From Clytia hemisphaerica (lineage: Eukaryota), in the NCBI RefSeq assembly GCF_902728285.1, contig NW_027103826.1, forward strand, positions 180,759 through 244,758: 64,000 nt of DNA, read 5' to 3'. How positions within the stretch are numbered: the first letter of the stretch is position 1; each line of letters starts with the position of its first letter. The notes beneath the pieces were generated by a model. The model saw nothing but the letters and a program-made list of their open reading frames with translations. It did no database searches and was not told where the DNA came from. Of this stretch, positions 1 to 64,000 are shown piece after piece. Position numbers and translations under genes: made by a program.

Positions 1-3000
1 ACAAATCGAACGAGCCAGAGATTTCACTGCAGAAATCGTTGTCGCGAATGTTAAGGAATCACCCTTTCTGTAGACGGAAGACCTTATACATACCCATCAA
101 TTCTTTTTTGAGAACAGATTGAATGAGTCCGACGACAATCTGTTCAATCTGTATCATTATCTATGGACGAAAACAATAAGTCTCGCGATCAATATAGAGT
201 TGGTGGGCCGGTTTGCGGACGAAGTTGGTTTGCGGACGAGGTTAGTTGGCGGACGCGCGCGCTTTGAACCCAGAGGAAAATAAAAAAACAAATAATGTAA
301 TAGAATCATTCAAAAAGAATCTTTTTCCAAAAAAAATCAGCTCGGACATAATAGGAATTTTAACATCAAAATAACCAACAGAAAAGGAAAAAAAGAATCC
401 ATCCAAACCATAAACCATCTCTACTCACCTCAGGAGCTCCGTCTAATTCACCGACGATATTTTCGATGGTTTCCAAGATTCCCATAGCAGTGACAGATTT
501 ACTGTCATAATCTTCGTCGCTCTCAACTAAGTTGTTGAAGGTCTCCGTCTAAGGGGCAATCAATAGTTAAATTCACAACCAGTCATTACTGCGCAAGTAC
601 CTAAGGTCTATTCACTTAGAGATATTCTCCCATGTTGAACTAGTTGAATTCAACTTCAATTCATCAATCCAGAGGTCATAAATGCAGAGGGGATTTATTA
701 TCAGCTTTATTTATTACGAGTCTTTGTAAATTGATAATAATGAGTACAATATTACAGACTGTATTATCCCCACATGCTTCTTTTAACAACATGAATGTAT
801 CTAGAGTAAAAAGCTTACCAGTGTGTGGACAAGTTCAAGAGAGATTTGAGTGACTTCTTCAGGGAAATTTTGAACTAATTTAGAGATTGTGTTTGTCAGT
901 TCGTCATTTTCACTTTCTTTGAGAATGTGTAAAATTTGTTGGACCAATCCCTTGACATGGGGACGAACGAGACTTTCAGCTGAAAAAATTACCGATAGGG
1001 TTACAGTAAAATTGGATTTCAGCCACACGTTACATTTAATTATACAGTATATCAGTAAAAAAATCCGGGAGGTCTGAACATTTAAAATGTTAAAACGACA
1101 AAAATCTAAAGAATATTTAAAATATTGCCAAAAATTCAGGGTGTCTCTGGGTTTCATACTTTCCAAAATAGCCTCCTCAAAACACGGGAGACCTAGAATA
1201 ATTTTTTCTAGGAGAAAGAGATGTTTTTTTCCTATTTCATTTTGTTCGTAGTTTTAGTAAGTCGATAGTTTCGTACCTGCTTCTTCCTGTTCTGACATGA
1301 GTTGTCTCAATGCGATACCAGCTTCCACTTGCACTGGCAAATCTTTATCTGTCAGTCCTTGTAAGACAGAGTTGAAGAGTAAAGCTAGTGTGTTGTCGTC
1401 TTTGAAACTGATGATGGCAAATTGTTGAACCACCCAACAAGCCTGAATAAGGAATTGCAAAGAAAATTATATTGCAGCAAAATATGATGAGATATATGTG
1501 TAACATAGTTTCATAAAAAAAAACCACAACATATTGTACCTAATCATAAAGGAACAAAAAGTGCATTTTAAAACCTTTAATCCATGTGTGGAAATTTATT
1601 TCCATTTCTGTAATCTTCAAGACGTATCATGTCCTTTGATCGTCTTATCTTTTGAGACTTGGTAAATCAACTTACCCTTGCTCTTAAGAATCCTAATGGG
1701 CTGTGGAATTCTGGTGCCACGTGTTGCGCCAAAAGTTGCTCAATGTGGCCTTTGTAAGCTTTTTTCTAAAAGAGAAGATTTGCAGTCTACAGCGGCTTTT
1801 ACAGTGAAGATAAGATTATGCTAGTCTCTCAAAAAGCTTCGAGTTTCGAGATCACATGGTATTGCAGGAACTAAGAATTTAACATTTTGTATAATCAAAA
1901 AGAAGATAATGAAATATGTTGTACAAGTGTAAATTGACATTGTGTAAATTTAAGAACCAGGTCTAGAAATAGCCGGAAAACAGACATGAATTTTCCTGAA
2001 CAATGAAAATGACATTACAGTGACAAATATATTGACCACTCTATGACGAGAAATGTGATCACATGATAGAAACAGGCAAATTAATCTCAACCTCAATTTC
2101 AAAACAATTCGTCTTCCAGAACTGACATTGATTGTACCTTTGATAGAAGTTCAGCTAATGACCCGAGCACGTGAAGAGCTCCATCTTTATGTTTTGGGTT
2201 CCTCTGGCTGGCATCCAGATTCAGAATCTCGTTAATGTAAGCAATGATATCTGTCAATACATTTTTACGCTTTTGAGCTGCTTCTTTCAAGTAAGATTTT
2301 GCTGTGGCACTTGGTGAGAAGAACATGTATTCTTCAAAAATATCTGGAAAGAGATACAGTAAAAATCTGATTTTTAAAATGGTAAAATGGTGATAATTTC
2401 GATCAAGTGTTTTTCTATTTTCTAACTCTTGAGGTCTCAAATTTTAATGATATCTTCCAAACAGGAGATTTGTGATAAATCTTACCATATTTGATACGAA
2501 TATATTCTTGAGGATCATCTAACCATAATGCTTCGTCTTCTTCTGAGTGACACATCAGCGGGAACAAAATGTCTTTAAAGATCTCCTGTCAGAAGAAGAA
2601 AGTCAAAAATAGTATTATTAGAAGAAGGAAGCTTTTAATTTTACAAGAAGTATTTTATCATACAAGATGCAGGCATCGCATGCAATGCATTGTTGTCATA
2701 TGATATACTTTCAGAAGCCCTATTCCCTGCTAAGTTATACTTTTGGACCACAGTTCAGCCAACTAATCTTTCATTTTTTCATCTACAAGTCCACAGAGTA
2801 TAAATTAGAGGTCACTTCCAATCAGAAATAATCAACATTTCGAATATTTGCACGTTCACATTTTTTTGGGAATACATACTAGGATGTGTAAAGTCCTTGA
2901 ACGAATTACTCAAATTATTTGAAAGCAATGCCCACAACTATTTCATAACTATATTTTGTAACTATTTAAAATTTAAACAACTATTTCATAGTTGTAGAAT

Positions 3001-6000
3001 AGTTAACAGCCATAAAAGGCATTCATATAACCAACTAAGATTTATTTATCATCAGTCTTTAAAGAAATTACCTGGAAATGAGGCTTAACCAGTTTCCAAG
3101 ATCTGGCATTGTATACACTGAAAATAAAAGAGTTTGTAAAATTTAAAAATTTCATTGCACTACATGACCAAAGTAATTGTGTTTAGAAACGCAGAAATTA
3201 TTCTTGAAATAGATACTAGTCTTAATTACAATTAAATGACAGTTCATTAAAAGTAGGAGTCCATTTGAAATTGAATTAACACCTGTTTGGCAAAAGCAAA
3301 TCCAGTAGGGTAATAGTCCAAAAAAAGTCAAATAAAGTAATAAACTTCTTTTTGTCAGTGGACATCAAGCAAAGATGAAACATTGAGCTCTTTACACCCT
3401 TTTCTTAAGACAGGATTTTGTATTTGTTGGGTTTTGAAATTAAAGATTGTCCGTCTATTTTTTAGTATTTAAAAAACTTTACATACCCTTGATTCAAGTA
3501 GCTTAGACATTGTTGTAATACCCTTGGTGCAATATAAGTTTGTTTCCTGTGAGCATCTAAAATCTTCAACATCAAGCCAGTGACTTGTTCTAAATTTCAA
3601 AAAATTTATATAATCTTTTTTAAACATTCTTTTTAAACGAATTTTATCTTCCGTTGGCAGCTTAAAGCAGGTTCAGTTTCTTTAAACTAAACTTAGAATT
3701 AGTGGGGTCGTTTAGCATAATTTACAGGAAAACAATAAGATCTAGCTGAAACTTTCTCCAGACCTTCTCTATAGGATGGTTATGCCTCAGGAAAAATTCC
3801 CCTAAAATCCCTCTGGTGGAACATCCCTTTTTTGGGACATTTCTTTTTTCCCCAGGCAAAACCCTAAGGACGAAATTTCAAACTCATTTTCAGACATTAT
3901 CAAGTATACCATTCGAAAGCTCTTGAAAAACTATATAGAAGACTTTTGAACGGGTATAGCCGATTTCATTACCTAACTCAAGATAATTCACGCAGAAGAT
4001 GCTATTTATGGTCAATTTTGACCAAAGTGTGGCGAAAAGTGGAACTTGCGCATGAAATATCTCGAGTTAGGTAAGGAAATCAGCTATAACCGTTTAAAAG
4101 TCTTCTATATAGTTTTTCGAGAGCTTTCGAATGGTATACATGATATTGTCATGAAATAAGTTTGAAATTTTCAAAAAATTTCGCCCTTAGGATTTTGCCT
4201 GATGTCCCAAAAAAGGGATATTCCACCAGCGGGATTTTAGGGGAATTTTTCCTGAGGTATAAGTATCCTATAGAGAAGGTCTGGAGAAAGTTTCAGCTAG
4301 ATCTTATTTTTTTCCTACAAACAGCCTGTATTTTTGTAACACGACCACACTAAATAATGTTTTGTACAAACCTGAGTAGTTTTTGTCGTAAAAGTCTGCA
4401 AATTTACTAAACTCTTTTTCCTCTGAACCTGGACAACCATATCTAAAACGAAAATGATCAAAACATTTGAGGAATCCTTCTTTTTCTGAATTTTTTAAAT
4501 GCTTGTTTTCTTTTTGTACCTGAACAGTTTCGAGTTTTCCTAATTTCGAAAATAAGAAAAATTTCTCAGGATGATGACAATTGAAATAATAACCTCTCAA
4601 AAACCTTGTGCAAGACAGTGATAGCCCATTTCTTAGCTTTCCACCAGGAAAGTTGTGAACGATCATCCTCGTCATATTGAAGGCTTGCCTGAAATAAAAT
4701 CAATTATTACTTCCAAAAATAAATAATGATAAGTATATGTAATCACATGATAACGAGTGCAATTCGAATATAATTGCACGAGTGATTTTTTTGTTATTAA
4801 TTTTCCGAGTCCGAAAGGACGAGGAAAATTCTAAACAAAAAAATCACGAGTGCAATTTTCGAATTATACGAGTTATTATGTGATTACGAGCTAATCGCAC
4901 ATTGGCTTTCACTACTTTTTCCCAGTTAGGAAAAAAATTACAGAAATTACACTGAGAGTTTTATACTTTTCTCTTCTCTTTACGTCTTTCTTTTATTGTT
5001 GTTTATTGTCTTTATTGATTGATTTTCTTTCTCACAAAATAAATTTCGAATGCAATTAAAACGTTCGATGCAAAAAGAATGTAAGAAAAAACATTAAAAT
5101 AAATTTTGTAAACATTGGCGCGGTATTAGAGAGTGTGATTAACGATTAATTGCTCTCTACAGGATGCAATTAACGATTAATTGCTCTCTTTGAGGGCGTG
5201 CCAAATAAGAAAAAATAACCCATCGTGCGATTATGAGTGTTAACAAAAACAACAAAATGTTTAATACTTTGTGTTTCAAAATTGAGCTTCATTGTAACTT
5301 TAACGCCCCCCCCAGCGGCTTGCATGAATGCGTGAATGAACTTTTTCACTTGTGTGAATGTGTGAGTTGGAAAAACTTTATGTGAACAAAATTTGCGCGA
5401 TTCCGTGAATTGAAGTTCAAATGGGGGATTTTCCAAATGGGAGATTTTCCACCATAAAACAAAATATTTTGGAAAAAACTAAGCTTACCTCTGGAACTGG
5501 CTTTTCCAAAACAGTTTTGAAAAGTCCCATCCATTGTGGGAAGTTATTTTGGTTGATAATGTTCAATGGTAAATGAAGCTGAAAGAAACCATTTAAAAAG
5601 GTTTCAGTAATTATGCTTGTTGTGTTTGACAAGCGAAATAATCAAGATTATTATATACCATACAGATTTAAAATAGAGGGTAGAAAATACAAAACAGAAA
5701 AGGCATTATTTGAACTTACTTGAATTAAAGCTCTAAATATTTTGAAAACTTTTGTGATAAGGAGGTACGATTCAAGCGAGTCATCTTTCACCCACGAAGC
5801 ACAACGGCTATGGAGGATTGGTAAAAACACATTCATGATTTCTTCAATGGTTCCCCTGTCTTCTTTTGTCTTGAATCTAAAAGATAAAAAAATTCCATTC
5901 AAATGACATTCACATTTTAACCTTTACCACACCGAGGCCGTAACTTTACGTTTTAAGCGATAGGTTAGGCCGTAAATATACGTTTTTCGTGTGGTCTTAA

Positions 6001-8315
6001 GAAAAGCCGCCCTACCGCCTTAAGACGCCTTTAAACCCCAGGAAATGTCTTATGACGGAGAAAAAATGTAACCAAACTATTTTCAATAGTTTGAAACCAC
6101 CCACTTTCGATTTTAATTGTCAAAACAAACTTGGAAATCAGGCAAAATATTCTTTTGGAAATTAAGAGCACATGGACTGCTGTAACTAACTTTTTATGTT
6201 TATTTAGTGAAAAATGGTTTGTTCTATTGGTTGGAAATGTTATGTATTGCTTGTTTGCAGTTTAGTCAGTGTTTGAGGTAAGTTTCTGCCTTCTTATTCT
6301 TTAGTATAACGGTATATCAAGGGTGAGGACTGGAGGCTTATCTGCCGTCGTCAGCCGTCATCGACCATCACCGAAACCCAACTTAAGGCTTATGATAAGG
6401 CTGCAAAGAGTTTTAAAGTGTATATACTATGTTATTTCTATTGCTTTCGTGCTAGTTTATGATAGGAAAGTCATTTTTAGCTGTTTTTAGTGATATTTCC
6501 CACAAAAATTACCTGTTTTTTTGGCTAGCAGTTGTAGTTATATGGGTGGAAACAATAAGCCAGAAAGGGGTGGAAGAATTTATCGCTATACATAAAAAAC
6601 ATTCAGTAAGTAATATCAGTAAAATTAGCCAGGTCAAATTTTTGACACCTCAAAAACTAAAAACTTATTTAAAGACTTTCAAAAATGCCTTAAAAACTTA
6701 CTCATATTTTTTGACCAGTTGGTATAAAACAAGCAATGCACCCAACCATGTTTCCTTGACATCAGAAGTGAGGTAGCCATTGATTCGGTTAACAAGATCT
6801 GGCCATTTTTCAGGAAAATCACAAGAGATCATATCATGAATAGCAACAGTGAGCTGAACTCTATAAAACAGAGAAATAAAATCATTAACATGGCCTGGCC
6901 ATAAAATTGTTTGAAAATTGGGTAAAAACACATCATGTAGAAAATTGATTTCAATTGAATGTTATTATTATTATCTTAAATTATTATAACTACCTCACAA
7001 GTTCAGTGGCAGTTAAAACAGCCTCCACAATTTTATCTCTAACAAATGATTTATCTTCAACTGGTATTTGGTATTTCTTCTCAATACCAGCAATTTCTGG
7101 ATCATACTCTCCAGTATTTGCATACCATGTTTTTGAAATAGATGACGGCTAGAAAAATCAAATTAGCATTAGTTTATTTGAACCATTTGCCTTAACAAGT
7201 GCCTCAAGTGCCTTAATACAAATTCTTATAAAATTGAAAAATTTAAGTGATGTCATATAGTGAGTACTTTGCCGAAACAAGTTTCTTCATTGTATAAATT
7301 CAAAATCTCCACAAAAAAACTATAATTTACACCTGCCTTGTCAAAAAACATTTTTATTAAGATCATTGAAAAGATTTCCTTTAATAGTCATACTCAAATG
7401 TGACTTCCCAAGCGTTTAAAGGTACCTGAAGGTCGGATTGGTTCTGGTACGGTAATACCAGCAGTCTAGTAGCAGTCAAATTTTTGTTTTAGATTGGCCT
7501 TCAGACCATTTCAAACATTTGATTCAAATAGTTCTGGTTGTACGTAGATGCTAATGGCTGCTCGTAGACGCTCATGGCCACCCATAGATGCTCCTGGCTG
7601 TTTTTTATACCTGGTTCTGATCGCTAGTTAGTGTTGCTTAGTAGCAATAACATCAAAAAATTGTTTTAAAGGTTTTAAAGGTGTTTTAAACGCTCAATCA
7701 AAGCTGGTCTGGGACTGGATGCTTAGTAGTGACTACTAAACTAACTGGACTCTAGGCAGCAGCCTTTTTGTAAATTTTAAACAACCATTTAACAACCCTT
7801 GGTCAGATTTTCAAGTACTTTGAATAGCTTGGGGAGAATATATGATGTTATCGTCCACCTCTAGGCAAAACGCAATGTCGAATATTTTTAGATATCCCAT
7901 AGCAAAATATCTCTTCTGTAGCAGCGAGGCAAGCATAGAGAAAATAGTTTTTGATCAAATAATTTAAAAACGTTCGAAAATGTCATAAAAAGAGAGCGCA
8001 GGAGAAAGACTGAATGAAATACCGCTTTTCTGCTAATTGGTAAACGATAAACCATATATTCAACATGAAAAATCGGATATCAAAATTATTCAGTCTCCCT
8101 TTAATAATACTCAACGAAGCGCAAGCTCGACTGAATAATTTTCGATATCCGAATTTTCTTGTCGAATATCTGCTTAATATTACTTATAACTTAAAAATTG
8201 GTATTTGAGTGGATGAAATATACTAAAACTTACCTGCTTGTCTTACAGCGACTGGAATTTGCTCGGAAACAATCAATTGTAGGGCAACAGGCAGAAATCC
8301 TGGTGTGGTTGAAAT
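1..8315 (-). CDS. IPO7-like: Importin-7/8 (RanBP7-like) gene, multi-exon. The 3' part continues beyond position 1. The first coding exon (MDPN...) was not located upstream of 8315.
   Basis: Successive minus-strand exons translate to peptides colinear with human IPO7: [28 protein letters not shown]; VIYFKNM..YW; [24 protein letters not shown]; FLPILHSRC...; [19 protein letters not shown]; [21 protein letters not shown]; [31 protein letters not shown]; [15 protein letters not shown]. Most junctions have GT/AG splice motifs. Confidence 0.8.
94..160 (-). CDS. IPO7-like: Importin exon encoding [24 protein letters not shown] further partial exon at 1..26 (…VKSLARSIC) follows past a ctgcag acceptor.
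   Basis: Acceptor is ttgttttcgtccatag, donor is GTATGT. Matches IPO7 [37 protein letters not shown]. Confidence 0.65.
429..548 (-). CDS. IPO7-like: Importin exon encoding [40 protein letters not shown].
   Basis: Acceptor is ttgccccttag, donor is GTGAG. Matches IPO7 [38 protein letters not shown]. Confidence 0.75.
819..979 (-). CDS. IPO7-like: Importin exon encoding [54 protein letters not shown].
   Basis: Acceptor is taattttttcag, donor is GTAAGC. Matches IPO7 [47 protein letters not shown]. Confidence 0.75.
1277..1442 (-). CDS. IPO7-like: Importin exon encoding [55 protein letters not shown].
   Basis: Acceptor is tccttattcag, donor is GTACGA. Matches IPO7 [56 protein letters not shown]. 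Confidence 0.75.
1676..1765 (-). CDS. IPO7-like: Importin exon encoding [30 protein letters not shown].
   Basis: Acceptor is tctcttttag, donor is GTAAGT. Matches IPO7 [30 protein letters not shown]. Phase 0 is consistent with the flanking exons. Confidence 0.7.
2138..2343 (-). CDS. IPO7-like: Importin exon encoding [69 protein letters not shown].
   Basis: Acceptor is tctctttccag. Matches IPO7 FDVFEDFISPTTAAQ...[22 protein letters not shown]. The donor is weak (GTACAA). Confidence 0.7.
4372..4485 (-). CDS. IPO7-like: Importin exon encoding [37 protein letters not shown].
   Basis: Acceptor is aaaaaattcag, donor is GTTTGT. Matches IPO7 ...[25 protein letters not shown]. Confidence 0.6.
5489..5578 (-). 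CDS. IPO7-like: Importin exon encoding [30 protein letters not shown].
   Basis: Acceptor is ggtttctttcag, donor is GTAAGC. Matches IPO7 [31 protein letters not shown]. Confidence 0.7.
5721..5876 (-). CDS. IPO7-like: Importin exon encoding [52 protein letters not shown].
   Basis: Acceptor is tatcttttag, donor is GTAAGT. Matches IPO7 HFLPVLKDRC...IFKIVYALVQ. Confidence 0.7.
6701..6860 (-). CDS. IPO7-like: Importin exon encoding (R)[53 protein letters not shown].
   Basis: Acceptor is tgttttatag, donor is GTAAGT. Matches IPO7 [34 protein letters not shown]...CLYQLVKNYE. Confidence 0.75.
6994..7150 (-). CDS. IPO7-like: Importin exon encoding [13 protein letters not shown] then, after a +1 frame change, [38 protein letters not shown].
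   Basis: Acceptor is tttttctag at 7151-7159 (minus). Both halves match IPO7 (VIYLKNMITQYWPDRE...IPEEDRHCIRENIVEAI). An apparent 1-nt frame inconsistency lies near 7100-7106. Confidence 0.6.
8232..8315 (-). CDS. IPO7-like: Importin exon encoding [28 protein letters not shown]. Acceptor is ttttctattcag, donor is GTAAGT.
   Basis: Matches IPO7 residues about 30-58 (…LDLPVRQAG). Confidence 0.7.
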
Positions 8316-8559
8316 CTGAATAGAAAAACAAAATATAATTTACCACTTAGTTTTTATAAAAAATTAATTAAGTTAAATGAATTAAAATTAATTAAAATGA
8401 GTTAAATTTAATGCAGATTTCAAAGAACATTTATCTCATAGGGTAAAAATAAAGTGAAAAAGAGTTATTTATAATGCAGAAAGTGTGCATTATAATGTCA
8501 TAAGTAATCTTTGGTTACAGAATCATTTATTTGAATTAGGTCATGTTATATGTTCATGT

Positions 8560-9860
8560 TAAATATGTTCATGTTCCGGCGATTTTTAGAAAGTTCCAGG
8601 CACGAAAATCAGTTTTATTGACAATTGAATCATGCTTGATGGTGAACATTGCTATCAATAATGTTTTTGTTTAAAAAAAAACAAAGAAATATAAGGAAAA
8701 AGTTTGATGAAAATCTGAAAAAACAGCAATTTCCGGCATATTGGACCGGAAAAATCTTTTCTTGAAAATCCAACTCAGCCACATTTTGAGCATTGCTTTT
8801 ACACATCTTTGTGCAAACAAGCAACATGCTGAATGGACCTACCTGATGATGAAAGCTAGATAGCAATAAGGAGAAAGATGAAAACAATCAGTCAGAGGAT
8901 ATAGCGTTTTGCGTAAATGCACAACACATTAAATTTTATCAATGATTGTTGATTGGGGGAAGAGGGAAGGGGAGTAGGGAAAATAGAAATAGAAAGTTCC
9001 AATTGCAAAATTGCAAAAGTTTTATTGACAATATTGAATCATGCTTAAGGGTGGGCATTGTTATCAATAATGTTTTTTTTGAGAAAAAAACAAGGAAATA
9101 AGGAAAAAGTCAAATGAAAATCTACAAAAACAGCGATTACTGGGATATTTCCGGCATTTTCATCCAAAAAAGAATTTTTCTCAAAAAAACAAACTCGGTC
9201 ATGTTTTGAGTATTGCAAATACGCATCTTTCTACAAAAAATTTGAGAAAATTTGAGAAAATGTCAAAATAAGGGTTTTTCCAGCATATTTCCGGCTCGAA
9301 AATCAAGCTACGTCACATTTTAGTTATTGTTATTTTGCATCAGTGTTCAAAATTTCATAACAAAATATAAAGTACAGCTTGAGAAATTCAAGAAATACTG
9401 TCTTTCCGGCGAAAATAAGTTGTTCCAGCGATTTTTGAATAGTTCTGGCTTCAAAAAACTATTTTTTTGAAAATTGAAACATGTTTGATGGTGGGCATTG
9501 CTATTAATAATGTTTTTGAATGAAAAAACAACCAATTATAAGAAAAAAACCCAATGAAAATCCAGAAAAACGGCGAATTCCGGCATATTTCCGGCATTTT
9601 CGGTCGGAAAGAATTTTTTCTCAAAAATCGAACTCGGCAATGTTTTGGGCAATGTTAATACGCATCTTTGAGCAAAAAATCAGAAAAAACTTATGATAGA
9701 ATCTCGAGAAAATGCCAAAAAAACAGTTTTTCCGGAAAAATTTTTTTTTCGAAAATCGGGCTCCGTCACATTTTGGGCATTGCCATTTTGCATCTTTGTG
9801 CAAAAAATCAGAAAAAACTAATGAGCCAATCTCGAGAAAATCTGGTAACAGCAACAAAAG
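8560..9860. repeat. Tandem satellite with period about 420 bp. At least 3 full units start near 8620, 9040 and 9460, plus a partial unit at 9700-9850.
   Basis: Repeated unit '...ttgacaattgaatcatgcttgatggtgaacattgctatcaataatgttttt...aatgaaaatc..aaaaacagc.a.ttccggcat...aactcgg.catgttttgagcattgc..tacgcatcttt..gcaaa' recurs with about 80-85% identity. Confidence 0.8.
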
Positions 9861-11506
9861 GACGAACAAACATAGATTAATTTAAAGGACCTCCGAGGTA
9901 GGTCCAGGTAGGTCCAAAAAGGAAAAAAATGTTATGAGTAAAGAATAAGTTTTCTGAAAGGAGAAACCCCAAATAAAAAGAAAATCCATATTGGCAGAAA
10001 TAAAAATTTTTTTAAGGGACATTCCCATGCTAGAGAAGCAAAAAAAGTGAAAAAAACTACATGAAAATAAAAAACTAGAATTAGAATTAGCGAATGTGAT
10101 TTTCTGAAAGATTGCCACTGGTGGGATTCTAACTCATTAATTAAATGCAAAGTTCCGCTGATCAGAAACCCAACACCCTACAGGCCATTTCCTAGAAAGA
10201 CAAGGAATCGTCAGCTTGGAACCAAAAAGGGCACCTTTTCTGGTGATTTTCTAACAAAAAGGCAATTTTTGCTACTAATTTCAACATATTTGTAACTTTT
10301 TGTTGGGGCAGCGTCCCATAATCGGACCCTTAAAAGGCATAAAAATTGGCCTGCCCTAACCACTGTGCCACTCATGCCAGATGATCGTTTCTAACGTTAT
10401 TTATATCGTACAAACTACAGACTATACTATATTAAGAGTGCTTGCTTCAAGCTCCAACCCTAACTCTAACTGATGATAACCTGTTTTCTAGGGCTTTATA
10501 TCAATAAAGCTTCGGGTCATCCTAAAATAGCTTTCTGACATTTTTGCGACTGGGTTGGCTCGGGATTTATGTTGTGAAAGTGAGTCGGTCGGGTGACCTG
10601 AACAGAACATATTATTGATGGTCCCCAGCCAATCTGATATATAACCACACCCAAACCACAACTATACCAGGTCACCTGTAGGTCCTGACACTAACCTGCA
10701 TGCCTGATCCGAAAAATATGTGTCGTTTGCTTTTTCGAAGAAGCCATTACACACCTTTCTGATAACAAAGTTTCAGCCTTCAACTATGTTTTCCTCCATT
10801 TCTAGAAACATCTGTTCATAAACAATTACAACTTATTTCTGTCTTGGGGTAGACAAATTTTGAAATGTTGCAAAAATTTGGCAATTAATCAATTTGCCTT
10901 CTAGTACATCATGTTCCCAACAGCTTAATTTGATAGATAATAACCTCTTCTAGATAAATTGAAAGTTTTAAGTTGTATTTCAAGCGGGAGATTGAGATAT
11001 GGTTTCTAGAATAACACTGGCCTGATAAAACCCTTTCTACATAATGTGGAAACAAAATTTCAAAATATGTCTGGAGTTTTAAGACTTATGATTATTAAAT
11101 TTGAAACTCATTAGCAAAATGTCAAACCAAGTTTATCCTCCCTTATCCTCAAAAAAAAATAAGGGGTCACTTATCTTTCAACCTTTAGTAGTTTTTCAGA
11201 TATTTCATTTTGAAGTTCCATTTTTTGAAGATTTCTGTACAAAAACCTCCAGCCATCTTGTAACATCTCCACGGCACTGAAATCGAAAGTGTTTCAAAAA
11301 AAAAATCCACACAGAAGTTTGGGGCATTCCATTCCATTCCATTAACACTTTCCACCCGAAACTATTTGATTAAAGATTTTTTTGAATTTGGAAAGAAAAA
11401 ACATTTATCTTGTTAAGATATTAACGTTGGTTTAAAAAAATTGTAAATTTAAGCGAAAAAATTGTTTTCTAAGTGCAAATTTTAAAACTTAGAAAAATGT
11501 AGGTCC

Positions 11507-11657
11507 AGCGGGATTTCTGATGTTTTGAAAAATAGTCAGAAATCTAGTATCTTATCGGTTCCGGACGAATGTTCCGGCATGCGAATTATTGAGCATGCGC
11601 ATAAAAGGGGAGAAGTTATCACTCGTGTCATCTCGCATCAAACGTAAGGTCGCGTTC
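11507..11657 (+). repeat. DIRS-like element terminal direct repeat A1.
   Basis: Identical, apart from 1 mismatch, to 17026-17176 (agcgggatttctgatgttttgaaaaatagtcagaaatc...aaacgtaaggtcgcgttc). Confidence 0.85.
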
Positions 11658-11661
11658 CAAA

Positions 11662-12414
11662 ATGGCAGAATCTGAAAGTCAAGAAGCTTCAACTCAACAA
11701 CTAACTCAACAACTGCAGAACGCCATCAGTGATTTATCAACTTTGAAAAGGGATACACAAGATGCTCTCAACCAATTCAAAGACCATCAGAAAACCTCGA
11801 TTGAAAAATTCAATAAGAAATTGGAAAGAAAAAGAAAAATCGACCAAGTATTTTTTAATAAACCAGGAAACGAAGAGCAGTACAAACATGCCAAACAAGT
11901 ATTAGAATCAATGGAGAATGTTGAAGAAGCTATCACCGAAAATCGTCTAGAGGACGCCAAAAAAGCATTAGAGGAGGGTAAGGAGCTTGTTAATTATCGA
12001 ATGAAAATTGTTAAGATAGCGGATAGGGAAGGATGGGGCTGCGTGAAGCATTTTATTGCTGACAATTTGGTTTCGGGAACAGAAGAGGAAAAGCGTCTCA
12101 AGAAAGCTATAAAGGACTACTCTAAATCGAAATTAGAACACGCAAAAAATAGAGGGAACTCTGACAATAACAAAAAATTTCGACCTTATTCGTCATCAAC
12201 ATTTACACCATATCAAAACGATAGGAGCAATGAGAATTCTAATAGCTACAAAAGTTCATATGTTTATCAAGGAGATTCACTCAGAAAGAAAATGGAAACG
12301 ATTTATTGCTTTAATTGCAAGTCTGTTGGTCATTATTCTTTTCACTGTCCATTTCCATCCTCCAGAGACAATAATCTTAAGATTCCAAACCTCGAAAAAG
12401 GAGACGGTAATTAG
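11662..12414 (+). CDS. Gag-like protein of the DIRS-like element. It has an N-terminal coiled-coil region and a zinc-knuckle-like CFNCKSVGHYSFHC motif.
   Basis: 250-aa ORF directly downstream of repeat A1. It contains a C-x2-C-x4-H-x4-C motif and basic/acidic low-complexity stretches typical of retroelement gag. Confidence 0.7.
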   Translation: MAESESQEASTQQLTQQLQNAISDLSTLKRDTQDALNQFKDHQKTSIEKFNKKLERKRKIDQVFFNKPGNEEQYKHAKQVLESMENVEEAITENRLEDAKKALEEGKELVNYRMKIVKIADREGWGCVKHFIADNLVSGTEEEKRLKKAIKDYSKSKLEHAKNRGNSDNNKKFRPYSSSTFTPYQNDRSNENSNSYKSSYVYQGDSLRKKMETIYCFNCKSVGHYSFHCPFPSSRDNNLKIPNLEKGDGN

Positions 12415-12476
12415 ACGATCAAAACAGTCAATAACAAGTTGTGTTTTTTCTTATGACATTTTGAGCTTATATATAT

Positions 12477-14645
12477 TTGTTATTTGTTTTTTGTGTGTGT
12501 TTCACATTTGAAATCATATATCGAGTTATGTTTCATTTACTTTGTACACGTTCAGAGAGATATTGGGAAATCGAAGAAAACGAACAAGCCTCGGTAGCAG
12601 GAAAGATTCAGAAATTTGCTAAATTTTGGGAATCGGAGCTAGATGCACCACCTTTTATTCTAGACATCGTCAAAACCGGCTACAGTCTTCCATTCATTAC
12701 TACGCCTCCCCCAGCCTACAGCAGAAACAACAAGTCCAGTAAGAGAGAGCACATATTCACTGAAAAATCGATTAAAGAGCTTTTGAAAAATAATTGTATA
12801 CAGGAAGTCGATTACATTCCCCACTGTGTCAACCCCCTTTCAGTTGCAGAAAGAAATAATAAATTGAGGCTTGTTCTTGATCTTCGAAACGTTAATAAGT
12901 ACATTCAAGTGAATAAATTTAAATACGAAAATCTTAAGACGGCTTCCGATTTGATTGATTCTGATGATTTCATGATCACTTTCGACTTGAAGAGCGGTTA
13001 TCACCACGTCCCAATTAACGCTAACTTTTATACGTATCTGGGTTTCTCATGGGAGTTCGACGGCGTAACCAAATACTTCGTTTTTGTAGTGTTACCTTTC
13101 GGTTTATGTTCAGCATGTTGGGTCTTTACAAAGTTAATGCGTCAATTAGTGAAAAAATGGAGAGGTCAAGGGATTAAGTCGATTATGTATCTTGATGACG
13201 GAATCGCAGCTGGGTATCCGAAGTCGCTAATGATTGTACAACGTAATAGCATGGTATCCGATCTTATGTCCTCCGGTCTAACAATTAACATCAAGAAGTC
13301 TTCTTTGGAGCCTGAAATAGAAAAAGAATGGCTAGGCTTTACGATTAACACCAACGACATGCGTATGTACATCCCTAATAAAAAATTAAAAGCTGTTTTG
13401 AGTTTTTTAGATACTATTTTGAGATTCGATTACGTCACCACAAGAAGTATCGCAAAGTTTGCAGGGCGTATAATCGCCATGTCTATCGCCATAGGCCCTT
13501 TGACCAGACTTTTTACGAGACAAATGTATAAATTCATTGACGATAAGAATTCGTTAGGTTGTACATGGGATAGCTATCGCCCATTAACAACAGAAGTAAA
13601 ATCGGAACTTACCTTTTGGAAATCTAATCTATCAGCGGTGAACGGCTTAGAATTTAAAACGTCTCCTGAAATTACTAAGATCTGCTATAGTGATGCAAGC
13701 CAATACGCATATGGAGGTTTTATAGTCGAAAAATTGAACAACGTCATAGCTCAAGGTAATTTCTCTAACTTCGAAGCCAACACTAGTTCCACGTATAGAG
13801 AGCTTTCTGCTGTAAAAAACGTTTTATCATCTCTTGCTCACAAGCTAAAAAATAACGCAGTTCAATGGAATTCTGATAACGAAAATGTAACAAGAATAAT
13901 TAATGCCGGCAGTACAAAAGAATATCTACAAAAGTTAGCAATTGACATTTATAATATTAACGTTCGTAACAACATCAGGCTTTATCCTCAATGGATCCCT
14001 AGAGAGAAAAATCAAATCGCTGACAGTATCAAAAATCGACACAGATAATTGCTATTGATAACAGACATTTAATTACATTCAAAACACTTATCGTTTTTAC
14101 AATAAAATTCGCTGACAATAAAAACACTAAACAGAGAGATTCAACTCAAAGAACGACACAGATATATTGGATCTATTGATAACGACGACATTAATTACAA
14201 ATTACATTCAAAACACTTATGGCATGGTTTTTCAATTTAATAGATAGATTAGACATTCGCTGACAATAAAAACACAAGACAAAAGATTCGAGAGTCAATC
14301 AAAGAACTTTTGAACTTTGAAATACAGAGGAAGGTTAAGGAGGTTAATGCATTCGTAAGTCACTGGGGAAACGAGATAAATTGGCTATGTCCACCAACAT
14401 ATCTCATTGGAAAAGCTATAAAACACTTAAAGTTGTGTAGAGCAAAAGGAGTGTTGTTTGTACCGGTATGGAAGTCTTCTTACTTTTGGCCATTACTTAC
14501 AAGAGACGGTATAAACTTTGAAAGTTTTATCAAACATTTTCTAGTTTTGGATCCATTTTATTTCAACTATTCTAGAACAAAATCTGTTTTTGAAGGCTTT
14601 GCAAAATTTTATGCTTTGGCATTACTTATTGATTTTTCGGAATAA
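12477..14645 (+). pseudogene. DIRS-like pol (reverse transcriptase plus RNase H). The ORF is broken after RNase H motif NQIAD by a ~150-bp internal tandem duplication (14035-14300), and the RH C-terminal tail resumes in ORF 14310..14645.
   Basis: RT motifs FDLKSGYHHVPI, LPFGL and YLDDGIAAG; RNase H motif IPREKNQIADSI; C-terminal LFVPVWKSSYFWPLL resembles the DIRS pol tail (PxWxxxxWF). Two near-duplicate blocks 'tcgctgaca(a/g)taaaaa..cgacacagata..ttgataac..ttaattaca..ttcaaaacacttat' lie between the two ORF parts. Confidence 0.8.
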
Positions 14646-15023
14646 AAGACGAAATAATTACTTAACAAAATTAATTTCTTGTTTTATGTTCTACATGATG
14701 CCGAGAAACGAACGAAGCTACGGATATTGAACGGTATGAGGAACGAACGGACCACGAAAATTGAGGACTACGAGGACCGGTGAACCAGAGATTGGTTTAG
14801 GCACATGCCAGCCCACAGGTGTCATAGGTGCACAGTGAGGCATTACAATCATTGATTATATACGTATTGGCCAGTTCGCTGGTGTCAAAGGTACACAGTG
14901 AGGCAAGATGAACGATATCAACGGTTAGAGATTGAATCAGGTATGAGAGATTAAAAATTTTATTCCCCCTTTTTCTTTCGTTACTTGTAGAATCCCTTAT
15001 GTTCGGAATTTGGCGAAAATTAG

Positions 15024-15824
15024 ATGACATCAAAGACAACAAGCTTAGATCAATCGCATCCTCCCTTCCAACCTTGGTTAAATCAGCATACGCCGATTCC
15101 ACTTTGCAAAAAATACAAGCCTGCCTGGAATAAATGGATCTCCTGGGCCGCACAGTTTGACGAAATATGCCCCTGCCCGGCCACGCCTTTCTACGTTGCG
15201 GTTTACTTGAACGACATAGTGTCCAATAACGGAAAAATTGGTACTCTAGACGTAGCTATTTCAGCAATAAGATGGGGTCATTTGAATTCGGGTTTAGAAT
15301 CGCCTACAGATCATCCATTTGTAAAGTTAGCCTTAGAAGGAGGAAAAAGAATAATAGCAAGAGGGGGAGGAAAAGTATCCAGACAAAAAGAGCCTTTGGA
15401 TTCAGAGCTTCTGAAACAAATTGTTGACGAATATGGCCAATCTAAGAACCTGATGGATCTTCGTTTCGTTCTCATCTGCGTACTTGGATTTTCGGGTTTC
15501 ATGAGAATTAGCGAAATTTTGGCCCTAAAGATAAAGGATATTACTTTTGAGGATGAAGGAATTAAGATTTTTATCGAGACTTCAAAAACGGATCAACTTA
15601 GGGAAGGTCACATCCTACACATTTCCAAAACTGATACAAAGTGTTGTCCAATCTACTGGCTGAGGCATTATCTCTCAATTTCTAAGTTGGAAAAAGAAGA
15701 AGAATCTTTCCTTATATGTCGTCTTGCCAAAACGAAAATAGGCCACAACGCAATCGGAAAGTATAGCGTCTCTTATTTCCACGGTATGGACCTGACGGAA
15801 GTTTATGTCGACGGACAGTTCTGA
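15024..15824 (+). CDS. Tyrosine recombinase (phage-integrase-like) of the DIRS-like element.
   Basis: 266-aa ORF. An N-terminal core-binding-like region (…AISAIRWGHLNSG) is followed by a catalytic region with R…(LRFVLICVLGFSGFMRISE)…H-x-x-R-like residues (GHILHISKTDTK, WLRHYL). Its position after pol matches DIRS architecture. Confidence 0.75.
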   Translation: MTSKTTSLDQSHPPFQPWLNQHTPIPLCKKYKPAWNKWISWAAQFDEICPCPATPFYVAVYLNDIVSNNGKIGTLDVAISAIRWGHLNSGLESPTDHPFVKLALEGGKRIIARGGGKVSRQKEPLDSELLKQIVDEYGQSKNLMDLRFVLICVLGFSGFMRISEILALKIKDITFEDEGIKIFIETSKTDQLREGHILHISKTDTKCCPIYWLRHYLSISKLEKEEESFLICRLAKTKIGHNAIGKYSVSYFHGMDLTEVYVDGQF

Positions 15825-16139
15825 TTTTGAGGCAAAATCTTTTTTTATTAAATTGCTTTTCCTGTTAGATATTTTTAAGATTGAAAATTCCATCTATTCA
15901 TGAAGCAGGTTTATCATACATACTAGTAATCAGTGGAACAGTGTGTGTTTTTCAGCTAAACGATATCGGTAGCTTTGGGAATGGTACAAAAAGCGTAGGA
16001 TAAACCCTTATTTCTATGGTTTTTATTCCCATCTCGACTTATGAATAAGAGTAATTTTATCGAAAAAATTTTTCAAATTAAAACGAACTAATAATCAAAA
16101 TCATTGCCAAAAATTTTTTGAATGTTGAAAAAGTCAAAA

Positions 16140-16265
16140 TGTTTTCGAAAGATTTATGATTTATTTTTGATTTATTTAAGATTTATTTTTAATTTATGAT
16201 TTATTTCTGATTTATTTTTTATTTATGATTTATTTTTGATTTATTTTTGATTTATAAATGTGTGT
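16140..16265. repeat. Minisatellite (gatttatttttgatttatga)n. Related copies with similar flanks lie at 32870-33020 and 33170-33400.
   Basis: Direct reading shows tandem 10-20-bp units. The unit downstream of each array is similar at the three loci (…tgatttataaatgtgtgtacgatattaattttagtgacatgcc.ctcg / …ttgcgtacgaaatttattttagtgatttgcccctcgg). Confidence 0.7.
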
Positions 16266-17025
16266 ACGATATTAATTTTAGTGACATGCCTCTCGAATTT
16301 TAGCTGGGTTTTATGTCATGTTTCACTATAAAGTCATAAAACCTGATCTGGACAATCTATGACCCTAAAACTTTGCACGAGTACTCTTAATAAGATTTTA
16401 TTTAAACGTCAGAAAGTTTCAAGTCGTTTGAGAAATTTTTCAACGAGATACACGCTTTTTATTTTATAAAAATAAACTTTATAAGAATGTCCATGATGAA
16501 AATAGCCAAAAAATTAAGAATATGCTACGAATATCACAATCATGGAATTTTGCTACTTAAGCTAATAATTTCGATTATAAATTGTCAATTACCCCAAACT
16601 GCTCACTCCTTTCACAGAAATGTCATTTTAGGCTTGAGACGTATGTACTAAATGTTAAATCTAGTCTGAATCAGGATCCTAACCTAAGAATGTTGTAAGA
16701 ATATTTTAGGATGATTTTCCCAAAAAAGTTAAGAATATCCATGATGAAATGGATTTACACCATTCTTATAAAAAAAAGCGTGTATACACAAAAGAACTCC
16801 AGCGTGGTAGATTCTAACCCCCCCTGGGGCTAATAGGGTTAAAACCATAATGCTTTGAATAAGCGGAATAAGACATTAAAAAGATGCATCAAGAGTCAAA
16901 GGTCAAGGGTCTTTTAATGATAATCTGATTAAAATTCGATTTAAAAATATTAATACCAGTGAGACAAATATAGATTTTTTGAAAGAAAAAGTATTCTAAA
17001 ACTTGCCTTTATATTCCTTTAGTTT

Positions 17026-17176
17026 AGCGGGATTTCTGATGTTTTGAAAAATAGTCAGAAATCTAGTATCTTATCGGTTCCGGACGAATGTTCCGGCATG
17101 CGAATTATTGATCATGCGCATAAAAGGGGAGAAGTTATCACTCGTGTCATCTCGCATCAAACGTAAGGTCGCGTTC
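17026..17176 (+). repeat. DIRS-like element terminal direct repeat A2.
   Basis: Second copy of the 151-bp repeat. Confidence 0.85.
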
Positions 17177-19765
17177 TCTAACTTGAGCTACTTATGCTAA
17201 TGATTACTTTGTTTTTTATTCATGATAAACTTCCAATACGACGGACGATGACAATCATCAACCAGCTGAAATGAAGAACGAGCAGATTTATTACTTATTA
17301 TTAACATCCCATGGTTTTTTGTCCTACCAAAAGATCAGTCAGATTGGCGAACAAGGCTGACCCCTATAGCCACGGCGATCTGGGCCCGGATTCAATATTC
17401 TTTTTAACCTCGCCCTAGAACTCAGAAAAACTTATGCAACCTTATTTTTTTACATTTATCCTTTGAATATCGTTAGAATGTTGAATTAAAACATCATTTC
17501 CTGTTTTTTTGGTTGATCCGATTTTTCATAATATGGATTCCGATTCTCGTGTATCCCTTCGGGGATTTGATGTATCCCTTCGGGGATTTTTATTTTCAGG
17601 CCAAAAAATTAATTCAAAGGAAATTATAATGAAGCAAAAATTGTTGTTTTCTCAGAGGCATTATTAAGACTGACCCATTTCAATAGAGAAATTCATCAAA
17701 TGACCATTGTTAGCAGTGTGAGGGCAAAAAGTTATCATGAATCCGATTTTTTCATAATTCCAAGGCCAGATCGCAGGTTTTTAGTCCAGGGGAAGAGGAT
17801 CATTAGTTCAGGGGTCCTCTAAGTTATTTATAATTATTCAGAAGAATCAAAGAACGGATCGACAAACCAATAAAGTTATTAAAGAACCGTCACTCATCAA
17901 GTCAAAGATACATTGGAGAATATCGTAATTATACTAAGAGAACTGAACTGGAATACTGAGATGATACGAGATTCGTGAACGGGTTAATAAAATCGAATAA
18001 TCTCATGATACAACACACAGTACCAGAGGAACATAAATATGAATGTATATATGTACGGCTATTTATTATTGTCAATAACTTATATATTTATCATTACTTT
18101 GTCAATTTATTACTTGACTTGTATTTACCGACCTTGCGTTACCGTTACGAAGATAGTCCAAATGTCTACAATTTATTGTTTAAATCCTTTTGATAACTGA
18201 TAAGGAGGAAAAGTTAAGATAGGGTTATTTCTTTTGAAAAGCGAGGATAAAAGGATATCTTAATAACGTTCATTACAAAACCTAATTTGTATGTTTTGTG
18301 AGAAAAATTCAATTTTTTGGGACCTCACTATGGCGAGGGTTTTTAATACCAACTTTTTTTTCGATACCAACCTTTTTTTTGATACCAACTTTTTTTGAAA
18401 AAAGTTGGTATTAAAAACCCTTTTGGTATGGACCTCACACTGTGAATTCGATCAAAGTGTGTATTTAAAAATATTTTATTTTATAGTATTGTTTGTACGT
18501 TTGATACACCATCCTTTTTTAATATTTTTTAAAAAAGAACCTGTAATTAAAATATTATTCATTAGTTATCTATTACACCCATGTCTCAAAATTCGTTATA
18601 ATGAAGAAATTAATCGGATGAAAGGAGATATCGTAAACACTCTAGGGTTACCCAAAGTCAGGAAAAAGAAAATCGCAAAACAGGTTTATAACACTGACCT
18701 TTATATATCTCTGGACCAAGCTATATCCACCATCTTTGATTATTGAAATTTGGTACCCGCAAAGAAGCCACTGTAGTGTTTGAAACTTTGCCTAACGACA
18801 AACGGCGCTACATTATTAGACGGCGTTACATTTATCCAGAACCAATTTTTGACAAAGTCACAACCCGTGATCGTCTACAACAAAAGAAATCCATTAACTC
18901 GAAACATTTCCATTGTTTTCAGGAAGCTCTCTTTTCATTCCTGGGTAACTTTCGCAAAATGAGCAAGTATTCACAATTCTTTTGCCTTCAAAGTTTTCTG
19001 AACTGGAAATCGATCGATAAAGTTTTTTTAGCTGGAATGTTCTTTCAAGAAAAGACACTAACTTTGCCCACTTTATCCAATGATGCATAGTCTAATTTGA
19101 CCGTACACCTTACGAGCCTTTTTTATCGTTTAAGGTTAAACTTGAAGCACAGACGCCTTTTATTAAGAACGAGTAAATTTTCAGGGTTCAAATGTTTATA
19201 AGCTGTTCTTAAAATCCCGAATCCCGTCTGGTTATCGATAAAATTTCAAGTCAATTGAAACAATATTTGTCAAATTATTTAATTTTACATCCGAAATTTT
19301 TAAAGAGGAATCATGAAAGCTTCTCAAATTCATAACACACGCTGATAAAATTAGATTTCATTTATAAGGAAGCTTTTGGGGTATCTTCTGAAAATATTAT
19401 TTTGATGAAAAGCGGGAACATCATAGAAAAACATGTGCAGACGTACTGCATGACTACTTTGCCTGTTTCATTTTTCTTATAAAAACAGGACACTCAAGGA
19501 GACAGAGATGGATTTCTATTATGATGAACAGGTTACAATAGAAAAGACAAAGAAGCAATCCGCTAAGGAATTATCGTCCTCCATCCAGCTCCACCATTAC
19601 TTATCCCTGATCTGATTTCGCTAAAAGTTCGTATAAAATATTTATATGTTCTGCTTACAGTGAAATAAATAGAATCACAAAATTCTGAAGAAAATTCCCA
19701 AAAATATTTCTCGATATTCTCTTTAAACTATATTTTTAGTCTGATCCATTTCGGAAGATTATTCG

Positions 19766-19996
19766 TTAAACAAAGTCTGGGGTCGTTTTGAGGACATACA
19801 CCATAGAATTTTCACTAGCCGCTAGAAATATTTTCTCGGATGGATGAGCGGCTAAGCATGTATATCTTTGAGCACGATGGTTGAAAAATCCATAAATATT
19901 CTCCCCAGTCTCGGTGTCAAAAATCCTCAAAGTCCCATCTAATGATACTGTCATGACTTGACTTTCCTCGTTTAAAAATGTAGCATCCATGCACAA
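19766..19996 (-). CDS. NWD1-like: WD40-repeat exon (…VSLDGTLRIFDTETGENIYGFFNHRAQRYTCLAAHPSEKIFLAASENSMVYVL). It is the likely 3'-most recognised exon of the NWD-like gene.
   Basis: Canonical WD40 blade with a D-[GT]-x-[LI]-[RK]-[IL]-[FW]-D signature. Confidence 0.55.
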   Translation of the reverse strand: MCMDATFLNEESQVMTVSLDGTLRIFDTETGENIYGFFNHRAQRYTCLAAHPSEKIFLAASENSMVYVLKTTPDFV

Positions 19997-22900
19997 GCGA
20001 GTGTGTCCTAGAGTTTGAGAAGATTGGAAAGATTATAAATTTTGGAAGTCAGGAAGTGGTCATAAGTTATCTACTAGAGGGGGGGGATTTTTCCAAAAAT
20101 TTGAAAAAAATCTCTTACCATCCCTCTAGACATGTCCAAAAATTTTTCGAACCCCCCTTAACCAAGCCAAAAGATTTTCGCACCCTCCCCCCTAAGAAAA
20201 AATCTTAGATACTCTCCCCCCCCCTCGTGCAATCCTGACCTATTGTTCATAAGTTAGTCCTTTGATTTTTGTGTGTTTTTTTCGGGAAATTTTATCGTTG
20301 TGAGTGTTATAACTAAAGGCGCAACCGGTTTGTGCTGACAGAGAACATTTTAAATGTTTAACCCTCTCAATTTGCTAAAACCTGAAAATTTTTGTTGTTA
20401 AAAAGCCTATCACACAAATAAATTTAAAAATGACTACAGTGCAGGGACAATGCACCTCCTAGGTGACCCTAAGTGTATACTGTTAGTGCGGAAGTTATTG
20501 AAAACAAGACTAAAATTGAGAAATTGAGATTTATGCAGCATAAAAAGACAAATAATAGATTATGATGATTGGTGTAAAGATTTAAAACTTTTCAAAAAAG
20601 GCTCTGATAAATGGTTAAAAAAGACTTCATTTTTGAATCAACCTGGTGTCAAAAAGATTTCGCACCCCCTCTTCCTAAGGATTGCAAAAAACTTTCGCAT
20701 CCCCCCCCCTAAGGATGGCAAAAAATTTTCGAACCCCCCCTGAAATCCTCTTACTCCCTCTAGTAGATTTTATGGCGGCTCCCTAAACTTCACAAGTATC
20801 GGCCTTGCCTCACAGCCCTTTTGGAATTTCCTTCCACAGTGGGGATGAAAGTTTTTACCGAAATCCCAATGGCAATAGAAATTTTATTGTTCTCAGGCTA
20901 AAACTGTCCTATGGGGATGGTTTTTGATTGTGTACATTTTCAGACTTTTCTGTAAGAAAAAAAAGTTGATCAGCGTGAAAAATGGTAAAATCTAATAAAC
21001 ACTGGACTTAAGAAACTTTACCTTTGTATTCACAAATATCTTTTTCAGATTCCGGATCATATTTAAAGAAATTGTGGTTACTGTCATTGCCATTATATAA
21101 AAGACAGTTATTTGAAAAGAACCCGCCGATTATTTTGTAAGCGCGTTGAACGTAATATTTGATTGTTCCATTGGTCAAATCAAACGCCATGAAACCTTGA
21201 AATAAAATGAAAAGAAAGATATTTTGAATGATGTTTTGAGCATTATGTAAATTAGACAAGAGTCTACTTCTGTCTGAACTTTGCTTTTTGATGATTTTGA
21301 TGATTCTGAGTCCAGAAAAGTAGACTAGAGGAACCGACATCTTGATTTCTTTCATTTTCGTGTTCAAAACTACAACAAAACAACAAAACAATAAAATGTG
21401 GGGGGCGTACGGTATTTCGGAATTGCGGAAATCGACCCTTTTTTCTTCGGAAATTTGGTGAAAAATTAGTCAAAACGACAAAAAATACCCATAAAATCGG
21501 TATCGGAATTGCAAGTATTCTTTTACGGAATTTCGGAAATTTTAGCAAAATTACTTGGTATTTCGGAAATAGCAAACCCCGTACGCCCCCCCCCCTAAAA
21601 TATGTTCTAAAACCCAACAAAGTATACAAACCCCATAAAAATATCTCCCAAATTAAAAAAAGTGGGTCTATTAAGCTTTTTTTACATGCATGTAAAATTC
21701 TAATTTAGACCTTACGGAAAATCGTTCGTAAAGCTATCTTTTGGGAATCTCCCAGACTTTAAGTAGAGTTTTTGTTGATTAAAGCTTTTTTCACATGCAC
21801 GTAAAATTTTACTTTAGACCTTACGGAAAATCGTTCATAAGGCTGTCTTTTGGGAATTTCCCCGACATTCTGTAGAGTTTTTGTTGATTAAGTAGGGTCT
21901 TACGTGACTTTTCCCTCCGTTTAAAACTTTTTAAGCGTTAGCAAACTTTACATAAGGCCTTAAAACACCACGTAAGCTTAGGGAAATTCCCCACCCTTTA
22001 AGGTCTTAAGTAAAAATTTACGTACATATGAAAAAAGCTTTACGGAATTCACACATGAAAAATTAGTCAAAACAAGGAAAATTCCCATAAAATCGGTATC
22101 GGAATTGCAAGTATTTTTTTACGGAATTTCGGAAATTTTAGCAAAATTATTTGGTATTTTGGAAATAGCAAACCCCGTACCCCCCCCTAAAATATGTTCT
22201 AAAACCCAACAAAGTATACAAACCCCATAAAAATACCTTCCAAATTAAAAAAAAGTGGGTCTATTAGTCATGGTTTTCTGTTTATTTTTTCTCCAAACCA
22301 CCTCAAACAAAGCCAAAATATCAAGCTGGCCAAATTACACTAGCCAATTTATCAGCGCTATCCAGTTTATCAAAAAGCACTAAGAAGTCCCGGGCTATTT
22401 GTAAATACATCCCTTTCTCACAGACCTACTGGGAACTCTTTCCACTGGAAAAATTGTCCAAAATATCGTTCCGGTGGGGAATTTTTCTCCAATTTTTGTC
22501 CCCACTGATAATAATCAAATAAACTAATTCTCACTGCACAATATTATGCTATTTTTCACATCCCCACTGAATTTTCTGACTTGAAAACAAAAGCATTAAA
22601 ATCCCCAGCCATAAAAAATATGGGACTATCGATCCCTATCGAGTTTCAGTCAATTATTTTTATCCCACTGGCTGAAAAAAATCCTACCGGGTCTGTGAGA
22701 AGGAGATCTGTAAATGATCTTGGTAAATATTGGAAAAAGTTCTAGAATTCCGAAGTCAAATTGGAATGATAACAAAAATGAATTTTTTCAACTTCTCTTG
22801 AAGAGAAAGCAGCACATCTGCATTTCCCCATACTGCATAAAATTGAATAAAAAATATCTGGCAACAAATACACAAATTCTATGAAATAACTTTGCTTACC

Positions 22901-25900
22901 ATTAAAATATCCTGACACGCAACCTAAATCTCCAGTTTTATTGATAGCACAAGCATACATTGGTTTACTGAACCCTTGGAGCAACATTTTTTCCTTGAAT
23001 ATTTTCAAATCTGATACGTCCAATACCTTAAAAACATAAGGCTATTTTGATATTTTGCTGTTTCTGTAATCCTTTATATAGGCGAAGTGAGATACCCTGC
23101 AAAATGTCTGAGGGAGTGCAGACGTTTATGACATATTCATTATCTTGTAATAAAACAAAGACAATAATTACAGTGTCGTTAAAACTGCTCTCATCCATAA
23201 ATTTTGCAGGGTATCTCAAAACACACGAATCCTATGAAATAGGCTAATTGTAATTGTATAGGGTACCTTTGCTACACCTAAGTATTCTTGATTCCCAGTA
23301 ACTATCAAATTTGAGCCAGCGTCATCTAAATCCATGAATGATAAACAGGTATTATCTTCCGGTGTAAAATATTCATACTCTGAAACCAGTTCTAATTCGG
23401 CAACTTTGAAACACGCAATTTTTGTTGTGTTACTGAAGATAATCACATGTGTACTGTCTGGGTGGAGGACGCCTCGTAGTTCAGTGCTCTTTGCTGCTTC
23501 TCTGGATAACTTCAACTCAAGAGTAGCTGTATCGTACAGTCTAAATAAAGAAAATTTGTTTTTTAGAGATTTGTATTTCACTCAGTTTATTTTTTGCTTT
23601 CGAGTCAAACCATAAGATGTTTTTAACATCGATTCTACTATCGTAGCAAAAGCTAAATTAAGCATGCAAGATCCAAAATTTTTCATAAAGGCAATTTTGA
23701 CATCAGAATTTCAGTGAGCAAGCATATATACGGCACACGAAAACAAAAATTTTCCTTTTGGTGACAAAAGTTTTATGAAAAAGGGTCACAAAATCACATA
23801 AAAGCACATCACAAAAATTTGCTAAAATGAAGCATTTTTCGAATATGATTCGCAATTCTTATAGGTATGATAAAAACAATTTTAAGTGCAGATAGTATTT
23901 TAGCCTACATGAATGCAAATAATCTCTCTCTATTTACTGAAAATAATATTACCTCAACCAGCCTTCTGCAAGGGTTAAAAATTGAGTTCCATCTTTAGTG
24001 AAAGCACACCATCTAACAATTTCTTCCACCATTTTCGGGACTGTATTTTTCTTTGATTCTTTTGTCACTGGTAATTGCCACAGAATGGTCTCATATAACT
24101 CACTTGACAAAACCTTAAAAGACAAGTAGTCAGCTGAACAACATTTCTTCTTGCATATTTTAGGGGTATTTTGTGGAAACAATAGTTTTTCGCCAGAATT
24201 AAAATTATAAGAACTATATTCAAGATGACAACTTTCCTGTCAGTTTGAATGATAAATTTTGAAGGTGCTGGTTGAAATTTTCACAGTATTAACTTGATGT
24301 ACTTTTTCATTGATTTCTAAAAAGATTTCACTGAAATATTGTGAAGGCATTTCGAGGCACTTTATTAATTTTTGAGTTCTTTCAGTCCCAGCCATTTTGT
24401 GCTTGTTTAAATTTCTTATTGTTGATCTTTTCTTTACAATGAGTTTATAATACAAGTGTATTATCAAGGGCATATCATTAATGTCTAAAACGCACTGAGA
24501 AGTAAGTATTACGACAAACCATCAAAATTTACCATTAAAGATGCTACATTACTTATTTCTTGATCAACAAATAGTCATCAAATACGACAGAGATAGAACA
24601 ACAGAAATTCAGATGTTATCATTCCAGCCGCGGCTTTCTTATACTATGGCTGAACAACATTTCTTCTTGCGGGAGGCCAATGAAATTCATGAGCCCATTT
24701 CTTATTAACACGTCAATTTTTTCAACAATTTTCAAATTTTCAAATTCTACTGTCTATTTTTTAGACTTGAAACAGGTGACCTAGCCTAACGGACAAATAG
24801 ATTTTATTAGTTATATTTTTGCAATAAAAGCTCTGACTATTCATTCATTTTGGATTAGTCTAATTTTAGATACGAGGTAAATTCTCTACCTGATTTTTTC
24901 CAGGGACCAGTGACATATTTTGGATGCTAGCTGCGTGACCTTTCATTTCTTTAAGTAGCTCACCGGCTGAAAGTAGATAAAAAATTAAATGACTTTTATG
25001 GAGCGCTGTTATGCGCAGTTTTGTAATTATTGCGCAGTTTTGTAATTTTTGAGCTGCGCACTTTTGTAATCAAGTGACTGCACACTTTTGTAATTTTAAA
25101 ATAAATCGGCTGAATTATTTTCAAAGTTCTTTTTTACAAAATGAATTAACTTTTTGAAAAGTATACATGATGTGTGACTATTTAGAATAATTCATTTCAA
25201 AATTCCGAGTTGAAAGAGTTATAACTCGGCATTACGTTTTTAAGTTTTATTAATAAATTTATCAATTTGTTCGGAACAACTCGGATTAACTTAATCAAAA
25301 TAGTGTCAATTATATAGCGTTAATCAGTATCAGTACTCTTTTCAAGAGAATGAATGACTGTTTTGCAATGTATTCATACTATGCAACCACTTATATAAGT
25401 TATGTCGAATTTAAGAGTTGAAAGAGTTATAACTCGACATTACATTTTTGGCATAATTCTTTAATGAGCCAAAAAGCTGCGCAGAAATTACAAAACTGCG
25501 CATAACAAGCGCAACATCCAGTGTAGACCGACACTAATGCTGAAATTTTTACTGCATTGGGTACAAATTCTTTTCTGATCTAATATGTTTAAAGCATGAT
25601 CTCCATTTAAGGAGAACTGATGATAGTTGGGCGTGCGACGTCACACGGCAAAATGAGCATTGAAGCTAGGTAAGTTTAGATAAAAAACGACTTGGCTGAA
25701 AGCATTTTATTTAGCGCCCTCTCCCCAACATTTTCTTGCCCTCCCAAGCACCTCATATTTTAACAAACACCCGCTCGCCCTCTGATTCTCGCCCTGTCAC
25801 ATTATTAAATAACAGACTAGTTTGCTAGTATAGCCTAACCAATACCCAATTATTTTCATAAATTCGGTGTTAGGATATTGACGTAATGCTTTTGGTTATG

Positions 25901-28900
25901 GTTATCCAAATATGAGACTTAAGGATACATTTTACATCTAGCAACCGTAGCATGAAGGTAGAACCCCCGTCTACGGTTCAAGAGATTGTGGGCTGATATC
26001 AGTAGCGTAGTGGATCGATGACTAAAATTCGGACAAACTGGGGAGGCAATTTTATAAGATTTTGATTTTGGCGCCCCTTATGAAAATTAAATATCTTTTA
26101 AAGAATTACGCGAGCTAAGCGAACACAAAAATTTGGGGGTATTTTCTCTTATTTTGGCCATATATAAGTTTAAAAAGAGCGTACGGCCGCCGAAATTAGT
26201 AATTAGAGGCATTTTTTTACGCCCTTTTTATTTCAGCCCCCCCCCCCGCTGGGGGAGGGGGCCACCACGCTACTGGTTCATATCCTAGCTAGGTAGAAGA
26301 CCTCAAGAGATGGATCAAAAGTAAGTGAAGAAATTCAGGAAAAGGATTGACGCCCTCCCCTTCCAGTTGACAGCTAAAAAAAAGAGGGGAACCTTCGGGT
26401 CTCCCTCGACTGCAGTCACAAACTTTTTATGTTACATTTCATACTTACATATGTTAAAGATTCTCAGTTCATTTCGACAAAATTGTATTGTTAGGATTCT
26501 CTCACCGATATCATCATAACACACAGACTTGTGTCCTCTATAAAGAGGTGATTTAATGTCAATGTCATCATTATCTTCAATTTGGTTACAAAGCTCCACA
26601 GATGACTTGGTTACTGACCATTCTCTTATGATCTATATGAAAAATGAATTCGAAGATTTCTATATATCTATGGACCAAGTTTTTTCCACCATCTTTGAAA
26701 TGGTACCCTAATAAGCGCTACTCGATGCGGGTCAATTTGTAATTCAATTTAAAAAAAATTTCAACGACATTGAGGAATGCTCCCATTAGGGTGCCACTTT
26801 CAAGAATCTCCTATCAAAGATTAGTGATCTTAAGGATCTAGGACTTTTGAAGAGTACGGCAGGATTGAACAAAAAGAAAGCCCTTTGGGATTGATATCTC
26901 GATCGCAGCTTGATTCTATTCTTTTCATTATCAATTTTCTCGTGAGAATAGTTAATTTTAATAGGTAATTAATGGACGTTTTCAAATCTGAAGACAACTT
27001 GAAAGTTCTGTTTTGACATCGTCTTCAGGACAAAGACAGTAAAAGAAGAGAACAATAGTTTTAAATGATATGAATCCCTTAAGAATTATATCGTTATTTT
27101 TTACAAAAACTTTCCTGGATTTCAAATTTGCTCATGTGATAATAAATCTAGATAAAATCGGATAACATTTGACATTTGATTTTAAGATTTACTTCACGTC
27201 CTTATTCAAGTTGCAGTCCTAGATGCTTCAGGTCACTATTTGCTGGTTGGCAAGGGTGAAGAAGCTCTGTAAGTTTTTATGATTCGACTAAAACACAATG
27301 AGGCTCATCAATACAAAAATGGATATGGGAGAAAATGTCTGAAGCTTCCAAAAACAGCGACGTCTTTATATAACTTCAGAATCTAAAAAATGTGAGAGAA
27401 ACTTCGGCATCTTAACTCTGGCATGGTCCAACTTCTCAGGCAAGAATAGGAGCTGGCTTGACTTGGATCTATTGTGACGATTATTGGACAAATTATTCAT
27501 GAATTACATACATAGTCGTCTGATCCAGAGATGATTTTGTTTTCTGTTGGATGAAATGAAAGACAATGTATGACGTCACAATCACATGTAGCCGAACAAA
27601 GTTGATTCCCTGTAAAAAAATTGGAAAAAAATGAAATGTTGTGCAACATATTGGATATTATCAAGACCTCTTAAAATCGACAAATCCTTATCGGTAGAAG
27701 ATTCGTCAGTGAAAAAATTCGTCGGCAAAAACTATTTGTCGGCAAATCATGTCGTCGTCAAGAAAATATTTATTTATTTTCTATTGACGTAACCTCATAA
27801 ACCTAGTATCCCACTGGGAAAATTTTATCATATAAAAAACACACCTTGGAGATCCCATCCAATTATATCACCACCCAAATGAGCTGAGAAAATCATATTT
27901 AAACGTTCATTATAGCAACAATCAAACCCAGGTTTTTCAGTACACCATTTTTTGACGATTTTCAATGAATTGTTATCAAGAACTGTAATCCAGGTAGCTA
28001 TGTATCTTTCATTTGAATCCACATGTGCATGGATGTTAATTTCATTCCAACAAGCTAGAAGGTTATCACCAGTGCAAGTAAGCCATGAAGTACACAAATC
28101 CTTAGATAAATCAATAAAAATCATTTAACGTATAGATATCCTATCAATTCAGTATTGGAAATAGCAAAACATACTGTAGATGCACAGAGTTTACAGCCGG
28201 CGATGGGCCAGTAGTTAGAGAAAACTAGCCAGAAACTTAAATTTTGTACATAGGAGATATAAAGAAAAAACACTACGGTCAGATCATTTATGTACCCTTA
28301 AATGATCTGACCGTAGTGTTTTTTCTTTATATGCCACACTTATTCCTTAATTACTCATGATGTAATTACTTAAATTCATTTTTTCAAAAGCAGTTTGTTC
28401 TTAAACATGTCAAAGAAAACATAAGGTTTTATCTTCAAATTCTGAAATTGATTTTTCATTATGACCAGAGCCCTTAAGCGCATACGAAATGATTATAATG
28501 ATGATTAAAATGGCGCCTAAAATGAGCTTGGAGACATACCTTTTCAAAAATTTGAACAACATCTTCCAAAGTACCTTTGGAAATGTTGTATCTTGATATT
28601 GTTCCGACAACACCAAGTATCAAAGTTTTGCCATCCGATGAAATGGAATCAGCAGATCCCATGTCCTTGAAATCGTGAATTACTTCTCCACTATTCATAT
28701 CAAATACAGCTGTGAATTTACCAGTAATAGCAACAATATCTCTCTTCGGGTTCACTGAAACACAAGAGACTCCTCCCCTACGGTATTTAACAAGCATCGA
28801 GTCCCCTTCCATAGGGATGTTGGTCCAATATAAAGGGTAAGCCTCCCCTTTCACTAAGGGTTCCATCCCTAGGGAAAGTGTATCTTTAGTAACGAATGAA

Positions 28901-31900
28901 TTGGGTAATTGTGTTACAGCCATGTTGAGGCTAAAATTCGGCAATTCCTGAATGTAGGGTGTGTAGAGCTGAACAAAAGAAGCCCATTGTTTGAGAGCCT
29001 CTAAGTCTTCTGTATCTTTGAGAGTAGCCAAAGCAACTGAGTAATCCTCGCTTAAGCTTTGCTGTTGCTTGGCAACAATGCGGTTTTTAACGAAGTAAAG
29101 ATTTCTTAGACTTATTTTCAAGCTTTCCAAAGGTGTATCTTGGTTTTGGTGAGCTTTGAGCTGATGGTAGACCAGCTGCTCTAAGATGTTATCAAAATAC
29201 GCTGGAGGTTCCTCTTGAGGTGTTTCACAACATTGCTTGATGATAATGTCTTGGAAAAAATCTCTCATACACGCGTGTGTTTCCTGCTCGAAGGATTCCG
29301 TCATAAATTTTTGGCGCACAGCATATTTGAGCTGGTCGTGGAAGAATCGAAGATAGCCACCTCCCCCTAAAATATAGCATCTTTTTTTAGAATACAGCAA
29401 AAGCTCCATAGCTGAAATCCTGCTAACACACAACATTTTTGCAACGTTCATCTAACGTTATATGGACATTGTGAACATTAGATAAATGTTGAAAAAAGTG
29501 CTATGCCAGCTGGGAAAGCCTATCAAGCAGAGTCTTCGATCACACAAAAAAACAAAATTCTAATCTGTCTATCACGTCATTGAACTAAACACATTTCTCA
29601 TCAATCATGTATCATACCTCTTGAGATCACCATGATATCACGCCAAAAAATGCCCTATTACGCCACACCACGTAAACCATTGGAGAGGGGCTAATATCTC
29701 TAGCCACTAATCCTTTCTTGATTCAAAACAAACATTTATCAACATAGTCTCTACAAACTACAAACTAAGTTTTCATCGCTCTGACAACCTTTAGTTTTCC
29801 GAGCGTGTTCCAATTATTGAACCTTTCTACTGGCAATTGTTTATCCTATTATTAACAATTATCTTTAGGTATCTTCCTAATTGCCAGTACTTCCATTACT
29901 TACCGGCTGCTAAGAAATGAGAAATCGAATCATAAATCCTTGGGAAATTTGCATCGTACAAAAATTGTCCATCGCCTTTTTCTCTTTGTTCTTTGTAATG
30001 CAGAAGGTCATTTATTTGGTTCTCTAGCAAGCCATCTTTTGAAACACAGATTAATCCTGCTACGTCATGCACGAATAATTTGCCGTAAGTTATTGACCAA
30101 TCGTCTAAGAGGAAGCTAAACAGATCTGTAATGCTGTTTGGTAGATTCTCAATATACTGTGTCACCTTTTCGAAAATTCCAAACTTCCTCAAAGCCTCGC
30201 AAGCAGCAATTAAGTACAACGGACTTTGACTCTTAGACAATATTATCTCCATTTGGTTGCCAACTTTCGAGTCTTCATTTTCGGTTAGCTTCTTGTTGAA
30301 TCTTGCCAATGTTTCTCTGACCATTTCTTTCAAGTCTTCATGACTCATGTTTTCAACAGGAAGACATTCTGCGTCAGGAGAAACATCGAGTGCATTTTGG
30401 AAGGTCCCATTTTCTTGATTCAATGTCGAGATCATGAATTTGAGATTCTTGGGAGCATCTTTTAACGGTAGCCACCACATATCCCAAGCGCCTATATAAA
30501 AGGGATTTATGGGAATTTTAGATTTTTCAGGGCTTTCTAGGTGATAATTCAATGCATTTTTGGGATATTGTAACATTACTGGACCCTCAAAAAATAGTGT
30601 TTAATGAATCCCCGATTTGAGTCTCTCAAAATTCTTCTAAAACGTTCACACTTAAATATTTCTAGCTTTGAACTTAAGTAGCTAAGACTTTTTGCAACTG
30701 CAGTTGAGGGCGATCCGAGGGCTCCCTTTTTGTTAATTGTCTATCCAAAGGAAGACAATTAAGACAAATCTTGTCCCTGGCTTTCTCTATTTACCCTAGA
30801 CCCCTCTCTTTTACTAGTTACTAAACCTCAAGCAGAGAGACATTAACAAACATTCTGGGGTTTTCGGTCCATACCAAGGTTACCTCGGCAGAGATATACC
30901 CCATAAAACATAAAACATACCTAGCCCGCTGTGGAATTGATTGACAGCATCAATAATAATAACGAATAATTTATCTGGATATTGATTTGCACTTTCGATC
31001 AGAAATTCGTGATGTTCTTGTTTCAATTCTGAAGCATTTCCAGTAAATTCTTTGGACAATTTGGTTTCACCCCTATCTCGTCTGTATTTTCTCAAATTCA
31101 TTTGAAGTCTTCGCATCATTCCTGAAAGAAAAATTCTTGACCTTAAAAATATTACCTCGCTCGAATATTGATCCATAGATGTTCATGTAAAAATAAACAA
31201 GCCTTGGCTCAACTTTTTAGTCTAAAGCAAGAAGGATATCACTAAATACTCCTTTCTAGGATAGTATCGTTTTATTCTACTCACAAATTAGGGAAATAAT
31301 TCGAAACGGGGCATAATAATTATTATTTTGAAAAAGTTGTGATATTAGTTTGAAAAACACTATACCAAGTAAAGGTGAGCCTAAGGCTAGACTACTAAAC
31401 CACGTCGTTGTATTTCGCTGCAACTTAATCTTGCAATGAGCTCTATGTCTATATGTTCACTGAATACAATGTCAATTTCATTGTCAATGTCTTTCCAAAC
31501 CACTCGCCCGCGGAAATTTCTATTTTTATAAGAACTCTTTATAGCACTATTCCCGCATTCCTGTGTCCAAGGAAAGACAGACGCTTGCTAATCTAACTTA
31601 AGGCGAATGTTTTGCTAGTCTTTGTTCCCGTGCGAACAGGATGAGCTGAAAACGAGCACCTTACCTTCTAAAAGACTCGAACTAGGGCAAGAATCAACAG
31701 CGTGGATAAACAAAAAGTCGTTTGTCTTTTCTACTCGACTCATACAATCGACTGCAATTTTTGCCAACAAACCAGATTTTCCACACCCCGGTTCACCATG
31801 TAAAATCAGTGTGTTTGGGTAACCGCTAGTAAGACAGTGTTGATATGCTTTGTTAACAAGACCTTTACGACCAACAAATGTAGCAGCCTTTAATTTTACG

Positions 31901-32527
31901 GCGTTTCTATGTTGTATTGATTCTAGTGCGTAACTATAGAAAAAATGATAAAAATAAAAATTATTTGAATTGGAATGAATTGTGTTTTTAAATTCTCTTG
32001 TAAGTATCTCGATATATTTTGCAGGGGAACCAAAAAAGTAACTTTTTATATTATCCAATTAAATGTTGGAAAGATATTCACGAGTGGAATATTACCAAAT
32101 TGAAAACAACAAAAAAGTGCAAAATGAAGATGAAAAATGAAGAAGAAAAAAATAAACTTCGTGTAGAGTGTGCTGTGGTTTAAATTTAGAAGATTATAAC
32201 TATTTATCAAGGAATTTAGCATTCGAAAAATTATCAAAATTAGAAATTATTAGAAAAAAAACTTTTAGACTGTAAAAAATGAGGAGTGTATATTTAATTC
32301 GATCCAAAGAAAACACGTACTTGTCAACTTGTGTCGTATCAATCGAAGAATAATTCGATAAAATTGACTCCATTAAATCTTCCTCGACCTGTTTTTCAAA
32401 ATCTTCCAATTTCTTCACGTAACCAACTCCAAAACTTCTGGCATTTTCTCTTTTTAAGGTTATTTTTGCGTCACAATATTGAGCGCTGTACTCTGACCAT
32501 TTTATCTCTGGATGACCCTGGATAAAC
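19766..32527 (-). CDS. NWD1-like: NACHT- and WD40-repeat-domain gene (NWD1-like STAND NTPase), multi-exon. Order on the minus strand is N-terminal helical region, NACHT with Walker A and B, helical domain, then at least 7 WD40-repeat exons. Further 5' exons probably lie upstream of 32527.
   Basis: Walker A LILHGEPGCGKSGLLAKIA (compare NWD1 LVLFGPPGIGKTALMCKLA). Walker B DKLFVIIIDAVNQF (compare NWD1 SLVLLLDAMDDL). The N-terminal exon aligns to NWD1 ...KELGEQFVVRANHQVL. Downstream exons carry WD40 signatures (GH...D, LRIFD, WD). Confidence 0.75.
20065..20770. mobile_element. MITE-like element with terminal inverted repeats tctactagagggg / ccctctagtaga and internal degenerate tandem motif aaaa(t)tttcgcacccccctaagga.
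   Basis: The terminal inverted repeats and the internal repeats are visible by direct reading. Confidence 0.5.
21008..21200 (-). CDS. NWD1-like: NWD-like WD40 exon. Only the 3' part of ORF 21008..21391 is coding; the upstream part overlaps a MITE.
   Basis: …MAFDLTNGTIKYYVQRAYKIIGGFFSNNCLLYNGNDSNHNFFKYDPESEKDICEYKGK. Confidence 0.35.
21395..21600. mobile_element. MITE with G-rich terminal inverted repeats (ggggggcgtacgg … ccgtacgccccc) and internal cggtatttcgg(a/t) motifs. The same family recurs at 22050-22200 and 62385-62790.
   Basis: Inverted termini and a shared internal motif are seen at three loci. Confidence 0.55.
22385..22730. mobile_element. MITE with terminal inverted repeats catccctttctcacagacc / ggtctgtgagaaggagatc. 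A second family member lies at 41455-41745.
   Basis: The two copies are about 85% identical over about 300 bp (…ctcactg.a.aatattatgctattttt…cccactggctg.aaaaa…). Confidence 0.6.
22742..23023 (-). CDS. NWD1-like: NWD-like WD40 exon (ORF-bounded, approximate).
   Basis: Open frame …MYACAINKTGDLGCVSGYFNGKQSYF… on the same strand, colinear with the flanking WD40 exons. Confidence 0.4.
   Translation of the reverse strand: MDVSDLKIFKEKMLLQGFSKPMYACAINKTGDLGCVSGYFNGKQSYFIEFVYLLPDIFYSILCSMGKCRCAAFSSREVEKIHFCYHSNLTSEF
23216..23581 (-). CDS. NWD1-like: NWD-like WD40 exon (ORF-bounded, approximate).
   Basis: …CLSFMDLDDAGSNLIVTGNQEYLGVAKV… and …RLYDTATLELKL… match the WD40 β-propeller blade pattern. Confidence 0.45.
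   Translation of the reverse strand: MKYKSLKNKFSLFRLYDTATLELKLSREAAKSTELRGVLHPDSTHVIIFSNTTKIACFKVAELELVSEYEYFTPEDNTCLSFMDLDDAGSNLIVTGNQEYLGVAKVPYTITISLFHRIRVF
24995..25510. mobile_element. MITE/foldback element with terminal inverted repeats gcgctgttatgcgcagttttgtaatt … aattacaaaactgcgcataacaagcgc and an inverted internal duplication (…gagttgaaagagttataactcg(g/a)cattac…).
   Basis: Perfect ~26-bp terminal inverted repeats are seen in the sequence. Confidence 0.6.
27828..28124 (-). CDS. NWD1-like: NWD-like WD40 exon (ORF-bounded, approximate).
   Basis: Open frame …FSAHLGGDIIGWDLQ… carries the WD dipeptide. Confidence 0.45.
   Translation of the reverse strand: MIFIDLSKDLCTSWLTCTGDNLLACWNEINIHAHVDSNERYIATWITVLDNNSLKIVKKWCTEKPGFDCCYNERLNMIFSAHLGGDIIGWDLQGVFFI
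28530..29451 (-). CDS. NWD1-like: NWD-like large exon carrying the HETHD-like region and the first WD40 repeats (…GGVSCVSVNPKRDIVAITGKFTAVFDMNSGEVIHDFKDMGSADSISSDGKTLILGVVGTISRYNISKGTLEDVVQIFEK). The donor GTATGT lies at 28524-28529. The 5' end is approximate.
   Basis: Long open frame with WD-repeat-like periodicity, ending exactly at a consensus donor. Confidence 0.55.
29896..30576 (-). CDS. NWD1-like: NWD-like helical/winged-helix region exon. The ORF-bounded range is given; true splice ends are slightly inside it.
   Basis: 226-aa open frame with no repeats, in colinear position between the NACHT exons and the WD40 exons. Confidence 0.5.
   Translation of the reverse strand: MLQYPKNALNYHLESPEKSKIPINPFYIGAWDMWWLPLKDAPKNLKFMISTLNQENGTFQNALDVSPDAECLPVENMSHEDLKEMVRETLARFNKKLTENEDSKVGNQMEIILSKSQSPLYLIAACEALRKFGIFEKVTQYIENLPNSITDLFSFLLDDWSITYGKLFVHDVAGLICVSKDGLLENQINDLLHYKEQREKGDGQFLYDANFPRIYDSISHFLAAGK
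30921..31121 (-). CDS. NWD1-like: NWD-like NACHT exon with Walker B (…HEFLIESANQYPDKLFVIIIDAVNQFHSG).
   Basis: Acceptor is tttttctttcag, donor is GTATGT. A hydrophobic stretch is followed by an acidic D in hhhhDa context. Confidence 0.7.
31665..31933 (-). CDS. NWD1-like: NWD-like NACHT exon with the Walker A P-loop (…FVGRKGLVNKAYQHCLTSGYPNTLILHGEPGCGKSGLLAKIAVDCMSRVEK…).
   Basis: Acceptor is ttttttctatag, donor is GTAAGG. Carries the GxxGxGKS motif. Confidence 0.75.
32321..32527 (-). CDS. NWD1-like: NWD-like exon encoding FIQGHPEIKWSEYSAQYCDAKITLKRENARSFGVGYVKKLEDFEKQVEEDLMESILSNYSSIDTTQVD.
   Basis: Strong acceptor gattctttttttag, donor GTACGT. The phase-2 end joins the phase-1 start of the next exon, giving ...VDN|YALE. 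Confidence 0.65.
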
Positions 32528-33922
32528 CTAAAAAAAGAATCAACAAATTTGAAGATTTGGATTTCAGAGCTAACAATATATGTTATGTATATGAAGGGGA
32601 GAAAGTGCCTATTTTGCAACATTAAAAAAGAGCGACAAATTTCACCATCCCAACCCCGACCGAAAGTTAAGAGCGAGGACTTAAAACAATCTGGAAATTA
32701 TGTAAAAATACCCACAAAATGGTAAAAAAAAACGAACTTTCTAAGAACAATTTTAGGCTTCAAACTTAAAAAATTAAGAACATCAGAAGGTTTAAAAGGT
32801 TTTGGTATTCTTATAAAAAAGGTTTACACCGAGGGCAGGGGGGGGGGCAAATCACTCGAAAAATGGTGTGCGAGATTTATGATTTACTTTTGATTTATGA
32901 TTTATTTTTGATTTATGATTTATTTTAGATTTACTTTTGATTTATGAATTATTTTTTATTTCTGATTTATTTCTGATTTATTTTTGATTTATGATTTATT
33001 TATGATTTATTTTTGAATTATTTTAGATTTATCTCTAATTTATGAATAGGAGTAATTTTATGGATGCATTTTTTCAAATTACAACGAACTGATAATCAAA
33101 ATAAGTGTCAAAATTTTTTAAAAAGTTGAAAAGTCAATTTTTTTCGAAAGATTTTTTATTTATTTTTTATTTATTTCTGATTTATTTTTGATTTATGATT
33201 TATTTATGATTTATTTTTGAATTATTTTAGATTTATCTCTAATTTATGAATAGGAGTAATTTTATGGAAGCATTTTTTCAAATTACAACGAACTGATAAT
33301 CAAAATAAGTGCCAAAAAATTTAAAAAGTTGAAAAGTCAATTTTTTTCGAAAGGTTTTTTATTTATTTTTTATTTATTTTTTATTTTTGATTTATTTTTG
33401 ATTCATAAAATTGCGTACGAAATTTATTTTAGTGATTTGCCCCTCGGTTTACGCAGGCTACCTCACAATACTTACTCGTTCAAAGCATCTCTATCCTTTT
33501 TATAAGCAGAAGCATTTTTATTCACGTTGTATTGGAATTTCAATTGCAGATCTTCCATCTCTTTTTCCACATACTCAAATTCAAAAATCCATCGAAATTC
33601 TTCTGGGAATTTTACACCTTAAAAATGAAGGAAATATGTTCCGAGATTTTACCGATCTTTTTCCTCGGAAAAATATTACGGAAAAATCTCGAAACGGGTA
33701 AAATATCGAGTTTATCGTCAAGCTGTAAACGTTTCGAATTTTAGAAGGAAGAAATGATTGTTGAAGAATTGATGCTTCAAAGTCAAGGAAGTATTTTTGT
33801 TGAGAATTGGGAGAGAACTTTTATAAAGATCGCTCGTCATATGGTTTAATACAAGACACAAGAAGCCGGAGCGGCCAGCTGACGTGGCAATAACCGAATG
33901 TCGTTCGTAACGGGTTCCTTAA

Positions 33923-34622
33923 GGGCTCTGACCATAGTGAATTTTTCAAAATTGCCGTGTTTAAAATGTGTTTTCTGACTGATGTAACCAACAAAACTAT
34001 GGCATGTTATACATTTTCTGTTAGACAAACTATTCCTGAATCTGAAAACTCAAAAATTGCATTGAAAAAATTTGATGAAGAAGAAAATGAAGACTTTTGC
34101 GAGGAAGAGTATTTCAACTTTGAAGAGCTTAGTTTCGGCGAAGAAAAAACATTTTGAAAAAATTTTCGCAGTAGATGGTGTATCTTTTACCGAACAAAAT
34201 ACCGAAAATTTTTGTAAATGCTTTTTTGTCTCGAAATCTTCAAAATAGTGATTCATCAATTTTTCATATGGATTTTTCTTAAAAATACATTCATAACTTT
34301 TGACACATCTTTTTAGAAAAATTTTCCGCAAAATTTAAAATAGTTCAATTCTTTGCGGAAAGTTTGAAAAAAGTTCGAAACAAAAAGGTTAATTACCTAT
34401 TAAAACTTAGCACTTTTTATAAAAGAAGGTGATGCAACATATTATTAACGTCTTTTTAAAGCTCATAACGTCATTTTTGCAATTAGGTTCTTAATTACTC
34501 TTAAGGGGTTTGATTAAAAAGCAATTTATAAAGGCGATTCTTTGTTAAAAGTGTTAAAGAATTTAAAACATAACTTTTATGTTCAGATACTAAAATCGAT
34601 TTTCTGACTATGGTCAGAGCCC
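33923..34622 (+). mobile_element. About 700-bp MITE, copy 1, with terminal inverted repeats (aa)gggctctgaccatag … ctatggtcagagccc(tt) flanked by TTAA. It carries a conserved 66-aa acidic ORF at 33957..34157.
   Basis: About 96% identical to copy 2 at 42155-42849 over its entire length. TTAA lies at both junctions (33919-22, 34623-26). Confidence 0.75.
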
Positions 34623-34731
34623 TTAAGTGACGCAAAGAAATTTCCTTCCCATCCTCCACTCTGAGCTTCTATTTTCGTACTGCTAAGTTTTGAAAGTTTT
34701 TGATGCATTTCCCAAAATTTCGAAACTTTTG

Positions 34732-34815
34732 CCGCTGATGGGATTCGAACCCACTATATACAAAGTATCTATGTTCAGAACGCCAGCGCCTTAACCACTC
34801 GGCCATCGAATCACA
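34732..34815 (-). ncRNA. tRNA-like sequence with a class-II-type D-arm (GGCCGAGTGGTTAAGGCG) and canonical T-arm (GTGGGTTCGAATCCCAT). Probably a tRNA pseudogene or SINE head.
   Basis: The D and T arms are canonical, but the 5' segment (GATTCGA) cannot pair with the 3' segment (CAGCGGC) as an acceptor stem, and the anticodon arm is irregular. Confidence 0.3.
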
Positions 34816-36299
34816 ACTACATTAAGGAGTTCAAAGTACTTTATAAACATGATATTTACTCCAAACTCTACCCGGGGGCTAAAACCCTAACCAGGGGTTA
34901 ACTCCCATCCCCAACCCTAGCCCTAACCCTACCTGAAACAACCCTTTCATCTAACCGGGAAATTTGACTCTACTACCAATTCAATCCAAAACATAGGTCA
35001 AACATCGCGCGGGTAGGCGGGGCAAAAATTCTAGATCGGCGGTTGGTTTAGCCTGGACTTGTTAATTTATTGCGCGCACAGGCCTCGACAAAGACAAAAT
35101 CTTTTCGATCAGTTGCTTTTTAAAGGTCCATTCTGCTGCGCGCTGGACCAATTAAGTTTCCCTTCTTATGAGACATATTATTGGCAATTGGTATAATTGG
35201 TAACTGTTTGGTTATCACACGGGCGAATTTACCAAAAACTGAAAATATTTGGGTCGTCTCAAGTAGTTTTATAATAATTTCTTTTAAGTTCATCACATTT
35301 GATTTTAGTGTCTTTTATGGAAGCGCTCCAAAGTAAAAGTTAATCTAAAAATATTTTTGTTGCATTTCTCCCTTTGACTCCCAGTCAGTTCTTTGTTTTG
35401 ATTTTTCTCCCTTCGTTTACCCAGTCCCCCAAAAGTCAACGCGGTCATATTTGCAGACTAGAGAAATATGAAATATCACAATTATTGTTATATGTTCTCG
35501 ACCAATCAAAATGCTTACATTTTTTTGGGTCGGCAATAATAATAGATATAGAGTAAGTTTTCTAGTGTCACATAAAGGTTTTATTTTTACATAAGTGTTA
35601 CCGTCTCATATCAGACACATATTTATCACAGGATGCTGATGTAAACAAAAAAGTTATTCTTTCTCTCTTTCTGAGCATCTTGCTCCACATCCGTGTCAAT
35701 CAAATTCGAAAAAGCTTGTAAATTAAAATTGATGAGTAAGCAAATTATATCAATCTTACCAAAAGCTTTACATTAATTTGAAATTTTAAAATTAGAACAT
35801 AAATACACTCCTGTCTCACTGACCAGGTGAAAATATTATATTAGCCAGCGGGGATAAAGTGCAGAGACTGAATTGAATAAAAATGGGAATGAAAAAGTTT
35901 CTTGCTTTTCTAAATTGAAGATTTATTATCTATAACTCACAGAATTCACTGATGATGATGATTGGTGCCTGAGCACCATGAAACATAGATATTGTGTCAA
36001 CTCTTTATCATAACTCATAAAATTCTATGTTTTACAGTGGTGACGAGGATAAAAGGGTTGAAATTTGTGGGAAATTTTCTCACTGGGGAAGACGATTTCT
36101 TTGGCACATTTTACGGATGAGCAGGGGTCTAAATAAGTCTGTGATAAGGAGTATGATATCGATTCACCGTGTCTTTATAATGACATTTACACAATAGATG
36201 TTAAAATAAGTCACTTGAGAAAACTAAATTTAACGACATACAACATCATTTAACTGAAAATATAAGAATGCAAATATATTATATTTCCAACAAACTCAC

Positions 36300-36460
36300 C
36301 TTTTGGCTCATTAGGTAAATCCATCATATTTCTTTTGTAGAAAAAAACAGTGGGCGATTTGCGTTTGATTTTGCCAGATTGCGAAGCTTGGATTGCTTCT
36401 AGAGATGTGATGCTGACTTTTTTGCCGTAACTGTCGAATCTTTCAATCCAGTCGTATAAT
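36300..36460 (-). CDS. Candidate internal coding exon (LYDWIERFDSYGKKVSITSLEAIQASQSGKIKRKSPTVFFYKRNMMDLPNEPK) with strong splice sites on both sides.
   Basis: Acceptor ccgattttcag and donor GTGAGT flank a 161-nt open frame. The other two frames contain stops. No homology was recognised. Confidence 0.35.
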
Positions 36461-38916
36461 CTGAAAATCGGAATATCTTGAGAAATCAGAGGTTACCAAA
36501 ATAACCAAAATACAGTACGAGGCTGCGCTTATTCAATCTCTAGATTTTAATAAACAGAGTCGATACTTTCAGATTTTACTATAATGCACATGATACAATC
36601 GAATTAGAATGAAAAGGGACACCATATTGGCATATTTTTCTTTCTGATACGATTGTATCATGTCAATCAGTAAAATCAAGAAGTGTTGTAAATGACTTTG
36701 ACATTGCTGAAGTTGAGAGAGTCAGATGACCGTGGACCTCAAGAAAGTAGTCGAAAGACTATTCAAAAGTCCTAAATTATCATCCGCATAAAATATCGAC
36801 TCTGTCCATCAACATCTAGAGAATAAACGAGCGGTTTCGGTAATGATAATTTTATGATGGACATGATATAATCGTATCAGAAACAAACATATGCTCATAT
36901 GCGTCATACCTTGTTTACTCTGAACAAACAATACACCTTTTCGACCGTAGTCGCGCGATCAGGCGCGTGTCACTTAATTATTTAATCATCCCCCTAAACT
37001 CGATCCAATCCTTTTTTCTATTTTGACACATTTTTCTATTGTCTATAGGTGCGAAAAAAGGACTTGAAGGGTTTTAGTGGGATAAAACGGACAAAAGAAT
37101 CCCGCGTGGTAATTGGCGGCTCCGTTCGAAAAGGTGTATTAGTAGAATTTATATCACCGTCACGTGCGCGATATGTACTAGTTATCGCATGACTTCGAGT
37201 GCAATACGAGAAATATTTTACGAGTTCCGAGATTTTTACGTAATATTTTTCCGAGCCTTTAAGCGAGGAAAAATATCAGTAAAATCTCGGAACGAGTAAA
37301 ATATCGAGTATTGCACGAGAAGTCGTGTGATAACTAATTTATTGTCGACTCAAAAAATTGTCCTCTTTTTGTTTTAAAACTTACTTCCGCCCTCTTCTGC
37401 TTCTGTGTAGTTTCGAATGTTTTTATTCGAAAATCTAATTCGAACGCTAGATTCGAACAAAAACATTCGATAACTTCCCGCCGAAAATATTCACACAAAA
37501 ACAAAACTTTTTCGATCATTTTCGATCCAGAAGTTTTGTTTTGAAGAGTTGCAGATATTTCAGAGATGTATTTGAAAGTTTCTAGATTGATAATTCAAAA
37601 TGCAGATGATGTACAGTATTGTTTCGATAGAGGACAAACCCTCCATCACTGGATTAATCAGATTGATAACATTCAGTCTTTTTCTATGTTTTTGTTTCGA
37701 TGACATGGCCATGGGAAAGAATAGCAGAGGAAAGGAGTCCCACGATGGAAATGTATGCTTGTAATAATGGTTAAAGAACAACATTTTTTCAACAGCAATA
37801 CAATTTGGATACTTTTTTGATTATCTTCAAGCTCTAAATGTTTCGAATTTTAGAAGGAAGATGTAATGATTGTTGAGTTGAAAAGTCAAGGACGTATATA
37901 GTCGTAGACTACGTTGTTGTCGAGAACGAGAATTAGGAGAGAACTTTTATAAAAATCACTCGTCATTTGGTTTAATACAAGACATTTCACTTTCCTTGTT
38001 ATGTTATGTTATGGGAAATTTTATTGGCAAATATTCAAGAATCTCAAGTTTTTTTCGTATGCATTGATAAAAAACTGTTTGGTTATCACAAATTTGCCAA
38101 AAGTTGAAAATATTTGGGTCGTGTCAAGTAGTTTTATAATAATAAATTCTTAGTTCATCAGATTTGATTTTAGTGTCTTTTATGAAAGAACTCCAAAGTA
38201 AAAGTTAAACATATTTTTGTTGCGTTTTTCCCTTTGATTCCCAAGCCAGTTTCTCCTCCGAAAGTCAGTTCTTTTCGGCTGTTTTGTTTTGATTTTTCTC
38301 CCGCCGCTTACCCAGTCCCCCAAAAGTCAACGCGGTCATATTTCCAGACTAAAGAAATATGAAATATCGCAAATATCTCGATGCTCTCGACCAATCAAAA
38401 CGCTGATATGGGTCGGCAATAAGATTCTTATAGTCATTCCTCACAGGTTGATTTCAGAGAAAGCCAAACGGTTATGTACATGGTATTCTGTGCATGTCAC
38501 GCTCTGCTCTAAAGAGTCCACCCTTGTTTTTACCACACTATAAGAAAGCCGCAGCTGGAATATGTCCCGTATTGTCTTTTCAGTTAGTTGCTATCTATCT
38601 CTGTCTCCGAGCTTTATAAGAACATCAAGATTGTCAGTTTATCATCGGTTGATAATTTTTGAAATTTCTTTCTTATTTATCTTCACAAAAAGTTTTTTTA
38701 TTGCTAGATATCTTTGAATCTGTACCCAATAGAACACTTGAACTGATTTTGGACAGTTTTTCGCCAAAATTAAAATTATAAGAACTATATTCAAGATGAC
38801 AACTTTCCTGTCAGTTTGAATGATAAATTTTGAAGGTGCTGGCTTTAAATCTTCACAGAATTATCTTGATGTACTATTTCATTGATTTCTAAAAAAATTT
38901 CACTGAAATGTTGTAC

Positions 38917-39208
38917 TCTTAGGTGCCAAATAAACGGGGGGGGGGGGGTTAAAAAAGTTTTTCAAATTAAATAAACGGGGGGGACCTAATTACCGGGGGG
39001 TTGGAAAATGGACCTTTAAAAACCCTAAAAAGGGTCAAAATAGACTAAATTTAGGCTTTTTAGAGTAAAACAAGGAATTTTCCTTTTTGTAGCTGGGAAT
39101 TTTTTCAAAAATTAATAAACGGGGGGGGGGTCCTAATAAGGTCCGGGGGGTTGGAAAAAAATCGAAAAATTAACAAGCGGGGGGGGCGTTTATTTGGCAC
39201 CTAAGAGT
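38917..39208. mobile_element. About 290-bp MITE with terminal inverted repeats ctcttaggtgccaaataaacggggggg … ccccccgcttgttaa…/cgtttatttggcacctaagag, inserted with an apparent TA target duplication into a copy of another repeat.
   Basis: The empty site is seen in the paralogous repeat copy at about 24345 (gaaatattgtgaaggcatttcg), versus gaaatgttgta[MITE]taaaggcatttcg here. Confidence 0.7.
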
Positions 39209-41907
39209 AAAGGCATTTCGAGGCACTTTATTAATTTTTGAGTTCTTTCAGCCCAGCCATCTTGTGCTTGTTTAAATTTCTTAATGTTGATCTTTCCATA
39301 GAGGTATAAAGAAAGACAGGAGATGAATTTGTCGGTAATTGGTCGTTAAAGTCTTTTGATTTCTTTTATGTAATAAATCAAAAGAAATTCTAGGCTCGCC
39401 CGAAGAAATACGACTTTTTAGTAGAACTCAAGTTTGCTCTGATCTGAACATTCTTACTATCAGTATCAGCATCGAAGATTTCTAGCCTTCTAATATACGA
39501 AAATAAAATAAAGTTTAGCTCCACGAAATAAGTTTGCGTTCAATTTTGTCATCCATTAAATATTGTTTTGAAAAGATATTTTCTCCAGCCAGAAAATAAA
39601 AAGTTATGTATAAGCACACACAATTTCAGACCCAATTTGTAGACAAAAAGTCGCTGGAGGTTGTTGGAGGAAAGTATTAAGCAATAGAGTTCACCTTGAA
39701 GAAAATGTTGATCGAAAAATTTTGTCCTTTGATGAAGGATTGCAAAGTTTACAGGCCTTTTTTTAATCCAAATATTTTCTTACACCAATGTCAGAAACAA
39801 TAAATCTCGTCTCATCTTATTTCCAACACTTAAGTTAGCCAATAAGATTTCACCTATCAACAAAAGAGCTCATTAAAAATGCACGATATATGAGATTATG
39901 AGCATGCATACCTCGTAATTTTTTTAATCGTAGGGCGAGCATGGTTACAATGATCTTTCCTGCAAAATGATTTTATAATGCAAGTGTATTATCAACGGCA
40001 TATCATTAATGTCTAAAACGCACTGAGAATTTTAAGTAGTAACGACAAACCAATAAAATTTACCATTAAAGATGCTACATTACTGATTTCTTGAACAACA
40101 AATAGTCATCAAATACGACAGAGATAGAACAACAGAAATTCAGATGTTTTCATCCCAGCCGCGGCTTTCTTATACGTACTATGTTTTTACCAATATGCGT
40201 AAATTCCCAACAGGGATGTGGGCAGGAATGCTTTGTAGTTTCACAAGAGCGGTGAAGGAAAACACTATAAATCAGATTTCGCAAAGGCTCAATAAGGAGA
40301 AAAATGAATTTTCTTTTAGCAAGAGTCATGCTCTACTTACTGAGGCTGCTCAAAACCATTTTCTGGTAAAAACTTATCCTGCACCCAACCATATCGATCT
40401 GTTCGAAGTCCCAAAAACCATGGCATGTACACGATATCGTCCCGACATTTATCAATCTGATTCAAACAAGTTTTTTGGATTTCTTCGCAATTTTTGCTCT
40501 CGTCAGCTAAAACTCCCCATCGAAGATCAACTGGTATAACTCGAATGAATTTGGAAGTTAATTTTCGATTGATGCTTGGAATGACACGTTGTACCTTTGG
40601 AAAACAATTGTAAAACTTGTGATTTGCGACTAAGAACTATCGTGAAAAGCACAGGTCGAAATCATATGTCGACGCTGTGACGACCAATCCAGATTCTATT
40701 CAGCGCGCAATCAACGAAGAGAAAAGTAACCATGACGACCATCCAAGATCTTGGATGAAGTTCAAAGTTGATATTTTTATTCCAGTTGTTGAAAACACAA
40801 CTCAAAAATGTAATCGATGCTTTTTAAAAAGAGTCAATGATAACTTAAAGTCTGTCTATTAATTCGATTCAATTAAAGTGACATTTCCATAATTAAAAGT
40901 TTAGTAATTACTGTTATACATTTGGGGATCATGTAAAAGATTTCTTTTGAAAGAAACTCATTTCACTTACACTTGGAGGTTTCTGGGGAATTCGTAAATA
41001 GTTAATTGCATACTGATACAGTCTGCTAGACATTAATATGGTAATATTTGCTCTTCATCTTTGATTTTTTCTACAGTGATTAGATTGACACATGCGCGAT
41101 AAAATTTCTATTATTGGTCCTCAGAGAATGAAATATTCCCAACCTCTGATACTCAGGGTAACTAAGAACGCATAGCCCAAAGTGGGTGTACCGATTCTAT
41201 TGTGAGTATATCATATACCTACCTCATTAATTTGATGAAGTGGTCCTAGTGTTTAAAAAAACTAACAAATGATTCGTACTAGAAGAGGTGGGGTTTTTTT
41301 TCGTTTGGAATAATAATGTTAATAGCTCCTGAAATCATGGAGGTGTAAACTTTTATTTAGCTCGTTCAAAATTGAATCAATTTTCGTTATCAATAAATGT
41401 GCTAACATGAGGAGGATCTTGAGAGCCAAATTTCATTCAAATATACCAACTAGATTGCATCCCCTTCTCACAAACCCACTGCACTGGGAACCCTTCTTAC
41501 TGAAAAAATTAAAAATTATCCTCCAATTTTTTGCTCCACTGAAAATAATCAAATAAACCAATCCTCACTGTAAAATATTATGCTATTTTTTCCATCGTCA
41601 CTGAATTTACTGACTTAAAAACAAAAGAAATTAAATCCCCGGTCATAAAAATTATGGGAATATCGATCCCCATCGAGTTTCAATCCGTTATTTTTACTCC
41701 CACTGGCTGTAAAAAACCTACAGGGTCTATGAGAAGAGGGTGTTAGATTAAAAGTTAAATGGTTGTCTAGGGTTGCACATGTAGGAAAAAACCTGAACCC
41801 GAACCTGAACCTGGTTCTGAACCACTGAAAAAAGGCTAGTATGAGAAGGGTTAAGATATGATCAATATTTTCATATTTGTTCAAATTAGTTTGTTTACAT
41901 ACCAAGA

Positions 41908-42046
41908 TATCTCTTTCAGAATGTGTATCAATGAAAGTAGACGAAATGAAAAGTCGGATTTCAATCCAAGTTCCAACTTGACGTTCTTTTGCTTTCTCTT
42001 TTATTGCTTCGTGGTGAATCAAATTTTGAGATAACCATTCGTCCAA
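41908..42046 (-). CDS. Candidate 5' coding exon with a DUF4062/TIR-like motif (MDEWLSQNLIHHEAIKEKAKERQVGTWIEIRLFISSTFIDTHSERDIL). Either the first coding exon of the NWD-like gene, across a >9 kb intron, or a separate gene.
   Basis: It starts with ATG and ends at a consensus donor (CTTG|GTATGT). hFISSTFxDxxxERD is the N-terminal signature of DUF4062, the domain that precedes NACHT in NWD1/NWD2-type proteins. Downstream sequence in the same frame reads into a MITE. Confidence 0.45.
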
Positions 42047-42154
42047 TGAAATTTCTTCTACCTAGGGAACGTGTAAGGTTAAATTAACCAGGTTTTCTTT
42101 TGCACTTGATGGCCATTAAAGCATGATCAGAGTGGGTTTGCGAGCTACTTAAAA

Positions 42155-42849
42155 GGGCTCTGACCACAGTGAATTTTTCATAATTGCCGTGTTTAAAATG
42201 TGTTTTCTGACTGATGTAACCAACAAAACTATGGCATGTTATACATTTTCTGTTAGACAAACTATTCCTGAATCTGAAAATTCAAAAATTGCATTGAAAA
42301 AATTTGACGAAGAAGAAAATGAAGACTTTTGCGAGGAAGAGTATTTCAACTTGGAAGAGCTTAGTTTCGGCGAAGAAAAAACATTTTGAAAACATTTTCG
42401 CAGTAGATGGTGTATCTTTTGCCGAACAAAATACCGAAAATTTTTGTAAATGCTTCTTTGTCTCGAAATCTTCAAAATAGTGGTTTTCATCAATTTTTCA
42501 TCTGGATTTTGCTTAAAAAAACATTCATAACTTTTGACACATCGTTTTAGAAAAATGTTCCGCAAAATTTAAAATAGTTCAATTCTTTGCGGACAGTGTA
42601 AAGAAATTTTGAAACAAAAAAGTTAATTACCCATTAAAACTAAGCACTTTTTGTAAAAGAGGGTGATGTAACATATTATTAACATCTTTTTAAAGTTCAT
42701 AACATCCTTTTTGCAATTAAATTCTTAATTACTCTTTCGATTAAAAAGCAATTTATAAAGGCAATTCTTTGTTAAAAGTGTTAAGGAACCTGAAATATAA
42801 CTGTTATGTTCAAATACCAAAATCAATTTTTGGACTATGGTCAGAGCCC
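42155..42849 (+). mobile_element. About 700-bp MITE, copy 2. Same family as 33923-34622. Carries the same 66-aa ORF at 42189..42389.
   Basis: Same terminal inverted repeats, TTAA at both ends, and an ORF differing by a single residue (F54L). Confidence 0.75.
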
Positions 42850-42949
42850 TTAAGAAAGATTGAAAGTTCTGGGTCTATGAGTAAGTCTATGAGTAATACA
42901 ATGACTTCAGACATTTGGCATCAATCATTCCTGGAAAATCTAACCTAGT

Positions 42950-43085
42950 CCCCTAGCGACGGTAGTGCAATGGTAGAGCATCCGACTACGGTGCGCAAGG
43001 TTGTGGGTTTAACCCCCAGCCAGGTCTTACCAAAGATGTCCAAAATGGTATTTGATGTCTCTCTGCCTGATCCTCTAGCAAAAAC
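42950..43085 (+). mobile_element. tRNA-derived SINE copy. A tRNA-like head (D-arm TAGTGCAATGGTAGAGCA, T-arm-like GGTTGTGGGTTTAACCCCC) is followed by a conserved body (…ACCAAAGA..AAAATGGTA.TTGA.G…CTAGC).
   Basis: The acceptor stem does not pair, so it is not a functional tRNA. Same family as the minus-strand copy at 60280-60420. Confidence 0.6.
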
Positions 43086-45959
43086 GGTTTCTTAAATAGA
43101 TGACGTATATAGGAAGTATATCTATGGAGGTCTGCGATTCAGACTGAGTCCCCTCAAGCTTCAAGGGTCGACATATGTATGTCCCTTTCGAAGTATATCA
43201 CTATCACACCAAAGGAGTTCTATCAATCACGTAGCACGCTTTTTGAAATTATATTTCATACCATCATGCCTAAAAAACACTTTTTTTAACAAGTCTTCAG
43301 TTAACCATGATACACGTTTTTTTCATAATAAAAAACTATGTAAGAACATAAAGCTTCAATGGCAAGAATGGCAAGAATGGTAAGAATGAGTTAAGAACAT
43401 TTTAAAGGCTTTGCAGACTCTAAAAAAGCCAATTTCTTAGGAAAATGGACAAAAATACATAAAGAATAGGGAAAATAACAACATGTTAAGAACATTTTTA
43501 GGCTTGAAACTCAAAAAGTTAAGAACATCTGAAGGCTTCGCAAATTTTACACGTTCTAATAAAAAAACGTATATTAAGAACAAGTTAAGAACATTTTAAC
43601 CCTATTCAACCTAGGCTTTTAGGGGTGGTCCAAACCTAGGGGGGGGGCTTTTCCTGTACCACCCCTTAACTTTTGATCTAGTGGGTCTTTTTGGATGAAA
43701 TTTGGCACATAAGATCCTTGTCACATAAGGTAACTTTTGACAAAAAGTTTTTTTGATGACGTCACCCATCATGCCCAAAGTGAGCAAAAACCGAAAATTT
43801 CCTTTGTTCTCATAAATAGCTATTGTATTCTAACAAAGGCTTTAAAAAAAAGTTGCCTGAGTTTAAAAGGCTTATTTTATCCTAAATATTCAATAAATTA
43901 CGGTTTAAACGATATATATTTGACATGAATCATAAATTTGTATTGGAAAAGTGTCAATTTTTATGACACCCTACTGTCAGAAATGTCATCATGCTCAAGG
44001 TGTGAAATTTTTTAGAAGTCAATTCTTTTTTATTTTGAAGCTAAATAAAAGTTAGGAATTTACAGAAAATTTCATGGCAAAAGCTATATTATTTCAGGAG
44101 CTATTACCAATAATTTGACCTCCGAACAGGAACAGCCCCCCCCCCTAGAACGAATAGGGTTAAGGCTTTGTGGATTCTAAAACAGCCAATTCTTTTAGAT
44201 AAATGGACAAAAATAAAACTCACAGAAGAGTAAAAATAAAATCAAGTTAAGAACATTTCTAGCCTTAAAACTCAGAACAGTTACAAGGCTTCAGAAATTT
44301 TGGACGTTCTCAGAAAAAAAACGCGTACCGGTTGATTAGCAGGAGCTGTCAATTCTTCGCCTGTTTGTTGATGATTGTTGGAGGAAGATCCAGTGTTGGT
44401 AAATCTCCTGTCAGAAAGACTTTCTCCAGGGTTTAAAAGTGCTGACTGGCATTTCTTCTTATTACTCGAAACAATGGAACCCATTTTTCAAATGAAAAAC
44501 TCGTGGTTAAATATCTAATCCCTTCAATGGATGTCTATGTTAAGTAACTAACTAAATACAACATTTGAACATGATTTTAAAGGAAACCATTTCACAGTAT
44601 CTCCTTCCATTTGCTTACACAGCATATTTTTTAACCAATGAAACAAACCAATCTCTCTTATCCCCAATCATGGTCGTAATATTTGAGAAAAAAGGGAAAT
44701 TTACCGGGAAGTTTTGAAACCACAATCGATTTGTAAGTGCTCTAAAGTAGGTTGGAAGGGTCGAGTTTTAACTCTGACTTTTAACATGAGACTTAAGACT
44801 TAGTCTGACCTTAGGATCTCAGGATCCAAGAGTTCAAAAATGGTCCAATAAGGCTAATAATATAGCCTAGAAGTCTATGGTTGGAAGGGTCGAGTTTTAA
44901 CTCTGACTTTTAACATGAGACTTAAGACTTAGTCTGACCTTAGGATCTCAGGATCCAAGAGTTCAAAAATGGTCCAATAAGGCTAAAAAGGTTAAAAACC
45001 TGAGCCAAATTGAAATCTCCGATTAAATTTAAGAGATGGCTCAAAATCGACTTTCTCGCCCGAACTCAAAATTTCGAAAAACGAGGAAATAAGCTTAATT
45101 ATTCTCAATTATGAGAGATTATTTTTGTTTACTCTGCTTTGTTAGCAGCATATAAGGCCCACCTCATTTCTACGTTATACTGTAAAAAAACAAAAATATC
45201 TTTGATAAAAAAAATGAAAAAAACGTTGTACATTCTTCTTCGCAATTGCAATGTCTTAAGCCAAAATGTTATTTTTTTCACTCTCTTTTACTCTAAGTTA
45301 CGAGTGAATTATATTCAAAATTCAAACATTGATATGAAAAAAGCCATACCATTGTATCTAGGAGCTGTTTATTTTGTTTTTTATTATAATGTTTGTTTTT
45401 ATAGTCTATTCGATACATATCTGATATACGTTTATTTATAAGAACTTCAAATCTTCTTAATTAAGGCTTTGGATTTTCTTAACTTTCTACGTTTTAAGTC
45501 TTAAAATGTTCTGAAGGTATTTTTAGTTTCAACCTTTTTACCGGTATCTTTTGAGAAGTTGTATGCATTCTTCGAATACACCCCTTCTATGGCGCGCCAA
45601 AAAGGTTTTTAATACACCAACTTTTTTTTCGATACCAACTTTTTTTTTTATCAATATCAACATTTTTTTTTCGATACAAACTTTCTTTCCGATACCAACT
45701 CTTTCTTTTTTTCAATACCGACTTTTTTTTTAATACCAACTTTTTTTTAAAACCAACATTTTTTATTACAATACCAAAGTTGTACAATACAAACTTTTGC
45801 CTCGATGAGTAACCATTCAAGTGTAAATGGATTCTTAATAAAATACAAGAACGAGGAAGATGGTGCGGAAGCGCATGCGTGGAATTCGTGGATCAAAAAA
45901 GAGCTGTCTGGATTAATTTTGCCTATCCGATAAGATCGGCATCTTTTATTTCAAAAAAA

Positions 45960-46800
45960 GAAGCATTTGAGTAAAAAAGAAAACTCTCACACCACTATGC
46001 TTATAAATAAACGTTACCAAAAACAACATCAAAACAATACAAAATATGCTTATAAAATACATCCACAATATATAGTTACCAACAACCACACCATTATGCT
46101 TATAAATAAGCGTTACGAAAAACAACATCAAAAAAATCCACAATATATAGTTACCAACAACCACACCATTATGCTTATAAATAAAAGTTACCAACAACCA
46201 CACCATTATGCTTATAAATAAACGTCACCAAAAACAACATCAAAACAATACAAAATATACCAACAAAAACAATACAAAATATCGATAACATATCAACAAC
46301 ACACAATTATGCCTATAAAAGTTACCAACAACCACACCACTATGCTTATAAATAAAAGTTACCAACAACCACACCATTATGCTTATAAATAAACGTCACC
46401 AAAAACAACATCAAAACAATACAAAATATACCAACAAAACCAATACAAAATATCGATAACATATCAACAACACACCATTATGCCTATAAAAGTTACCAAC
46501 AACAGCACCACTATGCTTATAAATAAACGTTACCAAAAACAACGTAAAAACAATACAAAATATGCTTATAAAATACACTCACAATATACAGTTACCAACA
46601 ACCACACCATTATGCTTATAAATAAACGTTACCAAAAACAACATCAAAACAATACAAAATATACTTATAAAACACACCCACAATATATAGGAAAACAACC
46701 CCAAAAACGACGTAAGCCGATAACCAACAACACATCATTATGCCTATAAAAGTTACCAAAAAACCACACTACTATGCCTATAAATAAAAGTTACCAACAA
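45960..46800. repeat. AC-rich minisatellite with units of about 60-120 bp (…accacaccattatgcttataaataaacgttaccaaaaacaacatcaaaacaatacaaaatat…).
   Basis: Direct tandem repetition. The overlapping ORFs on both strands are translation artefacts. Confidence 0.8.
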
Positions 46801-47224
46801 CGAATATACCTATCAATACTTAAATACTTAAATTATAAGATACAACATCAGAACAAAAGCTTATAAAACAAACAACACCAATTTACAACACAAATACAAA
46901 AATATCAAAATAAATACACCTAAGATACTCCTCCTACAAACAAAATACAAAGATATGCTTACATAAAAATACACAACATATGCTTTCTAAAAAAATGTAA
47001 TCTTCATAAACTAGAATTTATAAGAAACCACTTTCAAAAACGCAATAGAATAAACGAGTCCTAACGCCCATATAAATAAATAACAAGACGACTCGGAAGT
47101 CGAAAATTTCGCATAATATTCGAAATGAGAAAAATTGACCATAAAATAACGAGGTCAAGGGGGGGGGGTATCTGCTGTACAACGACGTGTTAAACGTGAT
47201 GCATGAAGAATATTGTACACGAGG

Positions 47225-47940
47225 TTGTAGCATAGTATAAGAAAGCCGCGGCTGGAATGAGTACAGCTGAATTTCTGTTGTTCTATCTATGTCGTAAGAA
47301 CGAATTTTTTTATTGTTCAGTGACAATTTCCATTGTCAATTTAATTTGACTTTTAACAAACTCCCTCGTTAGACGTAATTTTGCTCATAAACGCAAATCT
47401 CTTGATAATTCACGCATTCAAAACATCAAAGTAAAAGAAAAGACTCTTGGATTAAAAGTACTAGAACGTCAGAATATCAGTGCTTTAAGAACTTGAAGAA
47501 AATTGAGTGCCTCGAAATGCCTTCCTTATTATTCTGAAAAATTATTACTGGTATTAGTAAATAAATATTCAAGCTGCATTCTGTGAAAATTCCATTCGAA
47601 AAACAACAGTATTGAGGTGACAGCAAGCATTCAAAGTTTAACATTTGAAAATTAGTTCTTGTAATAAAATGTGTGTTACTTGGTCCTAAATTTATAAAAA
47701 ATTATTTGGAATTTATAAAAATATACTTCAAATAAGGTAATAAGAGAGGATAGTGAGAAAAATTTGAGACTTGAAAAGTAATTGTACTTCAATTGAATAT
47801 TATGAACACTTTAAAGGTTTTTGTTACCTTCGACTTAGTTCTTATAAACCACGGAGACACAGATAGAACATCCATTTACGACAAAAACAATAGCGTAATC
47901 ATTCCAGCCGCGGCTTTCTTATACTATGGTTGTAGATACC
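47225..47940. mobile_element. About 715-bp non-autonomous DNA-transposon-like element bounded by inverted copies of terminus ccatagtataagaaagccgcggctggaatga. The same terminus recurs at 24620-24660 and 40130-40185.
   Basis: Inverted termini at 47225-47290 and 47880-47940. About 470 bp of sequence upstream of the terminus at 24185-24660 is also found at 38760-39300 and 39960-40185. Confidence 0.55.
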
Positions 47941-50935
47941 ATTTTACTTTTTCATAGAGAACCTAAATGGGGGGGCTTGTAGCATTGAGTTTAAAGCCTG
48001 AAACCTTTCTCAGGCAAGAAAAAGTGCATTTTTGACGACAGATTGAATGTAGCAATTCCTTTGTTTACGATTGATATTTTTTTCGAAATTTAGCGGTAAA
48101 TTTTAGTTTCAATCTGGCATTTGTGTAAAAACCAGGCGAGCCGCTCAAGGCCGCGCAAGTTTGGTAGGATTCGTTGGCTTCAAATCCTACCAAAGATATT
48201 GACTTCTAGCCCTTCGGGCTTATATTTCATTGGTTTGTAGGGGTTCGAAATACCGTTTTTCCGTCAAAATTTTGGCTGAATCCCGTAATCCCGAAAATTG
48301 AAAAAAATGATAACACTGTCACACCAGTTTGTAGAGGTTAAAATACCGGCATAATAGCAAAAAAATAGGCTAAATACCTCAGCTGATTTTAAAAAATGAT
48401 TTTTCGAATGCCATTAAAAATTGAAAATGATTTATTGATGGCCCCTTCAGGAGTGCAATGTCAAGTTGAATACAATTAAAAACTCCAGACTCCAGCATCA
48501 AAACAACAATAAGAATGAATAAACTCATTTATAAATTATTCTTTTGTGTTTTGTTGTTGTGATGTTGGAGCTTCATCTACCCTGCCGATGCACCAGACTG
48601 TTGCTCATCTTCTGTTGGATGCTGAAAAAGAAAAGTATTATTAGCAAGCACCAGACTTTTTCCTTTTACCCAGCAACAGAGACCTTTTTTCAAAGAGGAC
48701 GTCCTGTTGAATAATTATGTAGTCCAGCCATAAAAACAATGATAGAGCCATGCATAATTACTGTATCATGCATATTGTAATAATTATGCATGGTTTTATC
48801 ATTGTTTTTCTGCTGGACTACATAATTATTCAAAAGGGTGGCCTCTTTGAAAAAAGGTCTATTCAAATCTGGTCCCTTGTCCAGCGAAACAAAGTTTTCT
48901 CGGTTGACACCAGCCATTTTGTGTCCAGTGCTTCAGCAAGGCTGCTGTGCTGGCAGGGTCGTAGCCTTATTTAACCTGGACATAGTGTCCTATGAAAACA
49001 AAGGTCTATTCAAGATAGACCTTTTGCTAGTCAGGATGTTGAATAATTTAAAAAGACCAGCCTCAAAACAATGATTAAGAAAAATAAATGCATAGTCAGA
49101 ATAATTATGTGCTATATGTGGTCATTGTTTTAGTGCTTTTTAATTATTCAACAGGACATCCGGACTAGCAATAGGTCTATTTAACATTCTCCCACTCGTT
49201 ACAATCAAAAACTTTTTCCAACAATGACCAATGGTGGATAAGATATACTGTAGATTGATTTCCACCTTCACATGTTATGGCCAGACGGTGTCAATCGAAT
49301 GAATCGAACGCCGAATCAATTGAATGCAATAGAATAATAATCGCAATCGAATATCACCAAGGATTTGCCGTTCTTAACTGATTATGTTCGATTACACTCG
49401 ATTGATTTAATTGTATTTGATTTTATTCACTATCGTACCGTACATACTTACGCGCTTGGTCGTCCACGCTAAAAAAGCTCTAAAGAAGTGATCCAATTTA
49501 ATTTAATCCCAATCAAACTTATAGAACATAATCGTAATCAAACATAATCGAAGGTAATTTACAATCAATCAAACCAATCAAACGTTTTACTCGAACGCAA
49601 TCGAACACCACGATCGAATATTACCAAAAATCAAAAAGTTTGTGGTCTATATAACCACAGAAAGCCCTATTTCCACCAAACAGCGCTTGAGGTACAGGTA
49701 CAGGTGAATCTTAAATTGAAAAAAGATAAATCATTTTGAAAATGACGTCATTTTCTACATTTATATATGCAAAACCATACAAATCTATTTCGGCAATCTA
49801 TGATTTGTATAAAAAATGGCTGCTTCCATATGAATGTGATCAACGACGAAAAGCTCTATTCATCTCACTATCAACACCTATGACTAATTGCTAAAAAATG
49901 TTATACCTGTGTTTTTGTATTGAAGGGTTCTGTTGTCAGTTGTTGTGGGGGTGTGGTCAAAAAGAAGCCAAAAACTCTACTGAGCACTGTAAAAGCTTAT
50001 TGGTGCATTCAATAACTACACAAACATAAAATACTAAATAGTAAACGAATGACAAACCTCTTTAAATACTCTACAAGTTACCAGAAAACATAATAAAAAT
50101 ATATACACAGCAGGAAAATCCGCAGGAAAAGTGTACAAAAAGTGTTGACTTCAAGCAGCCATTAAAAAGCTTTCACAAGGAATGTTTACAAACCCTTGGT
50201 TACATTCACCTTGTAGAACCATTAAAGAAACGCTGTTATTCTTCTTTGTTTTTTGTTTTTTTTTTTTTTTTCGTTCAAGCATTTTCGGAACGTAATATAC
50301 TAGAGAAATTAAATACAAGTCGGTATTGAAAAATTGTTGGGTTACAAATTGTAGATCTCGAGATAATTCCATTTATAGATCTTACAAATCCCATAAAAAG
50401 TGCTGAGTCAGCAAAAAAATGCACTTTTCAAAGAACTTCCAACTGAATTATCTCGAGATCTACAATTTGTAACCCAGCAAACCATACCATTTTCTTGAAG
50501 TACTCTTTCAGGGCTATCCAGCGAAAGTGTCAGAAATGCCAAAAAATTTGAAGGAAAAATGCTGACGTCAGCAGAAAAAGGGCTAAAATGGCCATTTTGA
50601 CGACTTTGGCGGGCCCTAGCTCCGCAACGGATGTTCAAAACCAAGCATTTGACCCCATTTTCTTGCTCAGCACTTCGAGCTCTATCAGATTAGCACAAAA
50701 GTTTGTTCATTTGAGCACTTTGAAAAATCGACTAGTAAAGGGGGGACCCTTGATTGAGCAAAAGACCCCGTTTTAGGTCAAATTTTAGGGTTTTATCACC
50801 TATTCAGCCTGAAAACCATCCCAAACCGTAATCTATAGGTACATAGGAAGCTAAAAAACCATGGTTCACAAAGTTCCGTTCAAGGTGGGTTTTTGGCCAT
50901 TTTTTCCTGGACTATAAGAAAGGAAAAATAAAAAC

Positions 50936-51280
50936 TTAAACTTCATCTTGAGGGAGTCGTACTCTACCTCTCGATCCACGGATGCATCTCACTGTAGATC
51001 TAACGAGCGAGAAGCATATGATAGTTCTAATGCTGTTAGTAACTTTTGAGAAAGTTTCATGTCTTTTGTCTGCTATCATTTCAGCTAGACGCTTGTAAAA
51101 TAACGTACATTCACGTCCCATCGCACCATTTGCCGCAAAAACCAGCGGAGAAAAAGTCCCATTTTCGGCTTGCAAAATACGTTCACCATATTGTCTCTTC
51201 TTTTCGCGTTCATTGGATGATAAGCAGTTCTCAATTTTTGAATTGGTGTACCTTCGAGCAAACGGGTTGAAAACCCTCAC
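50936..51280 (-). pseudogene. Frameshifted continuation of the LINE ORF, carrying the REL-endonuclease-like C-terminal part.
   Basis: It lies immediately downstream of the ORF2 stop, in a different frame, and has conserved-looking sequence (…ILQAENGTFSPLVF…YKRLAEMIADKRHE…). Confidence 0.55.
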
Positions 51281-51324
51281 ATCAAAAAATGCTCTTTGGC
51301 CAGCAGTCCAAAAACTGAGAGCGC

Positions 51325-53913
51325 TTATATCCAGTCTCGCCTCGCGTGAGACAATGAATGTCTTGGTAGATCTTCGTTATTAAGTTCGTTTAATAGGGGT
51401 TCAGTTCTTACATCTACGCACACTTCTCTTAGCAATTTGGACGTAATGTCTCTAATTTCATTGTGTCTCAAAGACACGAATCCTCCCTTCTTGCACGAGA
51501 GCGCGTGTGCTAGATCGAACGATGATCCGCACGCGCAAGTTGATGGTAGTCGGTCGAGAGGCCAGTTGTATCGAATTCTGATGGCATCCCAAAACTCTTG
51601 CTTGGTCAGCTCGAAACCTTGTTCATTCAAAGGGATGGATGTCAGCCAATTTGAAACACCTTTTTGATTGAGCGTCTCCATCGTTCGTTTGGTGTTGATG
51701 TCGGCTGTCTCCAAGAAAGCTCGTAGCTTTTCCTGGTGACGTTGATGCCGTTCGTTGTGAAGACGAGACTTGGATTTCGCTTCGGGTGCACCATCATTTG
51801 TTTGAAGGATTTGATTCTGCAGTGCCACGGTTGCACTCATCGAGTCTCTGTGATCGTGGCTCGATTCTTCGGCGTAGATTTTCAGTCCCATTCCGCCGAG
51901 ACGTGGAGGTAAGGAAAGCATTATTCTTTCCTGGTCGTTGATGATGCGTCCACCAGTTAGTGATGGAATCAGTCGGTGCCGCACAGCTTCGTCGACTCTT
52001 TTCAGCTCGTCATTGATCGTTGGGATGGTGCGTAGGAAGTACGTCAGCTTATGTTGGTAGCTGCTGACGTAGACTGAGTAGGCTGCTTGTGGATAAGTTG
52101 CTGCGATTTCAGCAAGAAGATTAATCTCCTGGGTCCAATCGTCGATCTTTTGGTTGATGTACTGACTTTTGTTTTCATCCGTACCAATCACCGCCCCGAG
52201 GTGCCGTTCGCCATCGGATGTTATTTTGATATCGGTACCAGCAAACTTTTCCTGTGCTTGTTCGAGTTGGTCGGGTTTAACAATCAGCCAAGATTTTGTT
52301 GGTTGTGGATAATAACCGTAGGATGGACCGATCTCGAGGAGATGATCCCACCATTTCTTCAATGCGTCCAAGGACCCAGCTGCTGTGATATCGTCGGCGA
52401 AGGCGACCATTCGGTTGTGGTTGTTGCCTATACCAATGAGGAGGATGTTAAGCATCGGTCTAACACCCAGAGCGTAGATAGCCATACCGAGTGGATCTCC
52501 TTGAGTGGTTCCTTCTTGGGATTTGATTTCTAGACCTCCAACGACGAAAAGTCTAGCTGGGCTGGAGTAGCAGTTCGTAACATATGTTGCGATTTCGGGA
52601 CAGATATACTTGATATTGTGGATCAGGGCTTCTCGATTGATGTTGTTGAAGGCGTTGGCTGCGTCGACAAGGATGACAGCGTCTGTTCTTTCGTTGGTAT
52701 ACATCCGTCTCATGGCGTGGATTGCACCCTCGCTCCCAGAACTTCGTCCGCACATTTGCGCGTCAGATGAACCACGTACAACGTCTTCAGAGAATGCGGC
52801 CATCACAACTTTCCCCATGATTCGTCGGAGGACTTCTCCAACACCTATCGGTCTAAGTCCAGGGTTCTTGTTGAGAGGTACAAGACGTGAAGCAAAAAGT
52901 GGTGCTAACGTTGAATCCTTCACATCGATGGAGCATATATTTCTGATGAGCGCTGCAACTGATTTTCGGAGGTCTGTACCCGTGTCTCCGTAGTCTCTTG
53001 ATACGAGGATTCGTCTCCATCCGTCCGCATCCAAGCCCGAGGGTCCGGAACCACCACGAGTGATCTTTGCAGCTTCGTACACCATCTTGTCGTCAATGAC
53101 GTCAAATATTACATTTTCGACGGTTTGAAGTGGACCTTGCAATTTGACGTCTTCTTCAGCTTTACGTCCTTCTGGATGTTTGACTTTTAGTAGATCTTTC
53201 GTTTGATCATTCAGTGGTAGGATTCCCCCTTCCATATTGTTCGACAGAAGCTTGATAGCTGAGTTCAAGTTTCCTTTTGATACGTGCTCGCGAAAATTTC
53301 GAGAAATGACGTTGATGTTTTTCTTTCTATCAACTTTTGGTAGTCTCTTTTGAAGGGTGTCTGCTTCTCGAAACAACTGGTCAAATTCTCCTTGCTGCCA
53401 GAGTTTGAGCCTTCGATTTAGTGCATCGACATGATGCTTACTCTTGGAGTTCTTGGCCGGTTTTTGCAATAGAAGCGCTGGCATGATATGTACTGCGTAC
53501 ATCGCACATTCTTTAATCGGGCTGTCGGCTAACCATTCGTTGATCAATCGGGTAGTTTCTTTGATGTAGTCTTTCCCGGTCGAACCTTTCGGCAGCATAA
53601 AGATGTTCTTCCTCCAGTACACTATCTTTTCATAGCATTGTTTCAGTTCGTGAGTTGCTTGATCGCCGTTGAGTTGGCCCCACATGAAATGATGTTGTAC
53701 CATGGGTTCTTGAGGTGGAGGATCCGGTGGTCTGGGTGGTGGTGGAACTGGAAGTGGTTGAACGGGTCCATTGCAAAATGGAAGATGTTGTAAGACGCCG
53801 CGTTGTGAACGAAATCTTTGCTGTCCACACCTTTCGCACGCCACTAAATTGTTCACGTTTGTTCGATTGATTCGGTTTTCAGCATTTTCGGTCGGATCAG
53901 CTTCGTTTGGCAT
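51325..53913 (-). CDS. Reverse transcriptase ORF of the RLE-type LINE (zinc finger, RT, CCHC).
   Basis: RT motifs PLNKNPGLRPIGVGEVLRRIMGK, ILVDAANAFNNINRE, AFADDITAAGS and GLKIYAEESSHDHRDS-like region. The domain order matches R2/NeSL/HERO-type elements. Confidence 0.75.
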   Translation of the reverse strand: MPNEADPTENAENRINRTNVNNLVACERCGQQRFRSQRGVLQHLPFCNGPVQPLPVPPPPRPPDPPPQEPMVQHHFMWGQLNGDQATHELKQCYEKIVYWRKNIFMLPKGSTGKDYIKETTRLINEWLADSPIKECAMYAVHIMPALLLQKPAKNSKSKHHVDALNRRLKLWQQGEFDQLFREADTLQKRLPKVDRKKNINVISRNFREHVSKGNLNSAIKLLSNNMEGGILPLNDQTKDLLKVKHPEGRKAEEDVKLQGPLQTVENVIFDVIDDKMVYEAAKITRGGSGPSGLDADGWRRILVSRDYGDTGTDLRKSVAALIRNICSIDVKDSTLAPLFASRLVPLNKNPGLRPIGVGEVLRRIMGKVVMAAFSEDVVRGSSDAQMCGRSSGSEGAIHAMRRMYTNERTDAVILVDAANAFNNINREALIHNIKYICPEIATYVTNCYSSPARLFVVGGLEIKSQEGTTQGDPLGMAIYALGVRPMLNILLIGIGNNHNRMVAFADDITAAGSLDALKKWWDHLLEIGPSYGYYPQPTKSWLIVKPDQLEQAQEKFAGTDIKITSDGERHLGAVIGTDENKSQYINQKIDDWTQEINLLAEIAATYPQAAYSVYVSSYQHKLTYFLRTIPTINDELKRVDEAVRHRLIPSLTGGRIINDQERIMLSLPPRLGGMGLKIYAEESSHDHRDSMSATVALQNQILQTNDGAPEAKSKSRLHNERHQRHQEKLRAFLETADINTKRTMETLNQKGVSNWLTSIPLNEQGFELTKQEFWDAIRIRYNWPLDRLPSTCACGSSFDLAHALSCKKGGFVSLRHNEIRDITSKLLREVCVDVRTEPLLNELNNEDLPRHSLSHARRDWI

Positions 53914-54894
53914 TTTGATACATTAAAACCGGCTGCGAAAGAATCTTTACAGAAGACAATCACCTTTTGTTGCAAATTTGGTCTGCTTTTTGTATCTGTT
54001 TATCTTCTTTTTTGCTCGGTTTTCTTCAATATTACCGGAGCGCTAAACTTAACGACCGTCCGCCATCTTTTCTTAACGATTAGATTATTCATCTTTGTGC
54101 GTGAGTCCATCTTTAGAATATTCTAGAATGTTCTAGAAGAACATGTGAAGCACTATGAACACGAAGAACGAGTGCTGAGTGTTGATTTTTAGCACTACGA
54201 CCGCAGAAAACCGATTGTAATACTTTCGCTATGCGAAATTAATAAGTGAGCCTAACCTACAAAAGAAATCAAATTCAAAACACAATAAGAATAAACGAGT
54301 CCCAACACCAATAACAATCACTATTAAGTGAGCCTAAATTAACAAAGAAAATACACACTTAGCACCCATCCCATAACCCACAAAATTAAAACTGAAAATA
54401 CCCAACTCATCCCCAACCCCCAACATATCAAAACCGAAAAACCATGAGGAAAATTTCTTTCCGCAACCTGACAAGATTGAACACAGACATGGCAAACATG
54501 AACCTTGATATTGGATTTATCGGTAAGAGAGACATCTACACGTTTTTTTTTTAATAAGAACAAACTATATAAGAACATAAGGCTTCGAGGCCCAAAAATT
54601 TAAGAACATTCTAAGAACATTCTAAGGCTTTGGAGACTTAAAAACCTGCATTTTCTTAAGAAATTACATCAAAATGCTCAAAAAATGCTGAAAATAAGAA
54701 CATTTTAAGAACATTTTTAGGCTTCAAATCCAAAAAACTAAGAACATCCGAAGGCTTCGAAAATTTTTGACGTTCTTATAAAAAAAAAAACGTGTACACA
54801 TTTCTAATGATATATCTAATAAGATTGCCACCAAAACGAGTTATATACCATTGATATCTTAATGTACCAATTGGATAGTGGTTGAGGCACGGAG

Positions 54895-55155
54895 AATAGA
54901 CAAAAGCACGTCTATTCTACAGGGTGTCCCTAATAAAAGTATCGAGTTTGAACATGCGATTGAGTAGAAAGTTTTAAGTGTGTATTCACAAAATTGTATT
55001 TTAAGCTCTCCCTCTTTTTTCTTTGTCATTACGATTAATTTAACTACCTTTTGTAATAAGCCTGTGTGATGGAGAACGTTCTTATATTTTAGCTATAACA
55101 CACACAAACTTTTCTACTCAATCGCATGTTCAAACTCGATACTTTAATTAGGGAC
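54895..55155. mobile_element. MITE with ~50-bp terminal inverted repeats (acagggtgtccctaataaaagtatcgagtttgaacatgcgattgagtagaaa).
   Basis: Near-perfect long inverted repeat visible by direct reading. Confidence 0.65.
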
Positions 55156-55379
55156 ACCCTGTACAGTAACACAATCCAAAGTACAACACTCGTTAAAACA
55201 CTAATTACATATAAATCACGATTTAGACTTTTCAACAAGCTACACACCTTTTCAAAATAATACCTTTCTGTGGATCTCAACTAAGACCTACAGAGAATTT
55301 TTTAGGAAGTACTCTACCTAAGGTACTAGCCTTTGCAGGACCTTAACCCTAAGAATCATAAATTTTTTTGCCTGATCTT

Positions 55380-55800
55380 TAAAATCTAACTTTCAAGTCG
55401 TGTGACCAAGTAAGGATACATCTTTTTGACTTATCTGCAAAATCTAACTTTCAAGTCATGTGACCATGTAATGAAAATTTATTTGACTAATATGTAAAAT
55501 CTAACTTTTAAATCACGTGACCCAGCGTGACCATGTAGTGGGAATATAAATGTTTGCAAAATTTTTAAAGAACTCTTACGCAATGCATCATGACCAAGTA
55601 AGGATAAATATTTTTGCCTGATCTGCAAAATCTAATTTTCAAGTCATGTGACCATGTAATAAAATTTTTTGAATTAATCTGCAAAGTCTAACTTTTAAAT
55701 CACGTGACAGTGTCGTGGGAATATAAATTTTTGCGAAATTTTTGAAGAACGCTCCTACAATTCCCCGTGACCAAGTAAGGATAATTTTTTTGACCACACA
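55380..55800. repeat. Tandem repeat with about 60-bp units and about 185-bp higher-order units (…ctgcaaaatctaactttcaagtcatgtgaccatgtaa…). Each unit contains CACGTGAC or CATGTGAC.
   Basis: Seen by direct reading. It lies about 3.7 kb upstream of the GPCR start codon. Confidence 0.7.
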
Positions 55801-56384
55801 TCAACATTGCACTTTAGAATTTCAATCACGGTTTTTCATCGTGCACTCACTCAACTTCTTAGCTCGCATAATAGCATATGTTACGTCATGTTTAAATGAT
55901 TAACAATGATCTAGTAGAAACCATGTATATTTAGCTGTTTAATTTTTAAGCATAAATTATGACGTAGAAAAGAAAATAACAATAGGAGACGAAGTAAGGA
56001 TATGTGACGAAGTAGTGCTATGCACACCCTTTCACTGCTATGTATACCTGATCGGTCCAAAGTCAAAACTTACAATTTTTTAAGAGAAATAATTTGAAAC
56101 AGTCTGAACGGCAACTTTGCAAAAAGGTCAATTTTCAGCAAAGTATTGAATTCACTTTCATTCTGAAAAATGTTGCCAAATGGCTTTTTCAAATGCACGT
56201 TCTTTTGAGTTTCTTAGACTTGGTTCCTCCGAGCTGGGTATGCCCTAATGTGGGGTATTTATAGCTATGGCTAATTGCTAGAGTCTTACAAAATCTTTAT
56301 ACCCCAATAGAAAGATCATCTTTCAAAAAACTTTAGAAACCTGTTTGAAGATGAACTTCTCCAGCATCTTTCGAAAATGACACC

Positions 56385-56645
56385 CCTGTATTACAGCCCC
56401 GGTGAAACTTTTTACCTCAGTGAGGATAAAAATTCCTATTGAAATCCTAATGGGGATAGAAATTCTATTGTTCCAAGGTTAAAAAATCCAGTGAGGATGG
56501 TTTTGGAGTGCAATTTTTAAACATTTAATTTCAAGTGGGGATGAAATATAAGTCAATTTCCCAGTGGGGCTACAATTCTAGGGTATTTTACTATCGGGGA
56601 CGGAATCTTTGCCAGATTTTCCAGTGTGACTGGGGGGTCCCAGCG
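56385..56645. mobile_element. MITE with terminal inverted repeats (cacccctgt(a/c)t(t/c)acagcccc … ctgt(a/g)acacaggggtg). A second copy lies at 57338-57605. A related internal fragment lies at 20780-20900.
   Basis: Shared internal motifs cacagtggggatgaaa and aatgg(g/c)(g/a)atagaaatt, and inverted termini in both copies. Confidence 0.5.
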
Positions 56646-59496
56646 GGTCTGTAACACAGGGGTGTAAAATGAGAAGATGTGATTTCACCCAGCCCAGTGC
56701 AAACCTAAGAGGACGAATGCACTAAATTTTTCATGATGGATAATCTCGGATGTTTTGAAGAAAAAAGAACTAGCAGGAAGGCATCTGGTGGGCATTGAAA
56801 GAAAAATCAATAATTCAATAAATCAAATAATTCAAATTGATGTTTTAAATAAGCCACATGTTCAAGTTTACTGAGCTGTTTTTGATAATTTGTTGGTTTT
56901 TAATCTTCGAGTAAGCAACTTTAATAAATATTGAAAGGTACATATTGACTATGGTATGCCATGGTGTTTTTCATTTTCAAAATGTAAATAAATAATACAA
57001 CAAAGATATTTTTTTGATATTTTCATTGCATCAGGAATGGTTTATTTCGGGGTTATTTCATAACTAGTAAGGTATCTGAACGATATAGCGCCGCCTGCTC
57101 AAGGTGTTTTAACTGAAATCAGTTATCAAATTTAAAGCTTTAGAAACTTCTTTTTTATTTAAGGTTAATATATATTGATTTCCCAAGCAGTATCAATACG
57201 AAACTTTTAGAGAGATTGAATTAATTTTCTGAAACATCTTGAAATACCTGCTAAATGTAATTTTAATTGGAGTATATAAATGCCTTAACTCTTATATGTG
57301 AAGATATTTTCTTTTCCATAGCAAGGTGGCACGTTCATTATTACACCCCTGTCTCACAGCCCTGGTGGAACTTCTTTTCACAGTGGGGATGAAAATTTAA
57401 AATGAAATCTCAATGTAGATAGAATTTCTATAGTTCATAACTCGAAAAACTCAATGGGTTTGGTATCAGAATGCAATTTATTTTCTTTGAATTTCGAATA
57501 GGAATGAAAAGAAAATCAATTTTCTAGTTTTGTTGGCATTGTAGGGTATTTTTCCCCAACGGGGATCAGCCTTTAGCCTCAGGGGTGACACAGGGATGTG
57601 TTTATTAAGTACGAATTAAACACCCTCTACAGGATATAAAAATGATTTTGAATTACAGTATTATAAATCTTTTCTTTGGGGGAAAAAGGGGAACAGAAGC
57701 CGACGAATCATAAAAATAGACCTCAATTTCTTTATTTTCTTTGTAATGCAATACTAAGGAATATGCAAATTTGTGCTAAGAATCATCTCAAGGCCTCTGG
57801 AGGGAACCAAATCTTTATAGGTCAAATTACTACCCCAGTTTTTATTTTCGAGATTTCAAGATTTGAAAACAATATTTTATATTTATATCCCTTATGGATT
57901 TTATTTCATCCCACTTGCTAAAAATATTTAAAGAGTCGTCAAGAAAGATGCCCTTTTAGATGGAAGGAAAAAAAACTGCAAAGGAGAGCATGATCTCCAC
58001 CTAGGACGTTTTCAAGCAAGCCTATCCAAATTTACCAATACTTAAAAAATCTCCATGGAAACAATCGCATCTTATTTGTTTTGTATTCGAATACCTGGCA
58101 ATAAGGTTTATTTTTTGCTGAAGAACTACTGAAATTAAGATTTAGTTTTTAAGGCTCCGTTACTTGGTCAGGAGGTTGTCTTAAAAAATCTGAAAAATTG
58201 TGAAAATTCATAACTTTTCGAGAAAAAGGTAGGCTAATTTATTTATTTATATATGCCTGTAATTTTTACCTAGCTCGCAGAAAACGTTGCCACTGTTTAT
58301 CTAATGTTCAAGGTCTTTAGACGAATGCTAAAACAACGTTGTGATGGTGTTGAAGTTTGGCGAAGATTAGGGCGGAATTTCGGGAATTAGGTCCACTTTC
58401 GGAGACAAAACATCAAACTTCTCATTTCGAAAAGAAAAACAGAATTTTAGCTAATTTTCAGAATTTCAGAATTCACGAAAAATAAAATTCCGGAAGTTTT
58501 GACAAAGCCCAGGCCTTGAATTTTAAAGACTTTTCAGTGATGGGATTTAGGTTTTCGTTTAACCCTTTAAGTGCCAATGTCGAGTTTATTGGACATGCCC
58601 AGTTTGAGTTAGAAATCATCATTTTTGGTCTAACTCGTAGGAATTGGATTGGGCTTCATGGTCAAGCAAAAAAAAGAAAAATCAGAAGTGAGTCATTCCA
58701 GCGAGAAAGCAGTCAAAAAAATACAAAAATTTAACAAAAATCCACTTTTTAAAGATTTTGACCGTTTTTTACCATTTTACGTCAAAGACTGATCTAAAAA
58801 CTTCCAAATTTGGCCCTGCTTTACTTGATTCTGTCCTCTAGTGAATTAATTTGTAGTTTTACTACTGGGAACCTTTCCATCATTCAGGCAGGTTTTCTTT
58901 AAAAACTTAGAAAAAAGGACCGTGGCACTTACTCTTGTCTCCCGAAGAAACTTTAACAAATGAACACGTAAAATAAGAACCAATACTAACCAATACTAAC
59001 AAAAAGAAAAATTTTAACAAGTTTAAGGTCTATATACACTGTAATATTGAATTATTCGAATGTAATTAACAATTAGCGAGGGGACGTCTATTCGGGAGAC
59101 AAAAGTAGATTTTTAAAGTGTTTTTATTTTCAAATGTACAAAAAAATCCTTCATTGACCGAAAAACAATTGAAATTTTCTTGGACCAATTTTTTCACTTC
59201 TTTAAAGGGCTCGACAGTGAACGTGAGAACTCTGTCTGAGGTTGGGACGAGATCGAGTTTTTACAATCTTATATTTGATCATTTGATTTGGTTGGTCGTT
59301 AACCAGTAATAAAACAGTTTTGTTACTTTAAAAAAAAATGACCAATTATTAAATCATCTTACAAAAACTCTCATCTGCTGAGGTTTGCCAATGAATATTG
59401 TACAGTATAAATCAATCCATCATTATTTCCAGTACTACTTGAACGTTGTCAAGATATTTGTATTCAAATTTTCTTAGAAATCATCAGGAAGTCACT

Positions 59497-59614
59497 ATGG
59501 CAAAACATTTACTTCCACTGCTCGTTCTTCTGTTCCTGGAAGCGATGCTATGTAACGGTGGAGATGTTTTTGGAAATGAAATTGACCAAAGTCTAAAGAA
59601 AAGAGTTATCCGAG
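59497..59614 (+). CDS. Class C GPCR (mGluR-like) exon 1 encoding signal peptide MAKHLLPLLVLLFLEAMLCNGGDVFGNEIDQSLKKRVIRG.
   Basis: An ATG is followed by a hydrophobic signal sequence and ends at donor GTAAAT. The phase-1 end matches exon 2. Confidence 0.7.
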
Positions 59615-60279
59615 GTAAATAATAAAGGCCGGTCTCTACTTGCGCGCGCTGCGATCGCACTTTTTGGCTTAAATCCTTTTTGCTTGGAAAAAAGATTACG
59701 TCATAAAAATGTAGCACGCGCTCGAAAAAAAAAATGAACACATTTCAACTTTTTTCAACTGCTCAGATCGTCAGATCGTTGCTTCATTTTTTTTTACCAA
59801 TAGCGTGGAAGTTTTGCTCGAAAAAGTGCGATCGAAGCGCGCGCAAGTGGATACCGACCTTAAAACCACCTTGCTCTTGGGGCCAAAAATCTCTGATCAT
59901 AGATGGGGTGTATTATCGAAGGGATTTTAACCTGGGTCTAGATATCCAATGATTGCAATAGCCTCTAGCCATTCAGATTTTTAATTCAAATTTAATGAAA
60001 TGTGAAAGATCGCTTATATAAAACTTTATTGATAAAATTTCGTTTATAAACAATGCACTATATGATACTATATGAAAGAATTTTAGAAGGCACGTACAGT
60101 CTATCCATTTCTATGAACGGAATGCTATTGGACTATAATTTGAATAGTTTGAAATTCCAAAATGGACTTTTCCAGGAAAAACCGTATACCCCCTGTTAAG
60201 GATGTCCATTTTAAGTTCCAAGATCCTTTCCTTTCCCTGGATTTCTACACTTTCTCTTGGTCGGTCTCTTTAGTTGCTA

Positions 60280-60420
60280 GGTACCAAGCAAAGAGGCGTC
60301 AAGTACCCATTATGAGTCTTTGGTATAACACTCGCCGGTTCGGGGTCGAACCCACAACCTTGAGCTGGAAAACATGCGTTTTTATAAGCATTGGACTTAT
60401 AAGCAAAGCAAAGCTTAGAT
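60280..60420 (-). mobile_element. tRNA-derived SINE copy in GPCR intron 1. Same family as 42950-43085.
   Basis: The reverse complement contains AAGGTTGTGGGTTCGACCCCGAACC followed by …ACCAAAGACTCATAATGGGTACTTGACGCCTCTTTGCTTGGTACCTAGC, aligning with the plus-strand copy. Confidence 0.6.
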
Positions 60421-60736
60421 ATATGGCAAATATTTAAGAATATTCTAAGAATTACCTTGAGACTGCGAAAAATGTATCTTCCTGGTTTTAGTTGTTTTTG
60501 GCTGAGGTTTTACGGATTTTTCGAAATTTCTCTAAAATTTTGTTTAGAATAGAATCATCCATCAAGGAATTCTCAGTCTTGTCAATTTCTTGATCTAAGC
60601 ATTGCTGAGCCAGTTTATGGATTTTTGAATGTTTAATATTAAAAAAGAACATGTACTCTATCTTCATGCTCGGACCCCTCACTCACTTTCTTTTTCCTTT
60701 GTTCCCAAATTTCTATTTTTTTTTTTCTGTTCACAG

Positions 60737-61883
60737 GCCAAGGTGGTTTTGAGGTCATTGGTGTCTTCCCTTTCAATGAAATCAACAAAAGAAGCGAAGT
60801 TGATCTTCAAAATGGTGTTATGCTTGCTGAAGCAATGAGATTCGCTATCCAACAAGTCAACAAGCTTGATATACTCCACGGTTATAAATTCAATTTGACC
60901 AGTATGTTCAATTGTCTAACCGAATTTTGTGTCCGGGAAAAAATTCGTGATACTTTCTTAACAAAAACTCAATTTCTAATTGGCCCTTACTCGTCCGAGA
61001 CTTCTTATTATGGCTCTATTCTTACTGATACTTTCCAACTGCCGTCAATCAGTTACAGCGCTACATACAGTGATTTCGGACGTTACGGGCTTATGCAACG
61101 ATACATGTACCGGACAGTTCCCTCGGACGATTATCGTATTTTGGCCGCTTTACAATTTATCCGACAATCCAACTGGACGTACGTTGGCGTCATTAGTTCC
61201 CATGGTTACGATGGAGAACGTGACGCTATTCTGTTTATACGGAAACTTTCAAAATATGGTGCTTGTTTGTCAAGCCAAAGAAAAATTCCGAGATATGAAG
61301 ACACTGAAAAACATTACGAGAATATTATCGAAGAAATGCTCTCAGAAACCAGGTTAAGTGTTCTTGTTTTATTTACAACCAATAAAGATACAAGAAACAT
61401 TTTCCGAGTCTTAAAAGCGAAAAAATTAGAATCTAGATTCACAATACTGTGTATGTATGGCTGTACTAACTACTTGGATGTCGTAAATGGAAACCAGGAT
61501 ATATCAAACGGTACTTTGAGTATGTATATCCACAATACTGAAGTTGAAGAATTCAAGTCCTGGTTTTTACGCTTGAAACCTGAAAACCATCCTTTCGGAG
61601 ATCTGTACTTTAACACATTTTGGGAAAACGTATTTCACTGTCATGTTAATGAATCAGAAAATGTTAAATTGTATGACAAAAAATGCACCATGAATGAGCA
61701 ACTGGATGTCGGTCAAGGATACTACACGTCTACCCCTGTCCATACTGTTCTCGATGCAGTTTATGGTATGGCTTTGGCAACCAAAAATTTCATTGAAAAC
61801 ACATGTAACGAATTTGAATATCGAAAATTGGAGCTCAACAAAAACGTATCCATTGGAACAGCAAAACGAATTTGTTATATCGG
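60737..61883 (+). CDS. Class C GPCR exon 2 (1147 bp) encoding most of the Venus-flytrap ligand-binding domain.
   Basis: Acceptor is ttttttctgttcacag. The translation aligns to mGluR VFT: GVMLAEAMRFAIQQVN (LEAMLFALDRIN), YGACLSSQRKI (EGICIAHSYKI) and DLYFNTFWENVFHCHV (NPWFREFWEQRFRCSF). Donor is GTATGT. Confidence 0.85.
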
Positions 61884-62384
61884 GTATGTATTGCCATAGT
61901 CCGTATAAAAAACCCTGGAAGCCTTCCATTGTTTCTTACTTGAGCTTGCGTTGAGAAATTAGTTTGTTTTGCTCAATTTTTGATCATGTGATTAAATCTT
62001 AAACCAATCCCAAGGGGAGTACTTGGTAACGTGATCAAAAACTGAGTAAACGGATTTTCATCTAATTTCATCTAAAAGATAATAACAAAGGAAAAAGCTA
62101 ACAAAAAGTTAAAACAAAAAGCTTCCAGACCAGTGTTTTTTATAAGGACTATGCTATTGCAAAAGTTCAGTTATTCATCAAATAAATAATCTAAGCGATC
62201 TGTGGTACATATAACATTGAAAGGAAAGGGGTGGTCATTAAGTAGCTAAAAGTACAATCATGGTCGAATTATTTGAGAAAAAGGGAAATTCACCGGGAAG
62301 TTTTGAAACCACAATCGATTTGTAAGTGCTCTAAAGTAGCTTGGAAGGCTTAGAGTTTTAACATGAGACTTTAGAGGGGGGGCG

Positions 62385-62790
62385 TACCAGTTTGTCGGTG
62401 TGTCGGTATTGACCTTTTTTTGCGTCGGTATTTCGGTGATTAACAAAAAATATGTCGGTATTTCGGTGTTTGAGATGCTTTTCGGTGACGGAAAATGTTA
62501 AATTTTCAATCGGTGATACGGTAATTTTTCTCGAAACGTCAAAGAAACGGTGTTAAAATCAAGGGTTATTTCTCAGAAATCCCTCCTATGTGATATGTCA
62601 TATTAGAATTAATTTTGAAAAAAAACATGATAATAAGCAAAATCTTGGAAATACTATTCATCTTTTGTCGACAGCTTGAAAAAAATGTCGGTGTCGGTAT
62701 TTCGTAAAAAATGTGTCGGTATTGCGGTAATTTTGTGAAAAACTGTCGGTATTTCGGTGTCCAGGACCCTCGTACGCCCCCCACTTTAGA
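62385..62790. mobile_element. MITE of the G-rich-TIR / cggtatttcgg family, nested inside another interspersed repeat (62250-63000, paralog at 44660-45120) within the GPCR intron.
   Basis: Termini gggggggcgtaccag … ctcgtacgccccccac. Flanking sequence on both sides is contiguous in the paralog at 44760-44800. Confidence 0.6.
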
Positions 62791-63059
62791 CTTAGGACCT
62801 TAGGATCTGAGGATCCAAAAGTTCAAAAATGGTCCAATAAGGCTCATGATATAGCCTGGAAGTCTTTAAAACCGAGCCAAATTGAAATATGCGATTAAAT
62901 TTAGGAGATAGCCCAAAATCAACTTTCTTGCCCGAACTCCAAATTTCGAAAAACGAGGAAATAAGCTTAATTCTCAATAGATTTCGACCATGATTGTAGA
63001 CTAACTAAAAAAGACTCAAATTCATCATAAAGAATCTTTTTTATTTTTTATTTTCAAAG

Positions 63060-64000
63060 AGCTCAAAGAATCCACAAGAATAGCAAGCATGTCAGAGATG
63101 AACTCCTCAAATTGGTTTACAAAGATGGCACCCTCCGTATCTCTGACCCAGGTAACCCTAACGACGGCAGCCGAAAATCAACCATTCAGTATGATATCAG
63201 TCGCTATAGTTACGACAAAACAACAGGGCAGAGTAACATTGAACCAGTTTGGACATGGAAAGTACAAAGAGATGAAAATACAACGTCAGCCGAAGTTGAG
63301 AAGAAATTTTTAGCAAAATCTGAATGGTTTATGAGGCGCCATTCTGCTCAAAATGTTGGTGTTTGTAGTATGCCGTGCGGAATTGGTCAATATATGGAAC
63401 ATGATCAAAACTACGTTAGAAATAAATGTTGTTGGACTTGCCGTAAATGTCCCACAGATCACATTGTTGTCAACAACACTTGTATCGAATGTAAAAATAC
63501 GGAATTTCCGGATGAGCAGCATACCCGGTGTTTATCTTTACCGATCAAAGCCATCACTTGGGGATCGAACGTGATTTCAATCATTTTTGTCCTGTTTTCA
63601 GTGGTAGGACTATTCCTAACCATCTGTGTGGCCCTGATATTCTCGAAAAACAATGATAATAGAATTGTCAGAGCATCTGGCCGTGATCTCTGCTACACAA
63701 TTATGTTTGGTATATGTATGATTTTTGTATGTCCGTTCCTCTTCCTTACTGAAACTAATAAAGCTTCTTGTATCATACGTGGCGCTTTACCCGGCTTCGC
63801 ATTTCTGACGTGTTACGCTCCTTTGTTTTTAAAAACAAACCGTATCTATCGGATCTTTTTCAGCGCACGTGTTTCCGTATCTCGACCATCATTGGTTAGT
63901 TCCCAGTCTCAGTTCGCAGCTTTGTTCGGTGTTTTAGCTGTCCAGATTATCTTGAGTATCGTTTGGTTCACGTCACAGATTCCTATCCCCGAATCGCAGG
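63060..64000 (+). CDS. Class C GPCR exon 3 (partial, continues beyond the window). It covers the end of the VFT, the Cys-rich domain (…VCSMPCGIGQYMEHDQNYVRNKCCWTCRKCPTDHIVVNNTCIECKNTEF…) and TM1-TM3 of the 7TM region.
   Basis: Acceptor is ttattttcaaag. The splice phase is consistent with exon 2 (GG|A). The 9-Cys CRD pattern C-x-PC…CCW-C-xC and TM helices (SGRDLCYTIMFGI) are typical of mGluR/CaSR-type receptors. Confidence 0.85.

Follow-up and report, generated by a model that had tools for sequence, protein, structure and literature searches.

Within the DIRS order of retrotransposons, a methyltransferase domain separates DIRS1-like elements and PAT from Ngaro and VIPER (definitions in PMC4157794, PMC3266345, PMC6681497 and PMC7192593), and split direct repeats of the form A1...B1·A2...B2 set PAT apart from DIRS1-like elements (PMC4157794). 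PAT-like elements were not recovered as one clade in published analyses (PMC4157794, PMC6681497). In the Pat1-like 'echinoderm form', described from SpPat1 of the sea urchin, the reverse transcriptase (RT), RNase H and methyltransferase are followed by a co-oriented tyrosine recombinase (YR), and gag carries a zinc finger (PMC4157794). This form has been reported from Nematostella, Lottia and Romanomermis, and cnidarian hosts are thus already known (Szitenberg et al. 2014, PMC4157794). In the nematode form of Pat1, represented by PAT of Panagrellus redivivus, B1·A2 separates the methyltransferase from the YR, which places the YR gene in the A2-B2 interval (PMC4157794). The 64,000-nt stretch of Clytia hemisphaerica DNA analyzed here (the window) very probably holds, at 11508-18220, one defective copy of a PAT-like (Pat1-type, 'echinoderm form') DIRS-order retrotransposon. 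It is an ordinary mobile element of a known kind, and the copy is a recent insertion, yet broken.

Domain content and repeat structure together place the element in the DIRS order, as the preliminary description had proposed. Pfam profiles matched RVT_1 (E = 1.3e-14), RVT_3 and Phage_integrase (E = 2.4e-7), all on one strand (forward) and within a single repeat-bounded unit. The element therefore combines RT/RNase H with a tyrosine recombinase, the enzyme that in the DIRS order takes the place of an rve integrase or endonuclease; neither an rve integrase nor a protease was matched in the open reading frames scanned. The claim that gag, pol and YR are bracketed by the repeats was likewise borne out, through a C-X2-C-X4-H-X4-C motif in gag, RVT_1 with RNase H in pol and a partial Phage_integrase match. 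No target-site duplication was found at any of three insertions, namely the window copy (flanked by ...GGTCCA on the left and AGGGTT... on the right) and the relatives L009 and L010. Inverted self-matches at E <= 0.01 were absent within 11508-18220, L009 and L010, and the inverted pairs in the repeat scan of the window were short and non-terminal only. Inverted terminal repeats on wider inspection, and clustering of the RT or YR with LTR or Crypton elements, had been named in advance as observations that would speak against this placement; neither was seen.

The two 151-nt direct repeats reported at 11507-11657 and 17026-17176 are real (150/151 identical; blastn E = 7e-73). Judged by homology within the family, the repeat itself measures 150 nt (11508-11657 and 17027-17176); the shared leading A at 11507 and 17026 is not element sequence in intact relatives. 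The left copy, A1 (11508-11657), is also the left terminus. It is 100% identical to A2 of L011rc, an intact member of the window's own family, and homologous to the A repeats of L001, L005-7 and L008-10, all of which begin G(C/T)GGGATTTC. The gag ATG (11662) indeed falls 4 nt past the end of A1, a spacing that is repeated in the relative L001. Because GCATGCGC palindromes occur in A1, with a TATA-like ATAAAAGG some 45 nt ahead of its end, the repeat is a putative promoter. The right copy, A2 (17027-17176), was placed by its match to A1 and by homology to L011rc; in intact relatives B1 directly abuts it upstream. A2 had been taken for the right terminus, but it is internal, and the element runs about 1 kb further right, through a tail of about 0.95 kb to B2.

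That tail (17177-18132) is recognized by homology to L011rc, L006 and L001, and no conserved ORF, Rfam family or tRNA was found in it. The segment 17027-17370 is 99.7% identical to L011rc, 17775-17933 is 98-99% identical to L006 and L011rc, and the window and L001 tails share colinear blocks. Between the two segments lies a MITE-like insertion (17371-17774) that replaces 11 nt, is absent from L011rc, L006 and L001, and carries terminal inverted repeats of 16 nt at 81% identity (17375-17390 and 17759-17774). Contig L006 is a mosaic, with a distal tail 98.7% identical to the window and the remainder only 80-84% identical. The right terminus, B2, occupies 18133-18220, with an approximate start set solely through homology to L001 and L011rc. 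It is homologous to B1 of L011rc (2413-2513), L005-7 and L001, from the first of which it differs by a 19-nt deletion and a 6-nt duplication, and the homology stops exactly at ...AAGTTAAGAT, the point where A2 begins in these same relatives. No A-like sequence was found in the flank beyond B2, and the element has sharp ends, where A starts and where B stops. The earlier statement that B repeats are lacking thus holds for B1, which is deleted here, but not for B2, which lies outside the interval 11507-17176 then reported.

The family layout is A1 – gag – pol – YR – B1·A2 – non-coding tail of 0.55-1.0 kb – B2. The full A1...B1·A2...B2 series, which marks PAT-like elements, is complete in L009 and L010, which are independent genomic copies from related families; it occurs in relatives only, and the window copy has A1, A2 and B2 without B1. 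In L009, A1 spans 8340-8535, B1 (12929-13019) abuts A2 (13016-13208), and a tail of 768 nt leads to B2 (13977-14066); its A copies are 97% and its B copies 96.7% identical. L010 is arranged likewise (B copies 98.5% identical), and in L011rc a complete YR leads into B1, A2 and a tail at 99.7% identity to that of the window. In L009, L010, L005-7, L001 and L011rc the YR is followed by about 80-110 nt and then B1·A2, so that in these relatives B1·A2 lies downstream of a co-oriented YR, as in the echinoderm form. L008 has no significant B2, and its tail diverges past 234 nt. The metagenome contigs L001 and L002 look circular or tandem, forms that assembly-graph cycles could also produce. For annotation, the result delimits from end to end a PAT-like DIRS family of the model jellyfish Clytia hemisphaerica, with its B repeat and its non-coding tail of about 1 kb, both of which an 'LTR-like' repeat scan would trim away.

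The gag ORF (11662-12414; 250 aa), taken from the ORF list, is complete, and its translation contains a CCHC zinc knuckle (CFNCKSVGHYSFHC) of the kind expected of the echinoderm form, although the zf-CCHC match (18.9 bits, E = 0.0016) is under the Pfam cutoff of 20.8. Pol (12528-14645), delimited by Pfam and homologs, comprises RT, RNase H and a Dam-like methyltransferase, and 492/492 aa are identical to Clytia hemisphaerica protein A0A7M5WUR7. Its reading frame is broken at 14028-14340, at the start of the methyltransferase, where comparison with intact L004 revealed a diverged tandem duplication of about 125-150 nt and some ten small indels. The lesion contains 153 extra nt at 14146-14298 and matches itself (14029-14154 against 14146-14307) at 69% identity. 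The domain is disrupted, and the window's own remnant gave no Pfam methyltransferase match. In intact homologs, PF05869 (Dam) lies downstream of RNase H and scores above its cutoff of 28.1 bits, with 29.4 bits in P0001 (654 aa, 99% identical) and 30.5 bits in P0002 (75% identical). The pol-YR spacer holds two 36-nt direct repeats (14807-14905), found by the repeat scan and shared with L004; L001 has 109-nt tandem repeats at the matching position. Of the YR, only the N-terminal three quarters remain (14999-15794; placed by Pfam and by the intact YRs of L011rc and P0121). Its Phage_integrase match covers profile positions 5-111 of 172, its frame is shifted by two 1-nt homopolymer insertions in A and T runs (15108 and 15776), and the catalytic end present in intact family YRs (HSLRSGGAS...HGRWKS...Y) is missing. 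With a scrambled methyltransferase region, a recombinase without its catalytic end and no B1, the window copy is dead and immobile. Even so, its substitutions relative to intact relatives amount to only about 0.2%, and outside the lesions it shares 99.7-99.9% identity with independent contigs.

Homology to L005 and L011rc ends at 15794 and restarts at 17027, and the intervening 1,232 nt (15795-17026) are unrelated DNA. They include a minisatellite-bearing repeat (16039-16259), whose minisatellite (16149-16255) recurs at 32873-33403, and a MITE-like unit (16448-16785) with 19-nt terminal inverted repeats; no B-like sequence was found within 15795-17026. The preliminary description was right that this stretch of about 1.2 kb is foreign and contains a minisatellite, but simple nested insertion does not describe it, since 384 nt of the element, comprising the YR C-terminus, the 3' UTR and B1, have been replaced. 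The 'aagaacat' interspersed repeat reported there was not found elsewhere in the window; only local repeats, within the filler, were seen. The rearrangement stops precisely at B1·A2, a small clue as to whether resident copies, too, are rearranged by the recombinase.

A breakpoint of this kind brings up the alternative that two separate integrations are present, which we consider possible but doubtful. The first would be a 3'-truncated A1-gag-pol-YR copy ending at 15794 and the second an independent A-tail-B unit (17027-18220), with 15795-17026 as host DNA between them. Such a short unit could arise by A1/A2 recombination of a full copy, or if the recombinase split a circle at its identical B·A sites. 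The right breakpoint does coincide with the start of A to the nucleotide, like the genuine left end; the composite filler of unique DNA, minisatellite repeat and MITE-like unit looks less like one nested insert than like intergenic host DNA; and so few substitutions relative to intact relatives leave little time for several nested insertions and a deletion. However, this scenario needs the family to have inserted twice at a distance of 1.2 kb, both times in one orientation and in canonical order, with truncation of the first copy. A free-standing A-tail-B unit was absent from all loci of relatives examined, and A1 and A2 differ at one base, as a single insertion predicts. One rearranged element is the reading that we prefer.

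It is improbable that assembly artifacts lie behind some of the lesions of this single copy (the scrambled region at 14028-14340, the filler and the frameshifts at 15108 and 15776). One-base insertions within homopolymers such as these A and T runs are typical long-read consensus errors, and 14028-14340 is far more damaged than its neighboring sequence. Against this, the identity to independent contigs elsewhere indicates a good assembly overall, and both the filler and the tail insert show clean, single breakpoints. A further reading, to which we give similarly little weight, is that the family consists of two modules, [A-coding-B] and [A-tail-B], which share one recombination site and which the recombinase separates or exchanges at B·A; in the window the two modules may then stand apart, with 1.2 kb of host DNA between them. 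The breakpoint exactly at B1·A2, the host-like filler and the mosaic L006 make this reading compatible with the data. If true, a non-coding module would be mobile and exchangeable, and the recombinase would be driving rearrangement in the genome of an animal.

The position of the family within the DIRS order was assessed with a neighbor-joining RT tree built on the reference alignment of Ribeiro et al. 2019 (197 columns, 200 bootstraps). The window and its relatives joined the PAT-like DIRS-1_CGi, SkowPat and PAT in 71.5% of 200 bootstraps, which is moderate support, and fell outside the Gypsy references. RT identity was 45% to DIRS-1_CGi and 36% to SkowPat (both over about 180 columns) and 36% to PAT, compared with 22-34% for DIRS-like and 20-24% for Ngaro references. 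The best YR matches were again DIRS-1_CGi (E = 5e-32) and SkowPat (E = 2e-13), against E >= 3e-4 for DIRS-like references. These two elements, from Crassostrea gigas (Repbase) and Saccoglossus kowalevskii, were labeled PAT-like by Ribeiro et al. 2019 and supply the closest reference RTs and YRs (YR identity 35%); as elements of other phyla compared by RT and YR, they are only 35-45% identical to the window family. In gene order and gag zinc finger the window family resembles SpPat1 as published (PMC4157794). Like PAT of Panagrellus redivivus, the window family has split direct repeats, a methyltransferase domain and a gag zinc finger; in contrast to that nematode form, its YR precedes B1·A2 and its A2-B2 interval is non-coding.

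Of the 'Ngaro/PAT-like' label first given to the element, the PAT half is upheld by the methyltransferase, the gag zinc knuckle and the RT and YR affinities, and the Ngaro half falls. Ngaro elements also have split direct repeats (A1...B1A2B2) and a YR downstream of pol, but they lack a methyltransferase and form a separate RT clade. A Ngaro assignment fails because intact members of the window family carry the Dam-like domain, above the Pfam cutoff in both the 99%- and the 75%-identical homolog; with its RT distant in the tree and a gag zinc knuckle as in Pat1, a Ngaro-type element is highly improbable. It is equally improbable that the element is DIRS1-type and that its inverted repeats and internal complementary region (ICR) escaped detection. 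DIRS-1 of Dictyostelium and its kin do share with the window family the order, gag, RT/RNase H/methyltransferase and YR, as well as an internal repeat of the joined termini (the ICR there, B1·A2 here). However, DIRS1-like elements have inverted terminal repeats and a complementary ICR, and the assignment fails because inverted repeats are absent: the A and B repeats are direct, and the RT and YR are nearer to PAT-like references. A Ty3/Gypsy-like LTR retrotransposon with 151-bp LTRs, suggested by gag and pol between two near-identical direct repeats, can be dismissed almost entirely, given a tyrosine recombinase, no rve integrase or protease found, repeats without TG...CA ends, no target-site duplication, conserved sequence extending about 1 kb past the second repeat to B2, and an RT outside Gypsy.

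Published models for DIRS, PAT and Ngaro elements suggest how intact members of the family could move. Transcription would begin near the 3' end of A1 and stop in or near B2, and the RT would synthesize cDNA. The internal B1·A2 junction could then template both the recovery of the missing ends and the closure of a circle, whose B2·A1 joint would have the same sequence as B1·A2. At this joint the recombinase would insert the circle without a target-site duplication. By analogy, the B1·A2 junction corresponds to the ICR of DIRS-1, which is experimentally essential there (PMC7192593), and B1 is half of that junction. The family is probably still active, as intact members nearly identical to the window copy exist, also in marine sequence collections.

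The retrotransposon copy at 11508-18220 is very probably a defective member of a PAT-like family of the DIRS order, in which split direct repeats (A and B) are arranged as A1, gag, pol, tyrosine recombinase (YR), an abutting B1·A2, a non-coding tail and B2. A 151-nt sequence at 11507-11657 recurs at 17026-17176 (150/151 identical; blastn E = 7e-73), with no third copy anywhere in the 64-kb window, and this pair brackets gag, pol and YR, as the preliminary description had it. The gag ORF (11662-12414, +) contains CFNCKSVGHYSFHC, and its ATG does lie 4 nt past the end of A1. Downstream on the same strand are two pol ORFs, at 12477-14048 (Pfam RVT_1, E = 1.3e-14, and RNase H) and 14310-14645, and a YR fragment at 15024-15824 that covers only profile positions 5-111 of 172 of Pfam Phage_integrase; the rest of the YR was not found in any frame of 15795-17700. 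Exact-sequence look-ups for the window gag and for a further protein, P0080, returned no record. In several families the pol-YR spacer contains short repeats, direct or tandem, including 36-nt units at 14807-14905 of the window and 109-nt units at 3363-3789 of contig L001.

The position of the second A repeat is best understood from relatives on other contigs. Two related-family elements (pol identity ~56%) lie on long genomic contigs, L009 and L010. In L009, A1 (8340-8535) is followed by the coding region, by B1 (12929-13019) abutting A2 (13016-13208), by a 768-nt tail and by B2 (13977-14066), with the A copies 97% and the B copies 96.7% identical; L010 is organized in the same way, its tail measuring 787 nt and its B copies being 98.5% identical. 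The YR is followed by ~100 nt, B1·A2 and a tail both in the closer family of L005-L007 (nucleotide identity ~82%) and in the 75% family of L001. A metagenome DNA scan yielded one contig, L011, whose reverse complement (L011rc) belongs to the window's own family and preserves its 3' part intact, with 2 substitutions in 1453 nt relative to window 14340-15794 and 1 in 344 relative to window A2 and tail. It carries a complete YR ending in ...HSLRSGGAS...HGRWKSDQTRNRY..., a 101-nt B1 (2413-2513), an A2 that is 100% identical to window A1, and the tail. In the window, B-homologous sequence is single (~18133-18220) and ends exactly at ...AAGTTAAGAT, where A2 starts in every relative, while the 0.95-kb interval between A2 and B2 aligns colinearly with the L011rc, L006 and L001 tails. 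The element therefore extends over 11508-18220, and the second A repeat is internal rather than the right end of the element, which the preliminary description had set at 17176. Its remark that no B repeats were recognized by eye holds for 15801-17026, where a search for B1 gave alignment scores no higher than those of shuffled or background sequence, but not for the right end, where B2 is present.

Alignment of B-like sequence to the left flank scored no higher than the same background, and the outer flanks are unrelated to A or B. Neither a target-site duplication nor a shared trinucleotide was found at the ends of three insertions (the window copy, L009 and L010). By eye, the right flank past B2 resembled the beginning of A in decayed form, but its local alignment score did not differ significantly from those of 1000 shuffles and 1000 other segments of the window (P about 0.3), so an insertion into an older B/A junction was rejected. 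The tail of another relative, L008, diverges after 234 nt, so that this copy is probably truncated; a search for B2 in L008 found no significant copy. Contigs L001 and L002 have a tandem or circular appearance, with B·A at every junction and terminal overlaps, which was not counted in favor of circles, since repeats that produce cycles in the assembly graph give an identical appearance.

The family shares with PAT-like elements a methyltransferase, a gag zinc knuckle, split direct repeats and a B1·A2 that follows a YR of the same orientation, and no inverted repeats were found in the window element or in L009 and L010, in agreement with the earlier call of direct repeats. Such a combination without inverted repeats defines the PAT-like "echinoderm form" of Pat1-like elements, already known from the cnidarian Nematostella (PMC4157794). 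A Dam-like methyltransferase divides DIRS1-like elements and PAT from Ngaro and VIPER (PMC3266345, PMC4157794); in contrast to Ngaro, intact homologs of the window family possess this domain (PF05869, 29.4 and 30.5 bits; Pfam cutoff, 28.1 bits). A protein search with pol retrieved 840 homologs, the top match being P0001, an intact protein of 654 aa with 99% identity. Its 90%-identity cluster includes Clytia hemisphaerica A0A7M5WUR7 (492/492 identical to window pol), further close pol matches are likewise from Clytia, and the YR cluster includes the Clytia "Integrase / Recombinase" A0A069DM33; these matches make Clytia hemisphaerica the most likely host.

A neighbour-joining RT tree (200 bootstraps) was built from the window sequence, eleven homologs and references, with the reference alignment and group labels of Ribeiro et al. 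2019 (supplements 14 and 16). In this short, distance-based tree, 71.5% of replicates place the window family with three references that carry the PAT-like label, DIRS-1_CGi, SkowPat and PAT. Among these, DIRS-1_CGi is the closest in RT sequence (45% identity), followed by PAT and SkowPat at 36% each; the corresponding values are 22-34% for DIRS-like references, 20-24% for Ngaro and 10-13% for VIPER. Similarly, the YR is far closer to those of DIRS-1_CGi (E = 5e-32) and SkowPat (E = 2e-13) than to DIRS-like references (E of at least 3e-4). Given the nature of the RT tree, and since PAT-like elements do not form one clade in published trees (PMC4157794, PMC6681497), the assignment depends above all on repeat structure, by which the element is best described as PAT-like. 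The earlier label of Ngaro/PAT-like rather than DIRS1-like can thus be narrowed: the PAT-like part stands (split direct repeats, methyltransferase, no inverted repeats), whereas Ngaro is contradicted by the methyltransferase and the low RT identity.

Comparison with intact relatives identified five lesions, which refines the preliminary description: the copy is defective. The first (14028-14340) is a diverged tandem duplication with about ten small indels that destroyed the start of the methyltransferase region. Second, single-base homopolymer insertions at 15108 and 15776 shift the YR frame, and these could be consensus errors. Third, 384 nt comprising the YR catalytic end, 3' UTR and B1 are replaced by 1232 nt of unrelated DNA (15795-17026). 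In the fourth, a MITE-like sequence of 404 nt has inserted into the tail (17371-17774; TIRs at 17375-17390 and 17759-17774), and the fifth, in B2, combines a 19-nt deletion with a 6-nt duplication. Substitution divergence from intact relatives is only about 0.2%; therefore, either the copy is young or the family is very homogeneous. In the otherwise intact copy on L004, gag is split into two ORFs by 2 extra bases (471-472, relative to window 12006), while the window gag is uninterrupted, so that lesions differ between copies of the family.

The preliminary description had recognized the ~1.2 kb before the second A repeat as unrelated to the element, and it indeed contains foreign repeats, one bearing a minisatellite and the other a MITE-like unit whose TIRs are 19 nt long. 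The minisatellite recurs at 32873-33403, in an array of 11/29/40-nt minisatellite and a ~220-nt repeat like that at 16039-16259 of the filler (82-87% identity), and L008 has a short match to it (5157-5204). The right breakpoint of the replacement falls, to the nucleotide, on the B1/A2 junction. A single element may have been hit by an unusual indel, which would make the endpoint at B1/A2 a coincidence; in favor of this, the parts keep their canonical order and one orientation, and A1 and A2 are nearly identical. Alternatively, the recombinase possibly acted at the internal B1/A2 junction. It is also possible that the locus holds two units: a coding unit that was cut short and, beyond intervening host DNA, an independent A-tail-B unit. 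The very low divergence and a filler that is composite and resembles host DNA somewhat favor this arrangement, but the order, orientation and near-identical A repeats argue against it.

For a PAT-like element of this kind, the protein set, A/B repeats, sharp ends and lack of target-site duplication are observed features, while a putative replication cycle can be taken from models for DIRS-1, PAT and Ngaro (PMC3266345, PMC6681497, PMC7192593). RNA is predicted to start inside A1, close to its end at about 11620-11650, and to stop in or near B2, and the internal B1·A2 junction would then restore the missing ends. A circle with a joint identical to B1/A2 would be made, and the YR would insert it at this joint. 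About 45 nt upstream of the A1 end there is a TATA-like ATAAAAGG with GCATGCGC palindromes in front of it, and the palindromes are kept in the L001, L005-7 and L008 families. The counterpart internal region of DIRS-1, the ICR, is essential by experiment (PMC7192593); by analogy, the window copy, which lacks B1 and a catalytic YR, is predicted to be immobile even with proteins supplied in trans.

Searches of the tail found neither an Rfam family nor a tRNA, nor any ORF that is conserved between families; tails of the window family have no nucleotide similarity to those of L009 and L010. The distal tail of L006 (2000-2158) is 98.7% identical to window 17775-17933, whereas the remainder of L006 (YR, B1 and A2) is only 80-84% identical, which indicates that L006 is a mosaic and hence that sub-families have apparently recombined.

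About 115 nt past the right end of the element, 18336-18432 contains a perfect 24-nt inverted repeat (18336-18359 and 18398-18421) made of 18-nt tandem units ATACCAACTTTTTTTTCG, which could form a hairpin or represent a small MITE-like element. Two ORFs, at 28474-29451 (-; 325 aa) and 29896-30576 (-; 226 aa), had no Pfam match. Strand composition is strongly biased at 46001-48000 (GC skew -0.26, AT skew +0.27), where GC is low (0.30). An 862-aa ORF at 51325-53913 (-) with an RVT_1 domain (E = 1e-9) is a second retroelement, unrelated to the PAT-like copy, in a stretch that is locally rich in GC (0.41-0.47 at 50-54 kb). Finally, a 359-aa ORF at 60820-61899 (+) encodes an ANF_receptor ligand-binding domain (E = 7e-31) and probably belongs to a host class-C receptor gene as one of its exons; the closest homologs of this ORF are metagenome proteins with 62% identity.

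Follow-up and report, generated by a model that had tools for sequence, protein, structure and literature searches.

Colinearity with homologous proteins and agreement of splice phases provide good support for a single, large and apparently intact gene on the minus strand of the window (the whole 64,000-nucleotide stretch of Clytia hemisphaerica DNA analyzed here), in which a set of NACHT and WD40 exons, an exon at 36.3 kb and a DUF4062-type exon at 42 kb are joined, as a preliminary description of this locus had proposed as one of two options. The product is a STAND/NLR-like protein of approximately 1475–1525 residues, with a TIR-like domain at its N-terminus. Eighteen exons, running from 42061 to 19766 on the minus strand, are supported by homology and are colinear with homologues that are about 50% identical (Table 1), and the gene extends over 22.3 kb or more, in line with the 22 kb estimated earlier. 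After splicing, all borders are AG/GT, the phases are consistent and no stop interrupts the 1473 codons, the reading frame closing at a TAA codon (19768-19766). The exon matches to homologues are colinear with tblastn E values from 1e-6 to 1e-79, far beyond chance. Homologues of 1130-1200 aa are colinear on the minus strand over the 42-kb, 40.5-kb, 36.4-kb, 33.5-kb and 32.4-kb pieces and likewise cover all NACHT and proximal WD40 exons, and for the distal WD40 exons the colinear counterparts lie downstream of the homologue in another locus, L001. Exon 1 matches homologues with E 1e-13 to 1e-10 and exon 2 (AG/GT borders, entered in phase 0 and left in phase 2) is 74% identical to its homologue at E 2e-38 (both tblastn). 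In the multiple alignment junctions 1-12 are free of indels, except for two residues at the exon 3/4 border; use of an alternative exon 4 acceptor, 15 nt further upstream, would lengthen the protein by GVKFP. The intron after exon 13 lies at the same place as the end of the 3.4-kb exon of L001 (…IIPGE), and exon 18 shares 37% identity across 59 aa with the final exon of that homologue (tblastx). The 5' border of exon 14 is uncertain, an alternative acceptor being found near 24236 within a repeat copy that adjoins or includes the ambiguous acceptor. The exons at 32527-32321 and 36460-36300 had been placed exactly, with AG/GT borders, in the preliminary description, which had overlooked those at 40594-40341 and 33602-33476; its single first intron of more than 9 kb resolves into four introns between 32.5 and 42 kb.

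Table 1. Exons of the gene model, candidate first exon and repeats, in positions of the window
Feature	Position	Strand	Content and support
Candidate exon 0	44329..44484	-	ATG, MGSIVSSNKKKCQSALLNPGESLSDRRFTNTGSSSNNHQQTGEELTAPANQP, phase-0 GTACGC donor; begins MGSIVSS…
Exon 1	41903..42061	-	Leader, then strand A and helix A of the TIR-like DUF4062/NIR domain (…EIRLFISSTFIDTHSERDIL)
Exon 2	40341..40594	-	NIR-domain core, VQRVIPSINRK…VDLRWGV…RTDRYGWVQ
Exon 3	36300..36460	-	NIR-domain segment VSITSLEAIQ, with predicted catalytic Glu E159; tblastn support
Exon 4	33476..33602	-	EEFRWIFEFEY…KKDRDALN; tblastn E 1e-9
Exon 5	32321..32527	-	Last helix and C-terminal beta-hairpin of NIR domain (…KRENARSFGVGYVKKLEDFEKQVEEDL…); homology and secondary structure of homologue models
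Exon 6	31665..31933	-	NACHT start, Walker A GEPGCGKS at 31797-31774
Exon 7	30921..31121	-	NACHT, Walker B LFVIIIDA at 30969-30946
Exon 8	29904..30491	-	Remainder of NACHT NTPase and winged-helix-like region; tblastn E 1e-70 to 1e-79
Exon 9	28540..29366	-	Helical domain (weak APAF1_C similarity) and first WD40-like blades
Exon 10	27845..28100	-	WD40-type; tblastn and alignment
Exon 11	27512..27609	-	WD40 repeat (HCLSFHPTENKIISGSDD); Pfam WD40 match at aa 1028-1055
Exon 12	26449..26632	-	WD40-type; tblastn and alignment
Exon 13	24890..24966	-	End …SLVPGKNQ
Exon 14	23953..24149	-	WD40-type (…ILWQLP…VRWCAFTKDGTQFLTLAEGWL); colinear tblastx match to L001
Exon 15	23267..23540	-	WD40-type
Exon 16	22900..23026	-	WD40-type
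Exon 17	21022..21195	-	WD40-type
Exon 18	19766..20007	-	Last WD40 repeats and TAA stop; Pfam beta-propeller matches at aa 1364-1468
Transposon copy 1	33918..34627	.	Intron 3; 710 bp, perfect 21-nt terminal inverted repeats, TTAA flanks
Transposon copy 2	42150..42857	.	Same element, 92% identical; upstream of exon 1, in presumed intron 0
1.4-kb repeat element	38755..40175	.	Intron 2
MITE nested in 1.4-kb repeat	38914-39209	.	296 bp, perfect 23-nt inverted repeats
Internally deleted copy of 1.4-kb repeat	24184-24644	.	461 bp, intron 13

The DUF4062/NIR TIR-like domain is, as judged by sequence comparison, split over exons 1-5. The DUF4062 assignment made earlier on the 42-kb peptide holds for exons 1 and 2 joined (30.2 bits against a Pfam gathering threshold of 24.7), but not for the exon 1 peptide by itself (13.4 bits, E 0.092). 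Residues 32-202 match the structure of the TIR-like NADase domain of human TEP1 (PDB 11gz, chain 11gz_A, residues ~886-1113) with E 4.8e-16 and 34% identity over 153 positions, the two domains being homologous in sequence and sharing the motifs (F)ISSTF.D…ERD, DLRWGV and RYG(W/Y). TEP1 E1008 aligns to E159 (codon 36399-36397, in exon 3) and R976 to R120. Of the 43 family sequences covering the E159 column, 36 have the catalytic Glu, which, like the RYGW motif, is strictly kept in the encoded protein and in its close homologues; the encoded protein also has every residue that is invariant in the family. The TEP1 pocket residues R908 and R954 are not conserved, Arg908 of the TEP1 active site corresponding to Ile44 in a column that varies across the family. 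A Foldseek search with the isolated N-terminal domain gave no significant PDB match. In bacterial defence proteins as well as in human TEP1, DUF4062 domains have been described as NADases that need a conserved Glu; the activity of TEP1 increases with protein concentration, and eukaryotic DUF4062 proteins are mostly NLR-like (bioRxiv 10.64898/2026.05.01.722283; 10.64898/2026.09.04.749371).

After this domain, exons 6-8 encode a NACHT NTPase, exon 9 a helical domain and exons 9-18 a WD40 beta-propeller region of ~600 residues. Pfam matches in the spliced model exceed the gathering thresholds for NACHT (30.6 bits against 26.7), NPHP3_N (33.5 against 24.8) and WD40 (46.6 against 27), bearing out the DUF4062-NACHT-WD40 architecture put forward earlier. 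Both Walker motifs were found as described on the minus strand, and the WD40 exons comprise exons 10-18 and part of exon 9, down to 19766. The label "NWD1/NWD2-type" is apt for the domain architecture, but not beyond it: the NWD1-type winged helix (HTH_NWD1, PF25469) matches weakly (14.3 bits against a threshold of 27, E 0.039), and no NWD1 or NWD2 sequence was among the matches in the database searches. Structures were predicted for proteins of homologues, in place of the spliced window model; that of homologue P0015 (pLDDT 89.9) matches the NTPase modules of Dark, Apaf-1, CED-4, RPP1 and Avs3.

We consider it likely that this single gene, presumably expressed, encodes a NIR-NACHT-WD40 sensor of the STAND/NLR-like type that acts by clustering-induced NADase activity. 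By analogy with Apaf-1, bacterial Avs proteins and TIR-NLRs, the WD40 region would bind a putative ligand, upon which nucleotide-dependent oligomerization of the NACHT module would gather the N-terminal domains; these, once clustered, would gain NAD+ glycohydrolase activity through Glu159, lowering NAD+ and releasing ADP-ribose, possibly in an immune response. With the same architecture, the DUF4062 domain might instead be non-catalytic and serve for interaction or as a scaffold, the protein having neither NADase nor immune role, which we regard as unlikely, while giving it more weight than the readings discussed below. Full-length human NWD1, NWD2 and NPHP3 are devoid of detectable NADase activity in vitro (10.64898/2026.05.01.722283), a non-catalytic role of this kind has been proposed for mouse Nwd1, purinosome assembly being promoted by its N-terminal region, which binds Paics (PMC7186558), and the Ile in place of TEP1 R908 fits such a role. 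Set against this, strict conservation of the catalytic Glu and of RYGW is what one expects of an enzyme, and the in vitro negatives of NWD1 and NWD2 are weak evidence, since full-length STAND proteins are normally auto-inhibited.

The start of the gene probably lies further upstream than had been thought. The 42-kb exon had been described as an ATG-initiated start exon at 41908-42046; its hallmark peptide (FISSTFIDTHSERD, at 41950-41909) and consensus donor stand, but its true limits are 42061-41903, with the GTATGT donor after 41903, and its frame contains no ATG, the codon at 42046 being TTG. The exon begins at an acceptor, cccTAG|GTA, formed by the in-frame TAG at 42064-42062 and preceded by a pyrimidine tract and a branch-point-like CTTAC. 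The first coding exon is probably that at 44484-44329, which would supply a low-complexity, N-myristoylated leader: upstream of exon 1, no other long ORF both opens with ATG and has a good phase-0 donor, and this one combines a Kozak context (AAAATGG) with an N-myristoylation-type MGxxxS start. Both strands of 128 kb together hold just four MGxxx[ST] ORFs of 50 codons or more, and long-leader members of the family also begin MG[CSG]xx[ST]. Exon 1 without ATG could also be taken as the mark of a decaying or unexpressed copy that has lost its start codon, been invaded by transposons and kept a residual open frame, the more so as the N-terminus of most close homologues lies 4-12 residues ahead of the conserved WL motif, 90 bp separate exon 1 from a transposon on its upstream side and a repeat adjoins exon 14. 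We deem this improbable in view of the open frame over 18 exons with canonical splice borders throughout, the retention of the invariant residues, the good exon 1 acceptor and a suitable upstream exon whose MGxxxS start recurs in the family. The introns were fairly called MITE-filled, several further short inverted-repeat elements being found in them; the segmental duplication reported there is instead two copies of a ~710-bp TTAA-flanked transposon.

Two neighboring genes, a short DUF4062-only one (42-33.5 kb) and a NACHT-WD40 one starting at or near 32527, are a very remote prospect: many database matches are indeed short DUF4062-only proteins and introns of 2.7-3.9 kb separate the pieces, but most of these short matches, which come from contigs of ~1-3 kb, are truncated gene calls, exon 5 starts mid-codon in the phase left by exon 4, the TIR-like domain would be cut in two since exon 5 encodes its last hairpin and helix, full-length homologues hold all segments in one continuous ORF, and the second DUF4062 gene once entertained as a fallback is unneeded because every domain segment is found a single time, in the right order and with splice phases that match.

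The single-gene product can be compared with several known systems. In human TEP1, too, a NACHT NTPase directly follows the DUF4062/NIR domain and precedes the WD40 repeats; TEP1, however, belongs to vault and telomerase particles and carries TROVE and vWA domains before its NIR domain, neither of which was found by Pfam in the window protein, which has a short and probably lipidated leader. NWD1 and NWD2 have DUF4062, NACHT, helical domain and WD40 repeats in the same order and a similar size of ~1500 aa, whereas PF25469 is not among the families recurrently matched by 13 close homologues. The likeness to NWD1 would be one of architecture, the nearest named relatives by sequence being protist proteins (Fabomonas, Salpingoeca and Reticulomyxa). 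Bacterial DUF4062/NIR STAND effectors such as PsAvs2, and Swarozyc, likewise have an N-terminal NIR NADase effector followed by a STAND NTPase and, at the C-terminus, a repeat sensor, and in PsAvs2-type and Swarozyc systems the conserved Glu is needed for NAD+ depletion; Avs3 is matched by the NTPase model of the homologue. The bacterial STAND systems differ in having TPR-like sensors for phage terminase or portal proteins, where the window gene encodes a WD40 propeller and is eukaryotic and intron-rich, and PADLOC models match the window protein at the P-loop level only. Apaf-1, Dark, CED-4 and plant RPP1 share the NTPase fold (Foldseek probability 1.0, homologue model), Apaf-1 and Dark also WD40 sensors, and the TIR-NLR RPP1 a TIR-type enzyme domain at the N-terminus, and the helical domain of the window protein has weak APAF1_C similarity; their effectors are CARD or canonical TIR domains in contrast to DUF4062/NIR here, and sequence similarity of Apaf-1 to the window protein is marginal (E 0.055).

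DUF4062–NACHT–WD40 proteins (NWD1, NWD2 and TEP1) and the NADase activity of the domain have already been described in preprints of 2026 (10.64898/2026.05.01.722283; 10.64898/2026.09.04.749371). The protein type being known, this Clytia gene is to be read as a well-supported annotation and not as a surprise.

The minus-strand reading frames on which the preliminary description built its gene are real, with Walker A (GEPGCGKS) encoded at 31797-31774, Walker B (LFVIIIDA) at 30969-30946, and exon 32527-32321 opening in mid-codon right after a tttttttAG acceptor; the window itself is AT-rich (~34% GC) and eukaryotic in character. The exon near 42 kb, described as ATG-initiated, encodes the FISSTFIDTHSERD peptide at 41950-41909 on the minus strand, followed by a GTATGT donor; the codon at 42046 is TTG and the frame holds no ATG. 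An in-frame TAG at 42064-42062 belongs to a good acceptor upstream of this exon (ccttacacgttcccTAG, with GTA following the border). Because the acceptor contains the in-frame stop and the frame is without ATG, the exon is internal, running from 42061 to 41903 (exon 1 of our model).

The NACHT-region exons, concatenated and used as a query, returned 19 relatives, the best eleven of which (~50% identity, 820-1200 aa) include several with DUF4062, NACHT-type and WD40-type Pfam matches. Tblastn of the homologue proteins against the window gave minus-strand matches that are strictly colinear.

Tblastn matches of homologue proteins along the NIR–NACHT–WD40 gene
Feature	Coordinates	Strand	Identity and E value
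tblastn match	42046-41900	-	
tblastn match	40594-40340	-	74% identity, E 2e-38
tblastn match	36456-36319	-	
tblastn match	33606-33475	-	
tblastn match	32526-32317	-	
tblastn match	31935-31666	-	
tblastn match	31128-30901	-	
tblastn match	30510-29902	-	
tblastn match	29367-28573	-	
tblastn match	28088-27846	-	
tblastn match	27571-27515	-	
tblastn match	26629-26453	-	

Fixing the borders gave thirteen exons, all flanked by AG/GT, with mutually consistent phases and 1136 open codons. The homologue proteins stop at …IPGE, and the locus encoding homologue P0003 (L001, a metagenome contig of 238 kb) shows why: the first 1132 residues there form one 3.4-kb exon, and separate WD40 exons follow downstream. 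These downstream exons are colinear by tblastx with the window from 24017 to 19790, and the addition of five exons yields an 18-exon model of 1473 codons, with a TAA stop at 19768-19766 and every border canonical. In the multiple alignment the exon junctions lie in ungapped conserved sequence, except that exons 3 and 4 meet at a gap of 2 residues. Two acceptors are ambiguous, that of exon 14 and that of exon 4, for which an alternative lies 15 nt upstream. The exons at 42 and 36.3 kb, whose link to the NACHT gene had been left conditional, are joined to it by colinear homology and matching phases. In place of the single intron of >9 kb proposed earlier there are four, of 1308, 3880, 2697 and 948 bp, and exons 40594-40341 and 33602-33476 had been overlooked. 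The earlier reconstruction was correct and useful, with several structural details wrong, and we are confident of the gene and domain structure as modelled here.

Two further candidate segments were rejected. The ORF at 24753-24622 resembles a segment of the L001 homologue and might have been an additional exon after exon 13, but no phase allows it to be spliced in. It finishes in a 21-nt string of which a second copy is found at 24155, across a 461-bp element, and it is this downstream copy that runs in frame into conserved sequence. A weak tblastx match at 24352-24326 was not kept either, as it falls within a repeat.

DUF4062 (PF13271) matches the spliced model over residues 36-126 with 30.2 bits (gathering threshold 24.7, E 5e-7). 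The DUF4062 search suggested in the preliminary description fails with the exon-1 peptide alone (13.4 bits, E 0.092) and succeeds with exons 1 and 2 together. The human TEP1 TIR-like domain, solved as a crystal structure (11gz_A), is matched by residues 32-202 (E 4.8e-16, 34% identity); the chain numbering was calibrated on R908, R954 and R976, all Arg at an offset of 893. The catalytic glutamate of the DUF4062 or NIR domain (E1008 in TEP1, E108 in PsAvs2 and E97 in KpSwz) corresponds to E159 in the segment VSITSLEAIQ, with its codon at 36399-36397, within the exon 36460-36300 that had been listed as unknown; of the 43 relatives spanning this position, 36 have Glu. TEP1 R976 corresponds to R120, and at the position of R908 the window protein has Ile44, so that this Arg is not conserved. 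The domain reaches through a beta-hairpin and last helix encoded by exon 5 and hence spans exons 1-5. As judged on the homologue-domain model, it has the TIR-like / nucleoside-deoxyribosyltransferase-like alpha/beta fold, a mixture also described in a DUF4062 domain from bacteria (10.64898/2026.09.04.749371). These features place the window protein in the DUF4062/NIR family.

It is likewise a NACHT family member: the NACHT search proposed for the conceptual translation gave 30.6 bits (PF05729, gathering 26.7) on the spliced model, with GEPGCGKS and LFVIIIDA intact, and the same model matches NPHP3_N (33.5 bits, gathering 24.8), NB-ARC (25.2 bits, gathering 23.5) and WD40 (46.6 bits, gathering 27), together with many beta-propeller families under their own thresholds. 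Structures were predicted on homologues P0015 and P0025 as proxies for the window protein. The P0015 model, comprising NIR and NACHT (pLDDT 89.9), matches Dark, Apaf-1, CED-4, RPP1 and Avs3. Foldseek gave no significant match in the PDB for the isolated-domain homologue model, phmmer of the NACHT-helical region against the PDB returned only marginal Apaf-1 matches, and the PADLOC defence models matched at the P-loop level only.

Exon 1 being internal, an upstream partner ending in phase 0 is needed. A scan of the 8.8 kb upstream of exon 1 for phase-0 candidates returned one long start exon, at 44484-44329 (exon 0), with ATG context AAAATGG, a GTACGC donor and 52 codons (MGSIVSSNKKKCQ…ANQP). 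The whole window, both strands included, has only four ORFs of 50 codons or more that start MGxxx[S/T], and family members with long N-terminal leaders often begin MGCGAS, MGSGNS, MGGGAS or MGCNQS. Such starts are canonical N-myristoylation signals, and the Cys that is often present could be palmitoylated. We infer that exon 0 is probably the real start exon. Many eukaryote-type long-leader DUF4062 proteins carry an MG[CSG]xx[ST] start, often with Cys3 (homologues P0021, P0029, P0034, P0042, P0043 and P0063), which suggests that membrane anchoring may be recurrent in this family. Tandem repeats at 45988-46687 and 44750-44986 comprise a satellite-like array (37-bp and 171-bp units), to which the strong GC/AT skew at 46-48 kb is due, and a perfect 129-bp × 1.8 repeat about 270 bp upstream of candidate exon 0.

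The window protein shares with NWD1 and NWD2 the domain order DUF4062–NACHT–helical domain–WD40, and the earlier assignment to the NWD1/NWD2 type holds for this architecture. It does not extend to the NWD1-type winged helix: HTH_NWD1 (PF25469) has its best score on exon 8, at 14.3 bits (threshold 27, E 0.039), is absent at E ≤ 0.01 from the full model and is not among the 25 families most often matched by 13 close homologues. The homologue searches returned no NWD1 or NWD2 sequence, which their word-based prefilter may have missed. Unlike TEP1, in which TROVE and vWA domains precede NIR, the spliced model has no Pfam match to either, and at most ~85 residues, exon 0 included, precede its NIR domain; lacking both domains, the window protein is not TEP1-like upstream of NIR. 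Among relatives with a name, those nearest to its N-terminal region come from Fabomonas tropica (38%), Salpingoeca macrocollata (33%) and Reticulomyxa filosa (31%), and the closest relatives overall are metagenome sequences. In metagenome homologues the first ~1130 residues form one uninterrupted exon (loci L001, 10001-18417, and L002, 241-3693), and the same region of the window gene (42061-24890) is interrupted by 12 introns. The intron after …PGKNQ in the window and after …IPGE in L001 is at an identical position. These comparisons point to a putative large-scale gain or loss of introns within the family.

The introns are rich in mobile elements, and ~6.5 kb of the 22.3-kb gene span matches other parts of the window. 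The two stretches that had been taken for duplicated segments (33921-34627 and 42153-42854, 92% identical) are copies of one ~710-bp transposon, one in intron 3 and the other upstream of exon 1, with perfect 21-nt terminal inverted repeats and, for the copy at 33918-34627, TTAA on both sides; a weaker fragment is found at 28346-28490. By these features the element is classed as a non-autonomous TTAA-targeting DNA transposon, for which TTAA alone would suggest a superfamily such as piggyBac. Introns 2, 3 and 13 also harbour other short elements with inverted repeats, as well as nested copies. The segment at 24184-24644 (461 bp) is an internally deleted copy of a 1421-bp element at 38755-40175, inside which a 296-bp MITE with perfect 23-nt inverted repeats is nested. 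A 21-nt string, CAAGAAGAAATGTTGTTCAGC, is found on both flanks of the 461-bp element, adjoining the exon-14 acceptor (24136-24670); the alternatives are duplication of part of the exon border by the insertion and exonisation of sequence from the element. Intron 9, between exons 9 and 10, contains a 76-bp near-perfect palindrome (28257-28332, 92% complementary), probably a very short MITE or hairpin element.

Elsewhere in the window, exons of an importin-7/8-like gene lie on the minus strand at 369-7148; their concatenated peptides share only ~35% identity with importin-7 of arthropods and 31% with a colponemid protein. A plus-strand DIRS-type retroelement at 11662-15824 has three ORFs, encoding a 250-aa gag-like protein, a 523-aa reverse transcriptase with RNase H and a 266-aa tyrosine recombinase (Phage_integrase). 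The GC-rich island at 50936-53913 (minus strand; 0.41-0.47 against a background of 0.34), which contains an 862-aa ORF with RVT_1 (E 1e-9), is probably a recently inserted retroelement, and at 60820-61899 (plus strand) a single 359-aa ORF codes for a ligand-binding domain of the class-C GPCR type (ANF_receptor, E 7e-31), probably as one exon of a gene for a metabotropic-glutamate/CaSR-like receptor. Two ORFs of the window gave no match in exact look-ups, and Rfam and tRNA scans of the window returned nothing.

Under the newer names NIR or 'TIR-like', DUF4062 has been established as an NAD+ glycohydrolase that needs a conserved Glu; it serves as the effector in bacterial defence systems, among them Avs2, Swarozyc, Vulcan and Vesta, and its eukaryotic copies are mostly N-terminal in NLR-like proteins, the mammalian carriers being NWD1, NWD2, TEP1, TTC41 and, marginally, NPHP3 (10.64898/2026.05.01.722283; 10.64898/2026.09.04.749371). 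Human TEP1 has NADase activity, and its specific activity increases with concentration (10.64898/2026.05.01.722283; 10.64898/2026.09.04.749371), purified full-length NWD1, NWD2 and NPHP3 are inactive in vitro (10.64898/2026.05.01.722283), and the N-terminal region of mouse Nwd1 has been tied to purinosome assembly (PMC7186558). Apaf-1, Avs proteins and TIR-NLRs suggest a mechanism by analogy: the WD40 propellers would keep the window protein auto-inhibited until a ligand binds, upon which the NACHT module would oligomerise and the clustered NIR domains would hydrolyse NAD+ through E159, with a lipid anchor placing this at a membrane if exon 0 is real. The enzymatic part of this scheme, E159-dependent NAD+ hydrolysis, is put forward tentatively.

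The gene is of a type already in the literature and adds no new principle to the 2026 preprints. It is notable for an intact catalytic site, a probable myristoylated leader and a structure of 18-19 exons, against a single exon for the first ~1130 residues in relatives. Automatic annotation could easily break up or shorten a long gene as full of transposons as this one; the model given here is complete and checked against homologues, and in it the N-terminal enzyme-type domain, catalytic glutamate included, is split over five exons across ~10 kb. A bolder reading, which we consider improbable, is that the protein belongs to a lipid-anchored (N-myristoylated or palmitoylated) NIR–NACHT–WD40 clade that would be separate from NWD1, NWD2 and TEP1, would also occur in protists (Fabomonas) and metagenome eukaryotes, and would consist of membrane-associated sensors depleting NAD+ on activation. 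If so, this clade would be a eukaryotic counterpart of bacterial NIR-Avs immunity, and 12 introns against one 3.4-kb exon would mark large-scale intron gain or loss within it. That the DUF4062/NIR–NLR proteins of eukaryotes are likely NADases has come to light only recently, and with its intact catalytic site and probable lipid anchor the Clytia protein may be a reasonable candidate for NAD+-depletion signalling outside the vault particle.

Follow-up and report, generated by a model that had tools for sequence, protein, structure and literature searches.

The window, i.e., the whole stretch of 64,000 nucleotides of Clytia hemisphaerica DNA that was analysed, is AT-rich, with about 34% GC, and has a eukaryotic character. 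Three members of one MITE family, two of them complete and one internally deleted, are located in it as follows:

33923–34622, plus strand: copy 1 (W1) of the MITE, complete, 700 bp, with perfect terminal inverted repeats (TIRs) of 16 nt, flanked by TTAA at 33919–33922 and 34623–34626
33923–33938, plus strand: 5′ TIR of copy 1, GGGCTCTGACCATAGT
34607–34622, minus strand: 3′ TIR of copy 1
42155–42849, plus strand: copy 2 (W2), complete, 695 bp, 92.4% identical to copy 1, TIR matching at 15 of 16 positions, right junction TTAA, left junction TTAAAA
28301–28473, plus strand: third family member, about 173 bp long, which has lost internal sequence and is flanked by TTAA at 28297–28300 and 28474–28477

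Both complete copies lie where an earlier reading, made from the sequence only, had placed them. Their identity, given there as about 96%, was measured at 92.4% over 709 alignment columns (45 mismatches and 9 gap columns), or 93.5% when the gaps are ignored. As for the perfect TIRs of about 15 bp ascribed to both copies, the description holds for copy 1, in which the repeat is 16 nt long and reaches 21 nt if the flanking C-TTAA/TTAA-G is included; in copy 2, one of the 16 positions is mismatched. Similarly, the claim of TTAA at both junctions is correct for copy 1 and for the right side of copy 2, but the left junction of copy 2 reads TTAAAA/GGGC. The homology between the two copies ends precisely at the element boundaries. 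Since the similarity stops exactly there, copies 1 and 2 are independent insertions, and a segmental duplication as the source of both is ruled out by their unrelated flanks. An element of 695–700 bp (roughly below 800 bp), bounded by TIRs, flanked by TTAA and with homology ending at its ends, has the properties of a MITE. The limits of homology, the junctions and the Pfam scan also support the earlier view that this is a MITE family inserting at TTAA and too short to encode a transposase.

The third member had been overlooked when the family was described as two copies. Its 5′ end is degenerate and its 3′ 130 bp are recognisable, and the region of the open reading frame (ORF) is missing entirely. 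Allowing up to three mismatches, five occurrences of the TIR were counted in the window, compared with 0.21 expected from shuffles, and no TIRs beyond those of the three family members were found there. A nearly perfect palindrome of about 80 bp is found at 28253–28332; its arms, each about 38 nt long, resemble the 5′ end of the MITE (CTGACCGTAGTGTTTTTTC compared with CTGACCATAGTGAATTTTTC), and it seems to be an inverted duplication of this end in the deleted copy that follows. On the other side, the minus-strand host ORF at 28474–29451 (325 aa, with a weak, sub-threshold APAF1_C-like match) has its TAA stop inside the TTAA of the deleted copy (28474–28477), and it may be the insertion that sets the end of this host exon or cuts it short.

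The surroundings of the copies contain both host-like genes and other mobile elements. Two NACHT/DUF4062-type (NWD/NLR-like) gene fragments are located on the minus strand at 28474–32622 and 40340–42061, the former having copy 1 about 1.3 kb upstream of it and the latter copy 2 about 100 bp upstream; further pieces with 86–95% similarity, at 22.5–24.6 kb and 38.8–41.7 kb, suggest a paralogous gene cluster. A class-C-GPCR-like exon, whose best protein match is 62% identical, is also present. Among the mobile elements, a DIRS-like retroelement at 11507–17176 possesses a gag-like zinc knuckle, RT/RNase H (domains at 11.6–15.8 kb) and a tyrosine recombinase (15024–15824), and lies between two 151-bp repeats with 99.3% identity (11507–11657 and 17026–17176). 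An intact 862-aa reverse-transcriptase ORF with a LINE-type RT occupies 51325–53913 on the minus strand, in a local GC-rich island (41–47% GC compared with about 34%), and is probably a young non-LTR retrotransposon. In addition, tandem-repeat arrays were found at 45988–46801, 32873–33406, 8572–9841 and 55358–55791, the first of which coincides with a strong strand asymmetry (GC skew −0.26 and AT skew +0.27 in 46–48 kb). The tRNA-like strings in the MITE flanks are not tRNAs according to ARAGORN, and the Rfam scan of the element gave only a sub-threshold miRNA-like match (21.5 bits against a gathering score of 72 bits), so that a known RNA was dropped as a candidate.

The family beyond the window

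The 5′ third of both complete copies contains an ORF for an acidic peptide, within which two blocks of conserved sequence are found:

33966–34157, plus strand: ATG-initiated acidic ORF of copy 1, 63 codons, judged incidental
42198–42389, plus strand: the same acidic ORF in copy 2
34050–34256, minus strand: antisense ATG-initiated ORF, 68 codons, in overlap with the acidic ORF of copy 1 (its counterpart in copy 2 has 83 codons, 42239–42490)
33998–34022, plus strand: conserved block 1, ATGRCATGTTATACATTTTCTGTTAG, element positions 76–100, mean pairwise identity 0.95 (15 copies) and 0.98 (5 ORF-independent copies)
34073–34122, plus strand: conserved block 2, GATGAAGAAGAAAATGAAGACTTTTNCGARGAAGAGTATTTCAACTTTGAAGAG, element positions 151–200, mean pairwise identity 0.92–0.96

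The ORF had been presented as an intact, ATG-initiated frame of 66 aa, but the first "M" of that version is a GTG codon at 33957, and the first ATG, at 33966, gives 63 aa. The statement that a single substitution separates the two peptides is correct: the ORFs of copies 1 and 2 differ at 3 nucleotides, 2 of them synonymous, and the only amino acid change is F→L. Family-wide, the core of the ORF corresponds to 33999–34157 (52 codons and the TGA), and only these last 52 codons are common to the family.

A search with the acidic peptide returned 105 protein clusters (90% identity level) of 36–109 aa, all of them from ENA metagenome assemblies, and the names of the metagenome records indicate marine plankton studies. 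The family therefore comprises at least 105 ORF clusters. At the DNA level 16 copies were aligned, namely the 2 window copies and 14 metagenome copies, the latter made up of 11 contigs behind the protein clusters and 3 loci that the 5′ TIR retrieved from JGI metagenomes; the DNA copies are 75–93% identical to copy 1. In the alignment of the 16 copies, the 5′ junction is readable in 14 and reads TTAA/GGGCTCTG in 13 of them. The three complete copies for which both flanks are available (W1, L003 and L005) all show TTAA on each side and no longer duplication, and on this ground TTAA is the target-site duplication. Neither the TIR nor conserved block 1 had matches in viral contigs or in bacterial and archaeal genomes, and a full-text literature search with the TIR string gave only unrelated primer-like matches. 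In summary, the family is a multi-copy, non-autonomous, TTAA-targeting MITE family, genuine but ordinary.

One consequence concerns the protein databases. More than 100 database "protein" clusters (P0001–P0105 and P0111–P0192) are translations of the MITE, some of which run through the TIR (..FKGSVHSEF..); in other words, prokaryote-style gene calling on metagenome contigs has filled the databases with well over a hundred clusters of MITE translations. Two of the fetched loci showed further peculiarities. In L013, at about 1010–1480, the MITE copy is broken after element position 328 by a tandem repeat with tRNA-like motifs (GGCCGAGGGGTTAGCG...GGTTCAAA), and this insert is possibly a tRNA-derived SINE. 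In L001, a diverged MITE copy adjoins a frame (1941–4475, minus strand) that is rich in N, S and K and about 845 codons long; this frame is broken only by three in-frame TGA codons and ends with TAA, and could be a pseudogene or come from an organism that reads TGA as sense. Such a reading of TGA, which would lengthen the acidic ORF, was dropped for the window, where no recognisable coding ORF was extended by it. L001 was also discarded as an autonomous partner: only a single TIR is present on this 5.4-kb contig, but none of the ORFs there has a transposase domain.

The divergence within the element is uneven. Between copies 1 and 2, 5 mismatches fall in element positions 1–235 and 40 in positions 236–700 (Fisher P = 5e-4); the acidic frame differs by 2% and the 3′ parts by 9%. 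Across the family, the two ORF-internal blocks match the TIR in conservation, also in the subset ascertained through the TIR, and their synonymous positions are likewise conserved. Because individual insertions decay neutrally, this uneven divergence must have its origin in the source lineages. One possibility is that the 5′ third is constrained in elements that are still mobile, for example as subterminal sequence bound by the transposase; the other is that sequence has been exchanged among copies. In the alignment, L005 is a mosaic between the W1 and W2 variants. We read the 5′ blocks as being under a putative cis-acting constraint, for which there is a precedent in the coral CMITEs, whose internal region is conserved and has been proposed to play a role in transposition (PMC2872659). 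The unevenly conserved 5′ module would be a reasonable candidate for a transposase-binding region. A THAP-type site (TNNGGCA in conserved block 1) was considered and dropped, since the G is not conserved across the subfamilies (ATGRCA).

Coding tests on the acidic frame

The boundaries of the acidic frame vary within the family. The TGA used in the window ends the ORF in only 22 of the 105 clusters; in 43 clusters the frame reads through (TGA→TGG), in 29 it shifts at the A-run just before, and the starts fall at three different positions. Decayed frames also occur: L001 has a premature stop in the ORF, L006 and L011 have 1-bp deletions, and P0080, a near-identical relative in the window's own sub-lineage, carries a frameshift ahead of the acidic tail. 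Decay of the ORF in other copies, which the earlier reading had named as the observation that would speak against it, is therefore seen in a qualitative sense, in a sample mostly retrieved through the ORF. Since most DNA copies were fetched in this way, ORF decay rates are biased toward open frames; in the copies found by the TIR alone (n = 5), the 52-codon core is open in 5 of 5.

It is very improbable, in our judgement, that the micro-ORF is translated and under purifying selection, either as an exapted peptide or as an aid to the mobilisation of the MITE. This possibility draws on three observations. Firstly, the Nei–Gojobori (NG86) pN/pS is 0.43–0.45 in the ORF frame and about 1 (0.8–1.1) in the other two frames, a contrast also seen in the 5 TIR-alone copies, although this method ignores transition bias and the ORF is built of two-fold-degenerate codons. 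Secondly, the sense-frame peptide retrieves 105 clusters and the antisense ORF only 2. Thirdly, there is the open core in all the TIR-alone copies just mentioned. However, when the observed from–to mutation types were preserved in a permutation, the synonymous events (20 compared with 15.9 ± 2.9 expected, P = 0.11) were not significantly in excess, and the shortage of stops (1 compared with 3.1 expected, P = 0.13) was not significant either, both in spite of a sample biased to open frames. The minimum numbers of changes per codon position are even (27/24/27), without an excess at the third position, and indels are as rare after the ORF (2 events in 96 bp) as inside it (3 events in 156 bp). The start and the stop vary, the peptide has neither homologues nor domains, and the deleted TTAA-flanked member at 28301–28473 has no ORF at all. 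Moreover, the conservation of the blocks at synonymous sites indicates a constraint on DNA, not on protein. As for the imbalance of 105 against 2, gene callers report only one ORF where two overlap, and in the family ancestor the sense frame was open.

The size of the ORF is common in such sequence. The window holds 55 ATG-initiated ORFs of at least 63 codons, i.e., 0.86 per kb, and 13% of random 700-mers with the composition of the element contain one. Furthermore, stop-to-stop frames of 60–109 codons, antisense or in +1, are found in most copies.

MITEs commonly originate by internal deletion. The conserved 5′ module with its acidic frame might be a remnant of the 5′ end and first coding exon of a parent autonomous transposon, kept for its cis sequences, and the ORF a relic of the transposase N-terminus. 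The 5′ ~330 bp are the best conserved part of the element, and many copies continue in frame for 83–99 codons (..TFWKNFCGRWCIFYQTKNRFSENFCKSFFVSKS), suggesting that the frame was once longer. Against this stand the protein searches, both word-indexed and exhaustive, which gave no credible longer protein. Among 1.84 billion representative proteins, the HMMER profile had 91 hits (representatives at 50% identity), all but one of which are at most 183 aa long and are explained by read-through into the flanks or by frameshifts; the lone longer hit is a marginal repeat protein of 296 aa (E = 7e-4), so that neither a transposase nor a credible longer homologue of the acidic ORF was present among these proteins. 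This negative result is a weak one, because the host genome seems to be absent from the collection (the best match to a host gene is 62% identical). The Pfam scan of the peptide gave no family above threshold, and neither the window nor the 14 fetched loci contained an element that shares the TIRs and carries a transposase. Taken together, we regard an origin of the frame from a parent transposase as unlikely.

According to a further proposal, the TIR-proximal 5′ module (about 76–330) would be selected in lineages that still transpose, with an acidic micro-protein acting in mobilisation or exapted by the host. If true, it would account for the open frame in the TIR-alone copies, for the pN/pS of about 0.45 and for the divergence of 2% compared with 9%, but we give it very little credence. 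The notion of a conserved micro-ORF, be it an exapted peptide or a transposase N-terminus, is not supported, in view of variable boundaries, decayed copies, a coding signature short of significance, the lack of a longer homologue and an ORF size that is common; nor does the frame have the conserved start and stop, the homologues or the domains of a coding gene. Most likely, the micro-ORF is incidental, a by-product of stop-poor, GAA-rich sequence, and annotation of the "conserved micro-ORF" as a gene should be avoided.

Superfamily and mobilisation of the element

Because of TTAA, the target preference had been described as piggyBac/PIF-like. The termini of the window copies and of the fetched copies with readable ends are 5′-GG...CC-3′ (RR...YY; GGGC...GCCC). 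In PIF/Harbinger elements (Tourist-like MITEs), the target-site duplication is the 3-bp TWA. Such a duplication was not found here: read as 3 bp, the junctions would be TAA on the left and TTA on the right, and a PIF-type duplication misfits because these are not direct repeats and the full TTAA stands at both junctions. The TIRs of piggyBac-type MITEs begin with CCC and end with GGG (PMC2872659, Table 1), a contrast with Kolobok that is also drawn in PMC9587614; the element has the TTAA duplication of piggyBac, but not its 5′-CC(C/Y)...GG-3′ termini. The published signature of Kolobok consists of a TTAA duplication and 5′-RR...YY-3′ termini (PMC9587614; PMC6004289), criteria that Hikosaka and colleagues also apply to the T2-MITEs of Xenopus (PMC6004289), and the element shows both. 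Therefore, piggyBac and PIF are the poorer fit, and the termini and target site, taken alone, point to Kolobok as the probable superfamily rather than piggyBac. That is to say, TTAA by itself does not imply piggyBac, and it is the terminal dinucleotides that discriminate.

The source of the transposase would lie outside the window. Neither the long ORFs of the window nor the 7.5 kb between copies 1 and 2 contain a transposase domain, and a full-length autonomous partner sharing the TIRs, the search for which had been suggested in the earlier reading, was found neither in the window and the 14 fetched loci nor in the protein searches. We consider it likely that the MITE is mobilised in trans by a Kolobok-type transposase and that the acidic frame of 52–66 codons is incidental and not a functional gene. 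A DDE transposase whose gene lies elsewhere in the host genome would mobilise the MITE of about 700 bp in trans by cut-and-paste. It would recognise the 16-nt TIRs, and probably also subterminal sequence in the well-conserved 5′ third, and would integrate the element at TTAA, duplicating that site. Judged by TTAA and 5′-GG...CC-3′, this transposase would belong to the Kolobok superfamily, and the acidic frame would be an incidental open frame in GAA/TTC-rich, stop-poor sequence, inherited from the family ancestor. From these sequence features we infer both the identity of the transposase and the cis-acting role of the conserved 5′ blocks. The result is an added Kolobok-type, TTAA-targeting MITE family, with little import beyond annotation.

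Among the known systems, the solo LTDRs of KolobokP, known from bivalves and other marine invertebrates, deserve attention, since the element might be such a unit of a composite transposon instead of a deletion-derived MITE. The LTDRs of KolobokP fall into lengths of about 450 or about 660 bp, have their own TIRs of 11–18 bp, start with GG and end with CC, and their solo units are abundant in marine invertebrates (PMC9587614). The 16-nt TIR and the GG...CC ends fit this description, the family comes from marine samples, copies 1 and 2 are in direct orientation, and the length of 695–700 bp is close to, though somewhat above, the ~660 bp class. Nevertheless, each window copy has its own flanking TTAA, and the 7.5 kb between them carry host-like exons (with a weak DUF4062 match), without a transposase or His-Me nuclease domain. 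The target is strictly TTAA here, whereas the duplications reported for KolobokP are of 3–5 bp depending on the family; the TIR is unlike those of the published KolobokP consensus sequences, in which it was not found, and no LTDR–INT–LTDR arrangement was seen in any fetched locus. A solo LTDR is thus a scarcely probable identity for this element, and a MITE mobilised in trans is the reading that we prefer.

The coral CMITEs of Acropora, which are associated with piggyBac, are likewise TTAA-flanked MITEs with an internal region conserved better than or like the TIRs (PMC2872659), but they are about 100 bp long with CCC...GGG ends, while the element here has 700 bp, GGG...CCC ends and its conserved part in the 5′ third. 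MITEs derived from piggyBac, such as the MER85-type, share the TTAA duplication and differ in their canonical 5′-CCC...GGG-3′ ends, of which the 5′-GGG...CCC-3′ of the element is the reverse. Finally, compared with the non-autonomous elements of Kolobok, for instance the T2-MITEs of Xenopus, the terminal motif is GGGC instead of AGGRR, and no similarity to their listed TIRs extends beyond a short TCTGAC core; what the element has in common with them is the TTAA duplication, the RR/YY termini, short TIRs, a high copy number and the lack of a transposase of its own (PMC6004289, PMC9587614).

Follow-up and report, generated by a model that had tools for sequence, protein, structure and literature searches.

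Extent and coding capacity of the element

A long open reading frame, followed by more coding sequence in a shifted frame, lies on the minus strand of a 64,000-nucleotide stretch of the Clytia hemisphaerica genome (contig NW_027103826.1, positions 180,759 to 244,758; hereafter the window, in whose numbering all positions are given). It raises the question of what kind of mobile element this is, whether the copy is intact, and whether it inserted at a specific target. With a probability of about 0.9, we consider it one copy of a single-ORF CRE-clade LINE, of the Cre-1_HM or "CRE-II" type, in this hydrozoan. The kind is already known and catalogued from Hydra, and the Clytia family is a different family.

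The coding sequence of this CRE-type LINE copy runs on the minus strand from 53913 to 50936 (~991 aa) with one frameshift. Three-frame translation shows that its two ORFs form one frame broken once, as the preliminary description of this DNA had read them; the second frame, open from 51376, continues as SREARLDISALSFWTAGQRAFFDVRVFNPFA... down to the stop codon. The features of the copy are:

50936..54085, minus strand: LINE copy, minimum confirmed extent from 5' UTR to stop codon (BLASTN to the related contigs L001 and L002; stop at 50936-50938)
53914..54085, minus strand: 5' UTR of at least ~170 nt, with the conserved motif AAGATGGCGGA...CTCCGG at 54060-54069 (relatives' alignment)
51325..53913, minus strand: main ORF of 862 aa, beginning at an ATG conserved among relatives and ending in a premature stop, with its final nine residues out of frame
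about 51355..51366, minus strand: copy-specific frameshift site, where PRHS is followed by LSHARRDWI and a stop, against PRHANVSREARLDI in intact copies
50936..51280, minus strand: second ORF of 114 aa (ORF list)

The closest relative at the nucleotide level, L001, matched 54078-51180 by BLASTN (85.8% nucleotide identity, ~2.9 kb) and L002 matched 54042-51079 (79% identity). In the alignment, similarity to L001 starts at CGTTAAG.AAAGATGGCGG, at ~54085, a 5' boundary that comes from the comparison with these two contigs only; the 3' end of the copy is somewhere below 50936. The 5' UTR motif shows a single zero-mismatch occurrence in the window and is located ~125-155 nt upstream of the ATG, with equal spacing in L001, L002 and a third relative, L004. 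The G+C content is 45-49% inside the element and ~34% in its surroundings; because of this difference and of hundreds of homologues at E = 0, the LINE copy is not a chance reading.

Domain architecture and class

The protein, read across the frameshift, shows the following domains:

53773..53838, minus strand: N-terminal C2HC zinc finger, CERCGQQRFRSQRGVLQHLPFC, C-x2-C-x13-H-x3-C, aa 26-47
52924..53691, minus strand: conserved alpha-helical N-terminal domain, aa ~75-330, in the interval from zinc finger to reverse transcriptase
52279..52863, minus strand: reverse transcriptase fingers and palm, aa 351-545, with FADD at 52390-52401 (Pfam RVT_1, E 1e-9)
51544..52278, minus strand: thumb and alpha-helical linker, aa 546-790 (model secondary structure; colinear with Cre-1_HM over 555 aligned residues)
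51448..51537, minus strand: CCHC knuckle CACGSSFDLAHALSC, C-x-C-x7-H-x3-C, at 51493-51537, then the RHNEIRD helix at 51448-51468
50936..51349, minus strand: PD-(D/E)XK restriction-like endonuclease (RLE) catalytic core, in the shifted frame, with RLD at 51329-51337, FFDVRV at 51272-51289, NEREKKRQY at 51188-51214 and the stop at 50936-50938

The zinc finger, the FADD reverse transcriptase and RHNEIRD all stand on the minus strand where they had been described previously; the spacing of the knuckle, which had been given as C-x-C-x7-H-x4-C, is corrected here. In the zinc finger, conservation among 41 sequences is complete for C26 and C29 and at least 90% for H43 and C47. A profile search aligns it with the zinc finger of R2Tg, R2Pm and R2Bm, and the zinc finger of one relative matches Pfam zf-C2HC_2. 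The AlphaFold model of the whole protein is confident (pLDDT 86.7); in the helical N-terminal domain the pLDDT is mostly 85-96, with helices from H83 to H328, and this domain shows family-wide conservation and falls within the full-length Foldseek alignment to R2. The family profile matches the reverse transcriptase of R2Tg with an E-value of 7e-11. Residues C793, C795, H803, C807, R816 and H817, of the knuckle and the RHN stretch, are invariant across the family alignment, and this stretch aligns to R2Bm residues 936-988 in the profile search.

Pfam found RVT_1 as the only domain of this protein, and no APE domain (Exo_endo_phos) either here or in 41 full-length relatives, in agreement with the earlier reading. 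In the AlphaFold model, the N-terminus consists of the zinc finger and the helical domain where an APE would stand. The order of zinc finger, reverse transcriptase, CCHC knuckle and RLE, with the knuckle and then the PD-(D/E)XK nuclease both C-terminal to the reverse transcriptase and no APE, supports the classification as a LINE with a restriction-like endonuclease and a single ORF, which the preliminary description had proposed.

Searches against solved structures agree with this class. A single-sequence phmmer search against PDB gave no match and the family profile was required; with it, only R2 proteins were matched (E 9e-15 to 1e-5), and the scores were best in the zinc finger and reverse transcriptase, joined in the case of R2Bm by the knuckle and RHN stretch. 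In Foldseek at full length, the seven best matches were R2 (E 1e-21 to 1e-17, ~900-1150 alignment columns), followed by L1 ORF2p, Prp8 and group II intron reverse transcriptases, and the nuclease domain alone again found the solved R2 proteins as its best structural match. A Penelope-like element was rejected as there is no GIY-YIG domain, and DIRS/Ngaro as the element is without tyrosine recombinase. A tyrosine recombinase is present elsewhere in the window, outside the LINE copy.

By analogy with R2 and the CRE clade, the intact element would be transcribed from an internal 5' UTR promoter, and its ~1000-aa protein would bind its own RNA. The N-terminal zinc finger and the helical domain may grip the target DNA, the C-terminal PD-(D/E)XK nuclease (D861, D877, E901/K904) would nick one strand, and the reverse transcriptase would copy the RNA from the nick, that is, by target-primed reverse transcription. 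We infer nuclease activity, RNA binding and target-primed reverse transcription from R2 and regard them as putative functions here.

Phylogenetic position

The domain order is common to all RLE LINE clades, and the best structural and profile matches are R2 proteins, although R2 is to our knowledge the sole RLE LINE clade having solved structures. Both observations are compatible with a place in one of the clades listed in the preliminary description, R2, R4/Dong, NeSL or HERO. The "R2 group" of Kapitonov et al. [quoted passage not shown]

The sequence comparison points to CRE, the clade that this list omits. Using 21 RLE-LINE reference sequences from the supplement of PMC5678591, the best BLASTP match was the Hydra element Cre-1_HM of Repbase, which carries the label LINE_CRE-II (E 1e-142, with 41% identity over 555 aa), followed by Cre-1_BM (4e-40), CRE2 (3e-13) and SLACS (9e-12). 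Against these, R2 references ranged from 4e-10 (R2Dr) to 0.012, NeSL/Utopia from 8e-4 (Utopia) to 2.4 with the NeSL references at 0.004 or worse, and HERO from 0.05 to 0.36, while R4 gave 0.18 and DongAa 2.8. The phylogeny with R2, R4, Dong, NeSL and HERO that had been suggested was generated by the neighbor-joining method with 34 sequences from a subset of Repbase clades, 513 columns and 100 bootstraps. The family groups with Cre-1_HM at a bootstrap of 100, and the family with Cre-1_HM, Cre-1_BM and CRE1/CRE2/CZAR/SLACS also at 100; only 65% supports the node joining Cre-1_BM. R2 is located outside the 100%-supported CRE group, and R4/Dong, HERO and NeSL are on separate branches. Given these E-values and this grouping, membership of R2, R4/Dong, NeSL or HERO is highly improbable.

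Furthermore, the protein is colinear with Cre-1_HM, 555 columns covering 552 residues. In the published alignment (PMC5678591 supplement), Cre-1_HM shows linker gaps and a "C-ACG" knuckle, and the window has CACG. The CRE-II classification rests on the Repbase-derived headers of that supplement, and a literature search on "CRE-II" found almost nothing.

Frameshift and condition of the copy

The comparison of the frameshift with other copies, which had been recommended, shows that it is specific to this copy. Two further copies of Clytia hemisphaerica, P0005 (XP_066914550.1) and P0121 (XP_066916384.1), are both in frame across the break; in XP_066914550.1, 482 of 488 residues match and PRHANVSREARLDI is read in frame at the frameshift site. 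Their scaffolds (3.41 and 2.96 Mb, respectively) are different from that of this copy, and where compared both are ~99% identical to it in protein. Programmed frameshifting was rejected, since the intact copies are in frame. As its sequence reads in the single assembly used, this copy carries a one-base frameshift that severs the nuclease core from the reverse transcriptase and presumably cannot be autonomous. The copy is almost undamaged otherwise and ~99% identical in protein to two copies; therefore, the family has moved recently.

An assembly or sequencing error would leave the copy intact and autonomous. Single-base indels are common errors in assemblies, and outside the break the 991-aa frame is free of stop codons and ~99% identical to the other copies. 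However, the loss of one base does not account for the whole difference from the intact copies, as the change of HANV to HSL needs substitutions too, and we regard an error as unlikely. It would not change the classification.

The annotation of this family also admits a domesticated reverse transcriptase serving as a retrotransposon-derived host gene: NCBI has the gene models XP_066914550.1 and XP_066916384.1, and related loci are annotated as "uncharacterized protein". Against this, near-identical copies are found on different scaffolds, several further families with 47-71% identity are present in the same Clytia genome, this copy is frameshifted, and a relative, L085, is a 5'-truncated copy (aa 323-981), which is typical LINE behaviour. 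In addition, the G+C content is unlike that of the surroundings, and metagenomes contain very many dispersed members of the family. A host gene is thus hardly credible, and a mobile LINE of the CRE clade remains the reading that we adopt.

Insertion site

Site-specific insertion is typical of the CRE clade (into spliced-leader genes in trypanosomatids, and into telomere repeats in fungal relatives) and does not define it. For this copy, the preliminary description had proposed a position between a foldback element and AC-rich minisatellite-like DNA, with that AC-rich repeat family as a Dong-like target. An imperfect hairpin is indeed found (arms 50334-50388 and 50426-50480, 84% complementary) and 54250-54500 is AC-rich on the plus strand (47% A and 27% C, 74% A+C), but "minisatellite-like" is generous, because this segment holds one 29-nt direct repeat only, 82 nt apart. 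The resemblance that had been reported between the 5' flank and a block adjacent to a minisatellite is real: 54263-54313 matches 47022-47072 with 82.7% identity over 52 nt (E 3.5e-6).

Site specificity for an AC-rich repeat family, represented by 54250-54500 and by the DNA beside the 45988-46690 minisatellite, would accommodate this similarity, and distant relatives do lie in microsatellites: (ATT)n borders L035 at either end, and a copy-(AGT)n-copy tandem arrangement is seen in L010 and L051. However, the shared block stands ~180-230 nt outside the end of the L001 homology, which stops at ~54085; therefore, 54250-54330, which had been taken as the 5' flank, is not the junction. No CRE-type element was found beside 47022-47072, which is itself ~330 nt outside the minisatellite. 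Upstream of ~54085, L001, L002 and the window show mutually unrelated sequence, and in L001 and L002 it is not AC-rich. Neither end of this copy has a microsatellite, including (TAA)n, and when the flanks of the fetched loci were compared all-against-all by BLAST, the matches were confined to UTRs of related elements, with no common flank. The case for the AC-rich target consists of one junction, and we consider it very unlikely.

Other candidate targets and terminal signals were searched for as well. Rfam gave no matches in the window (rRNA, snRNA, spliced-leader and tRNA) and none in 20 related loci, and no telomere repeats flank this copy or the fetched relatives. Words common to 50300-50945 and 54040-54450 are two 10-mers and shorter ones, at chance level; they reveal no target-site duplication, so that the insertion event is itself inferred. 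Regarding the 3' end, a BLASTN search with 50300-50940 as the query had no match in any of the loci or in the window, no conserved block appeared when the sequence was aligned to the 3' UTRs of L003, L004 and L085, and no poly(A) or microsatellite tail was found downstream of the stop codon. The terminal motif GGCGTGCCGG..CC.CGTGCT, which L004 and L085 have in common, does not occur in the window, and in these two relatives it folds no better than shuffled sequence. Altogether, there is no evidence of sequence targeting in this lineage, and the insertion looks like an ordinary dispersed one between host genes.

Related elements and relevance

Among 8000 candidates scored, 706 were homologues, and at least 310 loci were found in JGI metagenomes. 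The C-terminal domain was detected in 1,710 cluster representatives (E <= 1e-30) and lies at the C-terminal end in full-length hits. The compact LINEs in the proposed animal CRE branch would measure ~3.3-3.6 kb and have one ORF of ~1000 aa. We suggest only tentatively that this branch (the Cre-1_HM type) may be a very large and mostly uncurated radiation of compact LINEs with repeated target switching, in which head-to-tail lineages specific for trinucleotide microsatellites would stand against the untargeted young Clytia family.

In itself, this is routine repeat annotation of little weight, in which the clade is corrected from R2/R4/NeSL/HERO to CRE. The genome of Clytia, a jellyfish used as a laboratory model, contains a young family of CRE-type LINEs whose copies are nearly identical, and the RefSeq "uncharacterized protein" loci of this family are candidates for masking as transposable elements. 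Marine metagenomes are rich in the wider family, and its microsatellite lineages, among them L010, L035, L051 and L056, might help to study the target choice of RLE LINEs. If target switching were true, comparison of the N-terminal zinc-finger and helical domains could reveal how RLE LINEs are retargeted, which would be relevant to R2-based gene insertion tools.

Comparison with known elements

R2 elements (R2Bm, R2Tg and R2Pm; structures 8gh6, 8ibw, 9dou, 9nl2 and 9nl3) belong to another clade, with 14-16% identity to this protein, in which Pfam finds no Myb motif. The target of R2 is the 28S rDNA, and no rRNA was found in the window, so there is no 28S rDNA here as in R2. Dong inserts in (TAA)n. 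Dong/R4 and HERO are also RLE LINEs, but their kinship with this element goes no further than that level, with BLASTP E-values of 0.05 or worse. Microsatellites are the target of some HERO families (PMC4640811); as described above, this copy has none at either end.

MoTeR, Cnl1 and FoTeR are fungal LINEs reported as CRE-clade relatives (PMC3636483, PMC12857005). They are specific for telomere repeats, unlike this copy and the fetched relatives, which have no telomere-repeat array beside them. The trypanosomatid elements CRE1, CRE2, SLACS and CZAR have spliced-leader (miniexon) genes as their only insertion sites (PMC3636483); they differ from the Clytia element in sequence, with an identity of only ~23-26%, and neither the window nor the flanking DNA of 20 relatives shows a spliced-leader gene or any other RNA gene. 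However, they share with it a C-x-C-type knuckle, a short linker and a downstream RLE.

Cre-1_HM is from a different genus and a different family (59% divergent), and the comparison with it spans the reverse transcriptase to the knuckle only. Over this range, which begins where the reverse transcriptase starts and extends to the CCHC knuckle, the two are colinear; its host is also a hydrozoan, and it is the sister of the Clytia family with 100% bootstrap. Both share the motifs GPSG(L/M)DAD, RLIPLDKNPG(L/I)RPIG(V/I)GEVLRRI, DA.NAFN and EGTTQGDPL, followed by PQAAYS, NWL..(I/L)P and C-x-C..F...HA(L/M)SCKKGGF.

Coding sequence and protein features of the LINE copy

Three-frame translation of the minus strand from 53913 to 50936 shows that the two adjoining ORFs form a single coding sequence with one break. 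The second frame is open from 51376, reading ...SREARLDISALSFWTAGQRAFFDVRVFNPFA..., down to a stop at 50936-50938, and the joined pieces encode a protein of ~991 amino acid residues. The G+C content of the element region is 45-49%, against ~34% elsewhere in the window.

Coding features of the element (minus strand)
51325..53913, ORF of 862 aa (ORF listing)
50936..51280, ORF of 114 aa, adjoining the 862-aa ORF (ORF listing)
53773-53838, zinc finger CERCGQQRFRSQRGVLQHLPFC (translation)
52390-52401, FADD (translation)
51493-51537, knuckle CACGSSFDLAHALSC, C-x-C-x7-H-x3-C (translation)
51448-51468, RHNEIRD (translation)
aa 351-545, RVT_1 (Pfam, E 1e-9; sole Pfam match)

The zinc finger, FADD and RHNEIRD of the preliminary description were all located in the minus-strand translation, as was its C-terminal knuckle, although the last spacing is H-x3-C, one residue fewer than described. 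Pfam predicted no APE domain in the window protein. Since none of 41 full-length family members (0/41) carries one, the search for APE in intact copies, proposed as a refutation of the earlier classification, was negative. Invariant positions in the alignment of these sequences (A2, the repaired protein and 40 full-length homologues) include the cysteines of the zinc finger, the motifs of the reverse transcriptase, C793/C795/H803/C807, R816/H817, R859, D861, D877, E901 and K904.

The Clytia homologues P0005 (XP_066914550.1) and P0121 (XP_066916384.1) are both in frame across the break, reading ...NEDLPRHANVSREARLDISALSFW..., and a programmed frameshift was rejected because they are in frame at the same site. 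At ~51355-51365, the frameshift is either confined to the window copy or an assembly error. Because the frame is lost in the nuclease core (51349-50936), the window copy could at best be mobilised in trans.

Assignment to the CRE clade

The repaired protein was compared by BLASTP with 21 references of the Repbase-derived RLE LINE alignment in the supplement of Mahbub et al. 2017 (PMC5678591). The best match was Cre-1_HM, a Hydra magnipapillata element with the Repbase header LINE_CRE-II, which has the same signature motifs as the family.

BLASTP matches of the repaired protein
Cre-1_HM, E 1e-142 (41% identity over 555 aa)
Cre-1_BM, E 4e-40
CRE2, E 3e-13
SLACS, E 9e-12
R2Dr, E 4e-10
Utopia-1_AMi, E 8e-4
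HERO, R4, NeSL references and Dong, E 0.004 or worse

A neighbor-joining tree (34 sequences, 513 columns, 100 bootstraps) grouped the family with Cre-1_HM at 100%, with Cre-1_BM added at 65%, and again at 100% once CRE1, CRE2, CZAR and SLACS were added; R2, NeSL/Utopia, HERO and R4/Dong fall outside this group. By these sequence comparisons, the element belongs to the CRE clade, and not to R2, R4, NeSL or HERO. The "R2 group" comprises five RLE clades, CRE among them (PMC3636483, PMC4640811); therefore, the preliminary description was right in the class, an RLE LINE, but CRE was absent from its list of clades.

Searched against PDB, the A2 profile matched R2 retrotransposon proteins only (R2Tg, 9e-15; R2Pm, 2e-12; R2Bm, 4e-7), with the zinc finger and reverse transcriptase as top-scoring parts, and residues 936-988 of R2Bm match the knuckle/RHN stretch of the family (806-856). 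The AlphaFold model of the protein is confident (pLDDT 86.7, pTM 0.76), and Foldseek ranks seven R2 structures first (E 1e-21 to 1e-17, ~900-1150 alignment columns), ahead of L1 ORF2p, Prp8 and the reverse transcriptases of group II introns.

Copies, relatives and proposed mechanism

The protein search found 706 homologues among 8000 candidates scored, many of them full-length (~1000 aa), and the best named ones are "uncharacterized protein" entries of C. hemisphaerica. P0005, on a 3.41-Mb scaffold, is identical to the window protein at 482 of 488 residues; P0121 lies on a 2.96-Mb scaffold. Both nearly match the window copy, so there are at least three near-identical copies. Other Clytia proteins at 71, 54 and 47% identity represent several related families within one genome. 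A profile of the C-terminal knuckle and RLE, run at E <= 0.001, matched 20,905 cluster representatives, and 1,710 at E <= 1e-30; in full-length matches this domain lies at the C-terminal end of the protein. In JGI metagenomes, the number of confirmed loci is at least 310. This kind of element is common and already catalogued, the Clytia family being at most a new member.

Two relatives, P0055 and P0058 (~1335-1348 aa), show a ~300-aa N-terminal extension ahead of the usual zinc finger; that of P0055 contains a PHD finger (PF00628, 5e-7), possibly a chromatin-reading module for target choice.

On mechanism, the analysis shows which domains the protein has, that residues of catalytic type are conserved and that the structure is equivalent to that of R2; it also shows a relative truncated at its 5' end (L085, aa 323-981) and multiple near-identical copies. 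[quoted passage not shown]

Boundaries of the window copy

Nucleotide alignment with the window covers 54078-51180 (85.8%) for L001 and 54042-51079 (79%) for L002, the contigs that encode the closest non-Clytia homologues. Similarity to L001 starts sharply at CGTTAAG.AAAGATGGCGG, ~54085, upstream of which the three sequences are mutually unrelated; the alignment places the likely 5' end at ~54085. A motif, AAGATGGCGGA...CTCCGG, is found ~125-155 nt 5' of the ATG in the window (54060-54069, minus strand), L001, L002 and a further related locus, L004.

AAGATGGCGG in the 5' UTR of the sub-family
Window, 54060-54069, minus strand
L001, 176-185
L002, 61-70
L004, 324-333

AAGATGGCGG, which we take to resemble a YY1-type site, could belong to an internal promoter.

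The 3' end was looked for and not located: the sequence past the stop does not match relatives and shows no poly(A) or microsatellite, and no convincing target-site duplication was found for the window copy. L004 (3753-3777) and L085 (4066-4088) share a terminal motif, GGCGTGCCGG(N5-7)CC.CGTGCT, followed by TAATAA-type repeats; it is absent in the window, and its predicted folding is no better than that of shuffled sequence.

Other features of the window

Three consecutive plus-strand ORFs (11662-15824) look like a DIRS/Ngaro-type tyrosine-recombinase retrotransposon. Two further regions contain gene-like ORFs, and several repeats were found.

Additional features
11662-12414, plus strand, gag-like protein with CCHC knuckle (first ORF)
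12477-14048, plus strand, reverse transcriptase and RNase H (second ORF; RVT_1 1e-14)
15024-15824, plus strand, tyrosine recombinase (third ORF; Phage_integrase 2e-7)
28474-32622, minus strand, large ORFs resembling exons, from a NACHT/STAND NTPase gene (NACHT 2e-5 at 31615-32058), with an APAF1_C-like helical domain at 28474-29451
60820-61899, plus strand, ORF of 359 aa carrying a ligand-binding domain, ANF_receptor (7e-31); likely one exon of a receptor or class-C GPCR gene
54528-54805, MITE-like repeat (~260-280 bp) bounded by terminal inverted repeats of 34 nt, 85% complementary; copies 72-79% identical at 43311-43567, 32694-32820, 44233-44321 and 45431-45539
50334-50480, imperfect hairpin (55-nt arms, 84% complementary, 37-nt loop)
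44750-44986, perfect 129-nt tandem duplication (1.8 copies, 100% matches)
55358-55522, 58-nt repeat (2.9 copies)
45988-46690, AC-rich minisatellite with nested periods of 37, 49, 75, 99, 134 and 171 nt, the last with 96% matches over 2.3 copies

The hairpin, earlier described as a foldback element, is unrelated to the LINE.

Insertion sites and microsatellite association

An AC-rich target had been proposed from the similarity between the 5' flank of the LINE and sequence next to the minisatellite. The similarity is real (54263-54313 and 47022-47072, 82.7% over 52 nt). The proposal itself fared worse: the probable 5' end stops ~180-230 nt short of the block, the counterpart at 47022-47072 has no such element alongside and is ~330 nt beyond the minisatellite, and neither L001 nor L002 has a 5' flank related to the block. 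Also against it, no sequence common to the flanks of the fetched related loci was found, and Rfam families gave no matches in the window or in 20 related loci. On the evidence of this single copy, the idea of an AC-rich target is unsupported.

In many metagenomic relatives with intact ORFs, the 3' end, 100-330 nt past the stop, shows AATAAA and then a trinucleotide microsatellite or A-run. The L035 element has (ATT)n on either side (1-190 and 4010-4052); L033 terminates in (ATT)19 and L056 in (AGT)27 (2870-2966). Furthermore, L010 (3300-3400, 7000-7115) and L051 (40-100) contain head-to-tail copies with (AGT)n between them, each copy ending in ..AATAAA..(AGT)n. Some lineages of the group therefore look microsatellite-associated, while others, including the window family, do not. 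The one mildly novel thread of the analysis is that, in the animal branch of CRE, insertion appears to switch between a microsatellite-associated and a dispersed mode. Among other RLE LINEs, Dong is microsatellite-associated. So are some HERO families (PMC4640811).
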